A stretch of DNA of 64,000 nucleotides from positions 18,993,664 through 19,057,663 of the forward strand of contig JAHRHZ010000267.1 in NCBI GenBank assembly GCA_024137785.1, in the 5' to 3' direction. The position numbers were made by a program, and so were the translations under genes. The notes under the pieces were generated by a model. The model was not told the DNA's origin. It did not search any database and saw nothing but the letters and a program-made list of their open reading frames with translations. This document shows, piece after piece, positions 1 through 64,000 of this stretch; within the stretch, counting starts at the first letter, position 1, and each line of letters begins with the position of its first letter. Source of the DNA: Ginglymostoma cirratum (Eukaryota).

Positions 1-407
1 TTTTGCTGTGTAATGTGTAGTCTGTTCCTCCCTTCCTTACTGCTGGTGCCAACGTCTCTGAACAGAAACCAAAGATCGATTTTGTACAGCCTCACATTGC
101 ACCTGCACTACGCATCTCAGGATTCCTGTGCCTGCTACTCCACAGTCTACTCGCAGTGCCCTTCTCTTCACAACTGCTGCAGCTTTCTGTACACCCAGGA
201 AGTACTACAGTGCCACCTAGAGACCATATTGTTGAAACAACAACTCAGCAAATCACCACCAGCTAAATGCCACTTCATTCTAATTTCTCTCTCCAACATT
301 GATGAATCACAAGCTGTTTACATTTCAATGCCTCAGCCATGCATGACCATTCAAGGCTTTTAATCTTCAAGACAAGATCTCTCTGTGAGGGCCAGTTAGA
401 ATCTCTG

Positions 408-416
408 AATTACCTG
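408..416 (-). other. 5' splice donor ending the large protocadherin exon
   Basis: Minus-strand CAG|GTAATT directly after HTRQ, the position where PCDH9/11 large exons end. Read-through gives VIQRF then stop at 398-396. Confidence 0.8.
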
Positions 417-3400
417 TCTGGTGTGGATTGGCCCTGCAGTCTTGAAGCCTCCCTGACAACTGCATTCTGATACGCTGTAGGGGTCAGAACTGCTTGAAGA
501 ACACTTGGATAGGGAGTCGCAGCCCACCACAAATGTGTTATCCAGCGGTAACTCTTGGATCACGTGATGCTTCTTAACCGGCACTGGAGTCTCTGGCTTG
601 ATTTGAAAGGAGGGCTGTGGGGAGGTTGACTTGTAGTGTTTTCCCAGATCCGGGCTATCGGGTTTAAAAGTGGTGGGTGTTGTGCCCCAGTTGTACTTGC
701 CCATAGTCTGATCCTCCAATTCCACTGGAAGGTCCAAGGTGCCATTGATGTGCTCATGAGCAGGGTCATCTGGTTTGGACTCCTCAATTGTAACAAAATT
801 CAGAAGAAGGTTCTTTGGCGACCTCTTCTTCTTTCTTTTCTTCTTCTTAATCTGTCGGTTTTCCTGATTGGGAGACACCCACTCCCCGCTCTGTTTCCCC
901 TTCTGCACAGTTTTATGTCTTGGCGTGTGACGGCAACGCACCAAAGCAGTCACAAAAATAACAAGAATGACAGTCATAGTCCCAGCTATGATAGCAATAA
1001 CAATCTTAATATAATCATTAGTCTGTGGAGTCATCTGGCTGTCTCCAACGTTCTTATCCAATGGTGTTTCCATACTCTTCCGTACCAGATCTTGAACGTA
1101 TGTGAAATTATTGATGGATTCATTGAGAAACAAATGCACAAGTGCCATGGCATGCAAGGATTCTGGCTGACCCAAATCAATGACCTTCACCACGATCCTG
1201 TATAAGCCATGGTCTGCTGCAGTCACCTTCTCTTGCAAAGTGATATTGCCAGTCACTGGGTCAATGGCAAACAGTCCTCTGGAATTGCCACTGACTATAC
1301 TGTAGCGCAGTTCCGCATTCATCCCTGTGTCGTTGTCAATTGCAAAAACTTTACCCACCACAGAGCCAGGGTTAGCAGAGGTCGATACTAGTTCATACGA
1401 GAAGTTAGACGGAGGATATACAAACACTGGACTGTTATCATTTACATCAACAACATTTATGGTCACCCTGGCCACAGAGGACCGTTGAGGCCTTCCTCCA
1501 TCCACAGCCATGACTTGAAACGTATAGGAACTTTGCTGCTCCCTGTCAAACGTAATATTGGGTTTGATAACCCCACTGGTGGGATCAATTATAAAGTAGC
1601 CTTTATTATTCAAGATGGAAAGGCTAACAGCTGCATTGTCTCCTGCATCTGCATCTGTAACAGTAATAAGTCCAACTGTCCCATACATGGGCAGGTTTTC
1701 AGGCACGTAGAAATTGTATTCACTGTGTGTGAAGGAAGGGCTATTGTCATTTTGATCTAACACAGTCACAACCACAGTAGCATTGCTCTGAATAGAAGGC
1801 TTGCCTCCATCCCTGGCCAGTACTGTAAAAACATAACGGTCCTGTTTCTCTCGGTCTAATCTCCTCATAGCTGAGAGAATGCCAGTTCTCCGATCTACAC
1901 TGAAGACAGACGGGGCATTGGGACCCAGGAGGTAAGTGATCTCTGCATTTTTCCCACTGTCCGCGTCAGTGGCACTGATTTTTGTTAACTGTGTACCAGG
2001 GGTGTTATTTTCAGGGATTGACAGGCCAATTACGGGCTGATTAAAAACAGGAGCGTTATCATTCTCGTCCTTCAGCTTAATCACCACAGTGGCTGATTGA
2101 TTTAACGGTGGTTTGCCTGCATCGGAAGCCACTATCTTAATAGTATATTCTTTCGTACTCTCGTAGTCCAGCAAGGCAGCAGTTTCTAATAAGAACTGGC
2201 TTTCAAACACAGGCTTCAAACGGTATGGGACATCGTGGTCAGTGAAGCAGGTGACCTTCCCATTTAGGTCTGCATCTTCGTCCGTGACGGTGATCAGGGC
2301 GATTTTGGTATTGAGCGGTGCGTTTTCTGACAGCAAGACGGTGCCATTGACGGGGTTAATGATATACCTGGTGTCGATGGCGGGCACGTTGTCGTTGACG
2401 TCGGTGATGTTAATGGTGACCACAGCCCTGGAGGGGGTCGAACTCCCGTCACTGGCCAGGACGGTCAACTTGTGCACGGGGAATTCCTCCCGGTCCAGCG
2501 GCTGCCTGACGGTGATCAGGCCGGTGGACGGATTGATGGCGAAGAGGCGGCGGGCGAGCGGAGAGACCTGGTTGCTGAAGGAGAAGCGGACGATGGCGTT
2601 GGAGCCCAGGTCGGCGTCGGTGGCGTGCAGCTGGACGACCGAGGTGCCCACCGGCGCGTCCTCGGGGATGTGGACGTCGGTCTCCCCTTCCTTGAAGACG
2701 GGCCGGTTGTCGTTGACGTCGGTGACGGTGATCTGGAGGATGGCGGTGCTAGAGCGTGGGGGCTTGCCGCCGTCCTCCACCTTGATCTTCATCACGTAGG
2801 TGTCCTTCTGCTCACGGTCCAGGCTCTGCTGGACGATGAGCTGGGGCCACTTGTCACCTTCGGGGGTCTCGATGATGTCCAGCCCGAAGACGCTCTGCCC
2901 CTTGAGCAGCTCGTAGTGTTGGATGCCATTGATGCCAGCGTCCGGGTCCAGGGCGGAGGGCACTGAGTAGCGGGAGTTGACGGCTGTGTTCTCAGGGATG
3001 GAGATGTTGATGACCGCCGAGGGGAAAAGCGGAGCGTTGTCGTTGACATCCTCGATGAGGAAGCGCATCTTGACCAGCTGGAAGACCTCGTTAGGCAGCA
3101 CGGCCACCTCGACCTCGTAGAAGCAGCGGCTGTCGCTGAAAGAGTTAGCGCACAGCTTCTCCCGGTCGATGCGGTGGGCGGTGGTGTACAGCTCCCCGCT
3201 GCTGCCCTCCACCCGCAGCAGCGGGGCATCCCCGGTCTTGGAGACCAGCTTGAAGGTGAGGGGCAGACCGGCCGCCGCCGCCGCCGTCAGGTTCAGGTCC
3301 CGCACCAGATTGGCCACCAGCACGTTATCGGGCAGCTCCTCCCGGAGGCTGTAATCCCTCTCCTGTCCCGAAACCCGAGGTACCACCGCCGCCAGCAGAA

Positions 3401-3428
3401 GCATCAGGGCAACAGCAAACGCATCCAT
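414..3428 (-). CDS. pcdh11: Protocadherin-11 (delta-1 protocadherin), large first coding exon: signal peptide, EC1-EC7, transmembrane helix and proximal cytoplasmic tail. The gene continues beyond the left edge of the window.
   Basis: ATG at 3428-3426 in good Kozak context (GAGATGG), followed by a hydrophobic signal peptide ([16 protein letters not shown]). Six DxNDN linkers plus a seventh EC, with DRE/LDYE and AxDxG motifs. TM segment [25 protein letters not shown], then a basic cluster [13 protein letters not shown]11-type segments as recalled: [44 protein letters not shown]. The exon ends HTRQ at CAG|GTAATT (phase 0). The paralog PCDH9 is the main alternative. Confidence 0.9.
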
Positions 3429-3497
3429 CTCCCTCGATCCTCCTCCGGAGCAATTTGCAAAAATGCACGCACACACACACATACACTGCAGCTCCTC

Positions 3498-3530
3498 CTA
3501 AACACACACAAAAATATAAAATAAATTTCT
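3498..3530 (-). other. Candidate proximal splice acceptor for the large coding exon
   Basis: Minus strand ttttatatttttgtgtgtgtttag|GAGGAG, with the exon starting at 3497, 69 nt upstream of the ATG. Confidence 0.45.
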
Positions 3531-3615
3531 TTTGGCAAAAAGGTGAGAGGGTTTGGTGGGAGGGAAACAGGGGCAGCGGACGTGAAAAACGAAAACAAAC
3601 ACGAAGCGTCAACTT

Positions 3616-3650
3616 CTGCAGGAGAAGAGGAGCAAGGAAAAAAATAAGAG
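3616..3650 (-). other. Candidate distal splice acceptor
   Basis: Minus strand ctcttatttttttccttgctcctcttctcctgcag|AAG: a long polypyrimidine tract plus CAG. Confidence 0.5.
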
Positions 3651-3810
3651 GGGTGGGGTGGAGGAGAAGGTGGTGGGGGGGGAAGAGAGAAAAAGAACAA
3701 GAACTTGATTTTAAAAAAAAACTTGAAGCTGATGTCTGCAATAATTACAAATGCAATTCGTGTTACAGCTACAGCGACAGAAGGGCATAAAAACCAACAT
3801 TTGCAGAAGA

Positions 3811-3836
3811 GCGAGAGCGAGAGAGAGAGAGAGAGA
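3811..3836. repeat. (GA)n microsatellite
   Basis: gcgagagcgagagagagagagagaga. Confidence 0.8.
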
Positions 3837-4379
3837 TGGGGGGGGGGAATTAACATTTGCAGCAACGTCCAGAAAGGTGGGGGGGGGAAGACGACAGAAA
3901 ATATTTCAAACACTTTCAACAGCGGTGGGAGCGGACCGAGCTCGACAAATGCAATATTGCACACACGGCTGCAATGATTGCGAGGCAATTAGATACATGA
4001 TTCTGCACACTTTTTTAAAAAAGCGCAAAACAAAAAAAAAAATCATTAGAACCAAGCAATTCTTCTCTTCCCTTTTTCTAAGAAAAATAAAAAAAACTCT
4101 CTTTTCACCTTCGCTTTTCTCCCGTCCCTTGCGAATCGCTGGGGGTTGAAAAGGTACAGAAGTCAGTCAGTGACTGAGTCGGCGGTGCGGATGGCGCTGT
4201 GCCTCGCAGAGTGCTCAAACATACTCCGGGTTGAAGTTGGCAGGAGGTCGCCGGGCTTCTCCGACTCTCGGCTCTCTTGCTTGAGTTGGAGCTGCTACGA
4301 ACTCAAAGTCAGCCCCGGGTTTTGCAGCCCTTGTCACCAGCTCCGCCGCAACTTGATAGCAGCGCAGCGCCTGAGCGAC

Positions 4380-4610
4380 GCTTACCGCAGCCAGTCAGCG
4401 GCTTCCCCCTGCACTGTCTCTACCACCACCCCCCTGCACCTCCTACCGCCAGCTCCGCTCACCAATCCATACTGCCCGCAGGCGGGTCTCGCACATCCCT
4501 CATACCGCCAACACCCCCCCCAAAAAAAAACCCATTGGCTCATCGACGTGGGAGGAGGGGGTGGGTGGAGCCTGCCCTTTCAAGAGCAACCCCAAGAAAG
4601 ATTGGTCTCG
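4380..4610 (-). promoter_or_regulatory. Putative non-coding first exon and core promoter of pcdh11
   Basis: Donor GCG|GTAAGC at 4386/4385 and an alternative GCG|GTATGA at 4506/4505. CCAAT boxes on the minus strand at about 4534-4538 and 4601-4605. G-rich GC-box-like tract at 4549-4570. Confidence 0.45.
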
Positions 4611-5214
4611 CAAGAAAGCTGGTAGTAGAAACTGAGCAACATTTTGGAAATACCTAAACCGAGCCCCGCTGCTACATGAATGTCAGAGAGATGAAGTGCA
4701 AATGTGCCTGCTTTCCGTGTCATTCTTGATTCAGATTTCACAGCTGACTCAAATCCACACATCTCCTTCCCAGACCTCCACTTTCTCTCACCTATTTTAC
4801 AGAGCCTGTTTGTGTCTGCAATGCTGTAGCACACCCGCCCAGCCAGTACTTCAACTAGAGATGATCTGCGATACAATTCCACTCATCAGCCCTCTCTGCT
4901 TTCTGTCTCTGTCTCTCTGCGCAGGGATTTTCTCTCTTTTTTGTCTCTCGATGCATGAAATGGTCTTCTGTCTCTTTTGTTTTACAGCTAAGAGCAAAGG
5001 GATTATGCACAAAATGTTAATTTGTCTGTCCTCTGCGCGCATACTAACGGAACAAAGCTTTGTGTTTCCAGCACGTTTAAAGAATCCGACTTCCTGTGCA
5101 TTTCTTTTTAACCTGGTTTGTAGAATGCTCGGAATAACGTTTCGCCAGTGTCTCACCCTTGGTGTGATGCAAGCAGAGGAAGAACACACTGTCCCCCCCC
5201 CCAAAAAAAAAATG

Positions 5215-5600
5215 TGGTGTTTTTCACGTTCTGATGTTGTTCTGTAGCAATTCGCTGCCAGTTCAGGACTTGTTGAAGCGCAGCCACCGTTGTAATACAC
5301 ACAACAGCCGATTTGCACGGCAACGTATCAAGGAATGTTTTAGTGATATTAATTTTGAAAGATATATTTTGGCCAGTCCAACAGAGAGAATCATCAACTT
5401 TGGATGTGGACATGCGATCTTTTACGCCCTTTTGAGAGATCAGATAAGATGTCAGTTTAATATCTGATTCAAAAGCTCTGACAGTTCAATCCCTCCCGAT
5501 TTCTCTGTTGCAGTGTCAGCGCAGATTAAGCGTAGAAGTCTTTTTGTGAGTTCAAAACCACGTACTTCTGATGCGGGAGCGAATCGTGGTACTTGACTAG
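5215..5600 (-). mobile_element. Degenerate DeuSINE (SacSINE1/AmnSINE1-like)
   Basis: Matches the recalled reverse Deu-domain consensus (catgcgatcttttacgccc...gtttaatatctgattcaaaag...gcagtgtcagcgcagatt) and the tail (ttgaagcgcagccaccgttgtaat...cagccgatttgcac). Confidence 0.55.
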
Positions 5601-6487
5601 GGCTTCTAAATAGTCAGCTTCCGTAGTAGTCCATTGAATGATTACAGAGATAAAATCTTGAATTTGACACTCTGAGGCAACATGCAGCACTGTTTATGTT
5701 TATGTTTGCATATTCTTGTTTGGGTCAGGCTGTGATCAAATGCAATTCCACCACTATCAAACTATTAGATAAAGTCATCATTCAGCAAAAAGAGAAGGCA
5801 AACAATAAGAAATTTGAGATGATGCATGTTGCATCAACTCAGTAACACATCAGCCCCGGTGCCACATCATGGTTGGTTTCTATTCAAAACTTAGTACAAA
5901 GGGGCTTTTCAACTGAAGTAAGAGTGATCATATTAGATTATAATTCTCAAATGTTCTTTTGTTGAAGGATCACTTTTCAATTTGATTGGTAGTTACAGAG
6001 CTATCAATCTAAATTATAAAGCTACATAATAAACATGATGGGAAATTGCAGCATGTAAAAGTGTTTTAATAAGCCATAGCTTTAAAATCTGTTGCTTCTA
6101 CTTCAACTACTGGCAACAGAAATCTGCAAAAATATGACTTAAAATATGCTTTGTCACCTCCACTAAAAGGTCAGGAATCTCCCATATCACTCCAAAGCTG
6201 GAGAATAGTAGAAAATAGACATTCACATACTATGATCAATCAGCTTTCTGGTACCCACTACTTGGTGATATTTATGCCACTTTTGCTGCTGATCTATGCA
6301 CCATGATCACCTAACTGATGTTGCTAAACCTGTCAGTGCTGTGAACATGCACATCACTTCTGCTTCCCAGTTTATAACCAAAAACCTCCTCCAGACACTG
6401 CACATTGCTATTTGCCCATGCCTGGACAATGATTCAACATGGAAGTCATTACAAACTGCACAGTTCCAAAAATGCAAAGACGATGGA

Positions 6488-6792
6488 GGCAGTGGTTAGC
6501 ACTGCTGCCTCACAGTGACAGGGACCCGGGTTTGATTTTACTCTTGGGCGACTGTCTGTATGGAGTTTGCACATTCTCCCCGTGTCTGCATGGGTTTCCT
6601 CTCGATGCTCCGGTTTCCTCCCACAGTCCAAAGATGTGCAGGCGAGGTGGATCGGCCATGTTAAATTGCCCATAGTGTTCAGGGATGTGTAGATTAGGTG
6701 GGTTATAGGGGGATGCGTCTGGGTGGGATGCTCTGAGGGTCGGTGTTGACTTGTTGGGCCAAAGGGCACGTTTCCACACTGTCGGGATTATA
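6488..6792 (+). mobile_element. HE1-type V-SINE (tRNA-derived, elasmobranch)
   Basis: tRNA head (cagtggttagcactgctgcctcacag...gggtttgatt), V-domain (ggagtttgcacattctccccgtgtctgc...ggtttcctcccacagtccaaagatgtgc) and CR1/HER1-like tail. Confidence 0.9.
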
Positions 6793-7310
6793 TCATAAAT
6801 AATTTCTATATTCTGTGTTAACCATTATAAATCATTACATGTGGTGATTGTGGTACTGCATCTTATTGTGATTGCTGAATGTCACTGTCACTGTTCTAAA
6901 ACACATTCAGCAAAAGCCCAGCAAACATCATTGATTGTTTTGCAGACTCCTGGAAAGTCTCCACAGGTGCCCAGCGATCCGTAAACCCCAGTTGGTGAAT
7001 CATTGGATGAGATTTTTGACAACCTTTTACGGTTTGTAACATCTCCATTATTAAGTAAACAAATATAATAATGATAAAATGCTACTCTATTGTAATTTGA
7101 GGAATGCGCTGTTGTCCTCTGATATTTCTTTTACTACAAAAACACTTTTATTAGAAGGTTATACAAAGCAAAGTATGCAAATCTGCATTTAGCATCATAC
7201 CCAAATTTTAAACAACAGTCAATTTTAGAAGGAAATCATGCAAGAGCACAATAAAGCCAAGGGATGAAAAGGGCCATTTTGTCCATTGACCAAATGCCCA
7301 GCAGACTGTG

Positions 7311-7766
7311 TAGAGTCATACAGCATGGAAACATGCCTTCTGGTCCAAATCATCCATGCCGGTCAGTTTTGAAAACTAAACTAATCCCACTTGCCTGCAT
7401 TTGGCCCATATCCCTCTAAGCCTTTCCTATTCATGTACCTGCCCAAATGTCTTTCAAATGTTGTAACTGTACCTGCTTCTACCATTTCCTCTGGCAGTTC
7501 TTTCCACACATGAGTAACCTTCTGTGTGGAAAAAAGTGCCCCAGGTCCCTTTTCCAACTTTCTCCTCTCATCTTAAAAATATGCCACCTAGTTTTGAACA
7601 CCCCCACCCTAGGGAAAAGACCTTTGCTATTCACCTTATCTATGCTCCTCATGATTTTATAAACCTCTATTAGGTCATTCGTAACTCCTATGCTCCAGTG
7701 AAAAAAAGCCCCCAAGCCTATCCAGCCTATCATTTTAACTCAAGCCCTCCAGTCCTGGTAACACCA
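7311..7766 (-). mobile_element. CR1/HER1-type LINE 3' fragment
   Basis: Minus ORF DLIEVYKIMRSIDKVNSKGLFPRVGVFKTR is a CR1 ORF2 C-terminus; typical tail agagtcatacagcatgga. Confidence 0.85.
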
Positions 7767-8440
7767 TTAAAAACATTGACTGCAGTGGTCTCTCACAATT
7801 AAATGCTCTTAAACTAGAATCTCTAAGAACAGAAAATGCTGAAACATCCCTGAGAAGAATCAATATAATTCAACCTTAGCCAGTACAATGAAGTGAAGTT
7901 GGAAGCTTAATTGGTCAAATCAAAGTCACAGAATCTACATTGGTGAAGACATAAAATTGCATTGGATCTAGCATTCAAAGTTAAATATTCTTGAATCCTG
8001 AGTCATGGGTCACTCACCAGGCTCGTATCCAACTCTCCCAGATCTCTATGAAACAATTACAGTTAAACTGATTACCTTTCAGCAACTATAACTTTGCTGC
8101 TTTCACCCAATCTGTTACCTATGCCGTAAAAGCTAAATAACCTACTTTTGCAGAAAATCTCCTCACTTTTCAAAGAAATGGTTTCCAAAGCAGGCTATCT
8201 GATGTGTAAATCTCTGCTTATTGTAGGAAAGAAATGGGTGAGCACTTATTTTATGGCCATTACCAGTAACCCCCCTCTGCAGTTTAGTAATAAGTATATC
8301 GGCACATCAGGGTTCATTCTTAGAAAAATAAACAAACAGTGAAATTCACAGCTGTCCTGAAACCTGTGTGGGGGAGCTCATAACAGAGGAGCAGCTAAGT
8401 GGCTTATTTTTTAAAGTGTAACCTTACCTTTTGAAAAAAA

Positions 8441-8772
8441 ACATGAGGAGCATAGATGGGGTGTTCTCTTTCCTAGGATAGTGAAGTCCAAAATAGAGGA
8501 CATAGGTTTAAGGTGAGATGGGAAAGACTTAAAAGAGTCCTAAGGGGCAACCTTTTCAGACAGACGGTGGTGTGTGTAGCTGCCACAGGAAGTTTTGGAA
8601 GCTGGTACAATCACAACATTTAAAAAGCGTCAGGATAGGTATATGATTCGGAAACATTTCGAGGGATATGGGCCAAATGCTGGCAAATGAGACTAGATTA
8701 ATTTAAGCTATCTTGTTGGCATGGAAGCATTTTCTAAAAGGTCTGTTACCATGCTATACAGCTCTATGACTC
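8441..8772 (+). mobile_element. CR1/HER1-type LINE 3' fragment
   Basis: cataggtttaaggtgagatgggaaag ... gggatatgggccaaatgctggcaaatg ... atgctatacagctctatgactc tail. Confidence 0.8.
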
Positions 8773-9269
8773 AAAGGGTACCAAAAGAGTATCCATAGAA
8801 TATGTACTTGTGGAATGAATACTTTCAAATGCCATATTAGCAAGGACATTAGTAAATGCAGATTAAAGATCCAATGGAAGGATGCAGATTAAGAAGATAA
8901 GGATGTCAATCAGACTGCAACACTGTGTTGACATCTGCGTTGCATCAGGCACTTGAATGTTTTCTAAAGAGCATATCAACTATTTGCAAGTTATTTGCTA
9001 GTTGATTTAATCAGCTGCTGTTATGATTCTAATAGTGTTAATTGCTTTCTGTAGTCGTTTCGGGCTGGAAACCTCTACAGTGAGTGCTGTGGCAAGTTCT
9101 GAAGAAGCATTTGCTGCTTTAAAGTTTCTGTGCAATAAACTCCCAGACTTGTGGGTGCACTGTTTGGCATTTCCCTTGTAACACAGCATGATTCGGAAAA
9201 AGACAGAAGGCAGACAAAACAAGACATGCTACTTGAAGAGCGACAAAGAGGAAGGGGAATAGTGTTCTC

Positions 9270-10200
9270 AATAGGAGGCCGTATCCACACAATTGTTCGT
9301 GGAGAAATTCTTATTTCTTAAATATCAACAAACAATATTTGAACCAGTTTGATTCAGCAAGGAGATTTTCATTGAAAGGTGCCACCTGCTCAAGCCACAA
9401 CTGCTGCTTCTAAACAGGCAAAGAGTTGTTGCTTCAGTGGTTGCTAAGGTGACTGCAGCAGTTAACAATTGAGCATCAGGGCTGGAGCTGGAGATATTTG
9501 GCATACACGGCTCCATAAGACAAGTCACTCAGGATCTGTATTCCAAGCATACTGAACATATCTCATTCTGTCTCATCAGAGGAAAGAAGTCAGAATGAGT
9601 TCATGGCTTCCACATGGTTCAGGAGGCTATTAACTGCGTGCACTTCACTTTGTTGGAACCACATGTCAACTCTACCCTTTCCAGAATCAAAAGACATTCC
9701 AATTTCTTAATATGCAGCTGGTGTGTGACCAGAGGCAGTCTGTCTTGCAGGTCAGTGCCCTGTATCCTGGCAATAGACATGAAGCTTTCATTCTTAAAAT
9801 CTCCTTATACAACAAAGTTTGAATGACCCTGGCAAAACAAAGGATGACCACTGATGGACAAAGATTAACCACTGATGACAAGGCTAACGATCCTGGCGTG
9901 CAACACATGTACACAAAGATAGCGTGAAATGGGATAGAATAGATTATTGGGTGTTGAAACAATGATTCCAATATCTGGATCATGTTGGAAGAATCTTTCT
10001 TAACTCAGCATAGCAGATGTCAAGAACTAAGATGTTCTCCTGTGTGCTGCACATCCTCACTGTCATGGAAAAATAGCCATTGCCACCAGCCAGATGGCAA
10101 ACAAATGAGGAACAGAACCATGATGAGCAGTAGGAGAACCAAGGAGAGGAAGACAAATGAAAAGGAGGGAAGAGGTCACCTAACAATTCCTTTCTGAGTG
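9270..10200 (+). mobile_element. Decayed PIF/Harbinger (HARBI1-like) transposase
   Basis: Collinear motifs across frameshifts: RRPYP, FSKE, CHLLKPQL, AKVTAAVN, HGSIRQVTQDLY, GFHMVQEAINCVH (consensus GFPxVQGAIDCTH), LNMQLVCD, YPGNRHEAFIL, GVLKQ*FQYLDH. Confidence 0.8.
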
Positions 10201-11879
10201 CTATAATGAAAGCAAAGAAGAGGCATACTAGACTCGACATGCCAGCTCTGTTTCTCTCTCCACAGATGCTTCTAGATCTGGATTGCTCCAGCACCTTCTG
10301 TTTTAATTCCTTTTCTGACAGTGCTGTCCATATAAAAGTCATACAAATGTGATACCAGCAAATATTTTCTCAACTCTTCTTTCACAAATATTTCACACCA
10401 TACCTTCCATCTCTCACCGATTCTCATTGCTTGGTCAAAATGTTAAAATTAAAATCTACCACAAAATAAACAAGCCAAATGAAGTTTATCAATTAAGTCA
10501 TGTAATATTGCATGTAAAGGCAACTAATTCTTGTGCAGTCTCCCAGTGCCTGTCTTCCTCAAGTTTATTTTTCCTGTCTGACTACTTCAATGCAGTGCAA
10601 TTCCAGTGGCTGACTTTCACTGTATCAGAATGCAGATGATTTTGGAGAATAACCTGTATCAACTTTATGCCTTAAAGGTTCAGTTGCCAACTACACATTC
10701 TCAACATGGGTAGCAGTTGCCTGGTTTCATTGTCAACAAGTAACAATAAAGACATCGTTGGAGTGGCAGCATTGGGAGTCTGAACTCTATCTGCCTGAGC
10801 AAAGGAGCAGGTTTTCCATAAGCCATTAACCATACCTGTGCCTCAGGAATCCTAGAAAACTACAAGAGAATAAATTGCTGGACTACTATCACACTTTATT
10901 AATCATTGTAGCCACAGCCATGACGGCAGACATCTGAGCTGCCATGGGAGCAAGCTGACTTTGCTTAACATCAGTTGAACACTCAGACACTGGGTGCCCG
11001 CAGCTTGCTTCTGCAATAAAACTGCATCTTCAGCTATAAGATACTGCATAATACATGGATCTGGAATTCATCACATTTCCAATCTGGAGAGGATGAGTTT
11101 CAAACATAGCAAAGAGGCCTGCGCAAACTGCGCTGAACACCTCCACAGACCTCGACATTGACAGTAGGACTTTTGACTTGCTTCCCAATGCATTAAGCAT
11201 TGCCTTGTGCAGACCTATCAAGCTTTTCTTTACACTACGCATTTAAGTGCTCATTTGAATTGCAACCTTACCTTCTGGCATGTTGGCACATATCCTGTCT
11301 TTGCTGTAGCCGTGCCTGCAGCTGACTCATGCCTGGTGTCTCGCTACATGCAGCTATCAACTTTAATCTAACATCCAAGATGTATGCAGTGTCAATATCT
11401 GACTTGGTAGTTAACGACTTTTTTTAACTGATGTGGAACATTACTTTCTTCTCGTAATTCATCCACTGCTCAGCCAAGTTGCATCTATTGAGAAAGGAGA
11501 AAGGGAGAAGGGTAAAGGTGTACAATTGGAGTGGAAGAAAAAGTAAGAGATACATTCTTATATCATCTGCAGTTTATAAATCAAGAAGAGTGTGGACTGG
11601 GTAGAGAGTAGGATACACAAAGGAGGATTATATATGACGATAAAATCATCTTTGATTTTAGCCCCACTGTTGACAATAGGTTCACCAATGGATATTCCAG
11701 TAATAGCTGACACTGCTTTCTCCATGGGGATTAGACATACAGCTGTGCCTGTCCCAATGTGGTTGGCTCCAGATGACTCCAGCATGTATCACTTTGACTG
11801 GCAAGAGAGAAGCACATGTGTCAGTGAATATCCTGGCCTCTATTTGCACAGGATGGTTGTCACAGTTAAACGGCTGGTA

Positions 11880-12030
11880 TTGTTTTGCAAGCTAACAGAT
11901 ATGGGCGTGAGTCCTCAGATCTTGATTTCTGGCATTGACCTGCACATTTATCTGCTCTCAGTCCTTTGTGATTGTGTATTTTGATGTCCTCCTGAGAACA
12001 CATAACAGTTCTCCCATTCGGAAACCCTTA
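11880..12030 (-). mobile_element. Myb/SANT-like second ORF relic of the same Harbinger element
   Basis: Minus strand *EQINVQVNARNQDLRTHAH resembles WxxIAxxVNAxxxxxRT of Harbinger Myb/SANT proteins. It converges on the transposase. Confidence 0.45.
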
Positions 12031-12092
12031 GAGACTGCTTTCTCCTATGCAGTTCAGCTGTTTGCTGTTTCAAGGCCAGATTCAATTTGTGC

Positions 12093-12408
12093 ATAATCAG
12101 AGATCCCTCCCACTCCAGTTATACTCTCTTCCACCCTCGTCGATCAAGCAGAAAATACAAAAGTTTGAAAAGACGTACCAACTGATTTAAGAACAGCTTC
12201 TTCCCTGCTGTCATCAGACTTGTGAACGGGCCTTTCATATGTTAGAATTGATCTTTCTCTGCACCATCTGTCTAGCTGTAACACTATATTCTGCATTCTG
12301 TTCTATTTCCCTGATGTACTTATGTATAGCATGATTTGTCTGGTTAGCACGCAATACAGTAATTTTTCACTGGAACTCAGTACATGTGACAATAATAAAT
12401 CAAATTAA
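12093..12408 (+). mobile_element. Rex1/Babar-type LINE 3' end
   Basis: Translates IIRDPSHSSYTLFHPRRSSRKYKSLKRRTN*FKNSFFPAVIRLVN; tail tacatgtgacaataataaatcaaattaaa. Confidence 0.8.
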
Positions 12409-15400
12409 AGGCTCTGGCCACAGTTTTAAGTGGTGGTAAGAAGTTAGAATTTTATGTCCCCTGTTGCTGTATGTAGCCAGTGTAGGTCATGCTGCAAGTA
12501 GCAATCATTCAGACAAGTGGCAGCACAGAGTTGTAGTGCTTCCTGTATACACAAAGTGAGTGTGGGATAGTAGCACATTACTACACTCTTTTTCAACTTA
12601 TCCCGTTCAACTTCGACTAAGTCCTAATATGTAGTTACAATACTAGTGATTAGTAGCTAAAAGTAACCACAAACCACAGTTGCAAGAAACGTTTACAATT
12701 GTTAGCTCTATTTATGACAGTTAAAAGTTGACTGGCCAGTAAATTAAGTTGTTTATATCTAAACAATGAACAGAATGTCTGAATTGTAGCTGCATACACT
12801 TAAATCGAGCTTCATTGTGAACAAACACGATATGTTGTACACGTATATTGATGTTCAATACCAATCTGTAGTTACGAAGTCCAAAATTTAGCTGGCTCTG
12901 GATGTTGATCAAGAAGTGTCAAGCTGAGAAAACATGATAGTGGTCCAATACACAGCAGTTAGTTACATTTGGAAATCATTCTGAAAAGCCCCAGAAAGAC
13001 CAATGTTCACCACAAGTGCCAGCTGTCATTGACTGCAACATGCTCAATTACTGGCTGTTTAGCCACCTCATCAGTACTGTGTGTAAATTCGCAAAGAGAG
13101 TGCTGCTATGTGAAACCTGACTACATTGAAGATTAGAAGAGAAAAAGGTCTAAATATTGAAAAATACAATGAAAGATCTTAAAATTTCTAATATTATAAC
13201 ACTGATGACTACTACTTTATGTCCTTATATTTAAACATTAAATAATTTAAATGTAAATTGTTTTAGTAAGACCAGTTAAGATATAGCATAAAGATAAATG
13301 TTACAAAGGAAGCTTGGAATTATTGCAAATATTACTTACTGAGAATATAGTTTATGTATTAGTTTCTTGGACCAATATTGCACTCTCTACCTAAGCACTG
13401 TGGGTTACATGACTCCTACACTGAGTAAACGTTGTAAATAGTGAATCTTCAACTGTAACCCTTAATATCATTGTCTAAACATGATTAGATTGACTGTAAG
13501 AAGCCATCATTCATTTATTTTGTGTCTTGCTTCGTGGATGGGAATATATAGTAGCCAACTATGATGAACAGAATGTGAGTTCCAGCAGTATTCAAAATGA
13601 ATAACATTGTTGGGACTTAGATATGGAATCTAGCAAACAGTAGGCATCTCAGTTAGTCTGTTTAGTCAGATCAAGTGGTACTTGTACCTGATAAATAAAA
13701 CAATAGGTTTATGTCTGACTTACATTTGTTATAAATCGAATATTTGAATCGGAGCAGAGTATCTTGGTCCCAGAGGACACCAACTGAAAGAGTGGGCGAT
13801 GTCAAGTTGAATCACAGAGCCTCATTAGTCAGTTTCTATCTAAAATCAATGACCAGGAAATAAGATCTCACTATACGAATATCAAAACAGCCGGGTTTCT
13901 TGAATTTACAGAAAGACAAAAAGCACATGCTGTGGAAGTTAATATATCACATTCACGTTCCTCAAAAATATAAGTATATTGACAATTCTGTTGTCATCAA
14001 CTTTCAAACTGATTGAATGAAGTAAATATTTCAGAAGAATAACCTAAAAGACTAACTATACTGTGTTTTATCATTGCTATTCTTTAAAATATTCTGCACA
14101 ATAGCACAGAAGATAAACAGGCAGTACTGGAGTATTCACTTTATCCCAACAGGCCAATTTCTTCTCCTGCGTCATAAAATCATTAAGTATATAATGTGTA
14201 CAGCTCATCTTAAAGAATGGTTTTAAAACAGGTATGTTAATAGATTTAAATGTTGACCCCACCTCCCATACCAAAAACAAAATGTTATGCTTATTTCATG
14301 ACCTGCTGAACTGCACTAGCAGGTTTGATTGATGCCTGTGGTAAGGTATTGGTCGTGGTTTGAGCAGTTATGCAGGTGCAACAGGACCTTTATGTGGGAG
14401 CAGAAAAGCAGGTGATTGCTCCTGATTGATACCTGATGGACCACCTAGAAGTTTAGCTATAAGCATCAGATGCTTACGAACTAGTCATTATCCAAAATAC
14501 TCACCCACACTTATTGGGAAGGTTGATTAATGATGACTTGACCAAGCTAATAGGGGTGGAAATTGATGAGAAAGAAAAAAAAAACTTTAAACAAATCAAA
14601 ATAAGAAAAATTTGAAAAGCTTAGGTACAATTGTGCTCAATGATCGACAAATCAACATTCCTGGATATTAACCTAGGAAAACCTCAAATGTAGATGACTT
14701 GACATTCATTCAATTTGACGACTTCTACTATTGAACACTCAAACATACAAATTTACACTTGGAGCAGGCTAGCTTTTTTGATTTGTGTATGTATTTGTGT
14801 ACCTCAGAGCTCTGAAATCTGTCACTTTTTGTACAATGGACTTGTTTTTATTATCCATCCTCCCAAAATGAAATTTTATATTTTCCCATATTATACACTA
14901 TTTGTCAAATCTTTGCCCACTCACTTATTCTATCTACAATCCTATGTAGCCCCCTTACATCTTCATCGCAAGTTACTTTCCAACCTATTTTGTGTCATTA
15001 TCAAATTTAGCAATTTACTCAGTGCTTGGCATGCAAGGGTTTCAGCACAAATATTCTGAAACTTACTTTTAATTCATTTCTAGTTCTATGATTGTTCAAT
15101 TTCTAAACAATATTATAATAACAGTTCTTTCAATTAATTTTTTGTATCAAGCTGTTGACAGTAATGTCTAAAACTGAGGTGCTTCATTGCATGATACAGG
15201 AGCAAAATGAACATGTGTCCTGCTATCAAACTTGCAGTTTGCAATTTCCAGAATGTGTATTCCAAACAGTCTATAATCAGAATGGCACACTGTTTATCTG
15301 GTAGCTCATTCTGGAAATATGACATCACGTTTGTTTCGATGTCTGGTACAAATCTTTCTGTTTGTGTGAAAGATTCCTAGTTGGTTGATGAGTGCTAGTT

Positions 15401-16304
15401 GATAGATGGATGCGTTGCCCTGAATTATACTTATTGAAAAAGAAAGTTTCCCAGTGAAGTTTGAGCTAACACAACGGAGAGTGTCACTTGTCATCTAGTC
15501 TAGCAATTTCAATCTTCTGAGTGACCACAGTTCAGTTATTAGATGGCATGAAGTATATCATCCGTTTCACCCAGTCTGGTGGATTAGATTAACATGTTTT
15601 CCTGTCTAACTGGAATTTGAAATACACCAGAGCTCTAACCTTGAGCGATTTAACGTTATTAATGTTTTCCACACATATTGTTTCCTTCATGTTGTGTATA
15701 CTCCATTTGTTTGTAGTTGAAAATCACTTGGTTTAATAAAAGCAATGCCCGTTCAACAAAACTGGTTTTACAATACATTTATTAACCATTGTCTATCTTT
15801 GCATTTGTTCAAAAGCTTCAGTGTACATTTTGACTAATTAAAAACTTAGTTCAAAATGATTGGTAAACTATAAGACAAACTCAAATATATTCTTTTGGTT
15901 CTAACATGCATGAAAGGCTTACTGAATCTGGGAGGATTATTTGCAGTAAACATTTTATGGTGCTCTTACTTATATTCTTTTGGTGTTTTGCTTTAAGCTA
16001 TTGCATTGCTTCATCACATCATGCAGAACAACATATTTGTCATATTGCCCATCTGTTGTACATATTTCATATTCAATTCTTCATCACTTGGTAGAAGAAA
16101 CTATAGAACCTACAATTCTCTGAATTTCTCATAACAAAACCTCAACACTTTTTGCCAGTGTTTCATTCAATTGTTTAACATTTCAGAATCAGACATCCTC
16201 AGTAGTGATGCTGATCTCTTGTCAGATGCATTGCCAGGCATTGACAATCAAATAGCAGTGACATTTTCCTGCCACGTGATTGTAGTTTAATACCAGATTT
16301 GGAA

Positions 16305-17450
16305 ATATAAACAAGAATCGGCCATTTAGTCATTGGAGTCTATTTACATTTCAGGAAGATCATGTCTGGTCTGGGACCTAACTCCATATCCCTTATACCT
16401 TAGATTGACAAAAATATATCAACCTTAGACTTAAATTCACACAATTGATCCCAGCATCAATTACCATTTGTGGGTTGAGAGTTGATACATATACCACCAT
16501 TTTCATGTGAAATTGTTTCCTAAATTCATTCCTGAAAGGTCTTGGTTAAATGTTTAAACTATGGTCCGGAGTCTGAGTGTCTCTGGCCAGCAGAAATATC
16601 TACCCTAAAAGTTGTCTTTAAAGTCTTGTAAACATTTTTTTTCCGAATCACCCCTTGACATTCTAGGCTCAAGGGAATACAATCTTGGGTTATGTAGTTG
16701 TTCCTGACGTGTTAATCCTTAAATTCAGGTATCATTTTGGTAAATCTATGCTGCATCCTCCTAAAACGAATTTATCCTTTCTTAGGCACCCAAAATCAAT
16801 CAGAGTCCTCTGGGTGTGGTCTAGTCAGGCTTGTGTTGTTGCAGCATTATTTACACCTCCTTGTTTTTATGTTTTCCAAATCAAAAGATCATCATTCCAT
16901 TAGGTATTCTTTTGATTATTTTCTGTGTCATGTCTATTGCTTCTTTGATCTGTTAACTACGAGATGTACATAAGAACCTTTGGGAACACAGGACTTGGGG
17001 CAGAAATTGGCCATTAGTCCCTTAGAGCTTGGTCCCCCATTCAACAAGATCACAGCTGCTCTAATTGTGGTCGCAAATCCATTTTCTCATGGGTCCCAAT
17101 AACCTTATCTTTCAAAATTCTATTTAACACAGTCTTGAGTAGATTCAATGACACCTCCCCCCCATCCAAACCTCCATTTGTTTCTGGGAAAGAGAATTTC
17201 GTAAACTAAAAACCCTCAGATAAAATAATGCTCCTCACCTCCGTCTTAAAAGGGACACCTCATATTCTTAAACCTCTTTTTCTAGTATCCATCCAGAACA
17301 GGAAACAATGCCCTGGTATTCACACTGTTAAGTTCTCTCAGGATCTCGTATATTTCAACAAGATCACCTTCGAAACGGCAATGGATATAGACTGAATCTG
17401 TCAATCTTTCTTCTTTAAATAATAACCTGATTCCAGGACATGAATGCCAA
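16305..17450 (-). mobile_element. Two adjacent degenerate CR1 LINE 3' fragments (about 16305-16960 and 16970-17450)
   Basis: Reverse CR1 tails (ggccatttagtcattggagtct; cataagaac...ggccattagtccctt...cattcaacaagatcacagctg). Confidence 0.6.
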
Positions 17451-17479
17451 TTGATTTCTGAATGAAATTACATGATTTC

Positions 17480-17970
17480 ATAAACTATGTTGTGTGACAG
17501 TTGTTTATATTTTCTATAACAGGCCCTTTGTTGTATATTATCAACAGTAAGTCCCATTCATCTTGAAGCTAGATTGCTACATTGGCTCCTGCTTCAACAA
17601 CAGCTCATTTTTGAAGGTTCTTGTCCTTGTTTACAAATCTTTCCAAACTCTTACCAGTCACTATTTCTGCATTTTCCTTCAACTAATATATCTGCACATT
17701 TCCAATCCAACCTCTTAAACGTTCCTGATACTAATACTGCCATTATTGATGGCTGTGCCTTCGGCCTACACCCAAAGTTTTGAAGCTCTGTCCCTCTAAA
17801 TCTCTCTGCTTCTCTACCTCACATTCCTCCTTTACAATTCTCTTTACATCTAATTTAACATTTACTTATATGGCTCAGTCTCAAGATTTTGTTTCAATGC
17901 TCCTGTATGGAGTCATTTTGCTACATCAAAGACATTGTTCAATGACAGGTCAATGTTGTTATTGATGCAA
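17480..17970 (+). mobile_element. L2-type LINE 3' fragment
   Basis: ctacattggctcctg...ccattattgatggctgtgccttcggcct...ctgtccctctaaatctctctgc resembles an L2 ORF2 C-terminus and 3'UTR. Confidence 0.5.
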
Positions 17971-18199
17971 ATAAAATTAACATATTATTTTCAATAAAAC
18001 AAAAGGTTGTGGCAATGTGTGTACTTGAGAATTCTCCACGGCTGTTGTAAGGTGTTACTGGCTACAACCTTTAAATACAGATAATCACCATTAGACATCT
18101 GCGACTGGGTTTGTGCTAACTGCTCTGTTAAGTGTTACACAGTTGTTAAGAGACCCTAAGGCAAACCCTAATCTTCATATCGGCATTTGGCCTGTGAGT

Positions 18200-18400
18200 A
18201 GATGAATGATATCAACCCATAGTTAGTCCCTAATTTGAGTTAGCAGGTATTCATTTAACTGGGAACACCACTAGTACTTCATTGTGTTTCATACCTCCTG
18301 GATTAGAAAGAGGAAAGTTGTTCAGGATTCTTGCTCTTTACAGTTAATCAGTCATTAGCCACTGCTAGACATGTCCATATGTCCCGTGCTTGCTCAATTA
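18200..18400 (+). mobile_element. LF-SINE-like ancient SINE relic
   Basis: gagttagcaggtattc...cctggattagaaagaggaaag...caggattcttgctc...cactgctag resembles the recalled LF-SINE body. Confidence 0.35.
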
Positions 18401-18601
18401 CCTTTTTGAAGTTGAACACCCCGCCAACAAGCATTCTATGTTTCATTCTTGGACAATGGACAGTTAGGTTAAGTGCTGGATATGGATCCTATCACTCTAA
18501 GGAATGAGCAACAAATTTTTTTGGCATTGTTACTGAAATGTTCCCTTGCTTTTCTTCTTCCTTGTGAAATGTCCCAGCATGATTCTAAACAATTTGTAAA
18601 C

Positions 18602-18707
18602 AAAATAATATTTGGCTTTTCATTTTCATTTGTACAGACCTTCGACAAATGTGCAAGAAAATAATATTTGGCTTTTGCTTTCATTTGTACAGATCTTAGA
18701 CAAATGT
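18602..18707. repeat. Tandem duplication with a 56-bp period (2 units)
   Basis: aaaataatatttggctttt...ttcatttgtacaga..tt.gacaaatgt at 18602-18652 and again at 18658-18707. Confidence 0.9.
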
Positions 18708-19964
18708 AAAACAGCGTTTATAATGTTGTATTTTAGTTTAAATGTGATTCCTAAATCATATCAATTCAAGTAACTCTGGAACAAAACACAGGCTCACAGG
18801 TACTGGCAGTAAGAAGTGTATTTAAAATTATCCTAAATATTACCTATGGACAGAATATATCTCCTGTTGAGTAGATTTATATCTACAAATTAAACCAGGA
18901 ACCTTGCAATTAAACAAAATAATGTATTTGCATGTAGAGAGGTGATGTTTTGTATGAAAGTACTTCTGAACTCACAACAATTTGTACATTTTCTAAAATA
19001 TCTGTCTAGACCCTATACAAGCTTTCCCCTGTTTGTTGTGACAATAGACTGTGATCAGGCAAGAATAGGCATCATAATATGTCCAAGCTGAGTCAAGCAG
19101 ACATAAATATAAATACCTTGAGACATTGTGCTTATTGTGGAAGAGAATTGAAGTTGAATGTGAAAAGAAAGGTATTCTTTACAGACATCGCATTTGTTGA
19201 ACAAAACAAAGAGGAAAAAATTAACAATGTCACAAGGCACCTTGAAAAGAAAGACCTAGCCAGCCTTATGGCCACTCGATAGATAATTACAACACACAGT
19301 ACAATAGATAATTGTAAAAGAGGATGAATACACTATTGAATGCTTAAGATCTAACTGCACTCAAAAACATGAATTATTGCTTTTTTCTTCTTCTAATTTC
19401 AGTGAATTATCAATATATTCAATGGAGAAAGCTACTTAAACTACAGAGAAACTTATTATTTACCAATATGACAAGCTTCTGAATACATTGGTTAGTTGCA
19501 GGCATTGCTGGGAATATAAAGTTGTCAGTACTGTTGTTATGGAGTACGTTTTTCATTTAAATAAAAAAAATACATCACTTGCTATTTAGTCAGCAATTAA
19601 ATAGCAATGTTTCATGTGCCAGTTTTTAGGATGAGAAAAATAATTAATTAATTGTAATCAACAATAAACATTTGCTATTCTGGTAAGTCTTCCCCATTAC
19701 TTATTCGTTGTTTTCCTTCCTGTTCTGAAGAAGTTGATGTTTGGTAGGGTAGGGGTGTTTGAGGAAGGGGGAGATGCAGTGCATGTGGTGGGGGAGAGGG
19801 GAGGGAGGCAGAGATCACTGTACAATGATTGACGGTACCTGAATACTGTCATTAAAGATCAGATAGGGAAAACACAGAGACATTAAATGAAGGATTTGTA
19901 TTTTATACCTTCACAGCCAAAGAGACCAAAACCATTCCAGAAATAATTAGGAAACCAACAGACT

Positions 19965-20330
19965 AGGGAAAATTTCTTGAAGGCCTTGACAGGGTAGAGG
20001 CTGAGAAAATCTTGCCCCTGTCTGGGGAATCTAGAACATAGGATCACAGTCTAAAATTAATGGATTGACCATTTAGAATGGAGTGGAGGGACAATGTAAT
20101 CATCTAACAATTTGAGAATCTTTGGAATTTGTTACGACAGACAGCTGTGTATGCTCAGTTGCTGAGCACATTTTTGACGCAGATTCGTAGATTTTTGGAT
20201 AGTAAGAGAATGAAGATATATTAGGATAACTCAGGAAAGTAACTTTGTGATGGAAAGTCAGCCACAAACTTGTTGAATGGTTCAACACACTCAAAGGCCA
20301 CTTGACCTACCCCAACTCCTATTTTGTTAT
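19965..20330 (+). mobile_element. Degenerate CR1 3' fragment
   Basis: ttgacagggtagaggctgag...ggggaatctagaac...cacagtctaaaatta...ccaactcctattt tail. Confidence 0.65.
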
Positions 20331-20904
20331 TTTACCGGATAATGCTGGCTCCTAATTTCTCTGTGATGTCTTCTTCATGAATATTTATTTCAAAACCTTA
20401 CAGCAGAAGGGTTGACAGGTTGTCACGTCTCACTGTAATTCCACATACTTCATTACAGAGTGTAGTTTCCTCCTGCAATGCCATAGTGATGCCACCCGAA
20501 GGCTGCAGGAACAGCAAATCATATTCAGCCTGGGAACCCTGCAGCCCAATGGTATCAATGTGGATTTCACAAGCTTCAAAATCTCCCCTCCCCCAACCGC
20601 ATCCCCAAACCAGCCCAGCTCATCTCCACCTCCCTAACCTGTTTTTCCTCTCACCTATCCCCTCCTCCCACCTCAAGCCCCACCCCCATCTCCTATCTAC
20701 TAACATCATCCCGCCCCCTTGACCTGTCCGTCCTCTCTGGACTGACCTATCTCCTCCCTAGCCCCCACCTACACTCACCTTTACTGGCTCCATCCCCGCC
20801 TCTTTGACTTGTCTGCCCCCTCTCCACCTATCCTCTCCTCTATCCATCCTCTATCCGCCTCCCCCTCTCTCCCCATTTATTTCAGAACCCTCTTCCCCTC
20901 CCCC

Positions 20905-20940
20905 ATTTCTGATGAAGGGCCTCGGCCCGAAACGTCAAGC
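20905..20940 (+). ncRNA. Minimal type I hammerhead ribozyme motif (PLE-associated), copy 1
   Basis: CTGATGA (20909-15), A, GGGCC-TC-GGCCC, GAAA, CGTC. Predicted cut after C20936. Confidence 0.7.
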
Positions 20941-21256
20941 TTTCCTGCTCCTATGATGCTGCTTGTCAACCAAGTCCTTCTCCCAGCTCATCTCCACCTC
21001 CCTAACCGGTTTTTCCTCTCACCCCAAGCCACACCCCCATCTCCTATCTACTAACATCATCCCGCCCCCTTGACCTGTCCGTCCTCCCTGGACTGACCTA
21101 TCTCCTCCCTACCCCCCTACCTACACTCATCTTTACTGGCTCCATCCCCGCCTCTTCGACTTGTCTGCCTCCTCTCCACCTATCCTCTCCTCTATCCATC
21201 TTCTATCCGCCTCCCCCTCTCTCCCTATTTATTTCAGAACCCTCTTCCCCTCCCCC

Positions 21257-21292
21257 ATTTCTGATGAAGGGTTTAGGCCCGAAACGTCGAGT
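21257..21292 (+). ncRNA. Minimal hammerhead ribozyme motif, copy 2
   Basis: CTGATGA (21261-67), A, GGGTT-TA-GGCCC, GAAA, CGTC. Predicted cut after C21288. Confidence 0.65.
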
Positions 21293-22659
21293 TTTCCTGC
21301 TCCTATGATGCTGCTTGACCTGCTGTGTTCATCCAGCCCCATGCTTGTTATCTTGCCTTCTCCCACATTATTTAATTTTACTGCTAAATGCTGTTGGAGC
21401 TGAAAATAGAACAAAAATCTCTCCGTTTGTTTTTGCTCTCACGGAATAGAAACTGGTCGAATGGAATTTACAGCACATTTTGTCTTTCCTTCACTGTTTC
21501 ACTATTACCCAAATTCAAGGTAATAGTGAGACACATCTCACTCTTACAATTGATACCCAATGAATTTTCATAGGTTGTAGACAAGAGGCATCATGGTTGA
21601 ACACATTTTTGCCGTTACCGGACATTCTAACACCTTCAGATTATATTAGTAATAAAGGTGTCAATATCATACTCTCAATATGCTGGTCACAAACCCAACA
21701 TTGTATTGTGTTGTTACCCTATATTCAATCCATTGTCCCTTTGAACACAGTTTCCTGCAGAGTCTGCACGATGTACGTGGATTAAGCCCTTTATTTGGTT
21801 GATGGTATATCTTTGCTTTATTCAGCAGAATAAACTAAAGATAATTTGATTGAGAAGCAATTGTTGCAAACAAATCGATCAGGAATACAGTTTACGCATT
21901 TGACATAAAAAAGGAAGTGATGTGCTCAATATTGACATCTGAGATTAGATTTCATCCTCGTACTATTTGGCTTCAGTATTTTACAGTGCAAAGATTTTAG
22001 TGGCTGTATCCAGCTAATGATAGCTTTTTGGTTTCCTGACTGATTATCATATTGAGAGACATCAAAAAACTAATCTGTTCAGGCATATTAATACAAAACT
22101 ATATTGCCCAATAAAAGTAAATGTTTACATTTTTCTTTCAAGATTAGTTTTGTTTTGAAAAAATCAAAGATAGTTTAACATTTCAATTTTTAAAATTTTA
22201 TAACATAACATATTGATTTATAAAACACATTTCATTTTGATAGTCCTACATGCTGGAGGATCTAACTGGGGCTTGCCACTGAAGACTGTTGCAGAGTGAG
22301 AAAGGCAAAACTTCATTCAACTAATCGCATAGATATCAAAAAGTATTGACTTCCAGTACATTTTCTTCCATTTGCACCCAGCACTAAAAACACACTTATC
22401 AGAATATCAATATTTTCAAAGTGACCTATTCATGGGATTTAATTGAGCTCTTTTCCTAAAAATCAGTTGAATGATTGATCATCCCACTGTTGTCTGGCTG
22501 AATATTTTATGTTTATAATGCTTTTGTCAGCCAAGGAACAACACTTAAAGTGTAGTCATCGTTGTAAAATAAGAAAGTGCTGCAGCCAAATTTCCATGTC
22601 AAGATCTTCATAAGCAAAAATAAGATAATCCATTCTGGTGATGGTTTTAAGGAATGACT

Positions 22660-22860
22660 ATTGGCAAAGGCATTGGCGATAACTCCCTGGTCAATTTGAA
22701 ATAGCATCTTGACTTTTTAGGTCAACCTGATAGGGATCCTTGGCTTAATGTCTCAATTGAAGGACAAAAACTTTGATCATTGCAGCATTCCCTGACTTCT
22801 GTACTGGAATGACTAGTGCCTAGATTATATGATTAGATTGGGATGTGTACCCACAGCTCG
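22660..22860 (-). mobile_element. Degenerate DeuSINE
   Basis: ttgaaatagcatcttgactttttaggtcaacctga...ccttggcttaatgtctcaattgaaggac...tgcagcattccctga...tgtactgga...cctagatt matches the reverse Deu domain. Confidence 0.55.
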
Positions 22861-25620
22861 CTACTGCATGATCTTGTGGAATGCAATCAGTGAGCATTAA
22901 CACCCGTCGCTTTTCAAAAGTAATTAATTGTACGTGATGTACATTGTGACATTTCAGCAAGTGCAAAGAAGTAATAAAAATCTACACTTTTTTTCAGAAA
23001 AGCTAGTTTGAATATTTATTGTGAACAAAATTAGGCTTGTGAAATTAGCCTTAAGAACGGCCGCTCAATAGTTATGTTGGAACGAGTAAAATTGTAAAAG
23101 GCTATGTGGATGTGTAGATACAGTATGCATCTATATATGCGTTTCATCCAGAATGAAATCTGGAAGCACAGTGCTAAAGTTGGTTGGACTATGTGACTAT
23201 AAGAGTGTCAGCACTGCCATCAAATGGTCCACTCACATAATTGTTTGTGTGAAACGAGTTTGCTTAAGGCAGAAGATTTAAAAAAAACTAGCAGCCTAGT
23301 AACAGCCTTTCATATTATGTTTAATTCAATGCAGGTAGTGGAAATAAAATACACTTATAATTTTTAATGTTCTAGATATACAGGTGAAATTCTACAGTGA
23401 GACACATAATTGCGAAATAAAAACAAAAATGTTACTCGCTAATTCTTGGGGCATTTTTATGAGGGATGAATCTCACTATTAATATTCACAGTGATATGTA
23501 ATTCTGTTTATGTAATATTGAAATTTATTTGACTTGTATCCATTTAAAATCTTTTATTCCAATTTTGTGCCCTTTGTGACGCATTATTTATAAAAGGTAC
23601 CGCATCTATGCATACAATCTATATGGACAAGGTATCATGCCCAAGCATCGATTTTTCATGTGTAAACAACACAATGAGTCCAAAACTATTCAACTGTAGA
23701 TGTCACCACATGTAAGCCCCATCTTATACTGAACACTCATCAGGAGGAATTGTTAGTTAACGGTTAAGAGTGGGAGTCCCTTTCGCCTTTCCAGTTCATT
23801 GCACAAGAGTATGTTTGCTCCTGCGGCAAAGATTTCTTTGCTTGAGTCAGTCTGTAAATTAAAGCTAGATATACATGGTTGATGTAGCTTAACACTACTA
23901 TTATATTAATGCATAGATACCTGAAGATGATGTACCATCAAGACAGTTAGATGACATCACAATGTGATGTTCCTTTACAAAAGTCTTTGGCTACTAAAGT
24001 TGTGAAAGTCGTTGAAATGGAATCGGTGCAGTCAACTGTGTATAGTGTTAAAGCCATGGAACATAGCCAGAATGTCAATAAGAATAGAACTGAGACTATG
24101 TATAAGTCTGAGATATTATAACAGAGCAAATAATTATTGTTGTTGATCAGCTTCAAATCATTTGTCTCAACAAGAATCCAATCTTTGTGGTATATGTTAC
24201 ATGGGCTAACACATCGGGCAGCACTTAGACCATGTCGTATTTGCGGTGGTCTTTGACCCAAAATATCATATCATGATGACAGTGAGTGGGCATTGAAAGG
24301 TAGTAACAGCTGATTTACTCAAAAGGCTGAAATGATGATTGCAGCAAAAGGATGTAGTCCTAACCATCATCCATCATTATCTGAGTTTAGTGCTGAAGTT
24401 TGCAACCAACAACAAAAACAACAAGCTACAACCTGTACCTGAGCACAACAATCACAAATGAAGAGGAACATTTGTGAGTATATTCTCCCTCTTTAAAATA
24501 AAAAGAGGCCGCAGTGCGCTGAACAAATGTGATGTCACTCTGATATCTCTTTTGGCGTAAATATCATGTGCAGGTGCTATTCATCTTTTTTTTGAAAACA
24601 ACAGCAATAGGAAAGGCACAAACCTAAAATAGCCAACAAGGAAGAAGCCAACACTACAGTATGTTCCTTTATACATGAGCTTTCTTTCTGAAAAGCATAA
24701 ATATAATAGTGAAAGTGGAAGTAAACATCTGACCATCAATTGGCACTCTATAGATATTTTGTCAAAATTTCAGTTATTCGAAGACAGGACAAATCCTTAC
24801 TTTGTCAAGCAATAAATAGCTGGTAAAGAAAGATGAGCTATAAAATATCTTAGGGTTTTAAGAAAAATAAAATCCTCCAGTACTTCAAATGATGACCATA
24901 AGGATCCTGCAAACTTTTGCAGTTTTTAGAAGGCTTGAGTCAATTTCAGCATTGACAGGCTTGAGTCCATGTATATTGACAACAGCCAGGTGAAAGAATC
25001 AATCAATTCATAGGCAGTTGTCAATACAAAGGGACTGATTGTGATTTCACAAAAGCTACCCTAGCTAAAAGACAATGTGCAACTGATCGTTGCCTTTACA
25101 CACATTAATCCTCCTGAAGGATGCAATTTGAATCATTGTAACTTGAGAACAAAGTCTGCAGGTGCTTGACTATGTAAGAACTTTTGCATCATCAACAAGG
25201 TCAGTGAAACATCTAAATAATGCAAGAAATGTGGCTTGTCTGACCATGAAGATAGTGTCCAGTATTTCACGACATTTGCAAACCATGTTTACAAGAGGGC
25301 ATTGGGTTAAATTGTATAATGAACCATATCACTCGGTGAAATCCAAAGTGTGACACAATGTCCCACAAAAACACCTACATTCTATCTGCAAAAAAGACCT
25401 TGAGCTTCCAGCTGCTTGCCAGTGTAATACATTGTCTGCCCTGGCCAACCTCTCTGTCTCAGACTTGCTTCGATGCTTCAATGAAGCTTAGTGCAAGCTG
25501 GAAGAACAACATCTTATTTTCTCAGAGATAATAGGGACTGCAGATGCTGGAGAATCCGAGATAACAAGGTGTGGAGCTGGATGAACACAGCAGACCAAGC
25601 AGCATCATAGGAGCAGGAAA

Positions 25621-25656
25621 GCTTGACGTTTCGGGCCTAGACCCTTCATCAGAAAT
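25621..25656 (-). ncRNA. Minimal hammerhead ribozyme motif, copy 3
   Basis: Minus strand CTGATGA-A-GGGTC-TA-GGCCC-GAAA-CGTC (25652-25625). Confidence 0.65.
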
Positions 25657-25803
25657 AGGGGAGGGGAAGAAGGTTCTGAAATAAATAGGGAGAGAGGGGG
25701 AGGTGGATAGAAGATGGATAGAGGACAGGATAGGTGGAGAGGAGACAGACAAGTCTTCTATCCGCCTCCCCCTATTTATTTCAGAACCCTCTTCCCCTCC
25801 CCC

Positions 25804-25839
25804 ATTTCTGATGAAGGGTCTAGGCCCGAAACGTCAAGC
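25804..25839 (+). ncRNA. Minimal hammerhead ribozyme motif, copy 4
   Basis: CTGATGA (25808-14), A, GGGTC-TA-GGCCC, GAAA, CGTC (to 25835). Confidence 0.65.
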
Positions 25840-26599
25840 TTTCCTGCTCCTATGGTGCTGCTTGGTCTGCTGTGTTCATCCAGCTCCACACCTTGTTAAC
25901 ATCTTATTTTCTGCCTGGGGACACTGCAACCTTCCAGACTCAACATTGAGTTCAATAATTTTAGGGTCAAAGCATCATCTTCAATGTCCCCATTCCAACA
26001 CCCACACACCAGGCCTTGTCATCACATGTGCTGCTGCCACAAAAAATCCTTTATCAGCCACTAATGGTCTCCATTAACAGCTGTTGATTCTACCAGTCTG
26101 ACCTTTACCCATTCCTTTATCTGCTCGACTGTTTCTCTCTCACTCTTTGGGCTCCATCTCCAACTAGTGTTTACTCGTTTCCCCTATCCCCTTCCCACCT
26201 TCAGTACATATACCAACATTTTCTGAGCTGCAATCAGTTTGTCTGACCTGAAAAGTTAACTCTGCTTTTTCTTCACAGATGCTGCCAGACCTGCTGAATT
26301 TTCCCAGAAATTTTTGCTTTTGTATCTAATTTCCAGCAGGCATAGTTCTTTGTTTTTTTTTTGGACAACTGAAATGTTTTTTACGTTGTTGAGAGTGCTG
26401 AACAGTTATTATTAATCCATCAGCATGCACTTATCGGTGTATCATTATGATCCATGAGGTTACAAACAGGTTAGTTCCAACACCAAAAATTCCATACTGC
26501 AACATCAAGTCTATTCATGATCTGGCTACCTTTTACCCAGACAGGTTTCATTCTACAGGTAACTGAAACGTCAACGCAGTTTTCCAACTGAAAGGTGGT

Positions 26600-26890
26600 G
26601 TTCTGTTTCTCCTCAGGGTGAGTCCATTTAAAAGGGGCACAGCTTTAAGCTGATTGAGTTGCAGCATATTTTAGTCAGAGGGTGCTGGGTTTTGGAATTT
26701 GCCACCCAGACTGTTGAGACAGAAATCCTTGTCTCATTATAAGGGAACCGGGATCTTCACCTGAAACGTTGTAACCAACAGTGCTACAGATCAGATGCTA
26801 GTAAGTCAGATTAGAATGGACAGTTAGTTTATTCAGCCACACAGACATGATAGATTGAATGCCCTCTGTCTGCGCTGTAACTTTTCCATG
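26600..26890 (+). mobile_element. Degenerate CR1 3' fragment
   Basis: aggggcacagctttaag...cagagggtgctgggttttggaatttgccaccc...cacagacatgatagattgaatgccctctgtctgcgctgtaacttttccatg. Confidence 0.6.
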
Positions 26891-27099
26891 GTATTATCAA
26901 GATTGATTGGGTCGTCCCTGTGTTACAGGTAACATTGCTGTCCTGGCAGAAGCCATAAATGACCAGGACACAAATGCCAATCATCTCAATGAGTGTGTTA
27001 AGGAAACATATTCTTGTTTTTAAAGGTAAAAATTGTCCAATCAATGTTTTCAGATAAAACTACTTGTCAACTGGTATTGGACCTGATTGTACAAAAAAA

Positions 27100-28750
27100 A
27101 ATGGAAGATGCTTACTCTACGAGGCAGAGCTAATTTCCTCAACCTTTTATGGTCACATATTCTGGGCTTTGTGATCAAAATCTCTCCTCTCCAAGATATT
27201 TTGCATTCATAAATATATGCAAACACAGCACGCATATAGTGGGAAAATCATCGGCGTTTTTGCTTCACTCTCTCAAAAACACTTTATCATCCAGAAAGTG
27301 TGTACTTCAATATCATCTCCCTCGGCGTATCACAAAGGAAAAGCCTCAGAGCATATTTATTCTAATAAGACAAGCCTATTGCATTTGGTCCTGAATTTGC
27401 TAAAACAGCTCAAGAAAATTATTTCCAACACTGAAAGGGAAATCCTTACCGTTCTTTCAGGACACAATGGTTCCATAAGTATCTATTTGGCAAGTATTTC
27501 ATTATTTATACCAAGTGCAGACCATTGGAAATGATCTGTCAGAAGTGACTTACAAGTGCAACTCCTCAACTCAGAATCTATTTCTGAAGATCCAAGAGTA
27601 TGATTTGGACGTACACCACAAACCTGATTCACTGATGTCTAATTCCAATATTCTTAACCAACTTCCAAATCTTACTAAGAACAAAAATGGTCTTAGACCT
27701 ACAAGTAGATATTCTTGAATCTGAGTTTGAAGATAGTCTCCACGTTAACCTCATTCAGTTTTGCCATAGATGAGCAAGATATGTCAGATGATTACCAGTT
27801 GCAAAAGCCCAAAAATATATCATCAGTTGCTGATCTTGATGCATTCAGCAGGTTTTCAAACAAGCTTGTTTTTTCTGGTCATTCAGAGACGAACTAAGAA
27901 TCACCAAGGAAGTAATTTTCAAAGACACAAGTAAGTAGTAATTCCACAATTTCTACATTAAGGTATGCTAGACCTTACACATATAAGTTTTTGGGCACAG
28001 AAAGAAACAAGAGTCGAGTGCATAAATCTATCTAATGGCCTGGCATCAATAAAGACATTGATCAAATAATGAAGTTGTGTGCAACATGTCAACAATTGAA
28101 AGAACCTATTAGACCACATAAAAATCCTCCTGAGCCTTGGTGAAAGGTTGCGACAAGAACACAATTACGCTCTGCTGACTGATTATTTCACCAAATTTCC
28201 TTTTGTGAGACAAATCAAAGATACCTCTTGTGTAACAGTTGTTGGCACATTGATCGTCACATTCAGTATGTTTGGTGTCCCCAAAGAAATTGTGCCTGAC
28301 AATGGTCTGCAGTATAAGAACACATCCTTAAAGACGTGTGTAAGAAATAGAGTGTTTCCTCACTCTCCTCAGTCTAACACTTTTACAGAACATACTGTTC
28401 ATATGTGAAAATCCATGGTAATTTAACAGAAAGAGACTTGCCAAGATCTTTGGGTAATATAGTGTTTAATCTATGTGCAGTTCCTCAAGGAAATGGTTTA
28501 CCCACACAGGAAACTTTCATGGTCAGAAGACAGATCCACACTGCTCTTGCCTCCCAAACTCTTACTATCCAACCATTTGTGAATGACACATTCTTGGGAA
28601 AATGGTGCAAGAGTAGCAATGAGCATGCAGACAGTTAGCCCAACGTGAACCAGGACAAAGCATAATTGCTTGAGATTTTTCTATGAACACATGTTTTACA
28701 TTAACTTGTTGAAAGGTATTACAATGTCCTGTCCAACCCAGTTCTTATGA
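27100..28750 (+). mobile_element. Decayed Gypsy/Ty3 LTR retrotransposon pol (RNase H and integrase)
   Basis: SNTEREIL and QNLFLKIQEYDLDVHHKP (RNase H), WPGINKDIDQIMKLCATCQQ (integrase zinc finger), TDYFTKFPFV...MFGVPKEIVPDNGLQY (integrase core), in RH-then-IN order with many stops and frameshifts. Confidence 0.85.
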
Positions 28751-29072
28751 CATTGTAAGCTGAAATGAATACATTCTGCAGAGAAATAGACAAAATATCT
28801 GAGTTATATATGATTAACAAACCGTTGCAGAAGATGACAAGTCAGATACCGAAAGCATCATGACAGACAATAACCACACATCTACATCAAATAATACTTA
28901 TCCATCCAAGATAACAGACTGCAAACAACAGAATACATCTACCTTCCAAGTTATGATTATTCTAAAGATCTGGTCATGTCATACATATGCCCAAGCAATA
29001 TCTTAATATGTGGAGATGTTATATCCATGTGAATCCTTGCAAATGTTATTCAGAAAAGGGTTTCTATCATTT

Positions 29073-29403
29073 AAGGAGAAAGAAGGGATTCATGTTATTG
29101 TATACATCCCTGATAAATAGTGTACTGTCAAGACAAATGATATTATGACGTATGACATACGTAAAAATGTCCTTGCCTCACTTTCAGTAGTCAAACAGTG
29201 CAATAGAGTTACTGTGGTGTCTAGTCATTGCAGTCAGCTATGTATAGAATTACAGTCATGCAATATAGGCATTTTAGAATGCAAGCATCAGACCAGTCTA
29301 TGTACAAGTCTGAGTTGTTAAAACAGAACAAATAGTTAATGTAGTTAATAAACTTCAAGACATCAGATTCAGCAAGACCCCAACCTTTGTGGTATGTTAC
29401 ACA
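29073..29403 (+). mobile_element. Polypurine tract and candidate 3' LTR of the Gypsy element
   Basis: aaggagaaagaaggga at 29073-29088, then TG at 29093, AATAAA at about 29347 and a ...ttacaca end. No matching 5' LTR was seen. Confidence 0.35.
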
Positions 29404-32400
29404 AGCTCATATGCAGAACAGCACTCATATTGGATAGGTAGTGGTGTTTGAACCAAGAAACCATATTCAGTAAATGATCAACAAAGCTTTCATTATTTAA
29501 CTTGCGCTGATTCAGGTGAGAGATGTGAATACTATTCTTCATTTTCATGCATCTGTTTTCCATGGGGTTCACCAGCTCATTTGGCTAGGTGGCTAGTATG
29601 TGGTTCAGATTCACATCAAGACATGGCTCTGATTCTCATTCCAGCAGAGGTAGCTTCGGATCTGCCTCCTTGCCCTGCAATTGACAATGATATGCAGCTG
29701 CAAATCACCAGCGAGGAAAAAAAAATCAAGAAAAATGGCTCAGGATGAAACATCAGCCAACAATAAAGTAAGGAACTGCCTTTGGGTGGAGCACACATGA
29801 ATCTGATTTGCACCAACTGTCAAGCACTCCAACGTCAGAAGCATCATCAATTGGAGAAAGTCCTTTTATTTTGCCTTAATGCCTTAGTTTCAAGTCCAGT
29901 TGAATGATCCCACCTAGAAATGTGAGCGTTTTGAATTATACATCAATCAAACCTCCACTTAATTTAGTTATCATTCACTGCCTACAGCGTGGCATTGTAA
30001 GTTGAGAAACAATGAATAATATGTGGTTTAAAGTTACCAGAGAGTGCAGACAAAGGATTCTTGTTGTTGACAAAAAAAAAGCAATTTTCTGAATTGGGTT
30101 TCTGCCTATTTCGCAGCGTGAAAGGTCAAGATGCTAGACAACTTTGCTACCGTGAGATTATTGAATTTTCTGAGTCCTGCAGCCTGATATTGAACTCACC
30201 AAGATTCATTATAGGAAATACTAGATTGGAGATAATGATTTAGAACAATTCAGTCAAAGCATTTAAGGAGAAGGTGCGCTCAAGCCCTATTGCTGACTCT
30301 TTATAAGTTAATGCAAACAATAATGATGCTAACTGGAAAAAAAGAAAATAGAACCATCTGCAGAGCCAGATGGTGGGATATGTTGCAGTGTATGAATGCA
30401 AAAGATCTCTGGTGAACTAAGGGACAGGCTGCTGTTGGAAGCAAATGTGTCCATAGGCACATTATATAATTTGACACCATCTCTCTTGGCTTCTCTTTGG
30501 TCCAGCTGAGAATGATTTTCTTCATTGTCCAGAAACTATAAATTTGGACCTTGCTAACATTGAGTGCACATTTGTTGGACACATCTTCTGTCAAAGGCTT
30601 GGCAACCTTATTCCCTGGTTTATGCTGAGAGTTGCTTGAAGAATGCATCTCTAAGCATTTGGAGGCATTCTGTACTTAGTTAAACTGTCACGTTCGCACT
30701 GTGGCGTGAGCAGTTTTGCCAACATAAGGAGGAAAATATGATTACTGTGACAAAAAAAAAGCCCACTTGGATTCAGCATGTTCATTTTTGTTTGGTTACA
30801 ATTTTCACGTCATTTATTGACAAGTTTGAATGTATAACAAGGAACCACTTTTATGAATGGTCCTGTAGAACCTCTTGAAGAATCATGAAAATAACACAAG
30901 AGGTAGAAACTGGAGTCAATATGTCAAATCAATACTTGCCAATAATTGGGTGGAGAAGTAACAAGCCTGATTTTTTTTTCACTTTCGGGCCAAGATTGGA
31001 AATTCAGTCCCGAGTGTCCCTACTCAGGATAATTATCCATCAAGCTCGAGATTGTATCGTACAACAAGGATTGGTAGTACAATAATATAGGTTCTTTATT
31101 TGAAGATAAGACTGTATATATATCATGATAACTGGGAGGCTATATATAACATGTATGGTCTGTAAAGCTGGTACTTTGTTCTGTCTGCAGCGTAAATGAT
31201 GTTGTGGATCACACCCTGTCTTGTGGTGGGCAGTGATGGACACCAGTTTTAGATACTTTACTTCAAGTTATATCATAACATCGTACAGCACCTCACTATG
31301 GACAAGTAGCCTGCCAACATGAATAATTGCCAGCAGGTGAGCAAGTGAAGGCCAGAACTATGCCCAGTTAACGAGACGTTAGGAGACAAGGAATGAAAAG
31401 TGGTAAGAAGAAGAGGAAATTAAACAATTTTAATTTTATCTTGCAGTATAACGTATTCTCATTACCAGATCAATCAAGCAATATTGAATCAACTGCTTAT
31501 TAAAAATAAGATTTAGTACGATAAGGATTTTGGCAAATGAGGTTTGACATTGGAATCCAAATCTCTGAGCATCTCGCTGTTTTTGATGTAATTTTTTGAT
31601 ACTGCAGTGAATTGATGATTGGCATTTGCATTAGCACATTCAGCAATCCTTCAGACATTTGCACAAAACTCACTTCAAACTTTATCTTCTCTGAAGGCAT
31701 TAAAGTGTGCAAAATCAATGCGGTATCTGATAAAGATAGAATAGCCTGTCTAATACAAACTTCAATTAAATAGATTAAAAGTGCTTATTTTCCTTCATTT
31801 TATACCCAAATGCCAAAAAAATTGAATGTCATTTATCTCAATATCAAATCAATTCATTTTTGGAGGGTAGATGACCTTTATGCTTGAGTTTTCCCTCAAC
31901 AGGATTGACCTCTTCACTTGTAATGAAGTGAATGGCATTTCAACGCTGCTAGTAACCTAAATTATTGATTTGTGGTACAAGATGTAACAAAAGATGCATA
32001 GTTACTTTAGCAATCTAAGAATTAAGCGCTCCCACCTCTTTTAGAAAAAGGTCTTCAATAATATGTTTATAAAGCCCTATAACAGAAAGGTTGTTTATAG
32101 ATTTACAATACAAAATAAGATTTTTTTTCCGTTATCTTGAGTTAAGCAGAAAAAGTTGTCTTTAAAATATTGGCTCTGGGATCTTCTAAAGCTAAACCAT
32201 ACCAAAAAAGAAACAAAATCAGGAAAAATCTTGGTACATGAGAGAGATGCAAAAGACAGCAAAGGTTTATGAAACATCTGAAAGTTTTAAAAAGTGGTAT
32301 GATGAGAAACTACCAAAAGAAATTAAGATCAACACCTCAAATAATACAACTCATTAAAAATTAGGGTAAGCGATTTGGACCTTCTGAAAATGCCGCAAGG

Positions 32401-32569
32401 ATATTTTTAATTAAAATAAGGACACATTGAACCAACTCTTTCTTTCATTGTTTACAGTAAGGAATAGATCAACTAGCTGAATGTCCCAAAGAAGTTATTA
32501 TTGAATTGAGAGCTCACCAAAGTTAATGTAAGAAATATGACAGTAATAAAGAAAATAATGGCATTCAGC

Positions 32570-33340
32570 AGTGGCAAAACTCCAGGGCCAGATGGTTTCT
32601 ATCCAAAACATTTAAAGAAGTAGCTGAGAACATTATAGATGTTCCAACTAAAAAAGTTCTCTTGATTAGGAATGGCTCCTTTAGATTGAAAAACTGCACA
32701 TGTGACTCTGTTACTTAACAGAGGGAGAAGGCGAGAAAGGCCCCAGGGAACTATTCTTCAGTAAGTTGAACATCAGTTGACAGGAAATTACAAGAGTGTG
32801 CAAGGAGTGCTCTCTTCTGTGGGAACCTGATCCCATTTCACTCACCTGTCTTTAGACAGCACTACCAACCATTTGGTGGACTGTGGTGCACATTTATCTG
32901 TAGCTCTAGAGTGTGTGTTTCCACCCTCTTGGTGCATTAAATCAGTGGGAGGCCATTAAGTGTCTGATAGTTTAGATTTCTAACAGGAATAGACAGGATA
33001 AATGCAGGAAGGATGTTCCAGAAGACTGAAAAGTCCAGAACCAGAAGTCAGAGTCTGAGAATATATGTGAACAGTGTAGGGTTGAGATGAGGAGAAATTT
33101 CTTCACCCAGAGAGGTGAGTCTGTGAAATTCTCTGTCACGGAAAGCAGTTGAAGCCAAAACATTGAATGTGTTGAGGAAGGATTTAGGTATAGTTCTTAG
33201 AGCCAACGGGATGGATGGGTATGGGATGAAGGCAGGAATCAGTTACTGAGCTGTATGATTGATCATGATCATGTCGACTTGTGGAGCAGGCTTGAAGGAC
33301 CGAAATGCCTACACCTGCTCCTGTTTTCTATGTTTCTCTG
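32570..33340 (+). mobile_element. CR1 LINE relics (RT N-terminal piece 32570-32790 and 3' end 32965-33340)
   Basis: Relics of KTPGPDG...KEVAE and of W-K-x-A-x-V-T...PGNYxxVSLTSV; 3' gagatgaggagaaatttcttcacccagag...cctgctcctgttttctatgtt. Confidence 0.7.
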
Positions 33341-34549
33341 AATAGCATCAGACCTCCTGCATCTCATCAATTCTCCCAGCAGTGGGTGGAACCCATGTCA
33401 ACAGCAATAAATTCCACTTGATGTGTCTGTTCCATTTCAGTTGGGTCACCATCCAAGGATAGCAAGGTTGAAAATGACGGTCTTCTTCAGAATGAACCAA
33501 GACACATTCCCGGGATAATAGAGAGCAGCTGATGAATAGAAAATATCTAAAGGCCTGGTTGCATTTGGGTCTTGGTGTCCTTGGAATGGGAGCACATGAT
33601 GCTCCCCAGCACTCTCAATACTCTTAGAGAAAGGTGGGCACTGGAGGGGGTACAGAGCCTCATCTCCCCTTCCACCTCAGTTTTCTTCAGCCCCCTCTCT
33701 CTTTTCCTTCCTCTCCCTCACCTTTGCCATTCATTGAGCATAATTTCACGCATTGAAATTATGTGTCATTTAGTGATGGTGAATAGTGACTGAAAAGTAC
33801 CAAGGATGATTTGGTGATAGAAAAAAAGGAAGACCTGTTTTCTCACCCTCTAACTCCACTTTAATTTAGCCCCTTCCTTCTCTGCTTTCCCCCCTCTTAC
33901 TTGTGTTATTTTTACACTGCCTGGAGGACAGTGCTTGTAATTTGTTAAATGTTTAATTAGTGACACAAGTGATTACATGGTGTTTAATTTAAAAAAAAAG
34001 AAGCTTGTTTTTTCAATTAAATAAAAGGGCTGGTTTCTCAGACGGGTGATTTTGTGTATTTTTTTAAAAGAAACCTGGTTTCTCCCCCTTTCTGTATTCT
34101 TTGTTTGTGTCACAACGTCTCTGTCAGGCAATGTTTTGGATCAGAATTCTGTCAAATTTTCTAATTGGTGATTGGTTATTTAATTTAAAAAGTCTGGTTT
34201 TCCTCTTTAAAGGGAGTGGGTCAGGAAGGGGAGAGAGTGGAACTGGTTTTGTATTGAACAATGAGATGCAAATAATTGGTTGTGGAAATCAGACTGACTC
34301 CTGTTTCCAGTTTCAGTAAATGGATTACTAACAATATAACAAAGGAGAATGGCTACTTAACTGAATTTCTGGATTCTAAATGTAACCACAGCTGGCTGAG
34401 GGTTCAATCGCCAGTTGTTGATTTGAATGCCACATACATCCTGTTTATGAGCAGCATGTAGAATCGCCATTGACAGAGTTTCTCCCTGGGAATGCAACAA
34501 ACTAAAGTATATTCTAAAAAACCATGACATTATGCAAAATGCCCATTGG

Positions 34550-34930
34550 TACTCCACCTAGGACAAAGCAGTCCACCATAACTGGCACCCTATACACAAT
34601 TTTCAACACATAACCCCTCCACCATTTATACACAGTGGCAGCAGTCAGAACTATCTACTTCTTTGAATGCACTTTCCAAACCCGCAAAGTCAAACATCTG
34701 GAGACCGACAAAGGCAGCTAATACATGGAAACTCTTCAACCTACAAATTCCCCTCCAAGTGACTTACGTCCTGACTTGGAAATATATTAGTATTCCTTCA
34801 CTGTCAGCGGGTCAAAATTCTGGAACTCCCTTCCTTAGAGCACTGTAGAATGTGGGGTGGGGGATGGGGTGTACCTACCCCTTATGGACTGACGCCGTTC
34901 AAGAAGACAACTCATCACCAACTTCTCAAT
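34550..34930 (+). mobile_element. CR1-group LINE 3' end (a different subfamily)
   Basis: ggacaaagcagtcc...ctccaccat...cacagtggcagcag...gggtcaaaattctggaactcccttcc...ttcaagaag...ctcatcaccaacttctcaa. Confidence 0.6.
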
Positions 34931-37900
34931 AACAATTACTTCAGGAAGGGAGGCCTGGCCAAATTACTTGCCAGAGGCTGGCAGCTCTCCATTACCAGCA
35001 GCACCAACGGAGTTCAAACATGCTCCCTGGAGATAAGTTGGTGGAATAGGTGTTGGATCACGGGGCAGAATTCACTAGCAGGAGGGGTGCATGAGCAGCA
35101 GATGGTGTTCAATTTTATATTGCTGGGTGCTTCAATCAGTTACCCTTCTAAAGTAATGTTGCAAGAGCAAATTTCTTCTGTGAGATAGAGGAAGCACATG
35201 CAAGTTAAGGAGAATCACTGAGCCACCATTAAATTTCAATAATGAAAGCAATTAACCAAAGGAAGGATTTTTCATGTCAGTGCATTTTTGCCGCTGACCT
35301 AATGGGTGCCAGCTTTTGTGTCAGTGAGAATGGAAAGTGTGCTGTCTCTTACCAGCCAGTTCTGGTGGGTCAATGGAGGCCTGGTCATAATTACTAGATA
35401 CCCCACCTTCATTTAGTATCTGCTTTATTGACAATAAACAAACACCAGAATCCAAACAAACGTGCAGGGAGCTAGCTTTTATTTTCTTTTAAATGCACTA
35501 TACCAGTCTGTTTTTGCCCCACATTGCTTGTTAGTTTGCTTAGCTAATTATTGCCACTACCAAAATATTTTTGCTCAACTTACACTACTAAAAATCAGTG
35601 GATAATCTGGTCATTATCTCACTGCTGTTTCTGGGATACTGTTGCATATAAAATGATTAATTCAAACAAACACCAAACGTTCCAGCATGATGCAAACTAA
35701 ATACTGATATTTCGCATCTAGTCCATTTACAATATCACTAAACCAATCTAGGAAAGTTCAAAGTAACATTTGTATTGCGAGGGCCAAATTTCATATCATC
35801 TCTAAATGCCGAAAATAATTATAAATCAAGTGAAGCAATGGTAAGTTAAAAATGTTTGGAATTCACCATAATTGATGAGGAAGAAATGAACTGATATCCT
35901 TTGGCATCTGTCATGAGAACAGGTCTTGTGCCAAACACATTATTTCCCACTATTTGCCCACCCAAAGTAAAAATTGGTCAATAAAACTGCAAAATGCACT
36001 GGCCATACTGAATCTTCATTTTATTGTATACATTACAAATTGGACCCCAATGTCTCTTTCGCCAACTTCACTGATTTACATAAGCATTATCAGAAGACTA
36101 ACAATTTTGTTCTGTTCCCCTAATGTGGATGACAGCTTAAACACATGGTAGTTAAAATTTTAAATTCCCCCACTTAAGAAAGGTTTAGCAATGTCAGACA
36201 TCATGGTGGCAGACTCAGCTTTGTTGGTACAAAGTCAGTCAGATGATGGAAAATTAACGACGCAGTCAAGCAAGCAGAATCAATGAGATGTGTGAAAAAA
36301 AGAACCACTCATGAGTAATGGGAGGAGTGAGTGGGTTGGGAGACACCTCCATGCCCAGCTGATGACATCAGGGAGACGGATCTCTCGAACTTGGGTGTTA
36401 ATGAAGAATGCGCTGAGCAAGGATAATTATTGGTATCACTGAGGGAATTGCTTAGCAAGTTCTGTTAAAAACCTGATAGTGGTGAGATTTCAACATCCCC
36501 CATGTAATAGGTACACTACCAGGAATCAAGGACATGTATTCAGCTTTAACATGAAGAACAGCTCCATGGATAACGGCAGCTTTGGTTTACCAGATTTTTC
36601 TTGTCACCTGAATTCTCAGATTGTCTGTTGCTCAGAGCTCAGACTTAATAATGCTTCATAGACATTTGACCAGTTTGACAGAAGGGAAGGAATTATTGAT
36701 AAGGATGTCAACTAGAGCTGCAGCACTGGAAGCACTGATGAAGAATGCTCTTTTTGTTTTGTTAATTGCCCTGATGGAGACATGGACCTCATTATACCTT
36801 CCTTTTCATTGGCAGGTGAAAAATGGCTTTATCAGCAATAACAGCACAGAGATCCTTGTACCTCAAGGAGTCAATTCTCTAGTTGCAGCAAAACTTCAAA
36901 CTTAAGTAGAATTGAGATATAGGTGTGAAATGACGGCAACATGATTATTGCACATTGGGCAGTTACGCTCATGACATGATGTTGGCAAACCATCTGGTTA
37001 ATGAGGTGTGTCAGGGGTTGGTGATGTGGCCACAACTCATTTCTTCTTTTCTGCATGAAGGAGCCCAAATACTTACACAAATGCAACTTGTGAACTTTTG
37101 GAAAAATACAGTCAGATGGAAAAAAAATTCCAATGGTCAGGATTGAACCTTCCCAGACTCCGTAGAAAGGTAATGTTTCTTTGGATAAATTTACACTTTG
37201 CAGAGTCACTGAAGTTGCATAAATCAATACTGTCTTCCTTGAATGAGCCCCACGTAAAACGGTCCAGTGGTCACCTTGACTGCCACAAGGAGTCTATGTG
37301 AACATTCAAATTTTACAGTGTGTAAAAATAAATGAGCAGCCTATTTACAGGTTGCAATTTTTAGCAAATGTTAGAGTTTTGTCTATTTAAGACTACTCAA
37401 CCATAAATAACAGCACTAGAATTAACTTTAAAATGTTTTATATTTGTTAGTCAAATTCATAATGGATTCAAATCTTCATATATACAATGAAGTTGTCAGA
37501 TGAAGCATTGCAGCTTATTTCTTCAATTTATGTTTACCTAGATTATAGATTTTTCTGCTATCAAGAATTGCTAGCCACTTAAGTATCCATTTTTCTCTTT
37601 AGAAAGGCAGATGCTGTACATGGACCATGTTGGAAGGCATTGCAGAATGTCTGATATTTAAAGGAAACTCTTCTTACAGTTTAGCTCTGTTGCAATGGCA
37701 CCAAATGTCATCTGGCCAAATGGGGTGCAGTGAGCATTGTTTGAAGAGGGAAAGGAGGGGAGGAGAGAGGGAAAGGGAGAGAATCCTATTCAGGACCAGG
37801 TGAATTACTCAGCAAATTAAAATGTACTACAATGCCTAACCCAAGCACCATCAAAGGCAAACACTTGTGGATCTTCTCAAGGGAGCTTAAGGACTTAAAC

Positions 37901-38433
37901 ATGAATCAGAAGAGGTTGCTGCATTCTCAGGCTCCGTTAGTTCCAATACATTGCATTACTTTTTTATGATCCTGAGTAGTTTTTCTTTTATTCCAGCTTG
38001 AAATTACAGGATTTTGGCAGTTACATTAGCTGAGTTTATTTGATTGATGAGATGCCCATCCCTCGAAGCATTTGTTTATGTTAATAAATTGAGAGCGTAT
38101 AGAGAATCTGATATAGCTTGTGAGGGAGATGCTCTGCAGACATTCCAGCGATGTGAATAATTTATCCTATGTTTATGAGTCTGCATTTAATTTGTAAACA
38201 GTAAAATGTAATGGCTCATGGCCTTTGATGGTCTATATCTAGGAGAAGTGTCCAATGTATCAGTCGTTATTAGATTTTTTTGCCACAACATTCCTATGTT
38301 TTGCAGGATTTTCATATGCCATGACAGCCTGCCCTGTCCTGTCCCACTATTTTTTCAAGAAATTCTTCCCATCTGTTGTCTCACAGTGGGACAGAAACAG
38401 CTTTTGAATTAAATTTCCCACTGTCTGTCTTTT

Positions 38434-38673
38434 TTGAAAAAGCTCAACCATTTTATTGATCTTGATGGAGTGAACTCAGAGGACCATGGCATTTATGAAC
38501 CTATGAAAAATGTTCCTGACAAAGTCAAAGAAGCTGTCACAAGATCAGACGCAGAAATTGACAACATCAAACCCAGACATGTCTTGGTTAAATTTGCAGC
38601 TGATGGAATGGGAATCCATAATGTTGTGTTAGAACAAGTGAAGAAGTACTTAAATTTGCAAGTGGGAAAATAA
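38434..38673 (+). mobile_element. Possible hAT (ZNF862-like) transposase fragment
   Basis: HFIDLDGVNSEDHGIYEPMK...LVKFAADGMGIHNVVLEQVKK resembles the hAT LVGFxADGAxVxMGxxNGV segment with a short deletion. Confidence 0.4.
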
Positions 38674-39426
38674 CTGAAAAGTGACATCCAGAAAAGAAAA
38701 TGTCGGTTCTTAGGCTATTTGAACAGAGCTGAAAAGCTGCATCAATCTCTACTAGAGGGTAAGGTAGATGGCAGCAGAAACAGTATTGACCCAGGCGTAA
38801 TTGATTGATGGATGACACAGGCTGGATGTACACTGGCAAGAGAGGGAATTGTGGGGATGGTATATGACAAATAATCATGGCATTCCATGGCAGCAGATTT
38901 CCTGGCAGAACTAGCTACAAGCAGCAGCTGCAGCAGAATGCGTCCAGGAGAAATGACTTCCAAGACCGGGATATGTTTTGTTCCTGGATGACTGAATTTG
39001 ATAACTCAGCAGGTCCATGCCCATTGCATTTTCAACGCCCTCTTTTAAAATTCATTGCAAAACCCAACTTTTCAGCTAATTCTTTACTCCTAAATGCTCA
39101 TTCAATTAAGACAGCAATACTTTGTAATCTATTTTTCCACAACTTCACCTCAACTTGCTGCCATCTGCAGTCCCCACATATACACTTTCAGGAGCTGGCG
39201 GTAGTTACTCAGCTGGGGTGTGACCATCAGGTGCTCGAGATCTGTTTGTTCCCCCGAGAGGACCAGGACTCACTTACTCAATATAAGTGGCAGAGCTGAC
39301 ATATATGCTCCTGCTAGTATTACTGACCTTACTTACAGAGGCAGAGATTCTAACCTGGGATTTTCCTGTTCTGTCCAACCCCAGTCATATAGAACAGCTG
39401 CCATTGAATTAAATAGATATATTCTA

Positions 39427-39530
39427 ATCAACCTGCTCCGAGATGTTCTTACACACCTCTGGATCAAGGTGGAACTTGAATCCAGGCCTCCTAGCTCAGA
39501 GGTAAGGACACTACCATTGTGCCACAAGAC
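39427..39530 (-). mobile_element. Short tRNA-derived SINE (~100 bp)
   Basis: Minus strand tcttgtggcacaatggtagtgtcc...ggattcaagttcc has A and B boxes. A more decayed copy lies on the plus strand at about 45830-45930. Confidence 0.6.
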
Positions 39531-40517
39531 TCCCCCGCCTCCTGCCTTAAACAGTGAGAGAGATTCAGGTCATTGAATGCTTGCATCTGTTCATGTGATC
39601 CAGTTGCTTTGAAGTTGGCCTTTCATCACGAGCTCTGTTACAAAGGTTTTACACAACCAGTGGTCACATTGAAACGAAGCAGAATTGTTCAAAAACTTGT
39701 TCTATTCATTTATTAGATCTATGTGATTCCTGTCCATCTTTTTGGGGCCTTTAAGTATTTGTTTTGGAACCCAGGGTTAACACACTACTCCCCATGTGTG
39801 CACTGGCCAAAATGTTTTGGTTTTTCTAGACTACTCTAAAAGCTCTGGACACCCAAGAGTAATCTAAGAGCTTAGATACAACACTGGCCGCACTTCATAA
39901 AGGGAAGTGTGAGAAGGTGATGTTCCAAAAACAAATGTCACATTATTAAAGCTTCACTTACAAACTATCTTAACAAATTACACCCACCAGGGTCTTTTAC
40001 AACTAAGTCCAAACCAAGAAATGCATTCACAGCTTGTTTATTTGACTCTGTACATTGCTGAGTTCCCAAAACTTGAGAGCTTTCATTCTTGTGTAATTTC
40101 ATATCAAACTTTCTTGGGAGCTAATACCTATTCTACGTTTCATTACTTCACAAATCATTTTTGATGCTACATGATCGCTTCATGTATCAGAATTCCAAAC
40201 ACACATTTAGGATTAGTACCAGTTGTCACCCCTAACATAAATAAAGGTTAGATACTTTGATGCCCTCGCTGCTTTCATTTCCTGTTGACTCCTCCAACCC
40301 CACAAACCTTTGAGATCTTGTTGGTCTTCCAATTCTGACCTCTCTTACATCTCATTTTCTTCACCCCACCATTGATGACATTGCTGGTCATGAAATAGCT
40401 TATGGAGTTGTTATAATGTCACTGAAACCCAAGCTAATGTTCTGGATATGTGGATTCAAATCCCAATAGGGCCAATAGTGAAATTTGAATTTACAGTGGC
40501 CATCACTGTTGACTCAG

Positions 40518-40874
40518 GGGCAGCACGGTGACTCAGTGATAAGTCCTGCTGTCTCACAGCACTAGGGACCTGGGTGCAATTCCAGCCTTGGGGGACTGTG
40601 TGAAGTTTGCACATTTTCCCCATGTCTGTGTGGGTTTCCTCCTGGTGCTCTGGTTTCCTCCCACAGTCCAAAGATTGCAGGTTAGATGGATTGGCCATGT
40701 TAGATTACCCATGGTGTCCAGGGATGTGTAGGTTAGGTGACCTAGCCATGGGAAATGTAGGCTTACAAGCATAGGTTGGGGGAGGTGGGTTGAGTCTGGG
40801 TGGGATGCTTTTCAGAGAGTCGGTGTGGACTAGCTGGGCCAAATGGCCTGGTTCCACAGTGTAGAGATTCTATG
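40518..40874 (+). mobile_element. Near full-length HE1-type V-SINE
   Basis: gggcagcacggtgactcagtg head, V-domain and tail gggccaaatggcctggttccacagtgtagagattctatg. It is inserted into an older L2-like relic (about 40150-41100). Confidence 0.9.
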
Positions 40875-41804
40875 GAATGCTCTTAGCTGTCCTTAGTCCT
40901 TGAATTCCATCCGTAAATGCCACTATTGTTCTATACTTCTTTCCTTTACTTATCACTCATTAAACCTATGTCTTTGAGCAAGAACTTAGACATTTGTCCT
41001 GGCGTCTCCTTCCCTAGACCATCAACAAACCTTGATTTTCAGAACTGCTGTGAAATGTCTGAAGTTTTACTAGGTAAAGGTGATATATAAATGCAAGTCA
41101 TTTTGGATTGGGTGTTCGAGTTCTCATGTTTGCTTACTTTATGAAAATGTATTCATCTGCTACCATGTCTTGACTGATAGAAATTTAAAGTGCAGAAAAC
41201 AGCCATTTCGACTATTTTTCCTATGATGTCTCTACCTTCTCTTTCTTCTTAGCATCTTGGGCTCAAGGATATCCTGATTTCACTCCAGTTTGACAGGTCC
41301 TGAGGCAGCTGATAAGTCCAGTATGCAATTTTGTCACATGTGGGACATGCGTGATTGAAGCGCTGTGCAGATGGGATGTAAGCTCCCTCCAGTGCCTCTT
41401 GAACATCTCCTGTTGAAACCGGTATCACAAGTAAAACGGTTGCTTCTGGCTTCAGGCATATGAAATGTATTCCCTTTGCAAAGAAACTGGTTTTGAACGA
41501 TTGGCCAATTGGTTTGGAAGAGAAAACTTCGATCGGACTACCTTCTTGGTTTGGAGAATCTTGCAGAGGCACTGTTGGTAGTATGTCTAGAGTTTGTGAC
41601 ATTGCTTTAGGCTCTCCAAGTCTTTGAAGGATAGAAGATTGTGACAATCACTTTTGCAAAGGAAGTCATGACCTTAGCTGCACTGGCACTAAAGAAATGA
41701 TAATGCATGAACAAAGATAACATTTCATTTGAAAAGAAGCTGCATTTTTCAAACTGGGCTATATACGTGCAATTTCAGGACCAGTCGCTTCAACACATTT
41801 GTTT

Positions 41805-42920
41805 TTTTTTTAATCAAACTGAATGGGTGGGTGCCATAGAACTAAACCTGATTTTCAGATCTCTGAATCAACAGTTAAGATACAGGTTTCTTAAAAGGGA
41901 CATGATCAAACAATGCTTGACAAATATTTTGTCACATTGCAACAGAGAAAAACAAGATGGAGCTTTTGCGTTCCCATGATGTTGTACATTGTGATGTAAA
42001 AATGCATCTAGATATAATAACTGGTGATGTTACTGGTCCATAAATGAGTGGAAAAATGATTTACTGTTCATCCATAACTGTGGAACAGGAGATTTGAACA
42101 CATAAATGTCTCAAAGATCATGAAACAGGATTCTATATTCCAAAGGCATCCAATCATTAAAACATGAAGGGAAATTAAAGTTAAACAAGGAAGACATAAT
42201 ATTTACATGGAATAAATCTGCACTTTACATCTAGTTGAGGAAATCCTTTGCCTGTCTGATCCTTCTCTTCATGGGCCTTCCCTCTCCCAAAGACACACTT
42301 TCCTCCAGATAGGGTCCGTTTGACGGCTTCGGCTGCCCTTCCTCATCATGGCTATGTACTACTGAAGGTTTTAATGGCAATGCTGAGGGAAAATGCCAAG
42401 TAGGCCAGGTCAATTAATTGTGCCAAGGCCTCCAGCAGCAACCAGTGAGGAAGACCATCAAGCAGAGCAGATGGAGCAGTCAAATTGACCATCTCTGATG
42501 AAAGGATGTGTTTTGGGATGAGTAGGCCTCATGGGGAGAAGGACCAAACAGTCGAAGGATATAACAAAAGGAATTAAGCTTATGTAAATAGCTTGTCTGA
42601 CTGCCTCCTCACTGGGTTAGTTTTTATTCAAAACTAAATGGGTGGTTACCTTAGAACTAAAACCTGATTTTCATATCTGTGAACCAACAGTTAAGGTTCA
42701 GGATTCTTAAAGGGACATTATCAAGCAATGATGGACAAGAATAATAGCCAAGAAAATAATAGACAATTTCAATAATAGACAAGAAAAACCTCAGCACTGG
42801 TGTTCCGACGATGTCACATGCTATCATGTAAAAATCCATTTTGATATAGTCCCCCAGTAACACCACTGGTCAATAAATGAGTGAAAGAATGATGTGTTCT
42901 TGTGTTCTTCATCCATGACT
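41805..42920. repeat. Diverged direct repeat of about 280 bp (41805-42080 and 42620-42920)
   Basis: Shared blocks aatgggtgg, tagaactaaa.cctgattttca, caacagttaag, ttcttaaa.gggacat.atcaa, atgtaaaaat.cat, ctggtc.ataaatgagtg, ttcatccat.actg in the same order. Confidence 0.8.
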
Positions 42921-45150
42921 GAGTCTTGAAGTCCACTGGAAGACTCAGAGGAGAATGCTTTCTGTCCTGATATTGCAACATGCTCCTGAGTGCTTTAATA
43001 CACCACTTTCTTTACTTGGGAAGCTCTTCCGTCAGGATCTTTTCTGAGAGCATTCATAGGCTGGAAGTGAATCAATGTGTGCAAAAACAAGTACAAGGTG
43101 GAAGGACCAGCTGGAAAGCTGTGATGATCTTAAAGCTATGCAACGAGACTGCTTCAGTTTTAAATGAAACTTTTTTTTGCACCAGGTAAAACATGAGTAT
43201 CTAATTCATTGGTTGAATCTGGCATACAGATATATTTCTTAATAATACTTCAGCCAAAGTCAAATGCTGTTAGGCAAAAGTATGGGTCTTAGTCAGAATA
43301 ATTTATATGCTTCACATGGAGAATTTGCATAGGAGCCCCACTTAGGCCTGAGGCTGTTCACTGATTCCTTTCAATACTTTTATCTTCTTGCTTATACTGA
43401 AAAGACTTTGCAGTTCCGTCTTTTATCACATATCATTTCGATCTCCCCTAGCTAGTTACAGCTACTTTAAATATTAATCCAAGCTCTGCAATTATCAATG
43501 CCTCAATTTCTCTCAGATCTCTCTGGTTATTCAGTGCTGCTTTAAAACACCCCTGACCCTTATAAATACTGCATATAGCACTTCTCTAAATCCACTCCGT
43601 ATCTCCAGTTACCACACTGCTTTGATCGAAATCATGAAGCTGTATACATCTGCAGGTGCAGGAAATAACTGGGAATAGTGTTCCATTTGTATCTGCAGTA
43701 ATGAGGCCGTGATAAAAATGCTGATTTTTGTCATTGTGATGATTCTCTAATGCTCAGTCAAAAATGAAAACCCTTTTGTATTTTATATTCTATGTATATG
43801 CATATGCTTGAACCATCATTCAAAACTTAGCAGCTACTTTTCTATGCTCTTAACACTATCCCATCCTGTTCCTGTCTTCTTAACTTTGCTTCAACCAGCT
43901 GAAGGTTATTCATTTATTATCTTCTATTCATATGTAGCAGATCCTTCCAGCTTCTTCCCTCCACTTTGAATACCTATTTGATCTTTTCAGCTTCTCCACA
44001 GCACTACTGTGTTTTTGATTTATTTTAACTGTTCTCCTGAAGTTGTTTACCCCTAGCTGGAAAAGGTTTCATAGCCTCTCAGTCAGTATCACTACCCTAT
44101 ACAAGTAGCTTTCTGTTTAATGCGTAGACCCTGACATTAGATGTTATTAGATTATTAATTCCAGGAGACATTACAGGCTGATCTTTGTTATATCCAAAAT
44201 TCAGACATTGCTAGGTTTTCCAATATGGTTGGTTGGACTGATAATGAGGAGTATGAACTCTTGCTAATTATTTTTTCTTCTTGCTAACCCTGGTATAGTG
44301 AAATGAGTTGTGGTGCCTGCCCAAAACCCTGCAGCTTCCACATTGAGCAAAGTTCAGTAACCAAACTCAGACATTGACTAAACTAAGGAGCTTCAGGTCT
44401 CAGTGGAATGCTTTTATTTGAAGCTTCTGTAATCCCACTGTCTTTCTATTTTCTACAGTGATGCATTGGGAAGACAGGAGGCATAATTTATTTGCCAACC
44501 ATTCACTTTGCTACCTTGGCACTGGTGTTATCACACGGTCTCTATCCATCTCCTATTTTGTACTAAACCATTTGCAACAAGGCTGTAACATTGACCCTGA
44601 ATTTGAGCTTTTATATTGTCAATGCCACTTACTTCCACCACTGTAATATTGCCCTCTGTCATTTTTCAGATTTTCTGCTACTGCAAACTATAATCATGTC
44701 TTTTACACCTCCAATTTTGAATTCTCCAATGTTCTGTGTGTAGGTCTTCCATCAGCCATCCAGTATTAACTCCACTTTGTCCAGAATGTTGCTGCTCAGA
44801 TGCCATTTCACAATAAGTCACTCCCATGCATTACCTTGACTCTCATTGATTGCAGAGACTCCTTGGTTCCAACACATTCAATTTAAGATTTAACTTCAGG
44901 CCCCTTGGTGGACTCACTCCAACCTAGTTCAACAAGTTTCTCCAGCTTGGCATCCCATCCGGACTCCTCAGGTTCACAATTATAGCCACCTGTGAAATCC
45001 CCTTTCCCTTGCTCTCCTAGAAGGAAAAAGCAGTGAAAGAAAACAATAATTCTTGGAAACAAATATACTGAGTATACTGGAGCTCTATTTTGAAGTAACA
45101 AAACAAGTCAAACCAATATATGTCATTCACAAGTCCTGGAAAATGGTTTC

Positions 45151-45285
45151 AGAGATAGTAGGAACTGCAGATGTTGGAGAATCTGAGATAACAAGGTGTA
45201 GAGCTGGATGAACACAGCAGGCCAAGCAGCATCATAGGAGCAGGAAAGCTTGACGTTTCGGGCCTAGACCCTTCTTCAGAAATGG
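45151..45285 (-). mobile_element. Solo PLE family A tail with hammerhead motif (copy 5, 45252-45279)
   Basis: Nearly identical to 25524-25655. Minus strand CTGAAGA-A-GGGTC-TA-GGCCC-GAAA-CGTC. Confidence 0.8.
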
Positions 45286-46429
45286 TACTAGTTACCATAA
45301 GTCATTTCCTCTGGTACTTGTCAAAACTCCTCTACTACTCTTTTCCTCTTTCCTATGTTGTGAATATGTAATCCAAAAATAATTTCAAAGACCAGGTATT
45401 GATTTTTCAATTTCATTGCTGGTTTCAGGTATGAACGACTTTTTAAATAGTCTCCAAGATGGCTGCCAGACCTTTTTACAACTTAAACCTTCTCAAGGCT
45501 CTGGAATTTTCACAGTGGACTATAAAGAGACAGCCCGTGAGACTTATACATTTTCGAATATTAAGGAAACTCTAAAAACAATGATAATACTTTTCTGATA
45601 TTGACTCAATGCTTTTCAGACAAGGAGTAAATTCCACTGAGAGCTTCATTAAAAGAAAGTGGGTTCTGTTCATTATGGAAGTAAAGGTTTCAGCCCAGAT
45701 AGGGGGATAACCCAACTGCCTGAATGGTATTACCATGACATTTATAAGGGACCATGATCTTGCAGGCTAAAAGCCAGTCACATGGACACAGCTAACCATA
45801 GGAGATGCAGGACAGGGTAGGGCAGGAACTCCTGTGGTACACTGACAGTGTTCCTACCTCTATGCTGCAAAGGCCTCGGTTCCAGTCTTACCTACTCTAG
45901 ACAGATATTATGCCACATCTGAACTGTTGGTTTAAAAGTCTCCAAAAAGGCAGGATAAGCTACTAAAGTCTGGAATCAACACAGCTTCTCTCTTTTTCTC
46001 GACAATCTTGTAACATTATGAGAGTTTGACAAAAGAGTGACCAGCTTTACCATCCCTCCTGTCTGAAATCTCCCACTCCTGACATCAAATCAATATCATT
46101 GTCTTCAGAAAAAACAAAAATTGAGCAGCTACATCTTTAAACTAATATGATGGATGATTAAAAAGATATTTCTGTTGCTTATGCATTATCAACTATCTTG
46201 CACCTGCAACTCTGAGCTTGTACATTTCCCTGGTTCTGCACGCTTCATGGAAGTCAGAATGCAATTTTCCCTTTTTAATGATTGTCTATTTTCTTATGAA
46301 GTTATAAAATATGGACTATTAATCTTTAATTCACTTGAAAAAACTCAGCTTGAAATGAGCCAGGACACTTGTAAAACCACTGCAGAAGCCACCATTACCT
46401 GCTAACAATTCTTAAACAATCTTGTCCAG

Positions 46430-46795
46430 GAACTAAAACAGAAAAATCCTGGATAAAGTCACCAGATCTAACAGCACCTGTGGGGAGAAAACAGAGTTAA
46501 CATTTAGAGTATAGTGACCCTTCTTCAGAACTAATAGAATCAAGGGAGGTGAGGAATTTATGCTGAAGAAAGGAGTCAGGGTGTGGGTGAGGAATGAATG
46601 GATGGATGGTGATGGAGAGAGTGAGGAAAACGTTAGGCAGACAAAGGAGCTGTTAATAGTAAATCAAGGAAGAGAAAAAGCTAGATAGGTGACAAAAGTC
46701 ACTGGGCTAAAAACATTAACTCTCTATTTTTTCAGCATCTACAGATGCTGCCAGACTTGCTGCTTTTCTTCAGCACATTCAGTTTTCTCTTCAGA
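46430..46795. mobile_element. PLE family B inverted pseudo-LTR relic, interrupted by a CR1 (the tail resumes at about 47146-47175)
   Basis: Minus copy (acagagttaacattt...gtgacccttcttcagaact) followed by a plus copy (aaacattaactct...acagatgctgccagacttgctg). Confidence 0.6.
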
Positions 46796-47125
46796 TAGAG
46801 TCATGGAATCACACAGGTCAGAAACAGACTCTTTGGCCCAATTTGTCCATACCAACTAAGTTGCCCATCCTAAAATAGCCCCACTTGCCTGTGTTTGGCC
46901 TGTATCCCTCTAAACTTTTCCTATTCGTGTATCCACCCAAATATCTTATGAATGTTGCAACTGTAACTGCATCAATCACTTCCTCTGGTGGTTCATTCCA
47001 CATACAAACCACCCTCTGTATGAAAATGTTGCCCCTTGGGTCCCTTTTAAGTCTTTTTCCTCTCACCTTAAAAAAAAGCCCCCTAGTTTTGAACTTCCTA
47101 CCCTGGGGTAAAGACCTTTGTTATT
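46796..47125 (-). mobile_element. CR1/HER1 LINE 3' fragment
   Basis: Minus ORF RGKRLKRDPRGNIFIQRVVCMWNEPPEEVIDA; tail agagtcatggaatc. Confidence 0.85.
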
Positions 47126-48253
47126 CACAAATTAAACTCCATCAGCCTCCAGCAACCTCAGTTCTTTGCTTTATTATATGAGAAAGAACCGTGCTACCTG
47201 CAGGACTCTGAATATGCAGTTGGAACGCCAGTCACATAACAGCAACCACCTTTCTAGCAAATATAGAAACAGGCCAAACGGCTTGTTGAAAGGTCTTTCC
47301 TTTGAATGATTATGACCAGCTGTAGGTGGAGCATTGTGTGTGCGTTTTCAAAGTCGAAGGATTGCGTTTAAATTTGCATCAACATGCCATGTATTAGAAA
47401 TGAATGTGAACAAAAAGGTCATCAGGACCCATTTTGTAATTTGCCCAACTCTTAAAGGGCTGTCCTTTTCCCCTGTATGCATACATACCTATTTTAAGCA
47501 CTTTGTTTTTAACTTTTGGGCTGAAGGCCATTTTTAATTCTGCTGAAATCACTCTGACAGTACTTTAGCAAACTACTGACTGTAAAGTTTATCAGTTTTC
47601 CTGAGATGATAACATCCTCAGACTACATAACAATAAAGACTATTTGTGGCTTGCAACTTTTTGAAAGTGCAGCAAAAGGAATGTTGCATTGAAAAAACAG
47701 GCTGCATTTCACAGACAAATTTTATCTTTAGTACTGTTTTACTCAATGTTGGAGAATGGTAGATTACAATTCAAAAGAGATTATATCTCCTGTTTAGCAG
47801 ACAGCAGACCCTCAGCTCTCACCAGAGCTTCAAAAGCATCATTGGAACAAACTAAAATATTTTTCTCCTTTGGAGTTAACTTTTAAACTTCACCTCCTCA
47901 AATTGAATTAATGGGGAAAAAAAAATAAGCTGGATTTCCGCGTCCCTTCCATGGTGAGAAGGATGCCCAACAGGTCAGCTTAATCAGGTAAGAGACACAA
48001 AGTCAGATTCACTCCTTCCCATTTATTCGCAGGTTGAGGATGTTGCCAACGGGTGGCAACAAGCATTTCTGTAGGGGTTAGTATCTCATTACTACCATCA
48101 CTCATTGGCATTAACTTTGCCTACCCAATTAACTTCTGCCCGGTTAAGAAACCTGATCTTCAGACAACAAAAAAACAGATGTACACTTATTGAATTGCTC
48201 TACTTATAGTTGCTGCATTGTCCTTGTCATGACTTTAGCTCTCAACCCCAAAG

Positions 48254-48628
48254 TATGAGGGGTGACCTTCTAGAGGTTTATAAGACCGAGAGGGGCTTAG
48301 AAAGGTTAAATAGGCAAGATCTTTTCGCTGGGACTGGGGAGTCAAAAACTAGACGACATAGCTTTAAGGTGAGAGGGCAAAGATTTAAAAGGGGCCTAAA
48401 TGGCAACTTTTTCATGCAGAGGGTGGTGTGTGTATGGAATGAGGTTCCAGTGGAAGTGGTGGAGGCTGGTACAATTACAACCTTCTAAAGGTATCTGGAT
48501 GGGTACATGGGTAGGAAGGGTTTAGAAGGATATGGACCAAATGCTGGCAAATGGAACGAGATTTATCTAGGATATCTGATAGACTGAAGGGTCTGTTTCC
48601 GTGCTGTACATCTCTATGACTTTATGAT
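48254..48628 (+). mobile_element. CR1/HER1 LINE 3' fragment
   Basis: MRGDLLEVYK...KTRRHSFKVRGQRFKRGLNGNFFMQRVVCVWNEVPVEVVEAG; tail gtgctgtacatctctatgact. Confidence 0.85.
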
Positions 48629-48954
48629 TCCACTAGAGACATTTCTAACTTGTAATTTGAAAATGAGTTTTGTTCTTAAAGAGCTGAAGCAGCCAAAAAT
48701 AGCTGCAGATGTAACTTAAGTAGCTGTCTGGAGAGAGACCTATGGAATGTCCCGTTTAAAGATATGAAAGGAACTTCAAACAAGAGTCCGTTTAAAGTGT
48801 GTGGTGGCAAGTCGAACAAATTAACAAACCCTGACTCATCAATAAGGCAGTCCCTGTGGATTATGTTCCAAACTGACCATACATTTTGTGTTTCTCCCTT
48901 TGAAGAATGCACAAAGATAGCAGTTAAAATAACAGTTTGAACTCTAATAGAATG

Positions 48955-49830
48955 TGTTATTGGGACTGACGTTTGTGTGTATGTGTCTGTGCGTGTGTGT
49001 GTGCATGTGTGTGTGTCCCCTAGTGGGACTGAGCTCCTTGTGTATTTATGCTAGTGGGACTGGGATACTCATGTCTATGCATTTTTGTGTATGTCTGTAG
49101 CCTAGTGGGACTGGGGTCTGGGGTTCTCAGACATCTTAGCCTGGGTTTGATAGCATTCTGTGAAGATGACAGTTGAAGAACTATTCCCTAGTCACCCTTA
49201 TGTTGTAGGTAAACAAATACTCTAACTCTGAGTGAGAGATGTCAGGTGGCTAACAAACCAGACAAAATGAAAGAATACAACAAAAAAGATCACCCTGAAT
49301 GCTGGAATCATCGTTGAAGAAAATCAGAAGAACAAAATCTCATCCAGCCTGCAAAACTAAGAATATTGAAATTGATGGTTCAGCTACCAACATGATGCTA
49401 CTGGTGATCTCCACTGCATCAGCTGCAATATTCCATGATTTGTTTTCACAAATAATTTAGAGACTGATCTTTTGTTTAAACATTTATCTTTCAACTTTCC
49501 TCCTTTCTAATCTATGTGTATATTGTTGCATTACTAATTCTTCACACATTTAGTAATTAATAAAATTGCTGTTTGTTAGTTTATGATAGACCAGTTAAAT
49601 TGGGTCTTTTTTAAAACATGGGTACATTTGGTCTGGGAGAAAGGCATTTACAAGAGAAGAAATCCATTTTAAATTAAACATGTTGCTTCCAACTGAGCAT
49701 GTAGGTGAATAAAGCAGGAGAGATAGTTCATCTGCCCTCGTTGGGTATAATGATCTTGGGAATTCCATCTGTACAAATCGGAAAACTTCATCCAGGGTCT
49801 GGGTGTAATAAATTGGGAGTTAGTCTGGGC
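48955..49830 (+). mobile_element. Possible LTR relic containing a (TG)n tract and ctagtgggactg repeats
   Basis: Starts tgttattg and has three ctagtgggact units. Ends near gtgtaata-aattgggagttagtctggg, which looks like a decayed tRNA-Pro primer-binding site. Confidence 0.3.
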
Positions 49831-51035
49831 TCTGTGTGTAATGTTATTAAGTCACTATTGAATTTGCTTTTATATGAAGTGAGCTGAAGAGCAGGTGATC
49901 AGGCTAGAAACTGAATCTTGGACTATGATAGACATAATGCCATCTAAGGCACTCATTGTATTACATTGAAAGTGCTGACCCACATTTTAAAAAAATGAAA
50001 ACGCTGTCATTTCAACTTCAGTAGCAAAAGAGAGGAATTTATTCTGCTCTCTGGATTTGGTACTAACAACCAGCCCACGAATGGGACAAATGAGTCAGAT
50101 CCCAACACCCGCCACGTCACTGCCTCACTAAAGCTGTCAGTAATACCTGGTTTAAAAGCCCTTTCTTAATCATTCATTCCTTATCTCTCTTCCAAAACTT
50201 TGGTCACAATTTATCATTCTATGGTGCCTTACAAATTTACAGTCATTTTTGTAGTCTATATGGCATGTTAGCTGAAATATTGTTGTTATTGTTCAATAAT
50301 TTGACTCTTTTTGTGACCTTTCTGATGAGGAGTCAACACAATTTAAGCGAATAATCTGTTTCTCACTTGTATGCAATTCCTGCTTGAGAGTGCATGAAAG
50401 AGATTTGTTCTTAGATCTCTATGCTATAAAGCACCTTTGATCGGTTGCCTGGGGAGAGTCCTCTCTGATTTCCTCTTTATCTCTGTGACAAAATATTTTG
50501 CCTCTACTTGGGGGTTCGCCACATCATCACAGTTGTACTGGTAAACCATATGGGAGATCAGATGGCCAATGGTCCCTTTCCCACCACTGTGCACACAATT
50601 CATTCAATTTCCAAAACAACTGGCTTACGTACTGACTCTTATATTATTTTTTGCTTGTGTTCACACATTGCTGTAATAAACTGTCTCACACATTACATAG
50701 CAGGTGTTTTAATAATTTGAAATGAACACACATTTACAACAAAACTCTACTTAAGGTTTAACATTGTTACTGTATAGTTGAACAAGTTAAGATTTTACTA
50801 AATTGAAGAAGCCTGACAAAGAAGCAAAATAGTTTCTCTTGCTATTTATTCGCAACGTAGTTGTTCTGAAGACGGTGAATCACTGCTTGTTCTATGGGGA
50901 TAGTCACAACTAATGCCCTCTCCAAGTGGCATTTGTATGTGTGAACATTGTTAATGAACATTAACAGGCTTGGCAGCAAGGACTATTTAATTACAACTTC
51001 CCTAGCTTTGGTTTCGCACCCACTCAATACCTACA

Positions 51036-51560
51036 GAATAGAATAGAATAGAAATTTATTGTCAATTGTACTCTTGCATGAAAAATACAGTGAAGAGGTT
51101 TAGAAGTTACCCCAACACTGCACATACATCAATGACAGATGTCATACATAACAATACGAAAAATGTAAAATTAAGACCAAGTTCATCACAGTTCAGTTAA
51201 CGGCTCCTCGGCTCAGGGAAAGCCGACTAAGGAATGATGGACGAGACCACCATTCCAGGACAAGACTGCTTGCCAGACCACTGGAATAACTGGAAGCTGA
51301 AGACAAAGAAGACCAGCATATGGGCTTGAGACCACCATGCCAGGACTGGACCGAAATGCTGGATCGAGACCCAGGAAACTGCCACACTGCGCCAAGACCA
51401 CCACTTTTCCTCCTTTGGGTGACCAGGCCTAGCCGCGGACTTGGAGCCTCGGCCTGGCCTGCGAGCCTGGGAGTCAACCCAGGACCTGCTCCTCACTCAG
51501 TGGGAGACCCTGGGCTGGGGTGGAGCTGTGTCCGGCGCGTCCTGGTATTGCTGCTGCTGG
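51036..51560 (-). mobile_element. Probable LINE 3' UTR (Rex/Babar-like) ending in (AGAAT)n
   Basis: agaatagaatagaatagaaatttattgtca...aatacagtgaa tail with a GC-rich body. Confidence 0.4.
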
Positions 51561-53010
51561 CGACGGGGTTAGTGTGTAATTATTGAAAATTTACAAAAAA
51601 AGATGTGTTCACGGGGAATTGGACACACAATGGAGATATTTGAGGGGTTGGGAGGGGGAGATGCAGGGAGATAAGAAAAGCCTTGAGCCAAATGATGGGT
51701 TTTAAGGAAGAAAGTTGGGAGCTGTGGTAGACGAGAAAGGGAATGTCAAAATATAGAGTCTAGACAACTGAAAGTCCAACTGCAAGTCCAGGGAACTATG
51801 GGAATGGGACATTTGCAAGTGAGCAGATAGAGGGATACAGCATTTAGCAGTAAGTTGCAGGGAATTGACGATTGCAGGGTAGCATTATAGCATCTGATAA
51901 GGGGAAGTACAGATTTAAACACAAGAAACAACATGTGAATTTCTTTAGTAGTGCAGTAATGTTATACTGACAAACATAGTAACCAATTTTAGAAAGCCCC
52001 ATAAATACAAAATGAGCAAATTATGAATGGTCTGAAACGTGCATTGTTTTGAAAGAGGAATCACAACTTAGAGTATTGAAGCACTTATTTATATCTTGGG
52101 ATAGTGCCTTTGTCTGTTCAGCACTGGACAGACATCTCCTGAAAACACTGGATGTTACTGATTTTCTGAACCCAAAAGCACAATAGTGTCAGCCATTTTT
52201 ACGCTGCTATTTGTACAACTTGCCAATCACGGCATTTAGGCTGTTAAATCCTCTTCCTTTTGTGTCAGTGATAAAATCATAGACCCAGCCCCTTGAAACC
52301 TTTCCACTATTCAACCGCATGACCAGAATCAGACATTCTAAATTAACACACAGCCGGAGAAATTGAACCTGACAGAAAATTGGCCAAACTGACCAACAAC
52401 CAACAGAGAACAATGGTAACCAAGATCAAAGAGGCTACAAAGGTTTGAGGGCAATCAGTTACAAGCAGCCTAAGCATTGTTTATTGGAGGAGTCAGACTT
52501 TCTGGCATCTTGATTGCCTGAGTATGTTCATTTTATACCTCTCGGCATGTCAACAGTGAAGTGTGTTGGTATGACCCCATTGGATGATTTGGAGCCAGCT
52601 CATGGCCCTATTGGCCAAAGGCCACAGAACATTTTGGAATATCCAGTGTGAGGGAGCGAAAAAGACATACCTGGAAGCCACCCCCACAGCGAAGTCTCGC
52701 AGAAAGACTTGTGGCAGAAAACCATGTGGCAACCCAAGAAGACCCAGGAGAAGATTTTCCCTGACCTACGAGATCCACCTTTGTGAAAGAGAGCTGGCCA
52801 TTCATCAGAGAGGGAGGAGATTCCAATGGCCCAGCTCAAATACATGGATCTTTAGAGTAATATCCTTTTTCATATGGTGAGACTAAATAAAAGTATATAT
52901 TGTGGGATTTTGGGAATTGGCCACACAAAGTTTTTAATAAGTAATATTTTGTTAATAAAATCAAGCTGAATCCCAAACAAACTTCTGCATTCCTTTGTCT
53001 GCCCACAGTA

Positions 53011-53104
53011 CTGAAGAAGGGTCTAGACCCGAAACGTCAGCTTTCTTGCTCCTTTGATGTTGCTTGGCCTGCTGTGTTCATCCAGCTCTACACCTTGTTA
53101 TCTC
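53011..53104 (+). mobile_element. Solo PLE family A tail beginning at the hammerhead core (copy 6)
   Basis: CTGAAGA (53011-17), A, GGGTC-TA-GACCC, GAAA, CGTC, followed by the family A tail ...catccagctctacaccttgttatctc. Confidence 0.8.
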
Positions 53105-53789
53105 GCCTTTTCATTACCCTTTGTCCATAGCACATGTTACATTCCCAAGGAATACCAAAAAAACGGTTAAACATGATTTTATTTTCACAAAACTACTGTG
53201 ACTGTCTGATTATCTTGAATTTGTCCTACAAAGTCCTTGAATAACTTCTAACGTTTTCTGCATGATAGATGTTAAGCCAATTATTGGATAGTTTCCTGTT
53301 TTCTGTCTCCTTCCTCCTTTTTGAGTGAAGCAGTTACACTTATTATTTTATGGATTTTTGGAATTATGACTGGGCTAGCAGCAAAAATGCTAGAATAATT
53401 GTCTCCCAGTATTTGATCAAAACAAATGCAAGAATAGCGGCTGTTTGAATACAGCATGTCAAATGCTGCTTGGTTGACATCAGCTAACCAGGCAGTGATC
53501 AAAGATCAAACCTGGACTGTAAAGCATTCTATATCATAGACTAGGTCTAGGAGGAGTGGTTGAAGCATGTTGCTATTTCTTTCCTGCATTTATTTTTAAT
53601 TTATGCTTTTGGTCTCCGAGTGAACCAGAAGGAAAGGCAAATTGGCTATGAAAAATTGAACATGCACATGCTCAGGGTAATTGTGGAGTGATGACATCAA
53701 CTGATTATAGGCAAAACCTCTTCTGCTTTATTTACTTTTCCATTGACTTGGGCATCACTGGTTGTCCATTTCTAAATGCCTTTGATATT

Positions 53790-54700
53790 GATAGCAAACT
53801 GTTATCTTGAGGTACTGAAATCCATCTTTTGTAGGTACACGTACAGTACTGTTAGGAGGGAATTTCCCTGGATTTGACACCGTGACCATAAAGGAATCAT
53901 GATATTGGATTACAGGGGCTTGGACGTAACTTGCTGGCAGTGGCATTTCCATGCATCTGCCAGTTTTGGCTGGCAGAGGTTATGTGTTTGAAAAGTGCCG
54001 TCAAAGAAGTCTGTGTATTTAAACATTCCATTAAGTGTGAAGTATTTCAAACTATGTATGCTTGCTTCCTGTAGATTTTCTAGATTGCACACCCAGTCAC
54101 CACTGTGCACTGTTGACGGAATGAGTAAATGTTGATGGTGGTGGATGGGAACCAATCAAGTGAGCTGTTTTGTCCTGGATGGTGTCTAGCTTTTTTGGTG
54201 TTGTTTGAGTTTCAATCCTCTTTCGATATCAAGCGGAGAATATTTTATCACAATCCTGAACTTCTGCCTTGTAGGTGGTAGAAAGTCTTTGGGCTTCAGG
54301 AAACAATGGTAATGCCATTGATGGTTAGATTATCTTTTGTTGGAGATGACCCATGCTTGCTACTTATGTCGAGCAAATCATATTTGCCACTTGGCAGCTC
54401 AGGTCTGCACGTTGCCCAGGTTTTGCTGCATGCAGATGCAGACTACTTCAGTATCTGAGGAATCATGAAAGATATGGAACATTGTGCATTTATCAGTGAA
54501 CATCCACACTTCTGATACTTGTGACACAGGCAAGGTCAATGATGAAGCAGCTGAAGGTGGGTGTGCCTTGGACTAAACTCTATGGAACTCCTGCAGTGAC
54601 GCATTGGGACTGAAATAATTGATCTCCACCAATTACATCATTTTCCTCTGTGCTTGGCATGACACCAAACAACGGGAAGTTTTCCCTTGACTCCAACACG
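53790..54700 (-). mobile_element. CR1-group LINE relic (same subfamily as 34550-34930)
   Basis: cacagtactgttaggagggaatttccctggatttgac, ccactgtgcactg...ccaatcaagtgagctgttttgtcctggatggtgtc, ggtcaatgatgaagcagctgaag (RT relic). Confidence 0.6.
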
Positions 54701-57021
54701 GGCTTGAGGCGTATATGTAATGAATTCATGGTGTGGTGTTCATTAAACAAAAAATGTACCTTTCTGCTTCTTTTAGTGCAGTGCTTTAATAATGCAATGA
54801 TGGATAGGTAACAAATTCCGAACCCAGAAAGAAAATGGCCATACCCTGTAGGTTTTAATTCATTAAAGGAACAATAACTTTTGATGTTCAACACATTTCT
54901 TGCTGGAAATATTGGAAGATGCTTCAGCTGTTAATCCTACAATATTCTGCTGACTGATGGTAATTGATAACAAAGAGCTGTTTCAAAATGCTTGCACATT
55001 TGATTTCCCAGACAGTCATAATAGTCTCACCTAACAAATTAGTAAAACCTTTATGCATATTGACATGAGTTTCTTCTATTTTTGACTGAATACTTACTCA
55101 ACATGGGTGAAAAAAGCACATTTGTTGAAGAAGGTTTTAGTTTAAAGCTTTATTCTTCTAAGCTATCCATTATAAAATTATGGCTCAAAACAATTTGCGT
55201 TATATTAGTGATAAGATTAGTATTTTTAAAGGTGAGAATTATAGGCAGTTTCATGCTTCTTGTGTATTGCCTAGTGATGCTTTGAGTGTAAAATAATTTC
55301 CCATGTTATGAGACTACACAAAAGGGTTCTTGACAAGGACTATACACTGTGGCAATTGTCCTGTCGTAAGATCAATTCTTCACTCAAGTGAGTGAACATT
55401 AACAGGCTTTATTCAGCATAATTATTTACAATAGGTGGTAAGAGAGGATGTCATGAGAACGCTACAGACTCTGGTTCCAGTTCTATGTGATTTAACATCA
55501 CATGGCTCCTAACATATATGTTCAACGATTATTTCTAGAGTAAGGCTATAGTTAATTCTTTATTCCACATATCATCCTCACTTTGAGGCACTATCAGGAG
55601 AAAAAAGAAAACTGAAGAAGGTTCTTACAGTTTAACATAACAGAAGGTAGACCTTGAATTTTAACAACCTATGTACTGCATGCTTAAACATTCCATTAAG
55701 TGTGCAATATTTTAAGAAATGTGTACTATATTTTGACGTTTTAGAAATTTCAGACTTTTCAGACCCAAAAGTCTGCGCTTTAATGCCCATATTTCCTCTT
55801 AGCATTGCAGTACTATTGAAATTGAACAGATTTATGTCTGGTGTATGTAATTACATAGAAAGGTAATGCTTCACAAGGGCAAGACAAATGGCTGTAAATG
55901 CACTGTTGTTCAATATAGTAAATTATCTATTAGTACATTGAGAGCAAATTGTAACAAATAAAAATGTGACTTTTCACAACTTTACTACAACACCATTTAA
56001 TACTTTTACATTTGAGTGTTGTTTTGATTGGAAGCAGCGTCCTAACAGTCTGGCTTATCAGTTTTTTTCAAAATCAACATGTATATTGTGGGCATTCCTC
56101 TACACAGTTAGGCTCCCCACATGACTAAATCTGCGTTTATATGTTGTGCTATGCATTGCCAACCAGTCAGGATTGCCCTGGGGCTCCCAGCAATTAAAGA
56201 TTAATGTCCTGGACACTGCTGTTAGCAACCAGAAAGGAAAATTGCAGGAACATTAAAAAGCAGTTTTATTTTATTTCCTTTGAACATTGCTCTTTGTTCA
56301 TTATAGAATGGGGGAGCAGAGAGAGCTAATGGCTCAGTTTAGCTAAACATTTAGCATGTGAGATAGTTGCATGCCAAAAATGTGAAGGCTAATCCCCATT
56401 TTTGCTGAGGGAGATGTGGTCCCTGCCCCTCACGCTATCTGTGATAAAAAAGAATGGCAAGTTATTGTGGATTGGTGAATGATTGTCAGTGAACTGAAGA
56501 AGAAATTATAAAATCTTGTTAGTGGGGTATGGATGTTTGACGAGAGGCTGAGATCATATAGTGAATCCTAAAGGCATATGTCCAAGTAGAGTTGGCTCCA
56601 TGTTTGTGGCAATAGAACTGAACATCTGAATCTCATACAGTCAACTAAACTCCAAGACTGTATTGGCTTGGCCACAAAATTATACACCTTGGCACAGCTG
56701 GTTTTGGTGTCATTATGAATTTTAAAATTACCATTCCTCCACCTCCATCAACATCTAGCACAGTCTGAACTAATCACCATGTATGACAGGTTACAGTATG
56801 GCTGTCAAGTGCAGCTCACTGATATTTTATGAAGATTGTGCTTGTTAGCTTGTATGTTCGGCAGGGTATTTGTATCTGATTAGGAATACTTATGCTAGCT
56901 TCCTGAACATAAGGAGTAGATGTGTGTAATGTAACGTTGAATGGTTCAATAGACCTTTCAATATTACAGCTCCTGATATGTACATGTATTGCAGTCACAG
57001 ATTCATCAACATCTGGGCTAA

Positions 57022-57605
57022 TATAGAACATTGAACTGTACTGCACAGGACAGGCCCTTTGACCCATCATGTCTGCACTAACCATGATGCCATTCTATAC
57101 TATTCCCAACTGCCTGCACATGCTCCATATTCTTCTATTGCTTGCCTGTTCACATATCTGTCTGAATGCCTCTTAAATGCTGCTATCATATCTGCTTCTA
57201 CCAGCTCCCCCAGCAGCGCATTTCAGGCACCCACCGCTACCTTTATCCAAAAACTTGCCTAGCACATTTCCTTTAAACTTTATCCGTCTCACCTGAAACT
57301 TATGCCCCTTAGTACTTGACATTTCCAACCTTGGAAAAAGACTCAAAATATTCACCCTATCCATGCCTCACATAATCTTATATACTTCTATCAGGTCGCC
57401 CCCTCAGCCTTCAACGCGCTGGCAGAAATGATCCATGTTTGTCCAACATCTCCTTATGGCTAACACACACCAATCCAAAAAACATCCTGGTAAACATCTT
57501 TTGCATCCTCTCCAAAGCCTCCATATCATCCCTATTGTGTTTCAAACAGAACTGCACACAATACTCCAAATGTGGCCTAACTGAATTTTCATACAGCTAT
57601 AACAT
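57022..57605 (-). mobile_element. CR1 LINE 3' fragment
   Basis: Minus ORF MDRVNILSLFPRLEMSSTKGHKFQVR; tail atagaacattgaactgtactgcacagg. Confidence 0.85.
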
Positions 57606-57967
57606 TAAGCTGCCTAGTTAAAAACAGAGCATGCTTCCATCAGCGTGTCATGTTTTAAGTGGATCCAATTAAGATGAAATCTGAGACCTTTGTAACCTCT
57701 CGTCACATGCTATAAAGCGATGATAATACCACAAGCATGTCTATTAAAGCTATACTGCTTACTAGTTGTGATACCCAATGTAATATTTCCATCATCATCA
57801 TGATTTTGATGCTTGACTTGCCAATTTAGCTCTCACATTTCTTTTCCTGGCCCATTTGTGAACAAACACAACTAAAGAAAGAAACAGCAAAGTGTGCAAA
57901 TGATGTGGAGAGGGGCAAAGAGAGGACCCTCAATAGAAGACCTTAGCCCAATAACAATTCTCCTACA

Positions 57968-58110
57968 AAGAACTACAGATGCTGGAAATCTGAAACAAAA
58001 AGAAATAGCTGGACAGAAAGCAGAATCAGTTCTTCAGAACTCGAAACATTAACTCTGCTATCTCTCCACAGATGCTGCCTGCCTTGCTGAGATTCTCCAA
58101 ATATCTCAGT
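57968..58110. mobile_element. Collapsed PLE family B inverted tail relic
   Basis: aagaactacagatgctggaaatctgaaac (minus tail) joined to gaaacattaactctgctatctctccacagatgctgcc (plus tail). Confidence 0.55.
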
Positions 58111-60524
58111 TATTGTAACATTCTCTTACCCCACCTCTTCCAGGAACCATACTAGGGATGGCCACCATTCATCAAGATGGTGATTAATGAACTATGATGT
58201 TTCCTCCAAGCAGACATGCACTGCAGAGCAAGGTGAAAACAGCACTGCTATCAAAGAATCCATCACCCTCAATTTTTACAAATCATGGTTCTTCTAGTTT
58301 GGAACAAATGATATCACCATCATTTTTCTGTTAAACATTCATTGCTACCTCAGGATAAAGGGCTTTACTGACTTTTCTCTAAACATGATCTTTGACAAGG
58401 TTTTGGGCTTCCCCATGATACGGGAAACTATTAACTGCTTGAACAGGTCTCTGAGGCATGAGTGGAGGTTAGAACGGAGGCCTTACAGGAAGTAAAGTGT
58501 GAGAAAGTGTCGTCAGGTTAATTGTGAAGTCTCTTTTAAACTGAAAAAAACTGAAATCATCCTCCTTGGTTGTTTACTGTAATTTCACCAAACTCTCCAG
58601 CTAAATGTGTTGATACGTAAAGTTGGTATTCTACTTCACACAACACTGAGTTTTACATCCCATAACCAGTCCAACTGCCCCACAATTAGTATCAAATATC
58701 TTTTTGTGTTTCCATCACAGTGAAGTGTTAGTTTTAATGATGCATACAGTTCGTGGAGCATGCTTTATCTCATAAAATTAATACTTAAAAGTTAATGTAC
58801 TAGTATTATATGTACTGCTCATTGGGTAAACGTACCGAGCCAGTCAAAAGTTCATCATTTATGTTTATCATGTCAATATTTCAACAAGCAGTATTTTGTC
58901 ACAAACAATAGACAGCCATTTGATATTGTAAAGGTCTCAAACGTAAGATTATTAAGTCTATTGCCTCAAAGTGTATTTCCCTTTATATATTTTCCATTGT
59001 ACTTGTAAACATATTCCATGGTGCCTTAATGAATGTACTGCTACAATGTCTGAATTACTCATCTGATTTTCTTTTCTGTCTCACCTCAAATGAACCTGCA
59101 TTACATGCAACATAATATTTATGGCACCTGCACAATATGTTGTACATGCTTTCTGCATAATCTTGCCAATAACATTCTCCACAGGAATGCATAATTCTTC
59201 AAAGCCCTGCACAATTCTACTTATAACACTTTGACAGAGCTCCAAAAACACCTGCTTTAACGCAATGCATTTTATACTACTGAGGTGTAGTGGCATAGCG
59301 GTAATGTCCCTGGCAAGTAACCTGGAGGGCCAGGTTAATACATTGGGATATTAGAACTAATTAAAGTTAAATTTAAATGATATTTCTGTCTTTTTTTTCG
59401 GAGGAGGAAGTAGAACACCAATATGGAAAATTGATCTCAAAACATTTACATTTTTTGAAAGAACTCAAAAAAGCCATTTCAAATGAATATAATTTATTTT
59501 GATTCACTCCCTCAGCCATTTTTAAAACTCCCTATCAACAAAAAAAACTGTATAAAATCGCATTAAATTTACATAGCCATGACCAGAACTTCCTTGCCAA
59601 CCATCTCTCACTGCGGAAAGGAATCGAGCCTACCATTAGCACTTATGGTCCTTTTCAATTAGGATTCATTACTGTATGGGGAACTACAAGAACTTGTGTT
59701 CTGTTTCATCAGCTATGATCAAGCAGCGATTCAGATCTCTTGTTTTGGTTTTCACAGTCCACCGCTTCCATATGATAGCAGGCCTTTTGTAGTGCCAGAT
59801 GAAAAAGTTACTAGCATTCTGTGCTTGCTCTGATCTGAAAATTTGAAGTGTAGGATTCATCAAAAGTGGACAGTTTGTCTGCTTCATATCAAATCATGTT
59901 ATCAACGGTCAAAATATGGCACACCTCCTGTTAATATCTTTCCACCGATCTGAGTTTGTGAGCAGGAAATTGTATCTCAGCATATTTGTGGTACAGCAAG
60001 CTGTTTAAAATCATGCTTGCTGCAATAATTGTGGTAAAGTCCACTTCTGGCATTACTTTGTTGGTGATTAGATGTACAGGAGTGTCAACAAACTCCACAG
60101 GACACAGCACTGAATTAGAATAGCCAAAATGCTGGAAATACAGTGGGTAACATGCACCACAGTATATGAAAACCTGATTGGATGGGATATAACATGCAGT
60201 GCTGGCGAAATGGGAAAGAATTTGGAAAGTGATAACACGTTCAAGGGCTTTGAAGAGGAAAGGGAGATTGAATGTCACGTTGGAATGTACAAGGATGTTG
60301 AGGTCAAGTCTTTGTCTTTTGAAGAGGATATGATAATGACAGGTACTGGACAACAAAAGCACCTGATACAGAATTGTTTACAGTATTGGCAAACATAGGA
60401 CCAGCAGGGAAAGCTGAACGGTCACGAATTTAATGGGAATAGATTGAAAGAGCAAGATTTGTGTCTCATGATAAAGATAAGCAATGAGAGGGTATCGGGA
60501 AAGATAAGAGAGAAAGCAAAATAA

Positions 60525-60662
60525 AATAAAAACAGAAAGAACTACGGATGCTGTAAATTAAGAACAAAAACAAAGTTGCCGGAAAAACCCAGTAGGTCTG
60601 GCAGCATTTGTGAAGGTAAAAACAGAGTTAACATTTCAGATCCAGTGACCCTTCCTCAGAAG
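60525..60662 (-). mobile_element. Solo PLE family B tail with decayed hammerhead motif (60630-60659)
   Basis: Minus strand CTGAGGA-A-GGGTC-ACTG-GATCT-GAAA-TGTT-aactctg. Confidence 0.7.
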
Positions 60663-61169
60663 CAAAATAACATGCTCATTAAGGATTATGGCAGATTTTT
60701 TTGAATCTGTGTCCCTTAGACTAAAGGAAATGAAGGCAAGGGCCATTCCAGGTGCAATAGTTTTCCTCAGAACTAGGATATCAAACTTAGAGGCCAGAGT
60801 TTGGTTCATTAAATTAGTAGTGTAGCGGCAGAAATGTTGAGGCAAAAAGATGGCCAAAGGCTGGGCAATTGGGACGTTGAACATGTGGTTCAAAATGAGT
60901 TAGGATAGTTTATTACAGGGAGTGAGACAGAATATGGTGGATTCTGGACTTGGAAGAGGGGATGTGGTTGGAGTGTGTCCTAAGGACATATTCAGAGATG
61001 GCCTTAAATACATTGGTACAATGGGACAAGCAAGATTATGTAAGGAGGCTTGGCGATGTGTTGGTCATGATATTGGGTTGAGAAGTTACATGAAGACAGA
61101 GATTCACAGACATCAAGAAATAAATGAACTCTAGAGAAGAGAAAATGTGATGAATTGAGATTTTTGTTT

Positions 61170-61509
61170 TCCTTTATTCATTAATGGATTGAGGACATCG
61201 CTGGCTAGACAGCATTTATTGTCCAGACCTAATTGCCCAGAGGGCAATTCAGAGTCAACCACATTGCTGTGGGTCTGGAGTCACATGTAGGCCAGACCAG
61301 GTAAGAATGGTCCCTAAAGGACATTAGTGAACCAGGTGGGTTTTTCCTGACAATTGATTCATTGTCATCATTAGACTCTTAATTCCAGATAGTTATTGAA
61401 TTCAAATTCCACCATCTGCTGTGGCAGGTTTTGAACCCAAGTCCCCAGAATATTATCTGGGTCTCTGGATTAACGGTCTAGCGATAATACCACTAGACCA
61501 TCACCTCCC
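61170..61509 (-). mobile_element. tRNA-derived SINE, near full length
   Basis: Minus head gggaggtgatggtctagtggt (A box) ... gggttcaaaacc (B box). Decayed heads of the same family lie at about 40400-40495 and 59283-59360. Confidence 0.75.
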
Positions 61510-62917
61510 CTTGAGATGAGGATTGAAATCGCAAGAATGAGAACACACTCAAGAATAAAGATTTCATGATGCTTTTTTTGAAAAAAAAAGTCAGTGGAGA
61601 ATGCTGATTTTGAGAGAGAGGCTAAGGAGGGTGAAATAAGGTAACATGCACGAAGGAGGAAAATGGACCAGAGGTGAAAGGGGACAAACCAAAAAGTGAT
61701 CTGGTGTTAGGGATCCCATTGCCACTGTGTTGTATGTAGAGGAGCAAGTGTTAGAAATATAGCCAGACAAGAAGGCTTTATTATGTGGCAAGTTGGCATC
61801 AGGGCTCAACCAGGTGCTGTTGGTGCAATCATCCATATTAATTTAACAAATAGTAAAGGCCTTTTTCAGAAGTGGAGGGAGAGAGAGGATTATTGGAAAC
61901 CGATCTGTTGAGAGAGTTCACAGTGTCAGTAATGGGAGGAAGAAAATTTGCAAGGTGCTCCCACTGGGACCACTGTGTGGAAGAACTGATGAGAGATTGT
62001 GATAGGGCAAATAGGTTACTTCTTGTAATCACAAAACACCAGGTTATAGTCCAACAGGTTTATTTGAAAATGCAAGCTTTCAGGGCCTTACTCCTCCAAA
62101 AGCTTGTCCATCCCAGTCCAACACTGACACCTTCACATCATGATTTCGTGCAATGCCTGTATTGGAAGCTTTGGTGCACACATTAGAAGATGAGAAGCAT
62201 TGAGACAACTGTAGATTTTGTTCATCAGGGCTTATGCCTGTGATGAAGGGAAGAAGACAAGAATATCGCTAAATTCTGAATAGTTGAGGTAAAGAATTGG
62301 AAAGGCTGCGTACCTTAGAGAAGAAGTGAAAGGATACAGAACTATCAAATAGAGGGGACAAGGAGAGGGAAAGAAAATAAATAGCTTGTTAAATCCTGAT
62401 TAAACCACAATCTGTGTAAACAACACCAGAGAGCTCCTTTCAAATTTGAACAAATACCTCCATTTGTCTGCTGTGAAACCATTACAGCCTCAGCCTGGAG
62501 GTATGAAATTTCAAAGTATTATGTGACACTGAGCTCAGCTTTATCTGTCCTAGTAACCAAGGTTGTTACCTGATCAGTCAACAAGTAATCAATTATTTCT
62601 GTTTATGCCTCATTCTCCGAAAATAACTCTTTTCCTTTCACAGTTGGTCTTCTCTAATATTTATTGTTCTAATCTTGCACTTTTGTTATTCACTGATTCC
62701 AAAAGCTTGATTACTGGGGCTTTAATTGAGCTGAAACAATTGGGTGGAAAAAATAGTGACAAAGTCAAGTGTCCAAACATTTGCCTCTGTTCCTGGGATC
62801 AGAAATTTTCCCAAGGGCAGGTGGAATGTGGGCCTGAAAACTCACTGGTATTCCTAAACAGGACAATTAATCTCATTGAGGGTGAAGCAAGTTTTTTTTT
62901 TAAAATGAGGGTGGTAT

Positions 62918-63520
62918 GGGGAAACGAAGTGTAGACTTGGCGACTGCTTTGCAGAACATCTATGTTCTGCTCGCAAAAAAGACCCTGAACTACCTGTTGC
63001 CTGCGACTTTAATGCACCGCCCTGCTCCCTGGCCAACATCTCTGTCTCTGGCTTGCTGCAGTGTTCCAGTGAAGCCCAACGCAAGCTGGAGGAACAACAC
63101 CTCATTTTCCACTTGGGGACCCTATAGCCCTCTGGACTCAATATTGAGTTCAATAATTTTAGGGCCTAAACTCTCCCATGTCCTAGCCCCCTACCCCACA
63201 TCCGAGGCCTTGTTACCACATAGCCTGCCATTACACACCCCCTGTTGTTAGTCACTAACAGTCCCCATTAACAACTATTCACCCTCCCAGCCTGATCGTT
63301 AGCAACTCCTTTGTCTGTCCAACTGTCTTTCACTCTCTTTGGGCCCTATCCTATTGTTTACTCCCTACCTCACCCACCTCCCTATTTTCTGCATATAAAT
63401 TGACGTTTTCCCAGCTATCATCAGTTCTGAGGAAGGGTCACCGGACCCAAAATGTTAACTCTGTTTTTTCCTTCACAGATGCTACCAGACCTGCTGAGCT
63501 TTTCCAGCAACTTTGTTTTT
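62918..63520 (+). mobile_element. Penelope-like element 3' end (family B): GIY-YIG endonuclease relic, 3'UTR and hammerhead motif at 63423-63460
   Basis: 62918-63169 translates GETKCRLGDCFAEHLCSARKKDPELPVACDFN...QRKLEEQHLIFHLGTL*PSGLNIEFNNFRA*, a frame not listed in the ORF track. Motif: agtt-CTGAGGA-A-GGGTC-ACCG-GACCC-(A)AAA-TGTT-aact. Confidence 0.85.
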
Positions 63521-63745
63521 GTACCTAAAATGCACTGCCTGGGGAAGCTGGTAGAAGCAGATATAATAGCAGCATTTAAGAGGCATTTAGACAGATATGT
63601 GAGCAGGCAGGCAATAGAGGGATATGGAGTATGTGCAGGCAGTTGGGAATAATATAGAATGGCAACATGGCTAGTGCAGACATGGTGGGCCAAAAGGCCT
63701 GTCCTGTGCAGTTATAGTTCAATATGTGTATAGTTCAACGTCCTA
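63521..63745 (+). mobile_element. CR1 3' fragment, inverted copy of 57022-57230
   Basis: ctggtagaagcagatataatagcagcatttaagaggcatttagacagatatgtg...ggcctgtcctgtgcagt. Confidence 0.85.
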
Positions 63746-64000
63746 TATTAGCCCAGATGTTGATGAATCTGTGACTGCAATATATCAGAAGCTCTAATAA
63801 AGGTCAACCACTGTTGCCTTGAACACCTTCAGTTCCTTCTCATTCTGTTTTTTCCCTTCCAGTCCATCTTTTTCGCTTTATCTGGAACTCTCTGTTACCA
63901 AGTTGGCCTTCACAAATTGAACCCATCTCACCACCACCTTGATTTCTTAAGGCTAACCTTTTTGATTGTGGTTCTGCTTGATTTTAGCTCTTTTTTTTTC

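What the first reader, a model, noticed from the sequence alone, without database searches (positions are those of the whole stretch)
20614..21352. Tandem hammerhead dimer that could release a 352-nt retrozyme-like (circular) RNA
Seen: two same-strand copies of a pyrimidine-rich unit, each with an intact hammerhead core. The predicted cuts after C20936 and C21288 are 352 nt apart. The units are joined by a 16-nt unrelated linker (20966-20981), and the second has an internal deletion of about 20 nt. Known: metazoan non-LTR retrozymes are tandem units of a few hundred nucleotides with minimal type I hammerheads that yield linear and circular RNAs, and tandem pseudo-LTRs are a PLE hallmark. Inference: this arrangement supplies in cis the two palindromic ACGU helix III halves needed for dimeric folding, so it is the best candidate here for an active ribozyme.
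Basis: partly seen in the sequence, partly recalled or inferred. Interest (0 to 1): 0.72.

Follow-up and report, generated by a model that had tools for sequence, protein, structure and literature searches.

The report
Two truncated Penelope retrotransposon ends, shark
The two hammerhead ribozyme motifs are real, but they are the tail ends of two broken copies of a common jumping gene that happen to sit side by side in a shark genome, so the locus looks ordinary and is unlikely to make a circular RNA.

Summary
The tandem is real: period 352, two intact minimal type I hammerhead cores, predicted cuts 352 nt apart. But unit 1 starts at about 20470, not 20614, inside the C-terminus of a GIY-YIG endonuclease (49/55 aa identical to a whale-shark RT+GIY-YIG protein). 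Both units are therefore 5'-truncated Penelope-like element (PLE) ends; four more young copies lie in the same 64 kb. The linker is not unrelated: a 10-bp direct repeat (20976-20985 / 21356-21365) flanks unit 2 like a target-site duplication. The cut-to-cut monomer occurs once, so the array is not a rolling-circle product, and the units have drifted apart independently. Helix I has only 3-4 bp with wobbles. The dimer fold costs 14.5-30 kcal/mol in ViennaRNA, against a median of 3.0 (maximum 9.3) for 112 canonical monomeric hammerheads. The predicted circle is 28% paired (z -1.3). In a relative's polyA RNA the family is abundant, with no pile-up of ends at the cut. No RNA from this locus was available. 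Verdict: an ordinary composite PLE-end insertion of a described kind; a working circle is unlikely but untested.

The parts
20470..20637 (+). C-terminal end of the PLE GIY-YIG endonuclease reading frame with its stop codon; 5' truncation point of unit 1
   Evidence: tblastn and blastp: 49/55 aa identical to residues 415-469 of P0001 (RVT_1 + GIY-YIG); frame
20614..20965 (+). Unit 1 pLTR part (pyrimidine-rich 3' region plus hammerhead), 3'-truncated 29 nt after the predicted cut
20906..20939 (+). Minimal type I hammerhead 1: 3-bp helix I, core with extra A after position 9, 4-bp helix II, ACGU, predicted cut after C20936
20966..20975 (.). 10-nt spacer unrelated to the element, probably target-site DNA (not shown)
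   Evidence: no fit above chance to the element's 3' end (27% of random 10-mers fit as well) or to the left flank inverted (42% of random places)
20976..20985 (.). Left copy of a 10-bp direct repeat (candidate target-site duplication of unit 2); last 4 nt double as the first 4 nt of unit 2 (microhomology)
20982..21353 (+). Unit 2: 5'-truncated pLTR with a 17-nt internal deletion and the family's usual short 3' end (no tail)
   Evidence: family reads continue into the tail behind 21353, table 7
21257..21292 (+). Minimal type I hammerhead 2: 4-bp helix I with two G.U pairs (one next to the cut), predicted cut after C21288
21356..21365 (.). Right copy of the 10-bp direct repeat; start of the genomic flank that is also present in two related organisms
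   Evidence: contigs of X5 and X13 start to lie on the window at 21356 and 21355 (table 8)
20937..21288 (+). Hypothetical 352-nt cut-to-cut product (29 nt of unit 1, 16-nt junction, 307 nt of unit 2); present once; not observed as RNA
   Evidence: 74% pyrimidine, circular MFE -32.0 kcal/mol, 28% paired, z -1.3 against 100 shuffles

Best explanation
The locus is a dead, composite insertion of two 5'-truncated 3' ends of a high-copy Penelope-like retrotransposon (endonuclease-bearing, probably Neptune type). The element's protein nicks DNA and reverse-transcribes from near the 3' end of its RNA; most copies stop early, leaving only the pseudo-LTR with its minimal hammerhead (established PLE behaviour). 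Here unit 2 was joined at its 5' end through a 4-nt microhomology with a 10-bp target duplication, and a longer unit reaching into the endonuclease lies 10 nt further up. Shown: the endonuclease remnant, family membership, the direct repeat, independent drift of the units, absence of the unit-2 sequence next to the orthologous right flank in two relatives. Inferred: that the spacer is target DNA, and that both units arrived in one event by template switching or in two adjacent events. The hammerheads are passengers. Their cores are intact because the insertion is young; a competing hairpin buries the core and helix I is too weak for efficient unaided cleavage, so little or no 352-nt RNA is expected.
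For: Endonuclease C-terminus at 20470-20634, 49/55 aa to P0001; P0004 reads through from the endonuclease into the hammerhead codons and aligns to both units. Four more young copies in 64 kb, all with intact cores, plus five older related ends; 27,617 and 79,253 contigs laid on unit 2 from two relatives. Family hallmarks: inverted pair in a 15-bp duplication at 25508-25912, 36-nt optional tail, matching PMC8557442 and PMC11167929. 0 shared derived and 3+3 private changes in 94 polarisable sites; unit 1 vs unit 2 differ at 8/159, each vs the 25.6-kb copy at 10/159 and 8/159. Flank contigs in X5 and X13 begin at 21356 and 21355 with at least 486 unlaid letters beyond. Folding penalty 14.5 and 19.5 kcal/mol for the two composite cores and 30.3 for both, against median 3.0, maximum 9.3 in 112 of 118 distinct canonical cores.
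Against: Both cores, helix II stems and ACGU halves are intact, and the double-hammerhead is topologically possible. The folding control is monomeric viral hammerheads, not animal dimers, and ViennaRNA ignores tertiary contacts and proteins. Read depth in X22 rises about 2.6-fold across the bin holding the cut site (table 2), which cleavage could also cause, although no pile-up of ends was reported and 89% of laid reads run on into unlike sequence. No duplication was found for unit 1, and the letters of the empty site were not shown. No genome or RNA of the window's own species was available.
Confidence: 0.88

Rival explanations
1. Same element, different origin of the tandem: one PLE end inserted, was then duplicated locally together with about 12 nt of right flank by slippage at the 4-nt microhomology, and the first copy later lost its last 36 nt. 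This is a variant of the best explanation, not exclusive of its main claim.
For: It explains the 10-bp repeat, same orientation and same subfamily without a second insertion; the junction can be aligned to the 3' end plus flank with three gaps.
Against: 0 shared derived changes in 94 sites, so it must have happened right after insertion; the 10-nt spacer fits the element's end no better than 27% of random 10-mers.
Confidence: 0.25
2. One reading: the pair folds as a double hammerhead in a read-through or pLTR-driven transcript, cuts twice, and the 352-nt piece is ligated into a retrozyme-like circle, possibly with help from the PLE protein.
For: Intact cores and palindromic ACGU; size fits retrozyme monomers (150-450 bp, PMC7229834; chondrichthyan mean 363 bp, bioRxiv 10.64898/2026.07.22.740005); the Anolis PLE hammerhead cleaves when the protein is added (PMC11167929); the family is transcribed in a relative (38,768 of 12,895,792 records read in X22).
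Against: Helix I 3-4 bp against median 6 in 112 canonical motifs; pairing probability of helix I about 0 and of the dimer helix III under 0.004; even without the spacer the double fold is -9.1 against -26.5 kcal/mol for the two free pieces; product weakly structured; monomer present once; the neighbouring protocadherin exon is on the opposite strand; no pile-up of ends in the relative's RNA, and 3,106 reads run through an intact core.
Confidence: 0.07
3. The tandem is an assembly artefact (one unit written twice).
For: PLE tandems are hard to assemble (PMC8557442 passage); no reads of this species could be laid.
Against: The units differ by 15 substitutions and two indels, have different 5' and 3' ends and a unique junction with a 10-bp repeat; no flank is duplicated beyond those 10 bp.
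Confidence: 0.03

Closest known systems
Minimal hammerheads (min-HHR) in pseudo-LTRs of metazoan Penelope-like elements (Cervera and De la Pena 2014, PMC4209133)
   Same: Type I topology, no helix III stem-loop, palindromic 15.2-16.2, extra base between positions 9 and 10.1, G10.1-C11.1 pair, dispersed truncated copies, nearby opposite-strand pairs.
   Different: Helix II is 4 bp here (7-8 bp in the Schistosoma families) and helix I 3-4 bp (4-5 bp there, 2 bp in D. virilis); sharks are not named in the parts read.
Partial-tandem and inverted insertions of EN+ PLEs, Neptune/Poseidon clades (PMC8557442, PMC3846280, PMC11167929)
   Same: 5' truncation, partial tandem, 8-10 bp class of target duplication, microhomology at the 5' junction, optional 30-40 nt tail in sister copies, C-terminal GIY-YIG directly before the pLTR.
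   Different: No RT frame remains; the longer copy lies upstream and has lost its own 3' end; a short non-element spacer separates the two units.
Metazoan non-LTR retrozymes (Cervera and De la Pena 2020, PMC7229834)
   Same: Two type I hammerheads a few hundred nt apart in head-to-tail units; unit size in range.
   Different: The retrozymes shown to give circles (coral, mussel, axolotl) have canonical hammerheads, repeated monomers and highly self-paired RNAs. Here the motifs are minimal, the monomer is single and the RNA is 28% paired.
Vertebrate 'non-LTR retrozymes' as PLE pLTR derivatives (Li, Clavereau, Pollet, bioRxiv 10.64898/2026.07.22.740005)
   Same: This locus would probably meet their computational definition (tandem repeat with two hammerhead-bearing units); they report such units in one chondrichthyan, mean 363 bp, and trace them to pLTRs.
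   Different: Their definition does not show activity (1 of 9 tested dimers cleaved); this locus still carries the endonuclease end and so documents the PLE origin directly.

Membership tests
EN+ Penelope-like element, truncated 3' end | GIY-YIG endonuclease C-terminus immediately upstream of the pLTR | tested here: met
   20470-20634 = P0001 415-469, 49/55; P0001 has GIY-YIG (above cut-off) and RVT_1 (below cut-off) matches. The 73-aa window frame alone gives 0 Pfam families.
EN+ Penelope-like element, truncated 3' end | Minimal type I hammerhead in the pLTR (extra base after position 9, G10.1-C11.1, palindromic helix III half) | tested here: met
   features as listed in PMC4209133
EN+ Penelope-like element, truncated 3' end | 5' truncation with partial-tandem or inverted copies and an optional 30-40 nt tail | tested here: met
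   All six young copies in the window are truncated; inverted pair at 25523-25897; 36-nt tail on 2 of 6 copies, absent from both units; tail also in X22 and X23 loose ends
EN+ Penelope-like element, truncated 3' end | Target-site duplication | tested here: inconclusive
   10-bp repeat around unit 2; longest match for unit 1's left junction only 3-4 nt; empty-site letters not seen
Neptune clade of PLEs | CX2-5CxxC linker between RT and endonuclease | tested here: inconclusive
   Present as CX4CxxC in the homologue P0001 (motif from PMC8557442); that region is truncated away in the window; no tree was built
Autonomous PLE | Intact RT-EN frame between the pLTRs | tested here: not met
   Only 55 codons remain; the units are 16 nt apart
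Non-LTR retrozyme (PMC7229834) | Canonical type I hammerhead (helix I about 6 bp, helix III stem-loop) | tested here: not met
   helix I 3-4 bp, no helix III stem-loop; Rfam Hammerhead_1 not matched though it matched 2 of 20 control loci
Non-LTR retrozyme (PMC7229834) | Monomer repeated head to tail or dispersed as a unit | tested here: not met
   Within the window the cut-to-cut unit and its junction occur once; coding sequence lies upstream and the normal element end downstream. The rest of the genome could not be searched.
Non-LTR retrozyme (PMC7229834) | Highly self-paired monomer RNA, GC below 50% | tested here: not met
   28% paired, z -1.3; 192 of 352 bases G or C
Non-LTR retrozyme (PMC7229834) | Self-cleavage in vitro and accumulation of linear and circular monomers in vivo | not testable with these tools
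   No run of the window's own species was found (best share 0.29); RNA laid was from a relative
Operational 'active retrozyme' (bioRxiv 10.64898/2026.07.22.740005) | TRF tandem with at least two units holding a hammerhead of MFE below -5 kcal/mol | tested here: inconclusive
   TRF 1.9 copies with slightly different parameters; 71-nt segments fold at -15.5 and -11.8 but not into the hammerhead; their rnabob descriptors were not run

The most novel reading that the evidence does not exclude
The locus is a retrozyme caught at birth: one PLE integration switched template from RNA to target DNA and back, placing two hammerheads 352 nt apart around 10 nt of host DNA, and with the PLE protein as chaperone the pair releases and circularises a locus-specific 352-nt RNA. 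The host-derived spacer would be a natural barcode for the first circular RNA from a minimal-hammerhead dimer in a shark.
Probability: 0.05. Interest if true: 0.55.

Novelty: new member of a known kind. Interest (0 to 1): 0.14.

Why it matters
As it stands it matters little: it is one of very many truncated PLE ends in shark genomes, and tandem hammerhead-bearing pLTR units have been reported for a chondrichthyan. It is a tidy example of how a two-hammerhead 'retrozyme' call can arise from insertion accidents, with the endonuclease remnant still attached. If a junction-bearing 352-nt circle were found, it would show that minimal PLE hammerheads cut in vivo, which is still open, and would link PLE insertion to retrozyme birth.

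Tried and rejected
No whole genome is held, so copy number and other copies of the junction could not be counted. Family patterns found 0 stretches in metagenome contigs, viral contigs and prokaryote genomes. The look-up of sequencing runs: no RNA holder listed, and none of 24 runs held half of the words; this is no evidence on expression. Rfam gave no hammerhead match at the locus. An apparent inverted likeness between the junction and 20403-20419 is chance level (42% of 1,941 random places). The idea that the spacer is a remnant of the element's 3' end is not above chance (27% of 5,000 random 10-mers). A recent or homogenised duplication was rejected (0 of 94 shared derived sites). Intact cores as a sign of selection were rejected: 6 of 6 young copies have them, and 1 of 5 older related ends keeps both core halves. 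X23 gave only 32 laid reads and was uninformative. Earlier findings by place and by sequence returned nothing, nor did a second word search. Literature searches for hammerhead + Penelope + shark, hammerhead ribozyme + elasmobranch + retrotransposon (0 papers) and Penelope-like + circular RNA + Chondrichthyes showed no study of this family's RNA in sharks; the library lacks most subscription papers, and the preprint's supplementary tables, which may list this family, were not seen.

Full report
Observation. The tandem exists. TRF reports 20663-21317, period 352, 1.9 copies, 94% matches. The core pattern matches at 20909-20933 and 21261-21285, among 9 matches in the window against 0.92 expected. 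Each core is followed by GUC, so the predicted cuts after C20936 and C21288 are 352 nt apart. The units differ by 15 substitutions in 335 aligned bases, a 17-nt deletion and a 1-nt insertion. Rfam does not recognise the motifs, which is expected for minimal hammerheads without a helix III stem-loop; the same library matched only 2 of 20 canonical control loci.

What the units are. Unit 1 does not start at 20614. The frame at 20470-20634 is 49/55 identical to the last 55 residues of P0001, a whale-shark protein with RVT_1 and GIY-YIG matches. A zebra-shark homologue, P0004, reads through its stop into the hammerhead codons and aligns along both units. So the pyrimidine-rich unit is the pseudo-LTR of an endonuclease-bearing Penelope-like element, and the window is from a shark (inference from these homologues). 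P0001 carries a CX4CxxC linker, the mark of the Neptune and Nematis clades in PMC8557442 (passages); I built no tree. Four more young copies lie at 25.6 kb (minus), 25.8 kb (plus), 45.3 kb (minus) and 53.0 kb (plus), and five older related ends lie elsewhere in the window. The 25.5-25.9 kb pair is inverted, sits in a 15-bp duplication, and one arm has a 36-nt tail. These are the hallmarks described in PMC8557442, PMC3846280 (passages) and PMC11167929 (parts 1-2 of 4). In two relatives 27,617 and 79,253 contigs lie on the stretch, nearly all on unit 2.

How the pair arose. Unit 1 stops 29 nt after its cut site, 36 nt short of the usual end; unit 2 has the usual end at 21353. The 16-nt linker is not unrelated. 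Bases 20976-20985 are repeated exactly at 21356-21365, and the last four of them are also the first four of unit 2. Only 10 of 63,001 start positions in the window (2 places) do as well, and 0 of 2,610 pyrimidine-rich starts. The right copy is genomic flank: a contig of X5 lies on the window from 21356 (24 differences in 607) and one of X13 from 21355 (41 in 811), each with at least 486 letters beyond that point that do not lie on unit 2. That indicates an empty site in both relatives, though the letters were not displayed. The simplest reading is a target-site duplication with 5' microhomology around unit 2, with the remaining 10 nt being target DNA and unit 1 added beside it in the same event or a second one. 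A local duplication with later deletion is not excluded. No duplication was found for unit 1. In 94 sites where at least two outside copies agree, the units share 0 derived changes and have 3 private ones each; they are no closer to each other (8/159) than to the 25.6-kb copy (10/159, 8/159). Their divergence is like that of the flank between species (4-5%), so the pair is about as old as the insertion. A rolling-circle product would repeat the cut-to-cut unit; here it occurs once, with coding sequence upstream and the normal end downstream. DNA contigs of relatives show go-back joints with several different periods (12 of 74 rows shown, table 5c), so 352 is not a family constant.

Could it cut? 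The nested double hammerhead can be drawn: outer helix I 4 bp with two G.U pairs, inner helix I 3 bp, shared 4-bp helix III. In the free ensemble of 20850-21350, helix I has probability about 0 and the shared helix III under 0.004; a hairpin pairs the core with the cut site in both units and in the 25.8-kb copy. Forcing the fold costs 14.5 (outer core), 19.5 (inner core) and 30.3 kcal/mol (both). As a control, 127 viral loci with a canonical core were fetched; of 118 distinct cores, 112 had assignable helices (6 dropped), with helix I median 6 bp and cost median 3.0, maximum 9.3. Without the spacer, the double fold is -9.1 against -26.5 for the two free pieces. The control is monomeric and the model ignores tertiary contacts and proteins, so this lowers the odds and does not exclude activity. 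The 352-nt product would be 74% pyrimidine, 28% paired, z -1.3 against 100 shuffles, unlike the highly self-paired retrozyme circles of PMC7229834 (parts 2-3 of 6). Published tests agree: minimal dimers show low activity (PMC4209133, parts 1-2 of 4); the Anolis PLE hammerhead cuts only with protein, is not needed for insertion in vitro, and no RNA-seq ends were found at its cut (PMC11167929); 1 of 9 Xenopus dimers cleaved (bioRxiv 10.64898/2026.07.22.740005, parts 1-3 of 5).

RNA evidence. No run of the window's own species was found. In polyA RNA of a relative (X22, about 24% of the run read) 38,768 of 12,895,792 records lay on the stretch, in both directions alike. No place where a fifth of the molecules begin or end was reported, and 3,106 reads run upstream through an intact core. 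Against my reading, depth rises about 2.6-fold in the bin that holds the cut; 89% of laid reads continue into unlike sequence, so truncation and subfamily divergence can explain it, and a fragmented polyA library is a weak test for cut ends or circles. This says nothing about the locus itself. The nearest gene seen is a protocadherin exon at 396-3497 on the minus strand, 17 kb away; its transcript would not carry the hammerhead strand.

Comparison and verdict. It is a member of the PLE truncated-end class with minimal hammerheads. It fails the tested features of classical non-LTR retrozymes (canonical hammerhead, repeated monomer, structured RNA), but would probably be counted by the computational definition in the 2026 preprint, which reports such units in one chondrichthyan (mean 363 bp) and derives them from pLTRs; its supplementary tables were not seen. 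Earlier AI notes on similar loci in other genomes agree; they are unchecked and add no support. Interest 0.14; new member of a known kind. The boldest reading left open, a protein-assisted circle barcoded by 10 nt of host DNA, gets 0.05.

Noticed in passing
window 25508-25912: Inverted pair of the same young PLE end (minus arm with 36-nt tail, plus arm without) in a perfect 15-bp duplication, inserted into the endonuclease-coding remnant of an older PLE (25369-25971, ending near 26324).
   Followed up: partly
window 62912-63524: Older-family PLE 3' fragment: 84 codons of GIY-YIG region (55% to P0001, one stop), pLTR and a decayed hammerhead with a 4-bp helix I.
   Followed up: partly
window 45149-45286 (minus) and 53011-53112 (plus): Short copies truncated within a few bases upstream of the hammerhead core; many joints in relatives' DNA and RNA also map to 21257-21258, just upstream of the core, so truncation or inversion seems to cluster there and not at the cut site.
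   Followed up: no
window 20909-20937, 21262-21288, 25808-25836: The predicted lowest-energy fold pairs the core's UGAUG with the bases around the cut site in three copies, a family-wide hairpin that could keep the ribozyme off until a protein remodels it.
   Followed up: partly
window 20880-20885 and 21232-21237: A long pyrimidine tract ends in a CAG 24 nt upstream of each core, like a splice acceptor; in D. virilis Penelope an intron end abuts helix I (PMC4209133). Not tested.
   Followed up: no
window 396-3497 (minus): 1,033-codon frame of a protocadherin large exon (six Cadherin stretches plus PF08374); PCDH9-like by recall of its C-terminal motif, not by a call.
   Followed up: partly
run X22 on window 20966-21365: About 0.3% of the polyA records read in a relative lie on this one element end, including many strand-switch joints from transcribed inverted copies.
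   Followed up: no
window 6556-6700 and 40596-40739; 7376-7532, 46870-47026, 57095-57251; about 19975-20290: Other dispersed repeats; they look like a shark SINE and LINE 3' fragments (labels recalled, not tested).
   Followed up: no
window 18602-18707: 55-bp tandem duplication, 1.9 copies, 90% matches.
   Followed up: no

Follow-up and report, generated by a model that had tools for sequence, protein, structure and literature searches.

Minimal hammerhead ribozyme motifs in two related Penelope-like element families within a 64-kb window of Ginglymostoma cirratum

Insertions of Penelope-like elements (PLEs) are known for being cut short at the 5' end, for forming partial tandems or lying next to inverted copies, and for an optional tail of 30-40 nt. 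Their minimal hammerhead ribozymes (min-HHRs) were described in an alignment of 40 species that included no chondrichthyan, with the highest vertebrate counts in coelacanth (~4,000) and Xenopus (~9,000) (Cervera and de la Pena 2014, PMC4209133). Published solo min-HHRs gave no detectable cleavage, dimers gave low cleavage, and one of nine Xenopus dimer elements cleaved. The hammerhead of an anole PLE does not cleave unless the ORF protein is supplied, and none of the RNA-seq read ends falls on its cut site (PMC11167929). Retrozymes have been reported in one chondrichthyan, with a mean consensus of 363 bp (bioRxiv 10.64898/2026.07.22.740005). Our literature searches found no dedicated description of the two shark families presented here.

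We analyzed a window of 64,000 nt from Ginglymostoma cirratum (contig JAHRHZ010000267.1), and all copies discussed below lie inside it. The window holds 14 truncated PLE pieces belonging to two related families, A and B. In our view it is likely (probability about 0.8) that both are related PLE families with an endonuclease and that their motifs are minimal hammerheads of type I, serving master elements as tandem dimers and left behind in decaying copies. The features of the window are the following:

10216-10310, plus strand: old solo family B hammerhead remnant and tail, core degraded
20437-20580, plus strand: 5'-truncated GIY-YIG endonuclease C-terminal remnant, family A (tblastn, profile)
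20906-20939, plus strand: minimal hammerhead of tandem unit 1, family A (C3 = 20909; predicted cut after 20936)
20982-21352, plus strand: tandem unit 2, with 3' UTR, hammerhead and short tail (C3 = 21261; predicted cut after 21288)
25351-25521, plus strand: left part of a family B element (endonuclease remnant 25369-25521), interrupted by a family A insertion
25522-25755, minus strand: family A inverted arm, hammerhead and long tail (C3 = 25652; predicted cut after 25625)
25754-25897, plus strand: family A direct arm, hammerhead and short tail (C3 = 25808; predicted cut after 25835)
25898-26350, plus strand: right part of the family B element, with endonuclease end, 3' UTR, hammerhead and long tail
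45149-45285, minus strand: solo family A hammerhead and long tail (C3 = 45279; predicted cut after 45252)
46428-46783: inverted pair of family B, with a minus arm (46428-46660, C3 = 46528) and a plus arm (46696-46783)
53011-53105, plus strand: solo family A hammerhead and short tail, 5'-truncated exactly at C3
57950-58105: family B inverted pair with short arms, a tail-only minus arm and a plus arm beginning in stem II at 58037
60520-60661, minus strand: solo family B decayed hammerhead and long tail (C3 = 60659)
62912-63524, plus strand: family B element, with endonuclease C-terminal half (62912-63160), 3' UTR, decayed hammerhead (C3 = 63427) and tail

The first-pass annotation had placed these motifs on PLE pseudo-LTRs, which is well supported by protein homology, by insertion architecture and by agreement, feature by feature, with the published consensus. 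The endonuclease remnants match the C-termini of proteins combining a reverse transcriptase (RT) with a GIY-YIG endonuclease (EN); at 20437-20580 the match reaches E 3e-12 by tblastn with P0005 and iE 2e-6 with a profile of 28 full-length RT-EN relatives, and at 62912-63160 iE 1e-17 with the same profile. The window fragments, 60-64 aa long, went unrecognised by Pfam, so their identity rests on these homologues. With the profile, neither RT nor RT-EN linker was found in the window, and a match at 60922-61164 (iE 0.41) was taken as chance. The closest named RT relatives come from Chiloscyllium. A CX2-5CxxC finger is present in those relatives whose sequence extends across the RT-EN linker, P0011 (70% identical to the window fragment) among them; this feature is seen in the relatives only, as the window fragments do not reach it, and Nematis has it as well. 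Both families most likely belong to the Neptune clade, as judged from these relatives.

The insertions comprise one partial tandem and three head-to-head inverted pairs, together with target duplications and 5' truncation, and their 3' ends fall into two classes, at about +61-66 and ~+101 from the cut site, the difference being an optional tail of ~35 nt. Truncation, tandem, inverted copies and optional tail, the traits published for PLEs, thus all occur in the window. The motifs had also been described as lying downstream of GIY-YIG C-termini, which applies only to 63427 and to 20909, counted together with the other tandem unit, 21261; the 25652/25808 pair is instead inserted inside a family B endonuclease remnant, with a 15-bp target duplication at 25508 and 25898, and 45279, 53011 and 60659 have no such remnant.

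All eight motifs listed initially (20909+, 21261+, 25652-, 25808+, 45279-, 53011+, 60659- and 63427+) were found again with the same starts, strands and stem II sequences, including AAAA in place of GAAA at 63427. The pattern CTGANGA-N8-30-GAAAYGTY gave eight matches in the 64-kb window against 0.06 expected (0/100 shuffles), namely seven of these copies and 16202-, which was discarded because it has no stem II and lies outside any repeat. A full minimal-hammerhead descriptor gave six core and stem II matches, five of them with a helix I of at least 3 bp, and no match in 200 dinucleotide shuffles, although such shuffle controls overstate significance since repeat copies are not independent. 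The complete descriptor is kept in five of the eight copies, 20909 (with a stem II of 4 bp and a helix I of 3 bp), 21261, 25652, 25808 and 45279, and all sequence features of the published min-HHR consensus are present in five window copies.

A comparison with the Rfam hammerhead models, proposed at the outset, returned nothing, whether two short regions were scanned at E up to 10 or the window as a whole at E up to 5, which would be expected for a motif that lacks helix III. Rfam miRNA-family matches at 25.6-25.8 kb were dismissed as due to the inverted repeat. A covariance model built from nine copies recovers those nine by construction and nothing further above 18 bits. On the opposite strand, positions 63424-63402 also resemble a hammerhead, or equivalently an upstream "anti-core" helix; this match was discarded, as it has no stem II and 129/500 shuffles fold equally well. 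The blank Rfam result and the inflated shuffle statistics are what one would cite for a chance likeness in ordinary repeats; this is nevertheless extremely improbable, because in two diverged families the motif sits exactly at the PLE hammerhead position, and because it shows the extras peculiar to this ribozyme family (nucleotide 9a, G10.1-C11.1 and the palindromic 15.2-16.2).

Six pieces had been left out of the initial list (46528-, 26232, 10216, 46696, 58037 and the tail-only arm at ~57950-58036), so the statement that only N varies in the CTGANGA box reflects ascertainment; box and extra A (9a) are intact in 9 of the 14 pieces and truncated or deleted in the other five. The reported covariation within the window is not supported either. 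Changes are mostly one-sided transitions, and the pair count is not significant: among nine copies of both families, two-sided change affects 2/8 pairs, as high as in 353/500 shuffles, and the covariation score is reached in 13/500, within the false-positive range of the tool. Stem II pairing survives 5/8 possible transitions. In family A, the "5-bp" stems would leave a loop of 2 nt, and the stem is therefore 4 bp with a tetraloop, the GGGTT variant being a loop change; only two stem changes then remain across the six copies, both transitions.

Families A and B, previously called otherwise different, show homology both at the endonuclease end and in the tail. In a comparison of single copies, the hammerhead (z 6.9) and the tail (z 5.0) are conserved between them, compared with z 0.4 and 1.9 in the 3' UTR, which cannot be aligned between these hammerhead-bearing families, and a U.G pair of helix I in A is G-C in B. 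On these alignments, the sign of selection is the conservation of hammerhead and tail between families and not covariation within the window. Within family A, core conservation is not significant (0/66 vs 20/571, p = 0.11), and within family B it is absent.

Family A is young, and family B old and decaying. In all six family A copies stem II is closed by G10.1-C11.1 followed by GAAA, and the palindrome ACGU is kept. Helix I has 3-4 bp in 5/6 copies, with weak U-A and U.G pairs; 53011 has no helix I 5' strand because of its truncation at C3, and in 45279 a 7-bp target duplication overlaps this strand. The solo copies 45279 and 53011 both begin at C3 or beside it, and have in common N7 = A as well as a variant of the tail. 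In family B, none of the three copies still having the first box combines G10.1-C11.1 with GAAA: 63427 has AAAA (G12 to A) and CG changed to TG, 60659 has a G10.1-U11.1 closing pair and has lost the palindrome, and 46528- has TAAA and a broken fifth stem II pair. Helix I has 4 bp in 2/3 copies. In the 26232 copy (hammerhead at about 26235-26262) the first catalytic box is deleted. ACGU is lost in 7/7 family B copies, and both TG and CA occur at 15.2/16.2, implying an ancestral CG. Two poorly aligned copies (26232 and 10216) contribute 9/12 of the family B core mismatches, so the decay of this family is argued from the clear changes only, G12 loss (3/7) and CpG decay.

The conserved tail also bears on the idea that the motif persists chiefly for a non-catalytic role as a signal (a binding site for the ORF protein, a platform for RT initiation or the 5' boundary of the RNA), with cleavage incidental. 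The tail is about as well conserved between A and B as the hammerhead, Naiad PLEs thrive without hammerheads, and insertion of the anole PLE in vitro is unaffected by catalytic mutants (PMC11167929). Moreover, of the 14 5' junctions four fall between -6 and +4 relative to C3 and none at the cut site, a cluster that serves as a lead but is post hoc (p 0.001-0.01 for a fixed window, but 0.06-0.5 for any window). What is conserved from coral to shark, however, is the catalytic consensus (two boxes, NUH and helix I), with N7 and H17 free, and we regard the signal as a minor possibility.

Instead of truncated PLEs, the short copies could form a separate non-autonomous family, retrozyme- or SINE-like with hammerhead and tail, mobilised in trans by a PLE protein. 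The traits shared by 45279 and 53011 would fit such a family, as would the tandem, whose period of 352 nt is close to the chondrichthyan retrozyme mean in that preprint. The tandem (20663-21317) indeed has two consecutive units, each with a complete hammerhead, where retrozymes have at least two. Retrozymes, though, have no protein-coding sequence, and tandem unit 1 runs on from the endonuclease remnant; with two units only and this joined remnant, the tandem is a partial-tandem PLE insertion and not a retrozyme. Since ordinary heavy 5' truncation accounts for the short copies and the variants occur in just two of them, a separate family seems rather doubtful.

Under the account based on master elements, an active element would carry the motif in its pseudo-LTR, and the tail, in which copies end, would follow some 60-100 nt further downstream. 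Having no helix III of its own, the motif would act when two copies in one tandem transcript pair via the ACGU palindrome, a dimer dependence taken from the literature, as is the probable aid of the element's ORF protein. We infer a cut after GUC in family A and after GUU in family B. Selection would act on the master elements, and the window copies would be 5'-truncated, RT-less by-products in neutral decay and mostly inactive. In this window, the 352-nt partial tandem 20909/21261 is the sole same-strand pair that could dimerise in cis. In nearest-neighbour folding, which ignores the tertiary energy of the core and was run without a folded positive control, its double hammerhead lies 26-33 kcal/mol above the ensemble, and short family A monomers adopt an extended hairpin that is inactive. 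A cleavage test on naked monomers or dimers would not be decisive, given that the anole hammerhead cleaves only with its ORF protein; the natural tandem is a substrate for testing both dimer and protein-assisted cleavage.

The dispersed copies had been thought to seed the genome with self-cleaving sites, which overstates the case. That they are active and cut host transcripts might be argued from the complete descriptor in 5/8 listed copies, from four independent intact-core insertions in 64 kb (~62/Mb, 95% CI 17-160) and from the PLE expansion reported in whale shark introns. Yet family B cores are decayed, and two intact copies, the arms 25652- and 25808+, pair with their own antisense in a near-perfect inverted hairpin of 341 nt (-289 kcal/mol). 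The cleavage record of solo, dimer and Xenopus min-HHRs, the protein requirement of the anole motif and its missing RNA-seq ends (PMC11167929) speak against it as well. The repeats lie upstream of PCDH11, and a CpG island at about 2-5 kb suggests that its promoter stops well short of the hammerhead copies. Active dispersed sites are therefore highly improbable; with most copies decayed, solo or buried in a hairpin, cutting of host RNA by the window copies is unlikely, and these data do not point to an effect on the host.

The sole surprise relative to known PLE hammerheads is possibly a very high copy number. Extrapolating 17-160 intact-core insertions/Mb from this window alone to an elasmobranch genome, which we take to be 3-4 Gb, gives ~100,000 intact cores, which may be far above the 4,000-9,000 of coelacanth and Xenopus. 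Many may be mini-elements of ~95-135 nt, consisting of hammerhead and tail with the 5' end at the ribozyme start. If so, the folded hammerhead would mark either where the RT stops or where the RNA has its 5' end. Related transcripts, being abundant, could provide trans dimer partners cutting host pre-mRNAs with a sense copy. Taken jointly, this scenario is unlikely. If one genome did contain very many young copies, it would offer unusual power for mapping 5' junctions and testing core selection.

Compared with known systems, the window motifs share with the PLE min-HHRs (PMC4209133) the CUGANGA box with one extra nucleotide, G10.1-C11.1, GAAA, the palindromic 15.2-16.2 without loop 3, NUH and a short helix I, as well as a location within the pseudo-LTR, downstream of the endonuclease, and mostly solo copies; the 4-bp stem II of family A is at the short end of the published range. 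The extra A and the helix I of 3-4 bp, first noted as caveats, are both real, but are defining traits of this class and not weaknesses. Animal non-LTR retrozymes (bioRxiv 10.64898/2026.07.22.740005) likewise consist of tandemly arranged units that stem from PLE pseudo-LTRs, with a type I hammerhead in every unit. In the Anolis Poseidon PLE (PAc, PMC11167929), the hammerhead is also followed by an optional tail of 30-40 nt and is kept uncleaved in copies, whereas the clade differs, the ORF begins in stem II and the ribozyme demonstrably needs the ORF protein. Close in sequence to family A is the hammerhead of a Neptune PLE from the coral Acropora digitifera (Fig. S3 row 1, clade Table S1, PMC4209133): on comparison by eye, it has a 4-bp stem II starting GGG, a 4-nt loop, the CG palindrome, a GUC site, a 3-bp helix I and, immediately downstream of the cut, a stretch much like that of family A, and it differs in the helix I 5' strand, in N7 and in coming from a coral and not a shark. 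These findings extend PLE minimal hammerheads to two shark families and leave the known ribozyme class unchanged.

All eight hammerhead motifs proposed in the first-pass annotation were found in place; named by the position of C3, they are 20909+, 21261+, 25652-, 25808+, 45279- and 53011+ in family A, and 60659- and 63427+ in family B. The pattern CTGANGA-N8-30-GAAAYGTY gave 8 matches in the window against 0.06 expected, seven of them listed copies; the eighth (16202-) lacks stem II and was rejected. A minimal-hammerhead descriptor built from the published consensus returned six core and stem II matches in the window; 200 shuffles yielded no match. In five of the six (20909, 21261, 25652, 25808, 45279), helix I reaches 3 bp or more. 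Since repeat copies are not independent, such shuffle controls prove only that the motif is repeated, and its meaning was therefore taken from the element context.

Profile searches and inspection revealed 14 pieces of Penelope-like elements (PLEs), six of the young family A (91-96% alike) and eight of the old family B. Three pieces retain a coding remnant:

20437-20580, coding remnant
62912-63160, coding remnant
25369-25521, coding remnant, resuming at 25900-25955

A 64-aa fragment (62933-63124) matched 13 proteins among 22 candidates, some with PLE reverse transcriptase (RT) motifs or the C-x2-C/YIG start of the endonuclease (EN). Using one of them as query, 28 longer RT + GIY-YIG proteins were obtained among 2429 candidates, the two named ones both from Chiloscyllium punctatum. 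Within the relatives' GIY-YIG domain, the fragments from the window map to the C-terminal part (profile iE 1e-17 for family B, 2e-6 for family A); a profile of the relatives found no RT in the window. Because relatives spanning the RT-EN linker carry the CX2-5CxxC finger, described for Neptune and Nematis (PMC8557442), and a 2026 preprint reports only Neptune and Poseidon from vertebrates (bioRxiv 10.64898/2026.07.22.740005), both families likely belong to the Neptune clade, judging from sequence.

The pieces include a partial tandem (period 352), three pairs inverted head to head (25.7, 46.7 and 58.0 kb), and two 3'-end classes, ~61-66 and ~101 nt beyond the cut site. The tandem units are joined by a 16-nt linker (20966-20981), and the tail of the first ends early, 29 nt past the cut site. 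At 25.7 kb, a family A pair interrupts an endonuclease remnant of family B and is flanked by a 15-bp target duplication; family A is therefore the younger, and its position beside this remnant is incidental. Of the eight listed motifs, only 20909 (with its tandem partner 21261) and 63427 follow an EN remnant of their own.

According to Cervera and de la Pena (PMC4209133), a nucleotide between 9 and 10.1, G10.1-C11.1, palindromic 15.2-16.2 and a short helix I (3 bp in their consensus) recur in PLE hammerheads. The extra A and the helix I of 3-4 bp, initially listed as caveats, are therefore features of membership. No Rfam hammerhead model matched (window, E up to 5; two short regions, E up to 10). 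Protein homologues, architecture and published consensus show that the identification as PLE hammerheads was right in kind, and families A and B are additional members of this already known group. In a search of mostly open-access literature, no shark-specific description was found beyond a PLE expansion in whale shark (bioRxiv 10.1101/443036) and one chondrichthyan in the retrozyme preprint (bioRxiv 10.64898/2026.07.22.740005), whose supplementary lists could contain the same repeats.

The suggested covariation within the window is not supported. Family A stem II was taken as 4 bp plus tetraloop, because a fifth pair would reduce the loop to 2 nt. Its six copies show only two stem changes, both transitions, as are 22/26 of all family A changes; since 5/8 possible stem transitions preserve a pair, both would keep pairing with a chance of ~0.4. 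In a 9-copy alignment, 91.7% of cells were paired, two-sided changes affected 2/8 pairs (353/500 shuffles equally high), and the covariation score was reached by 13/500 shuffles, within the tool's false-positive range. N7 = A occurs in two family A copies sharing further variants and is thus probably a single subfamily event.

Within families, core mismatches were 0/66 vs 20/571 in flanks for A (p = 0.11) and 12/63 vs 89/463 for B (p = 0.56), 9 of these 12 from two poorly aligned copies. Family B has lost G12 in 3/7 copies and the central CG in 7/7 (TG in four, CA in two), in sequence terms a CpG decay signature of an ancestral ACGU. The between-family comparison provides better evidence of selection: in single-copy alignments, the endonuclease end scored z 13.4, the hammerhead z 6.9 and the tail z 5.0, each above all 300 shuffles, whereas the 3' UTR (z 0.4, 1.9) and the linker past the cut site (z 0.1) did not align above them. 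At one position of helix I, family A has a U.G pair where family B has G-C. This pattern fits selection on master elements with neutral decay of copies.

Lacking helix III, two motifs of one tandem transcript would, following the literature, have to pair via ACGU to be cut after GUC or GUU (PMC4209133, PMC6765202). Reported activity is modest, comprising no cleavage for a solo PLE motif and low cleavage for dimers (PMC4209133), 1/9 Xenopus dimers cleaved (bioRxiv 10.64898/2026.07.22.740005), and protein-dependent cleavage of an anole element whose insertion in vitro did not require cleavage (PMC11167929). The only cis pair in the window is 20909 + 21261, whose double hammerhead lies 26-33 kcal/mol higher than the ensemble (secondary-structure energies ignoring core tertiary contacts, no positive control); this predicted cost is in line with a requirement for assistance by protein. 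In folding, 25652/25808 form a -289 kcal/mol hairpin in which the sense motif is buried by pairing with its antisense counterpart; 45279 occurs alone, and the 5' strand of helix I is missing from 53011. Potential self-cleaving sites are therefore present as intact sequence in five copies, but cleavage is predicted to be unlikely in practice, and seeding of the genome with such sites was overstated. None of the window's pieces starts at the cut site, which fits a template of uncleaved RNA.

The inverted pair at 25560-25900 forms a near-perfect hairpin of ~145 bp, a possible dsRNA source if transcribed, which explains the Rfam miRNA-family matches. Stem II plus loop of 53011 (53019-53030) is a perfect 12-nt palindrome, and in co-folding family A stem II can pair between molecules, which would compete with the active dimer.

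The 5' junctions of 45279-, 53011+, 60659- and 10216+ and an internal deletion at ~26235 lie at or adjoining C3. With offsets placed by hand from alignments, 4/14 junctions fall between positions -6 and +4 relative to C3 (p 0.001-0.01 for this interval, 0.06-0.5 for any). In the 64 kb, four intact-core insertions count as independent, corresponding to ~62 per Mb (CI 17-160), a rough single-window value; comparison with motif totals of ~4,000 in coelacanth and ~9,000 in Xenopus (PMC4209133) is equally rough, as descriptors differ.

The ORF at 396-3497 (-) is the single large coding exon of the protocadherin PCDH11. Among 120 of 413 matches listed, identity over residues 780-1010 is 98% with Chiloscyllium PCDH11, 97% with Stegostoma and with rays, 94% with Callorhinchus and no higher than 90% with bony vertebrates. 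These values place the host among the elasmobranchs and separate shark from ray only weakly. CpG density peaks in an island at ~2-5 kb, which suggests a nearby promoter and repeats upstream of the gene.

Further repeats are:

6490-6793, 40534-40873: two-copy repeat, ~300-345 nt
39461-39531: weak tRNA-like match (E = 2)
7373-7677, 8437-8771, 46870-47128, 48263-48621, 56962-57397, 63521-63799: six-copy family, 68-83% alike
24027-24201, 29229-29401: two-copy repeat
41807-41923, 42621-42738: two-copy repeat
18602-18707: 55-nt tandem duplication

The first two entries resemble tRNA-derived shark SINEs (ARAGORN found no tRNA for the tRNA-like match), and the six-copy family resembles CR1/L2 LINE 3' ends; two of its members directly adjoin family B elements (46.8 and 63.5 kb).

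Family B contains a pyrimidine tract ending in YAG directly 5' of the conserved tail:

63453-63478 (+)
46502-46478 (-)
26255-26279 (+)
58047-58071 (+)
10244-10266 (+)
46714-46743 (+)

At the cut site, family B has TTAAC, which resembles a branch point. The corresponding AG is absent from family A, and 60659 has CAA. By sequence, the tract might act as a splice acceptor and share its position with the ribozyme, like the Drosophila Penelope intron end, which overlaps the ribozyme (PMC4209133). The Acropora Neptune hammerhead (PMC4209133) is, compared by eye, close to family A; the two 3'-end classes resemble the optional 30-40-nt tail of the anole PLE (PMC11167929), and together with the tandem and inverted pairs they correspond to the architecture described for PLEs (PMC8557442).
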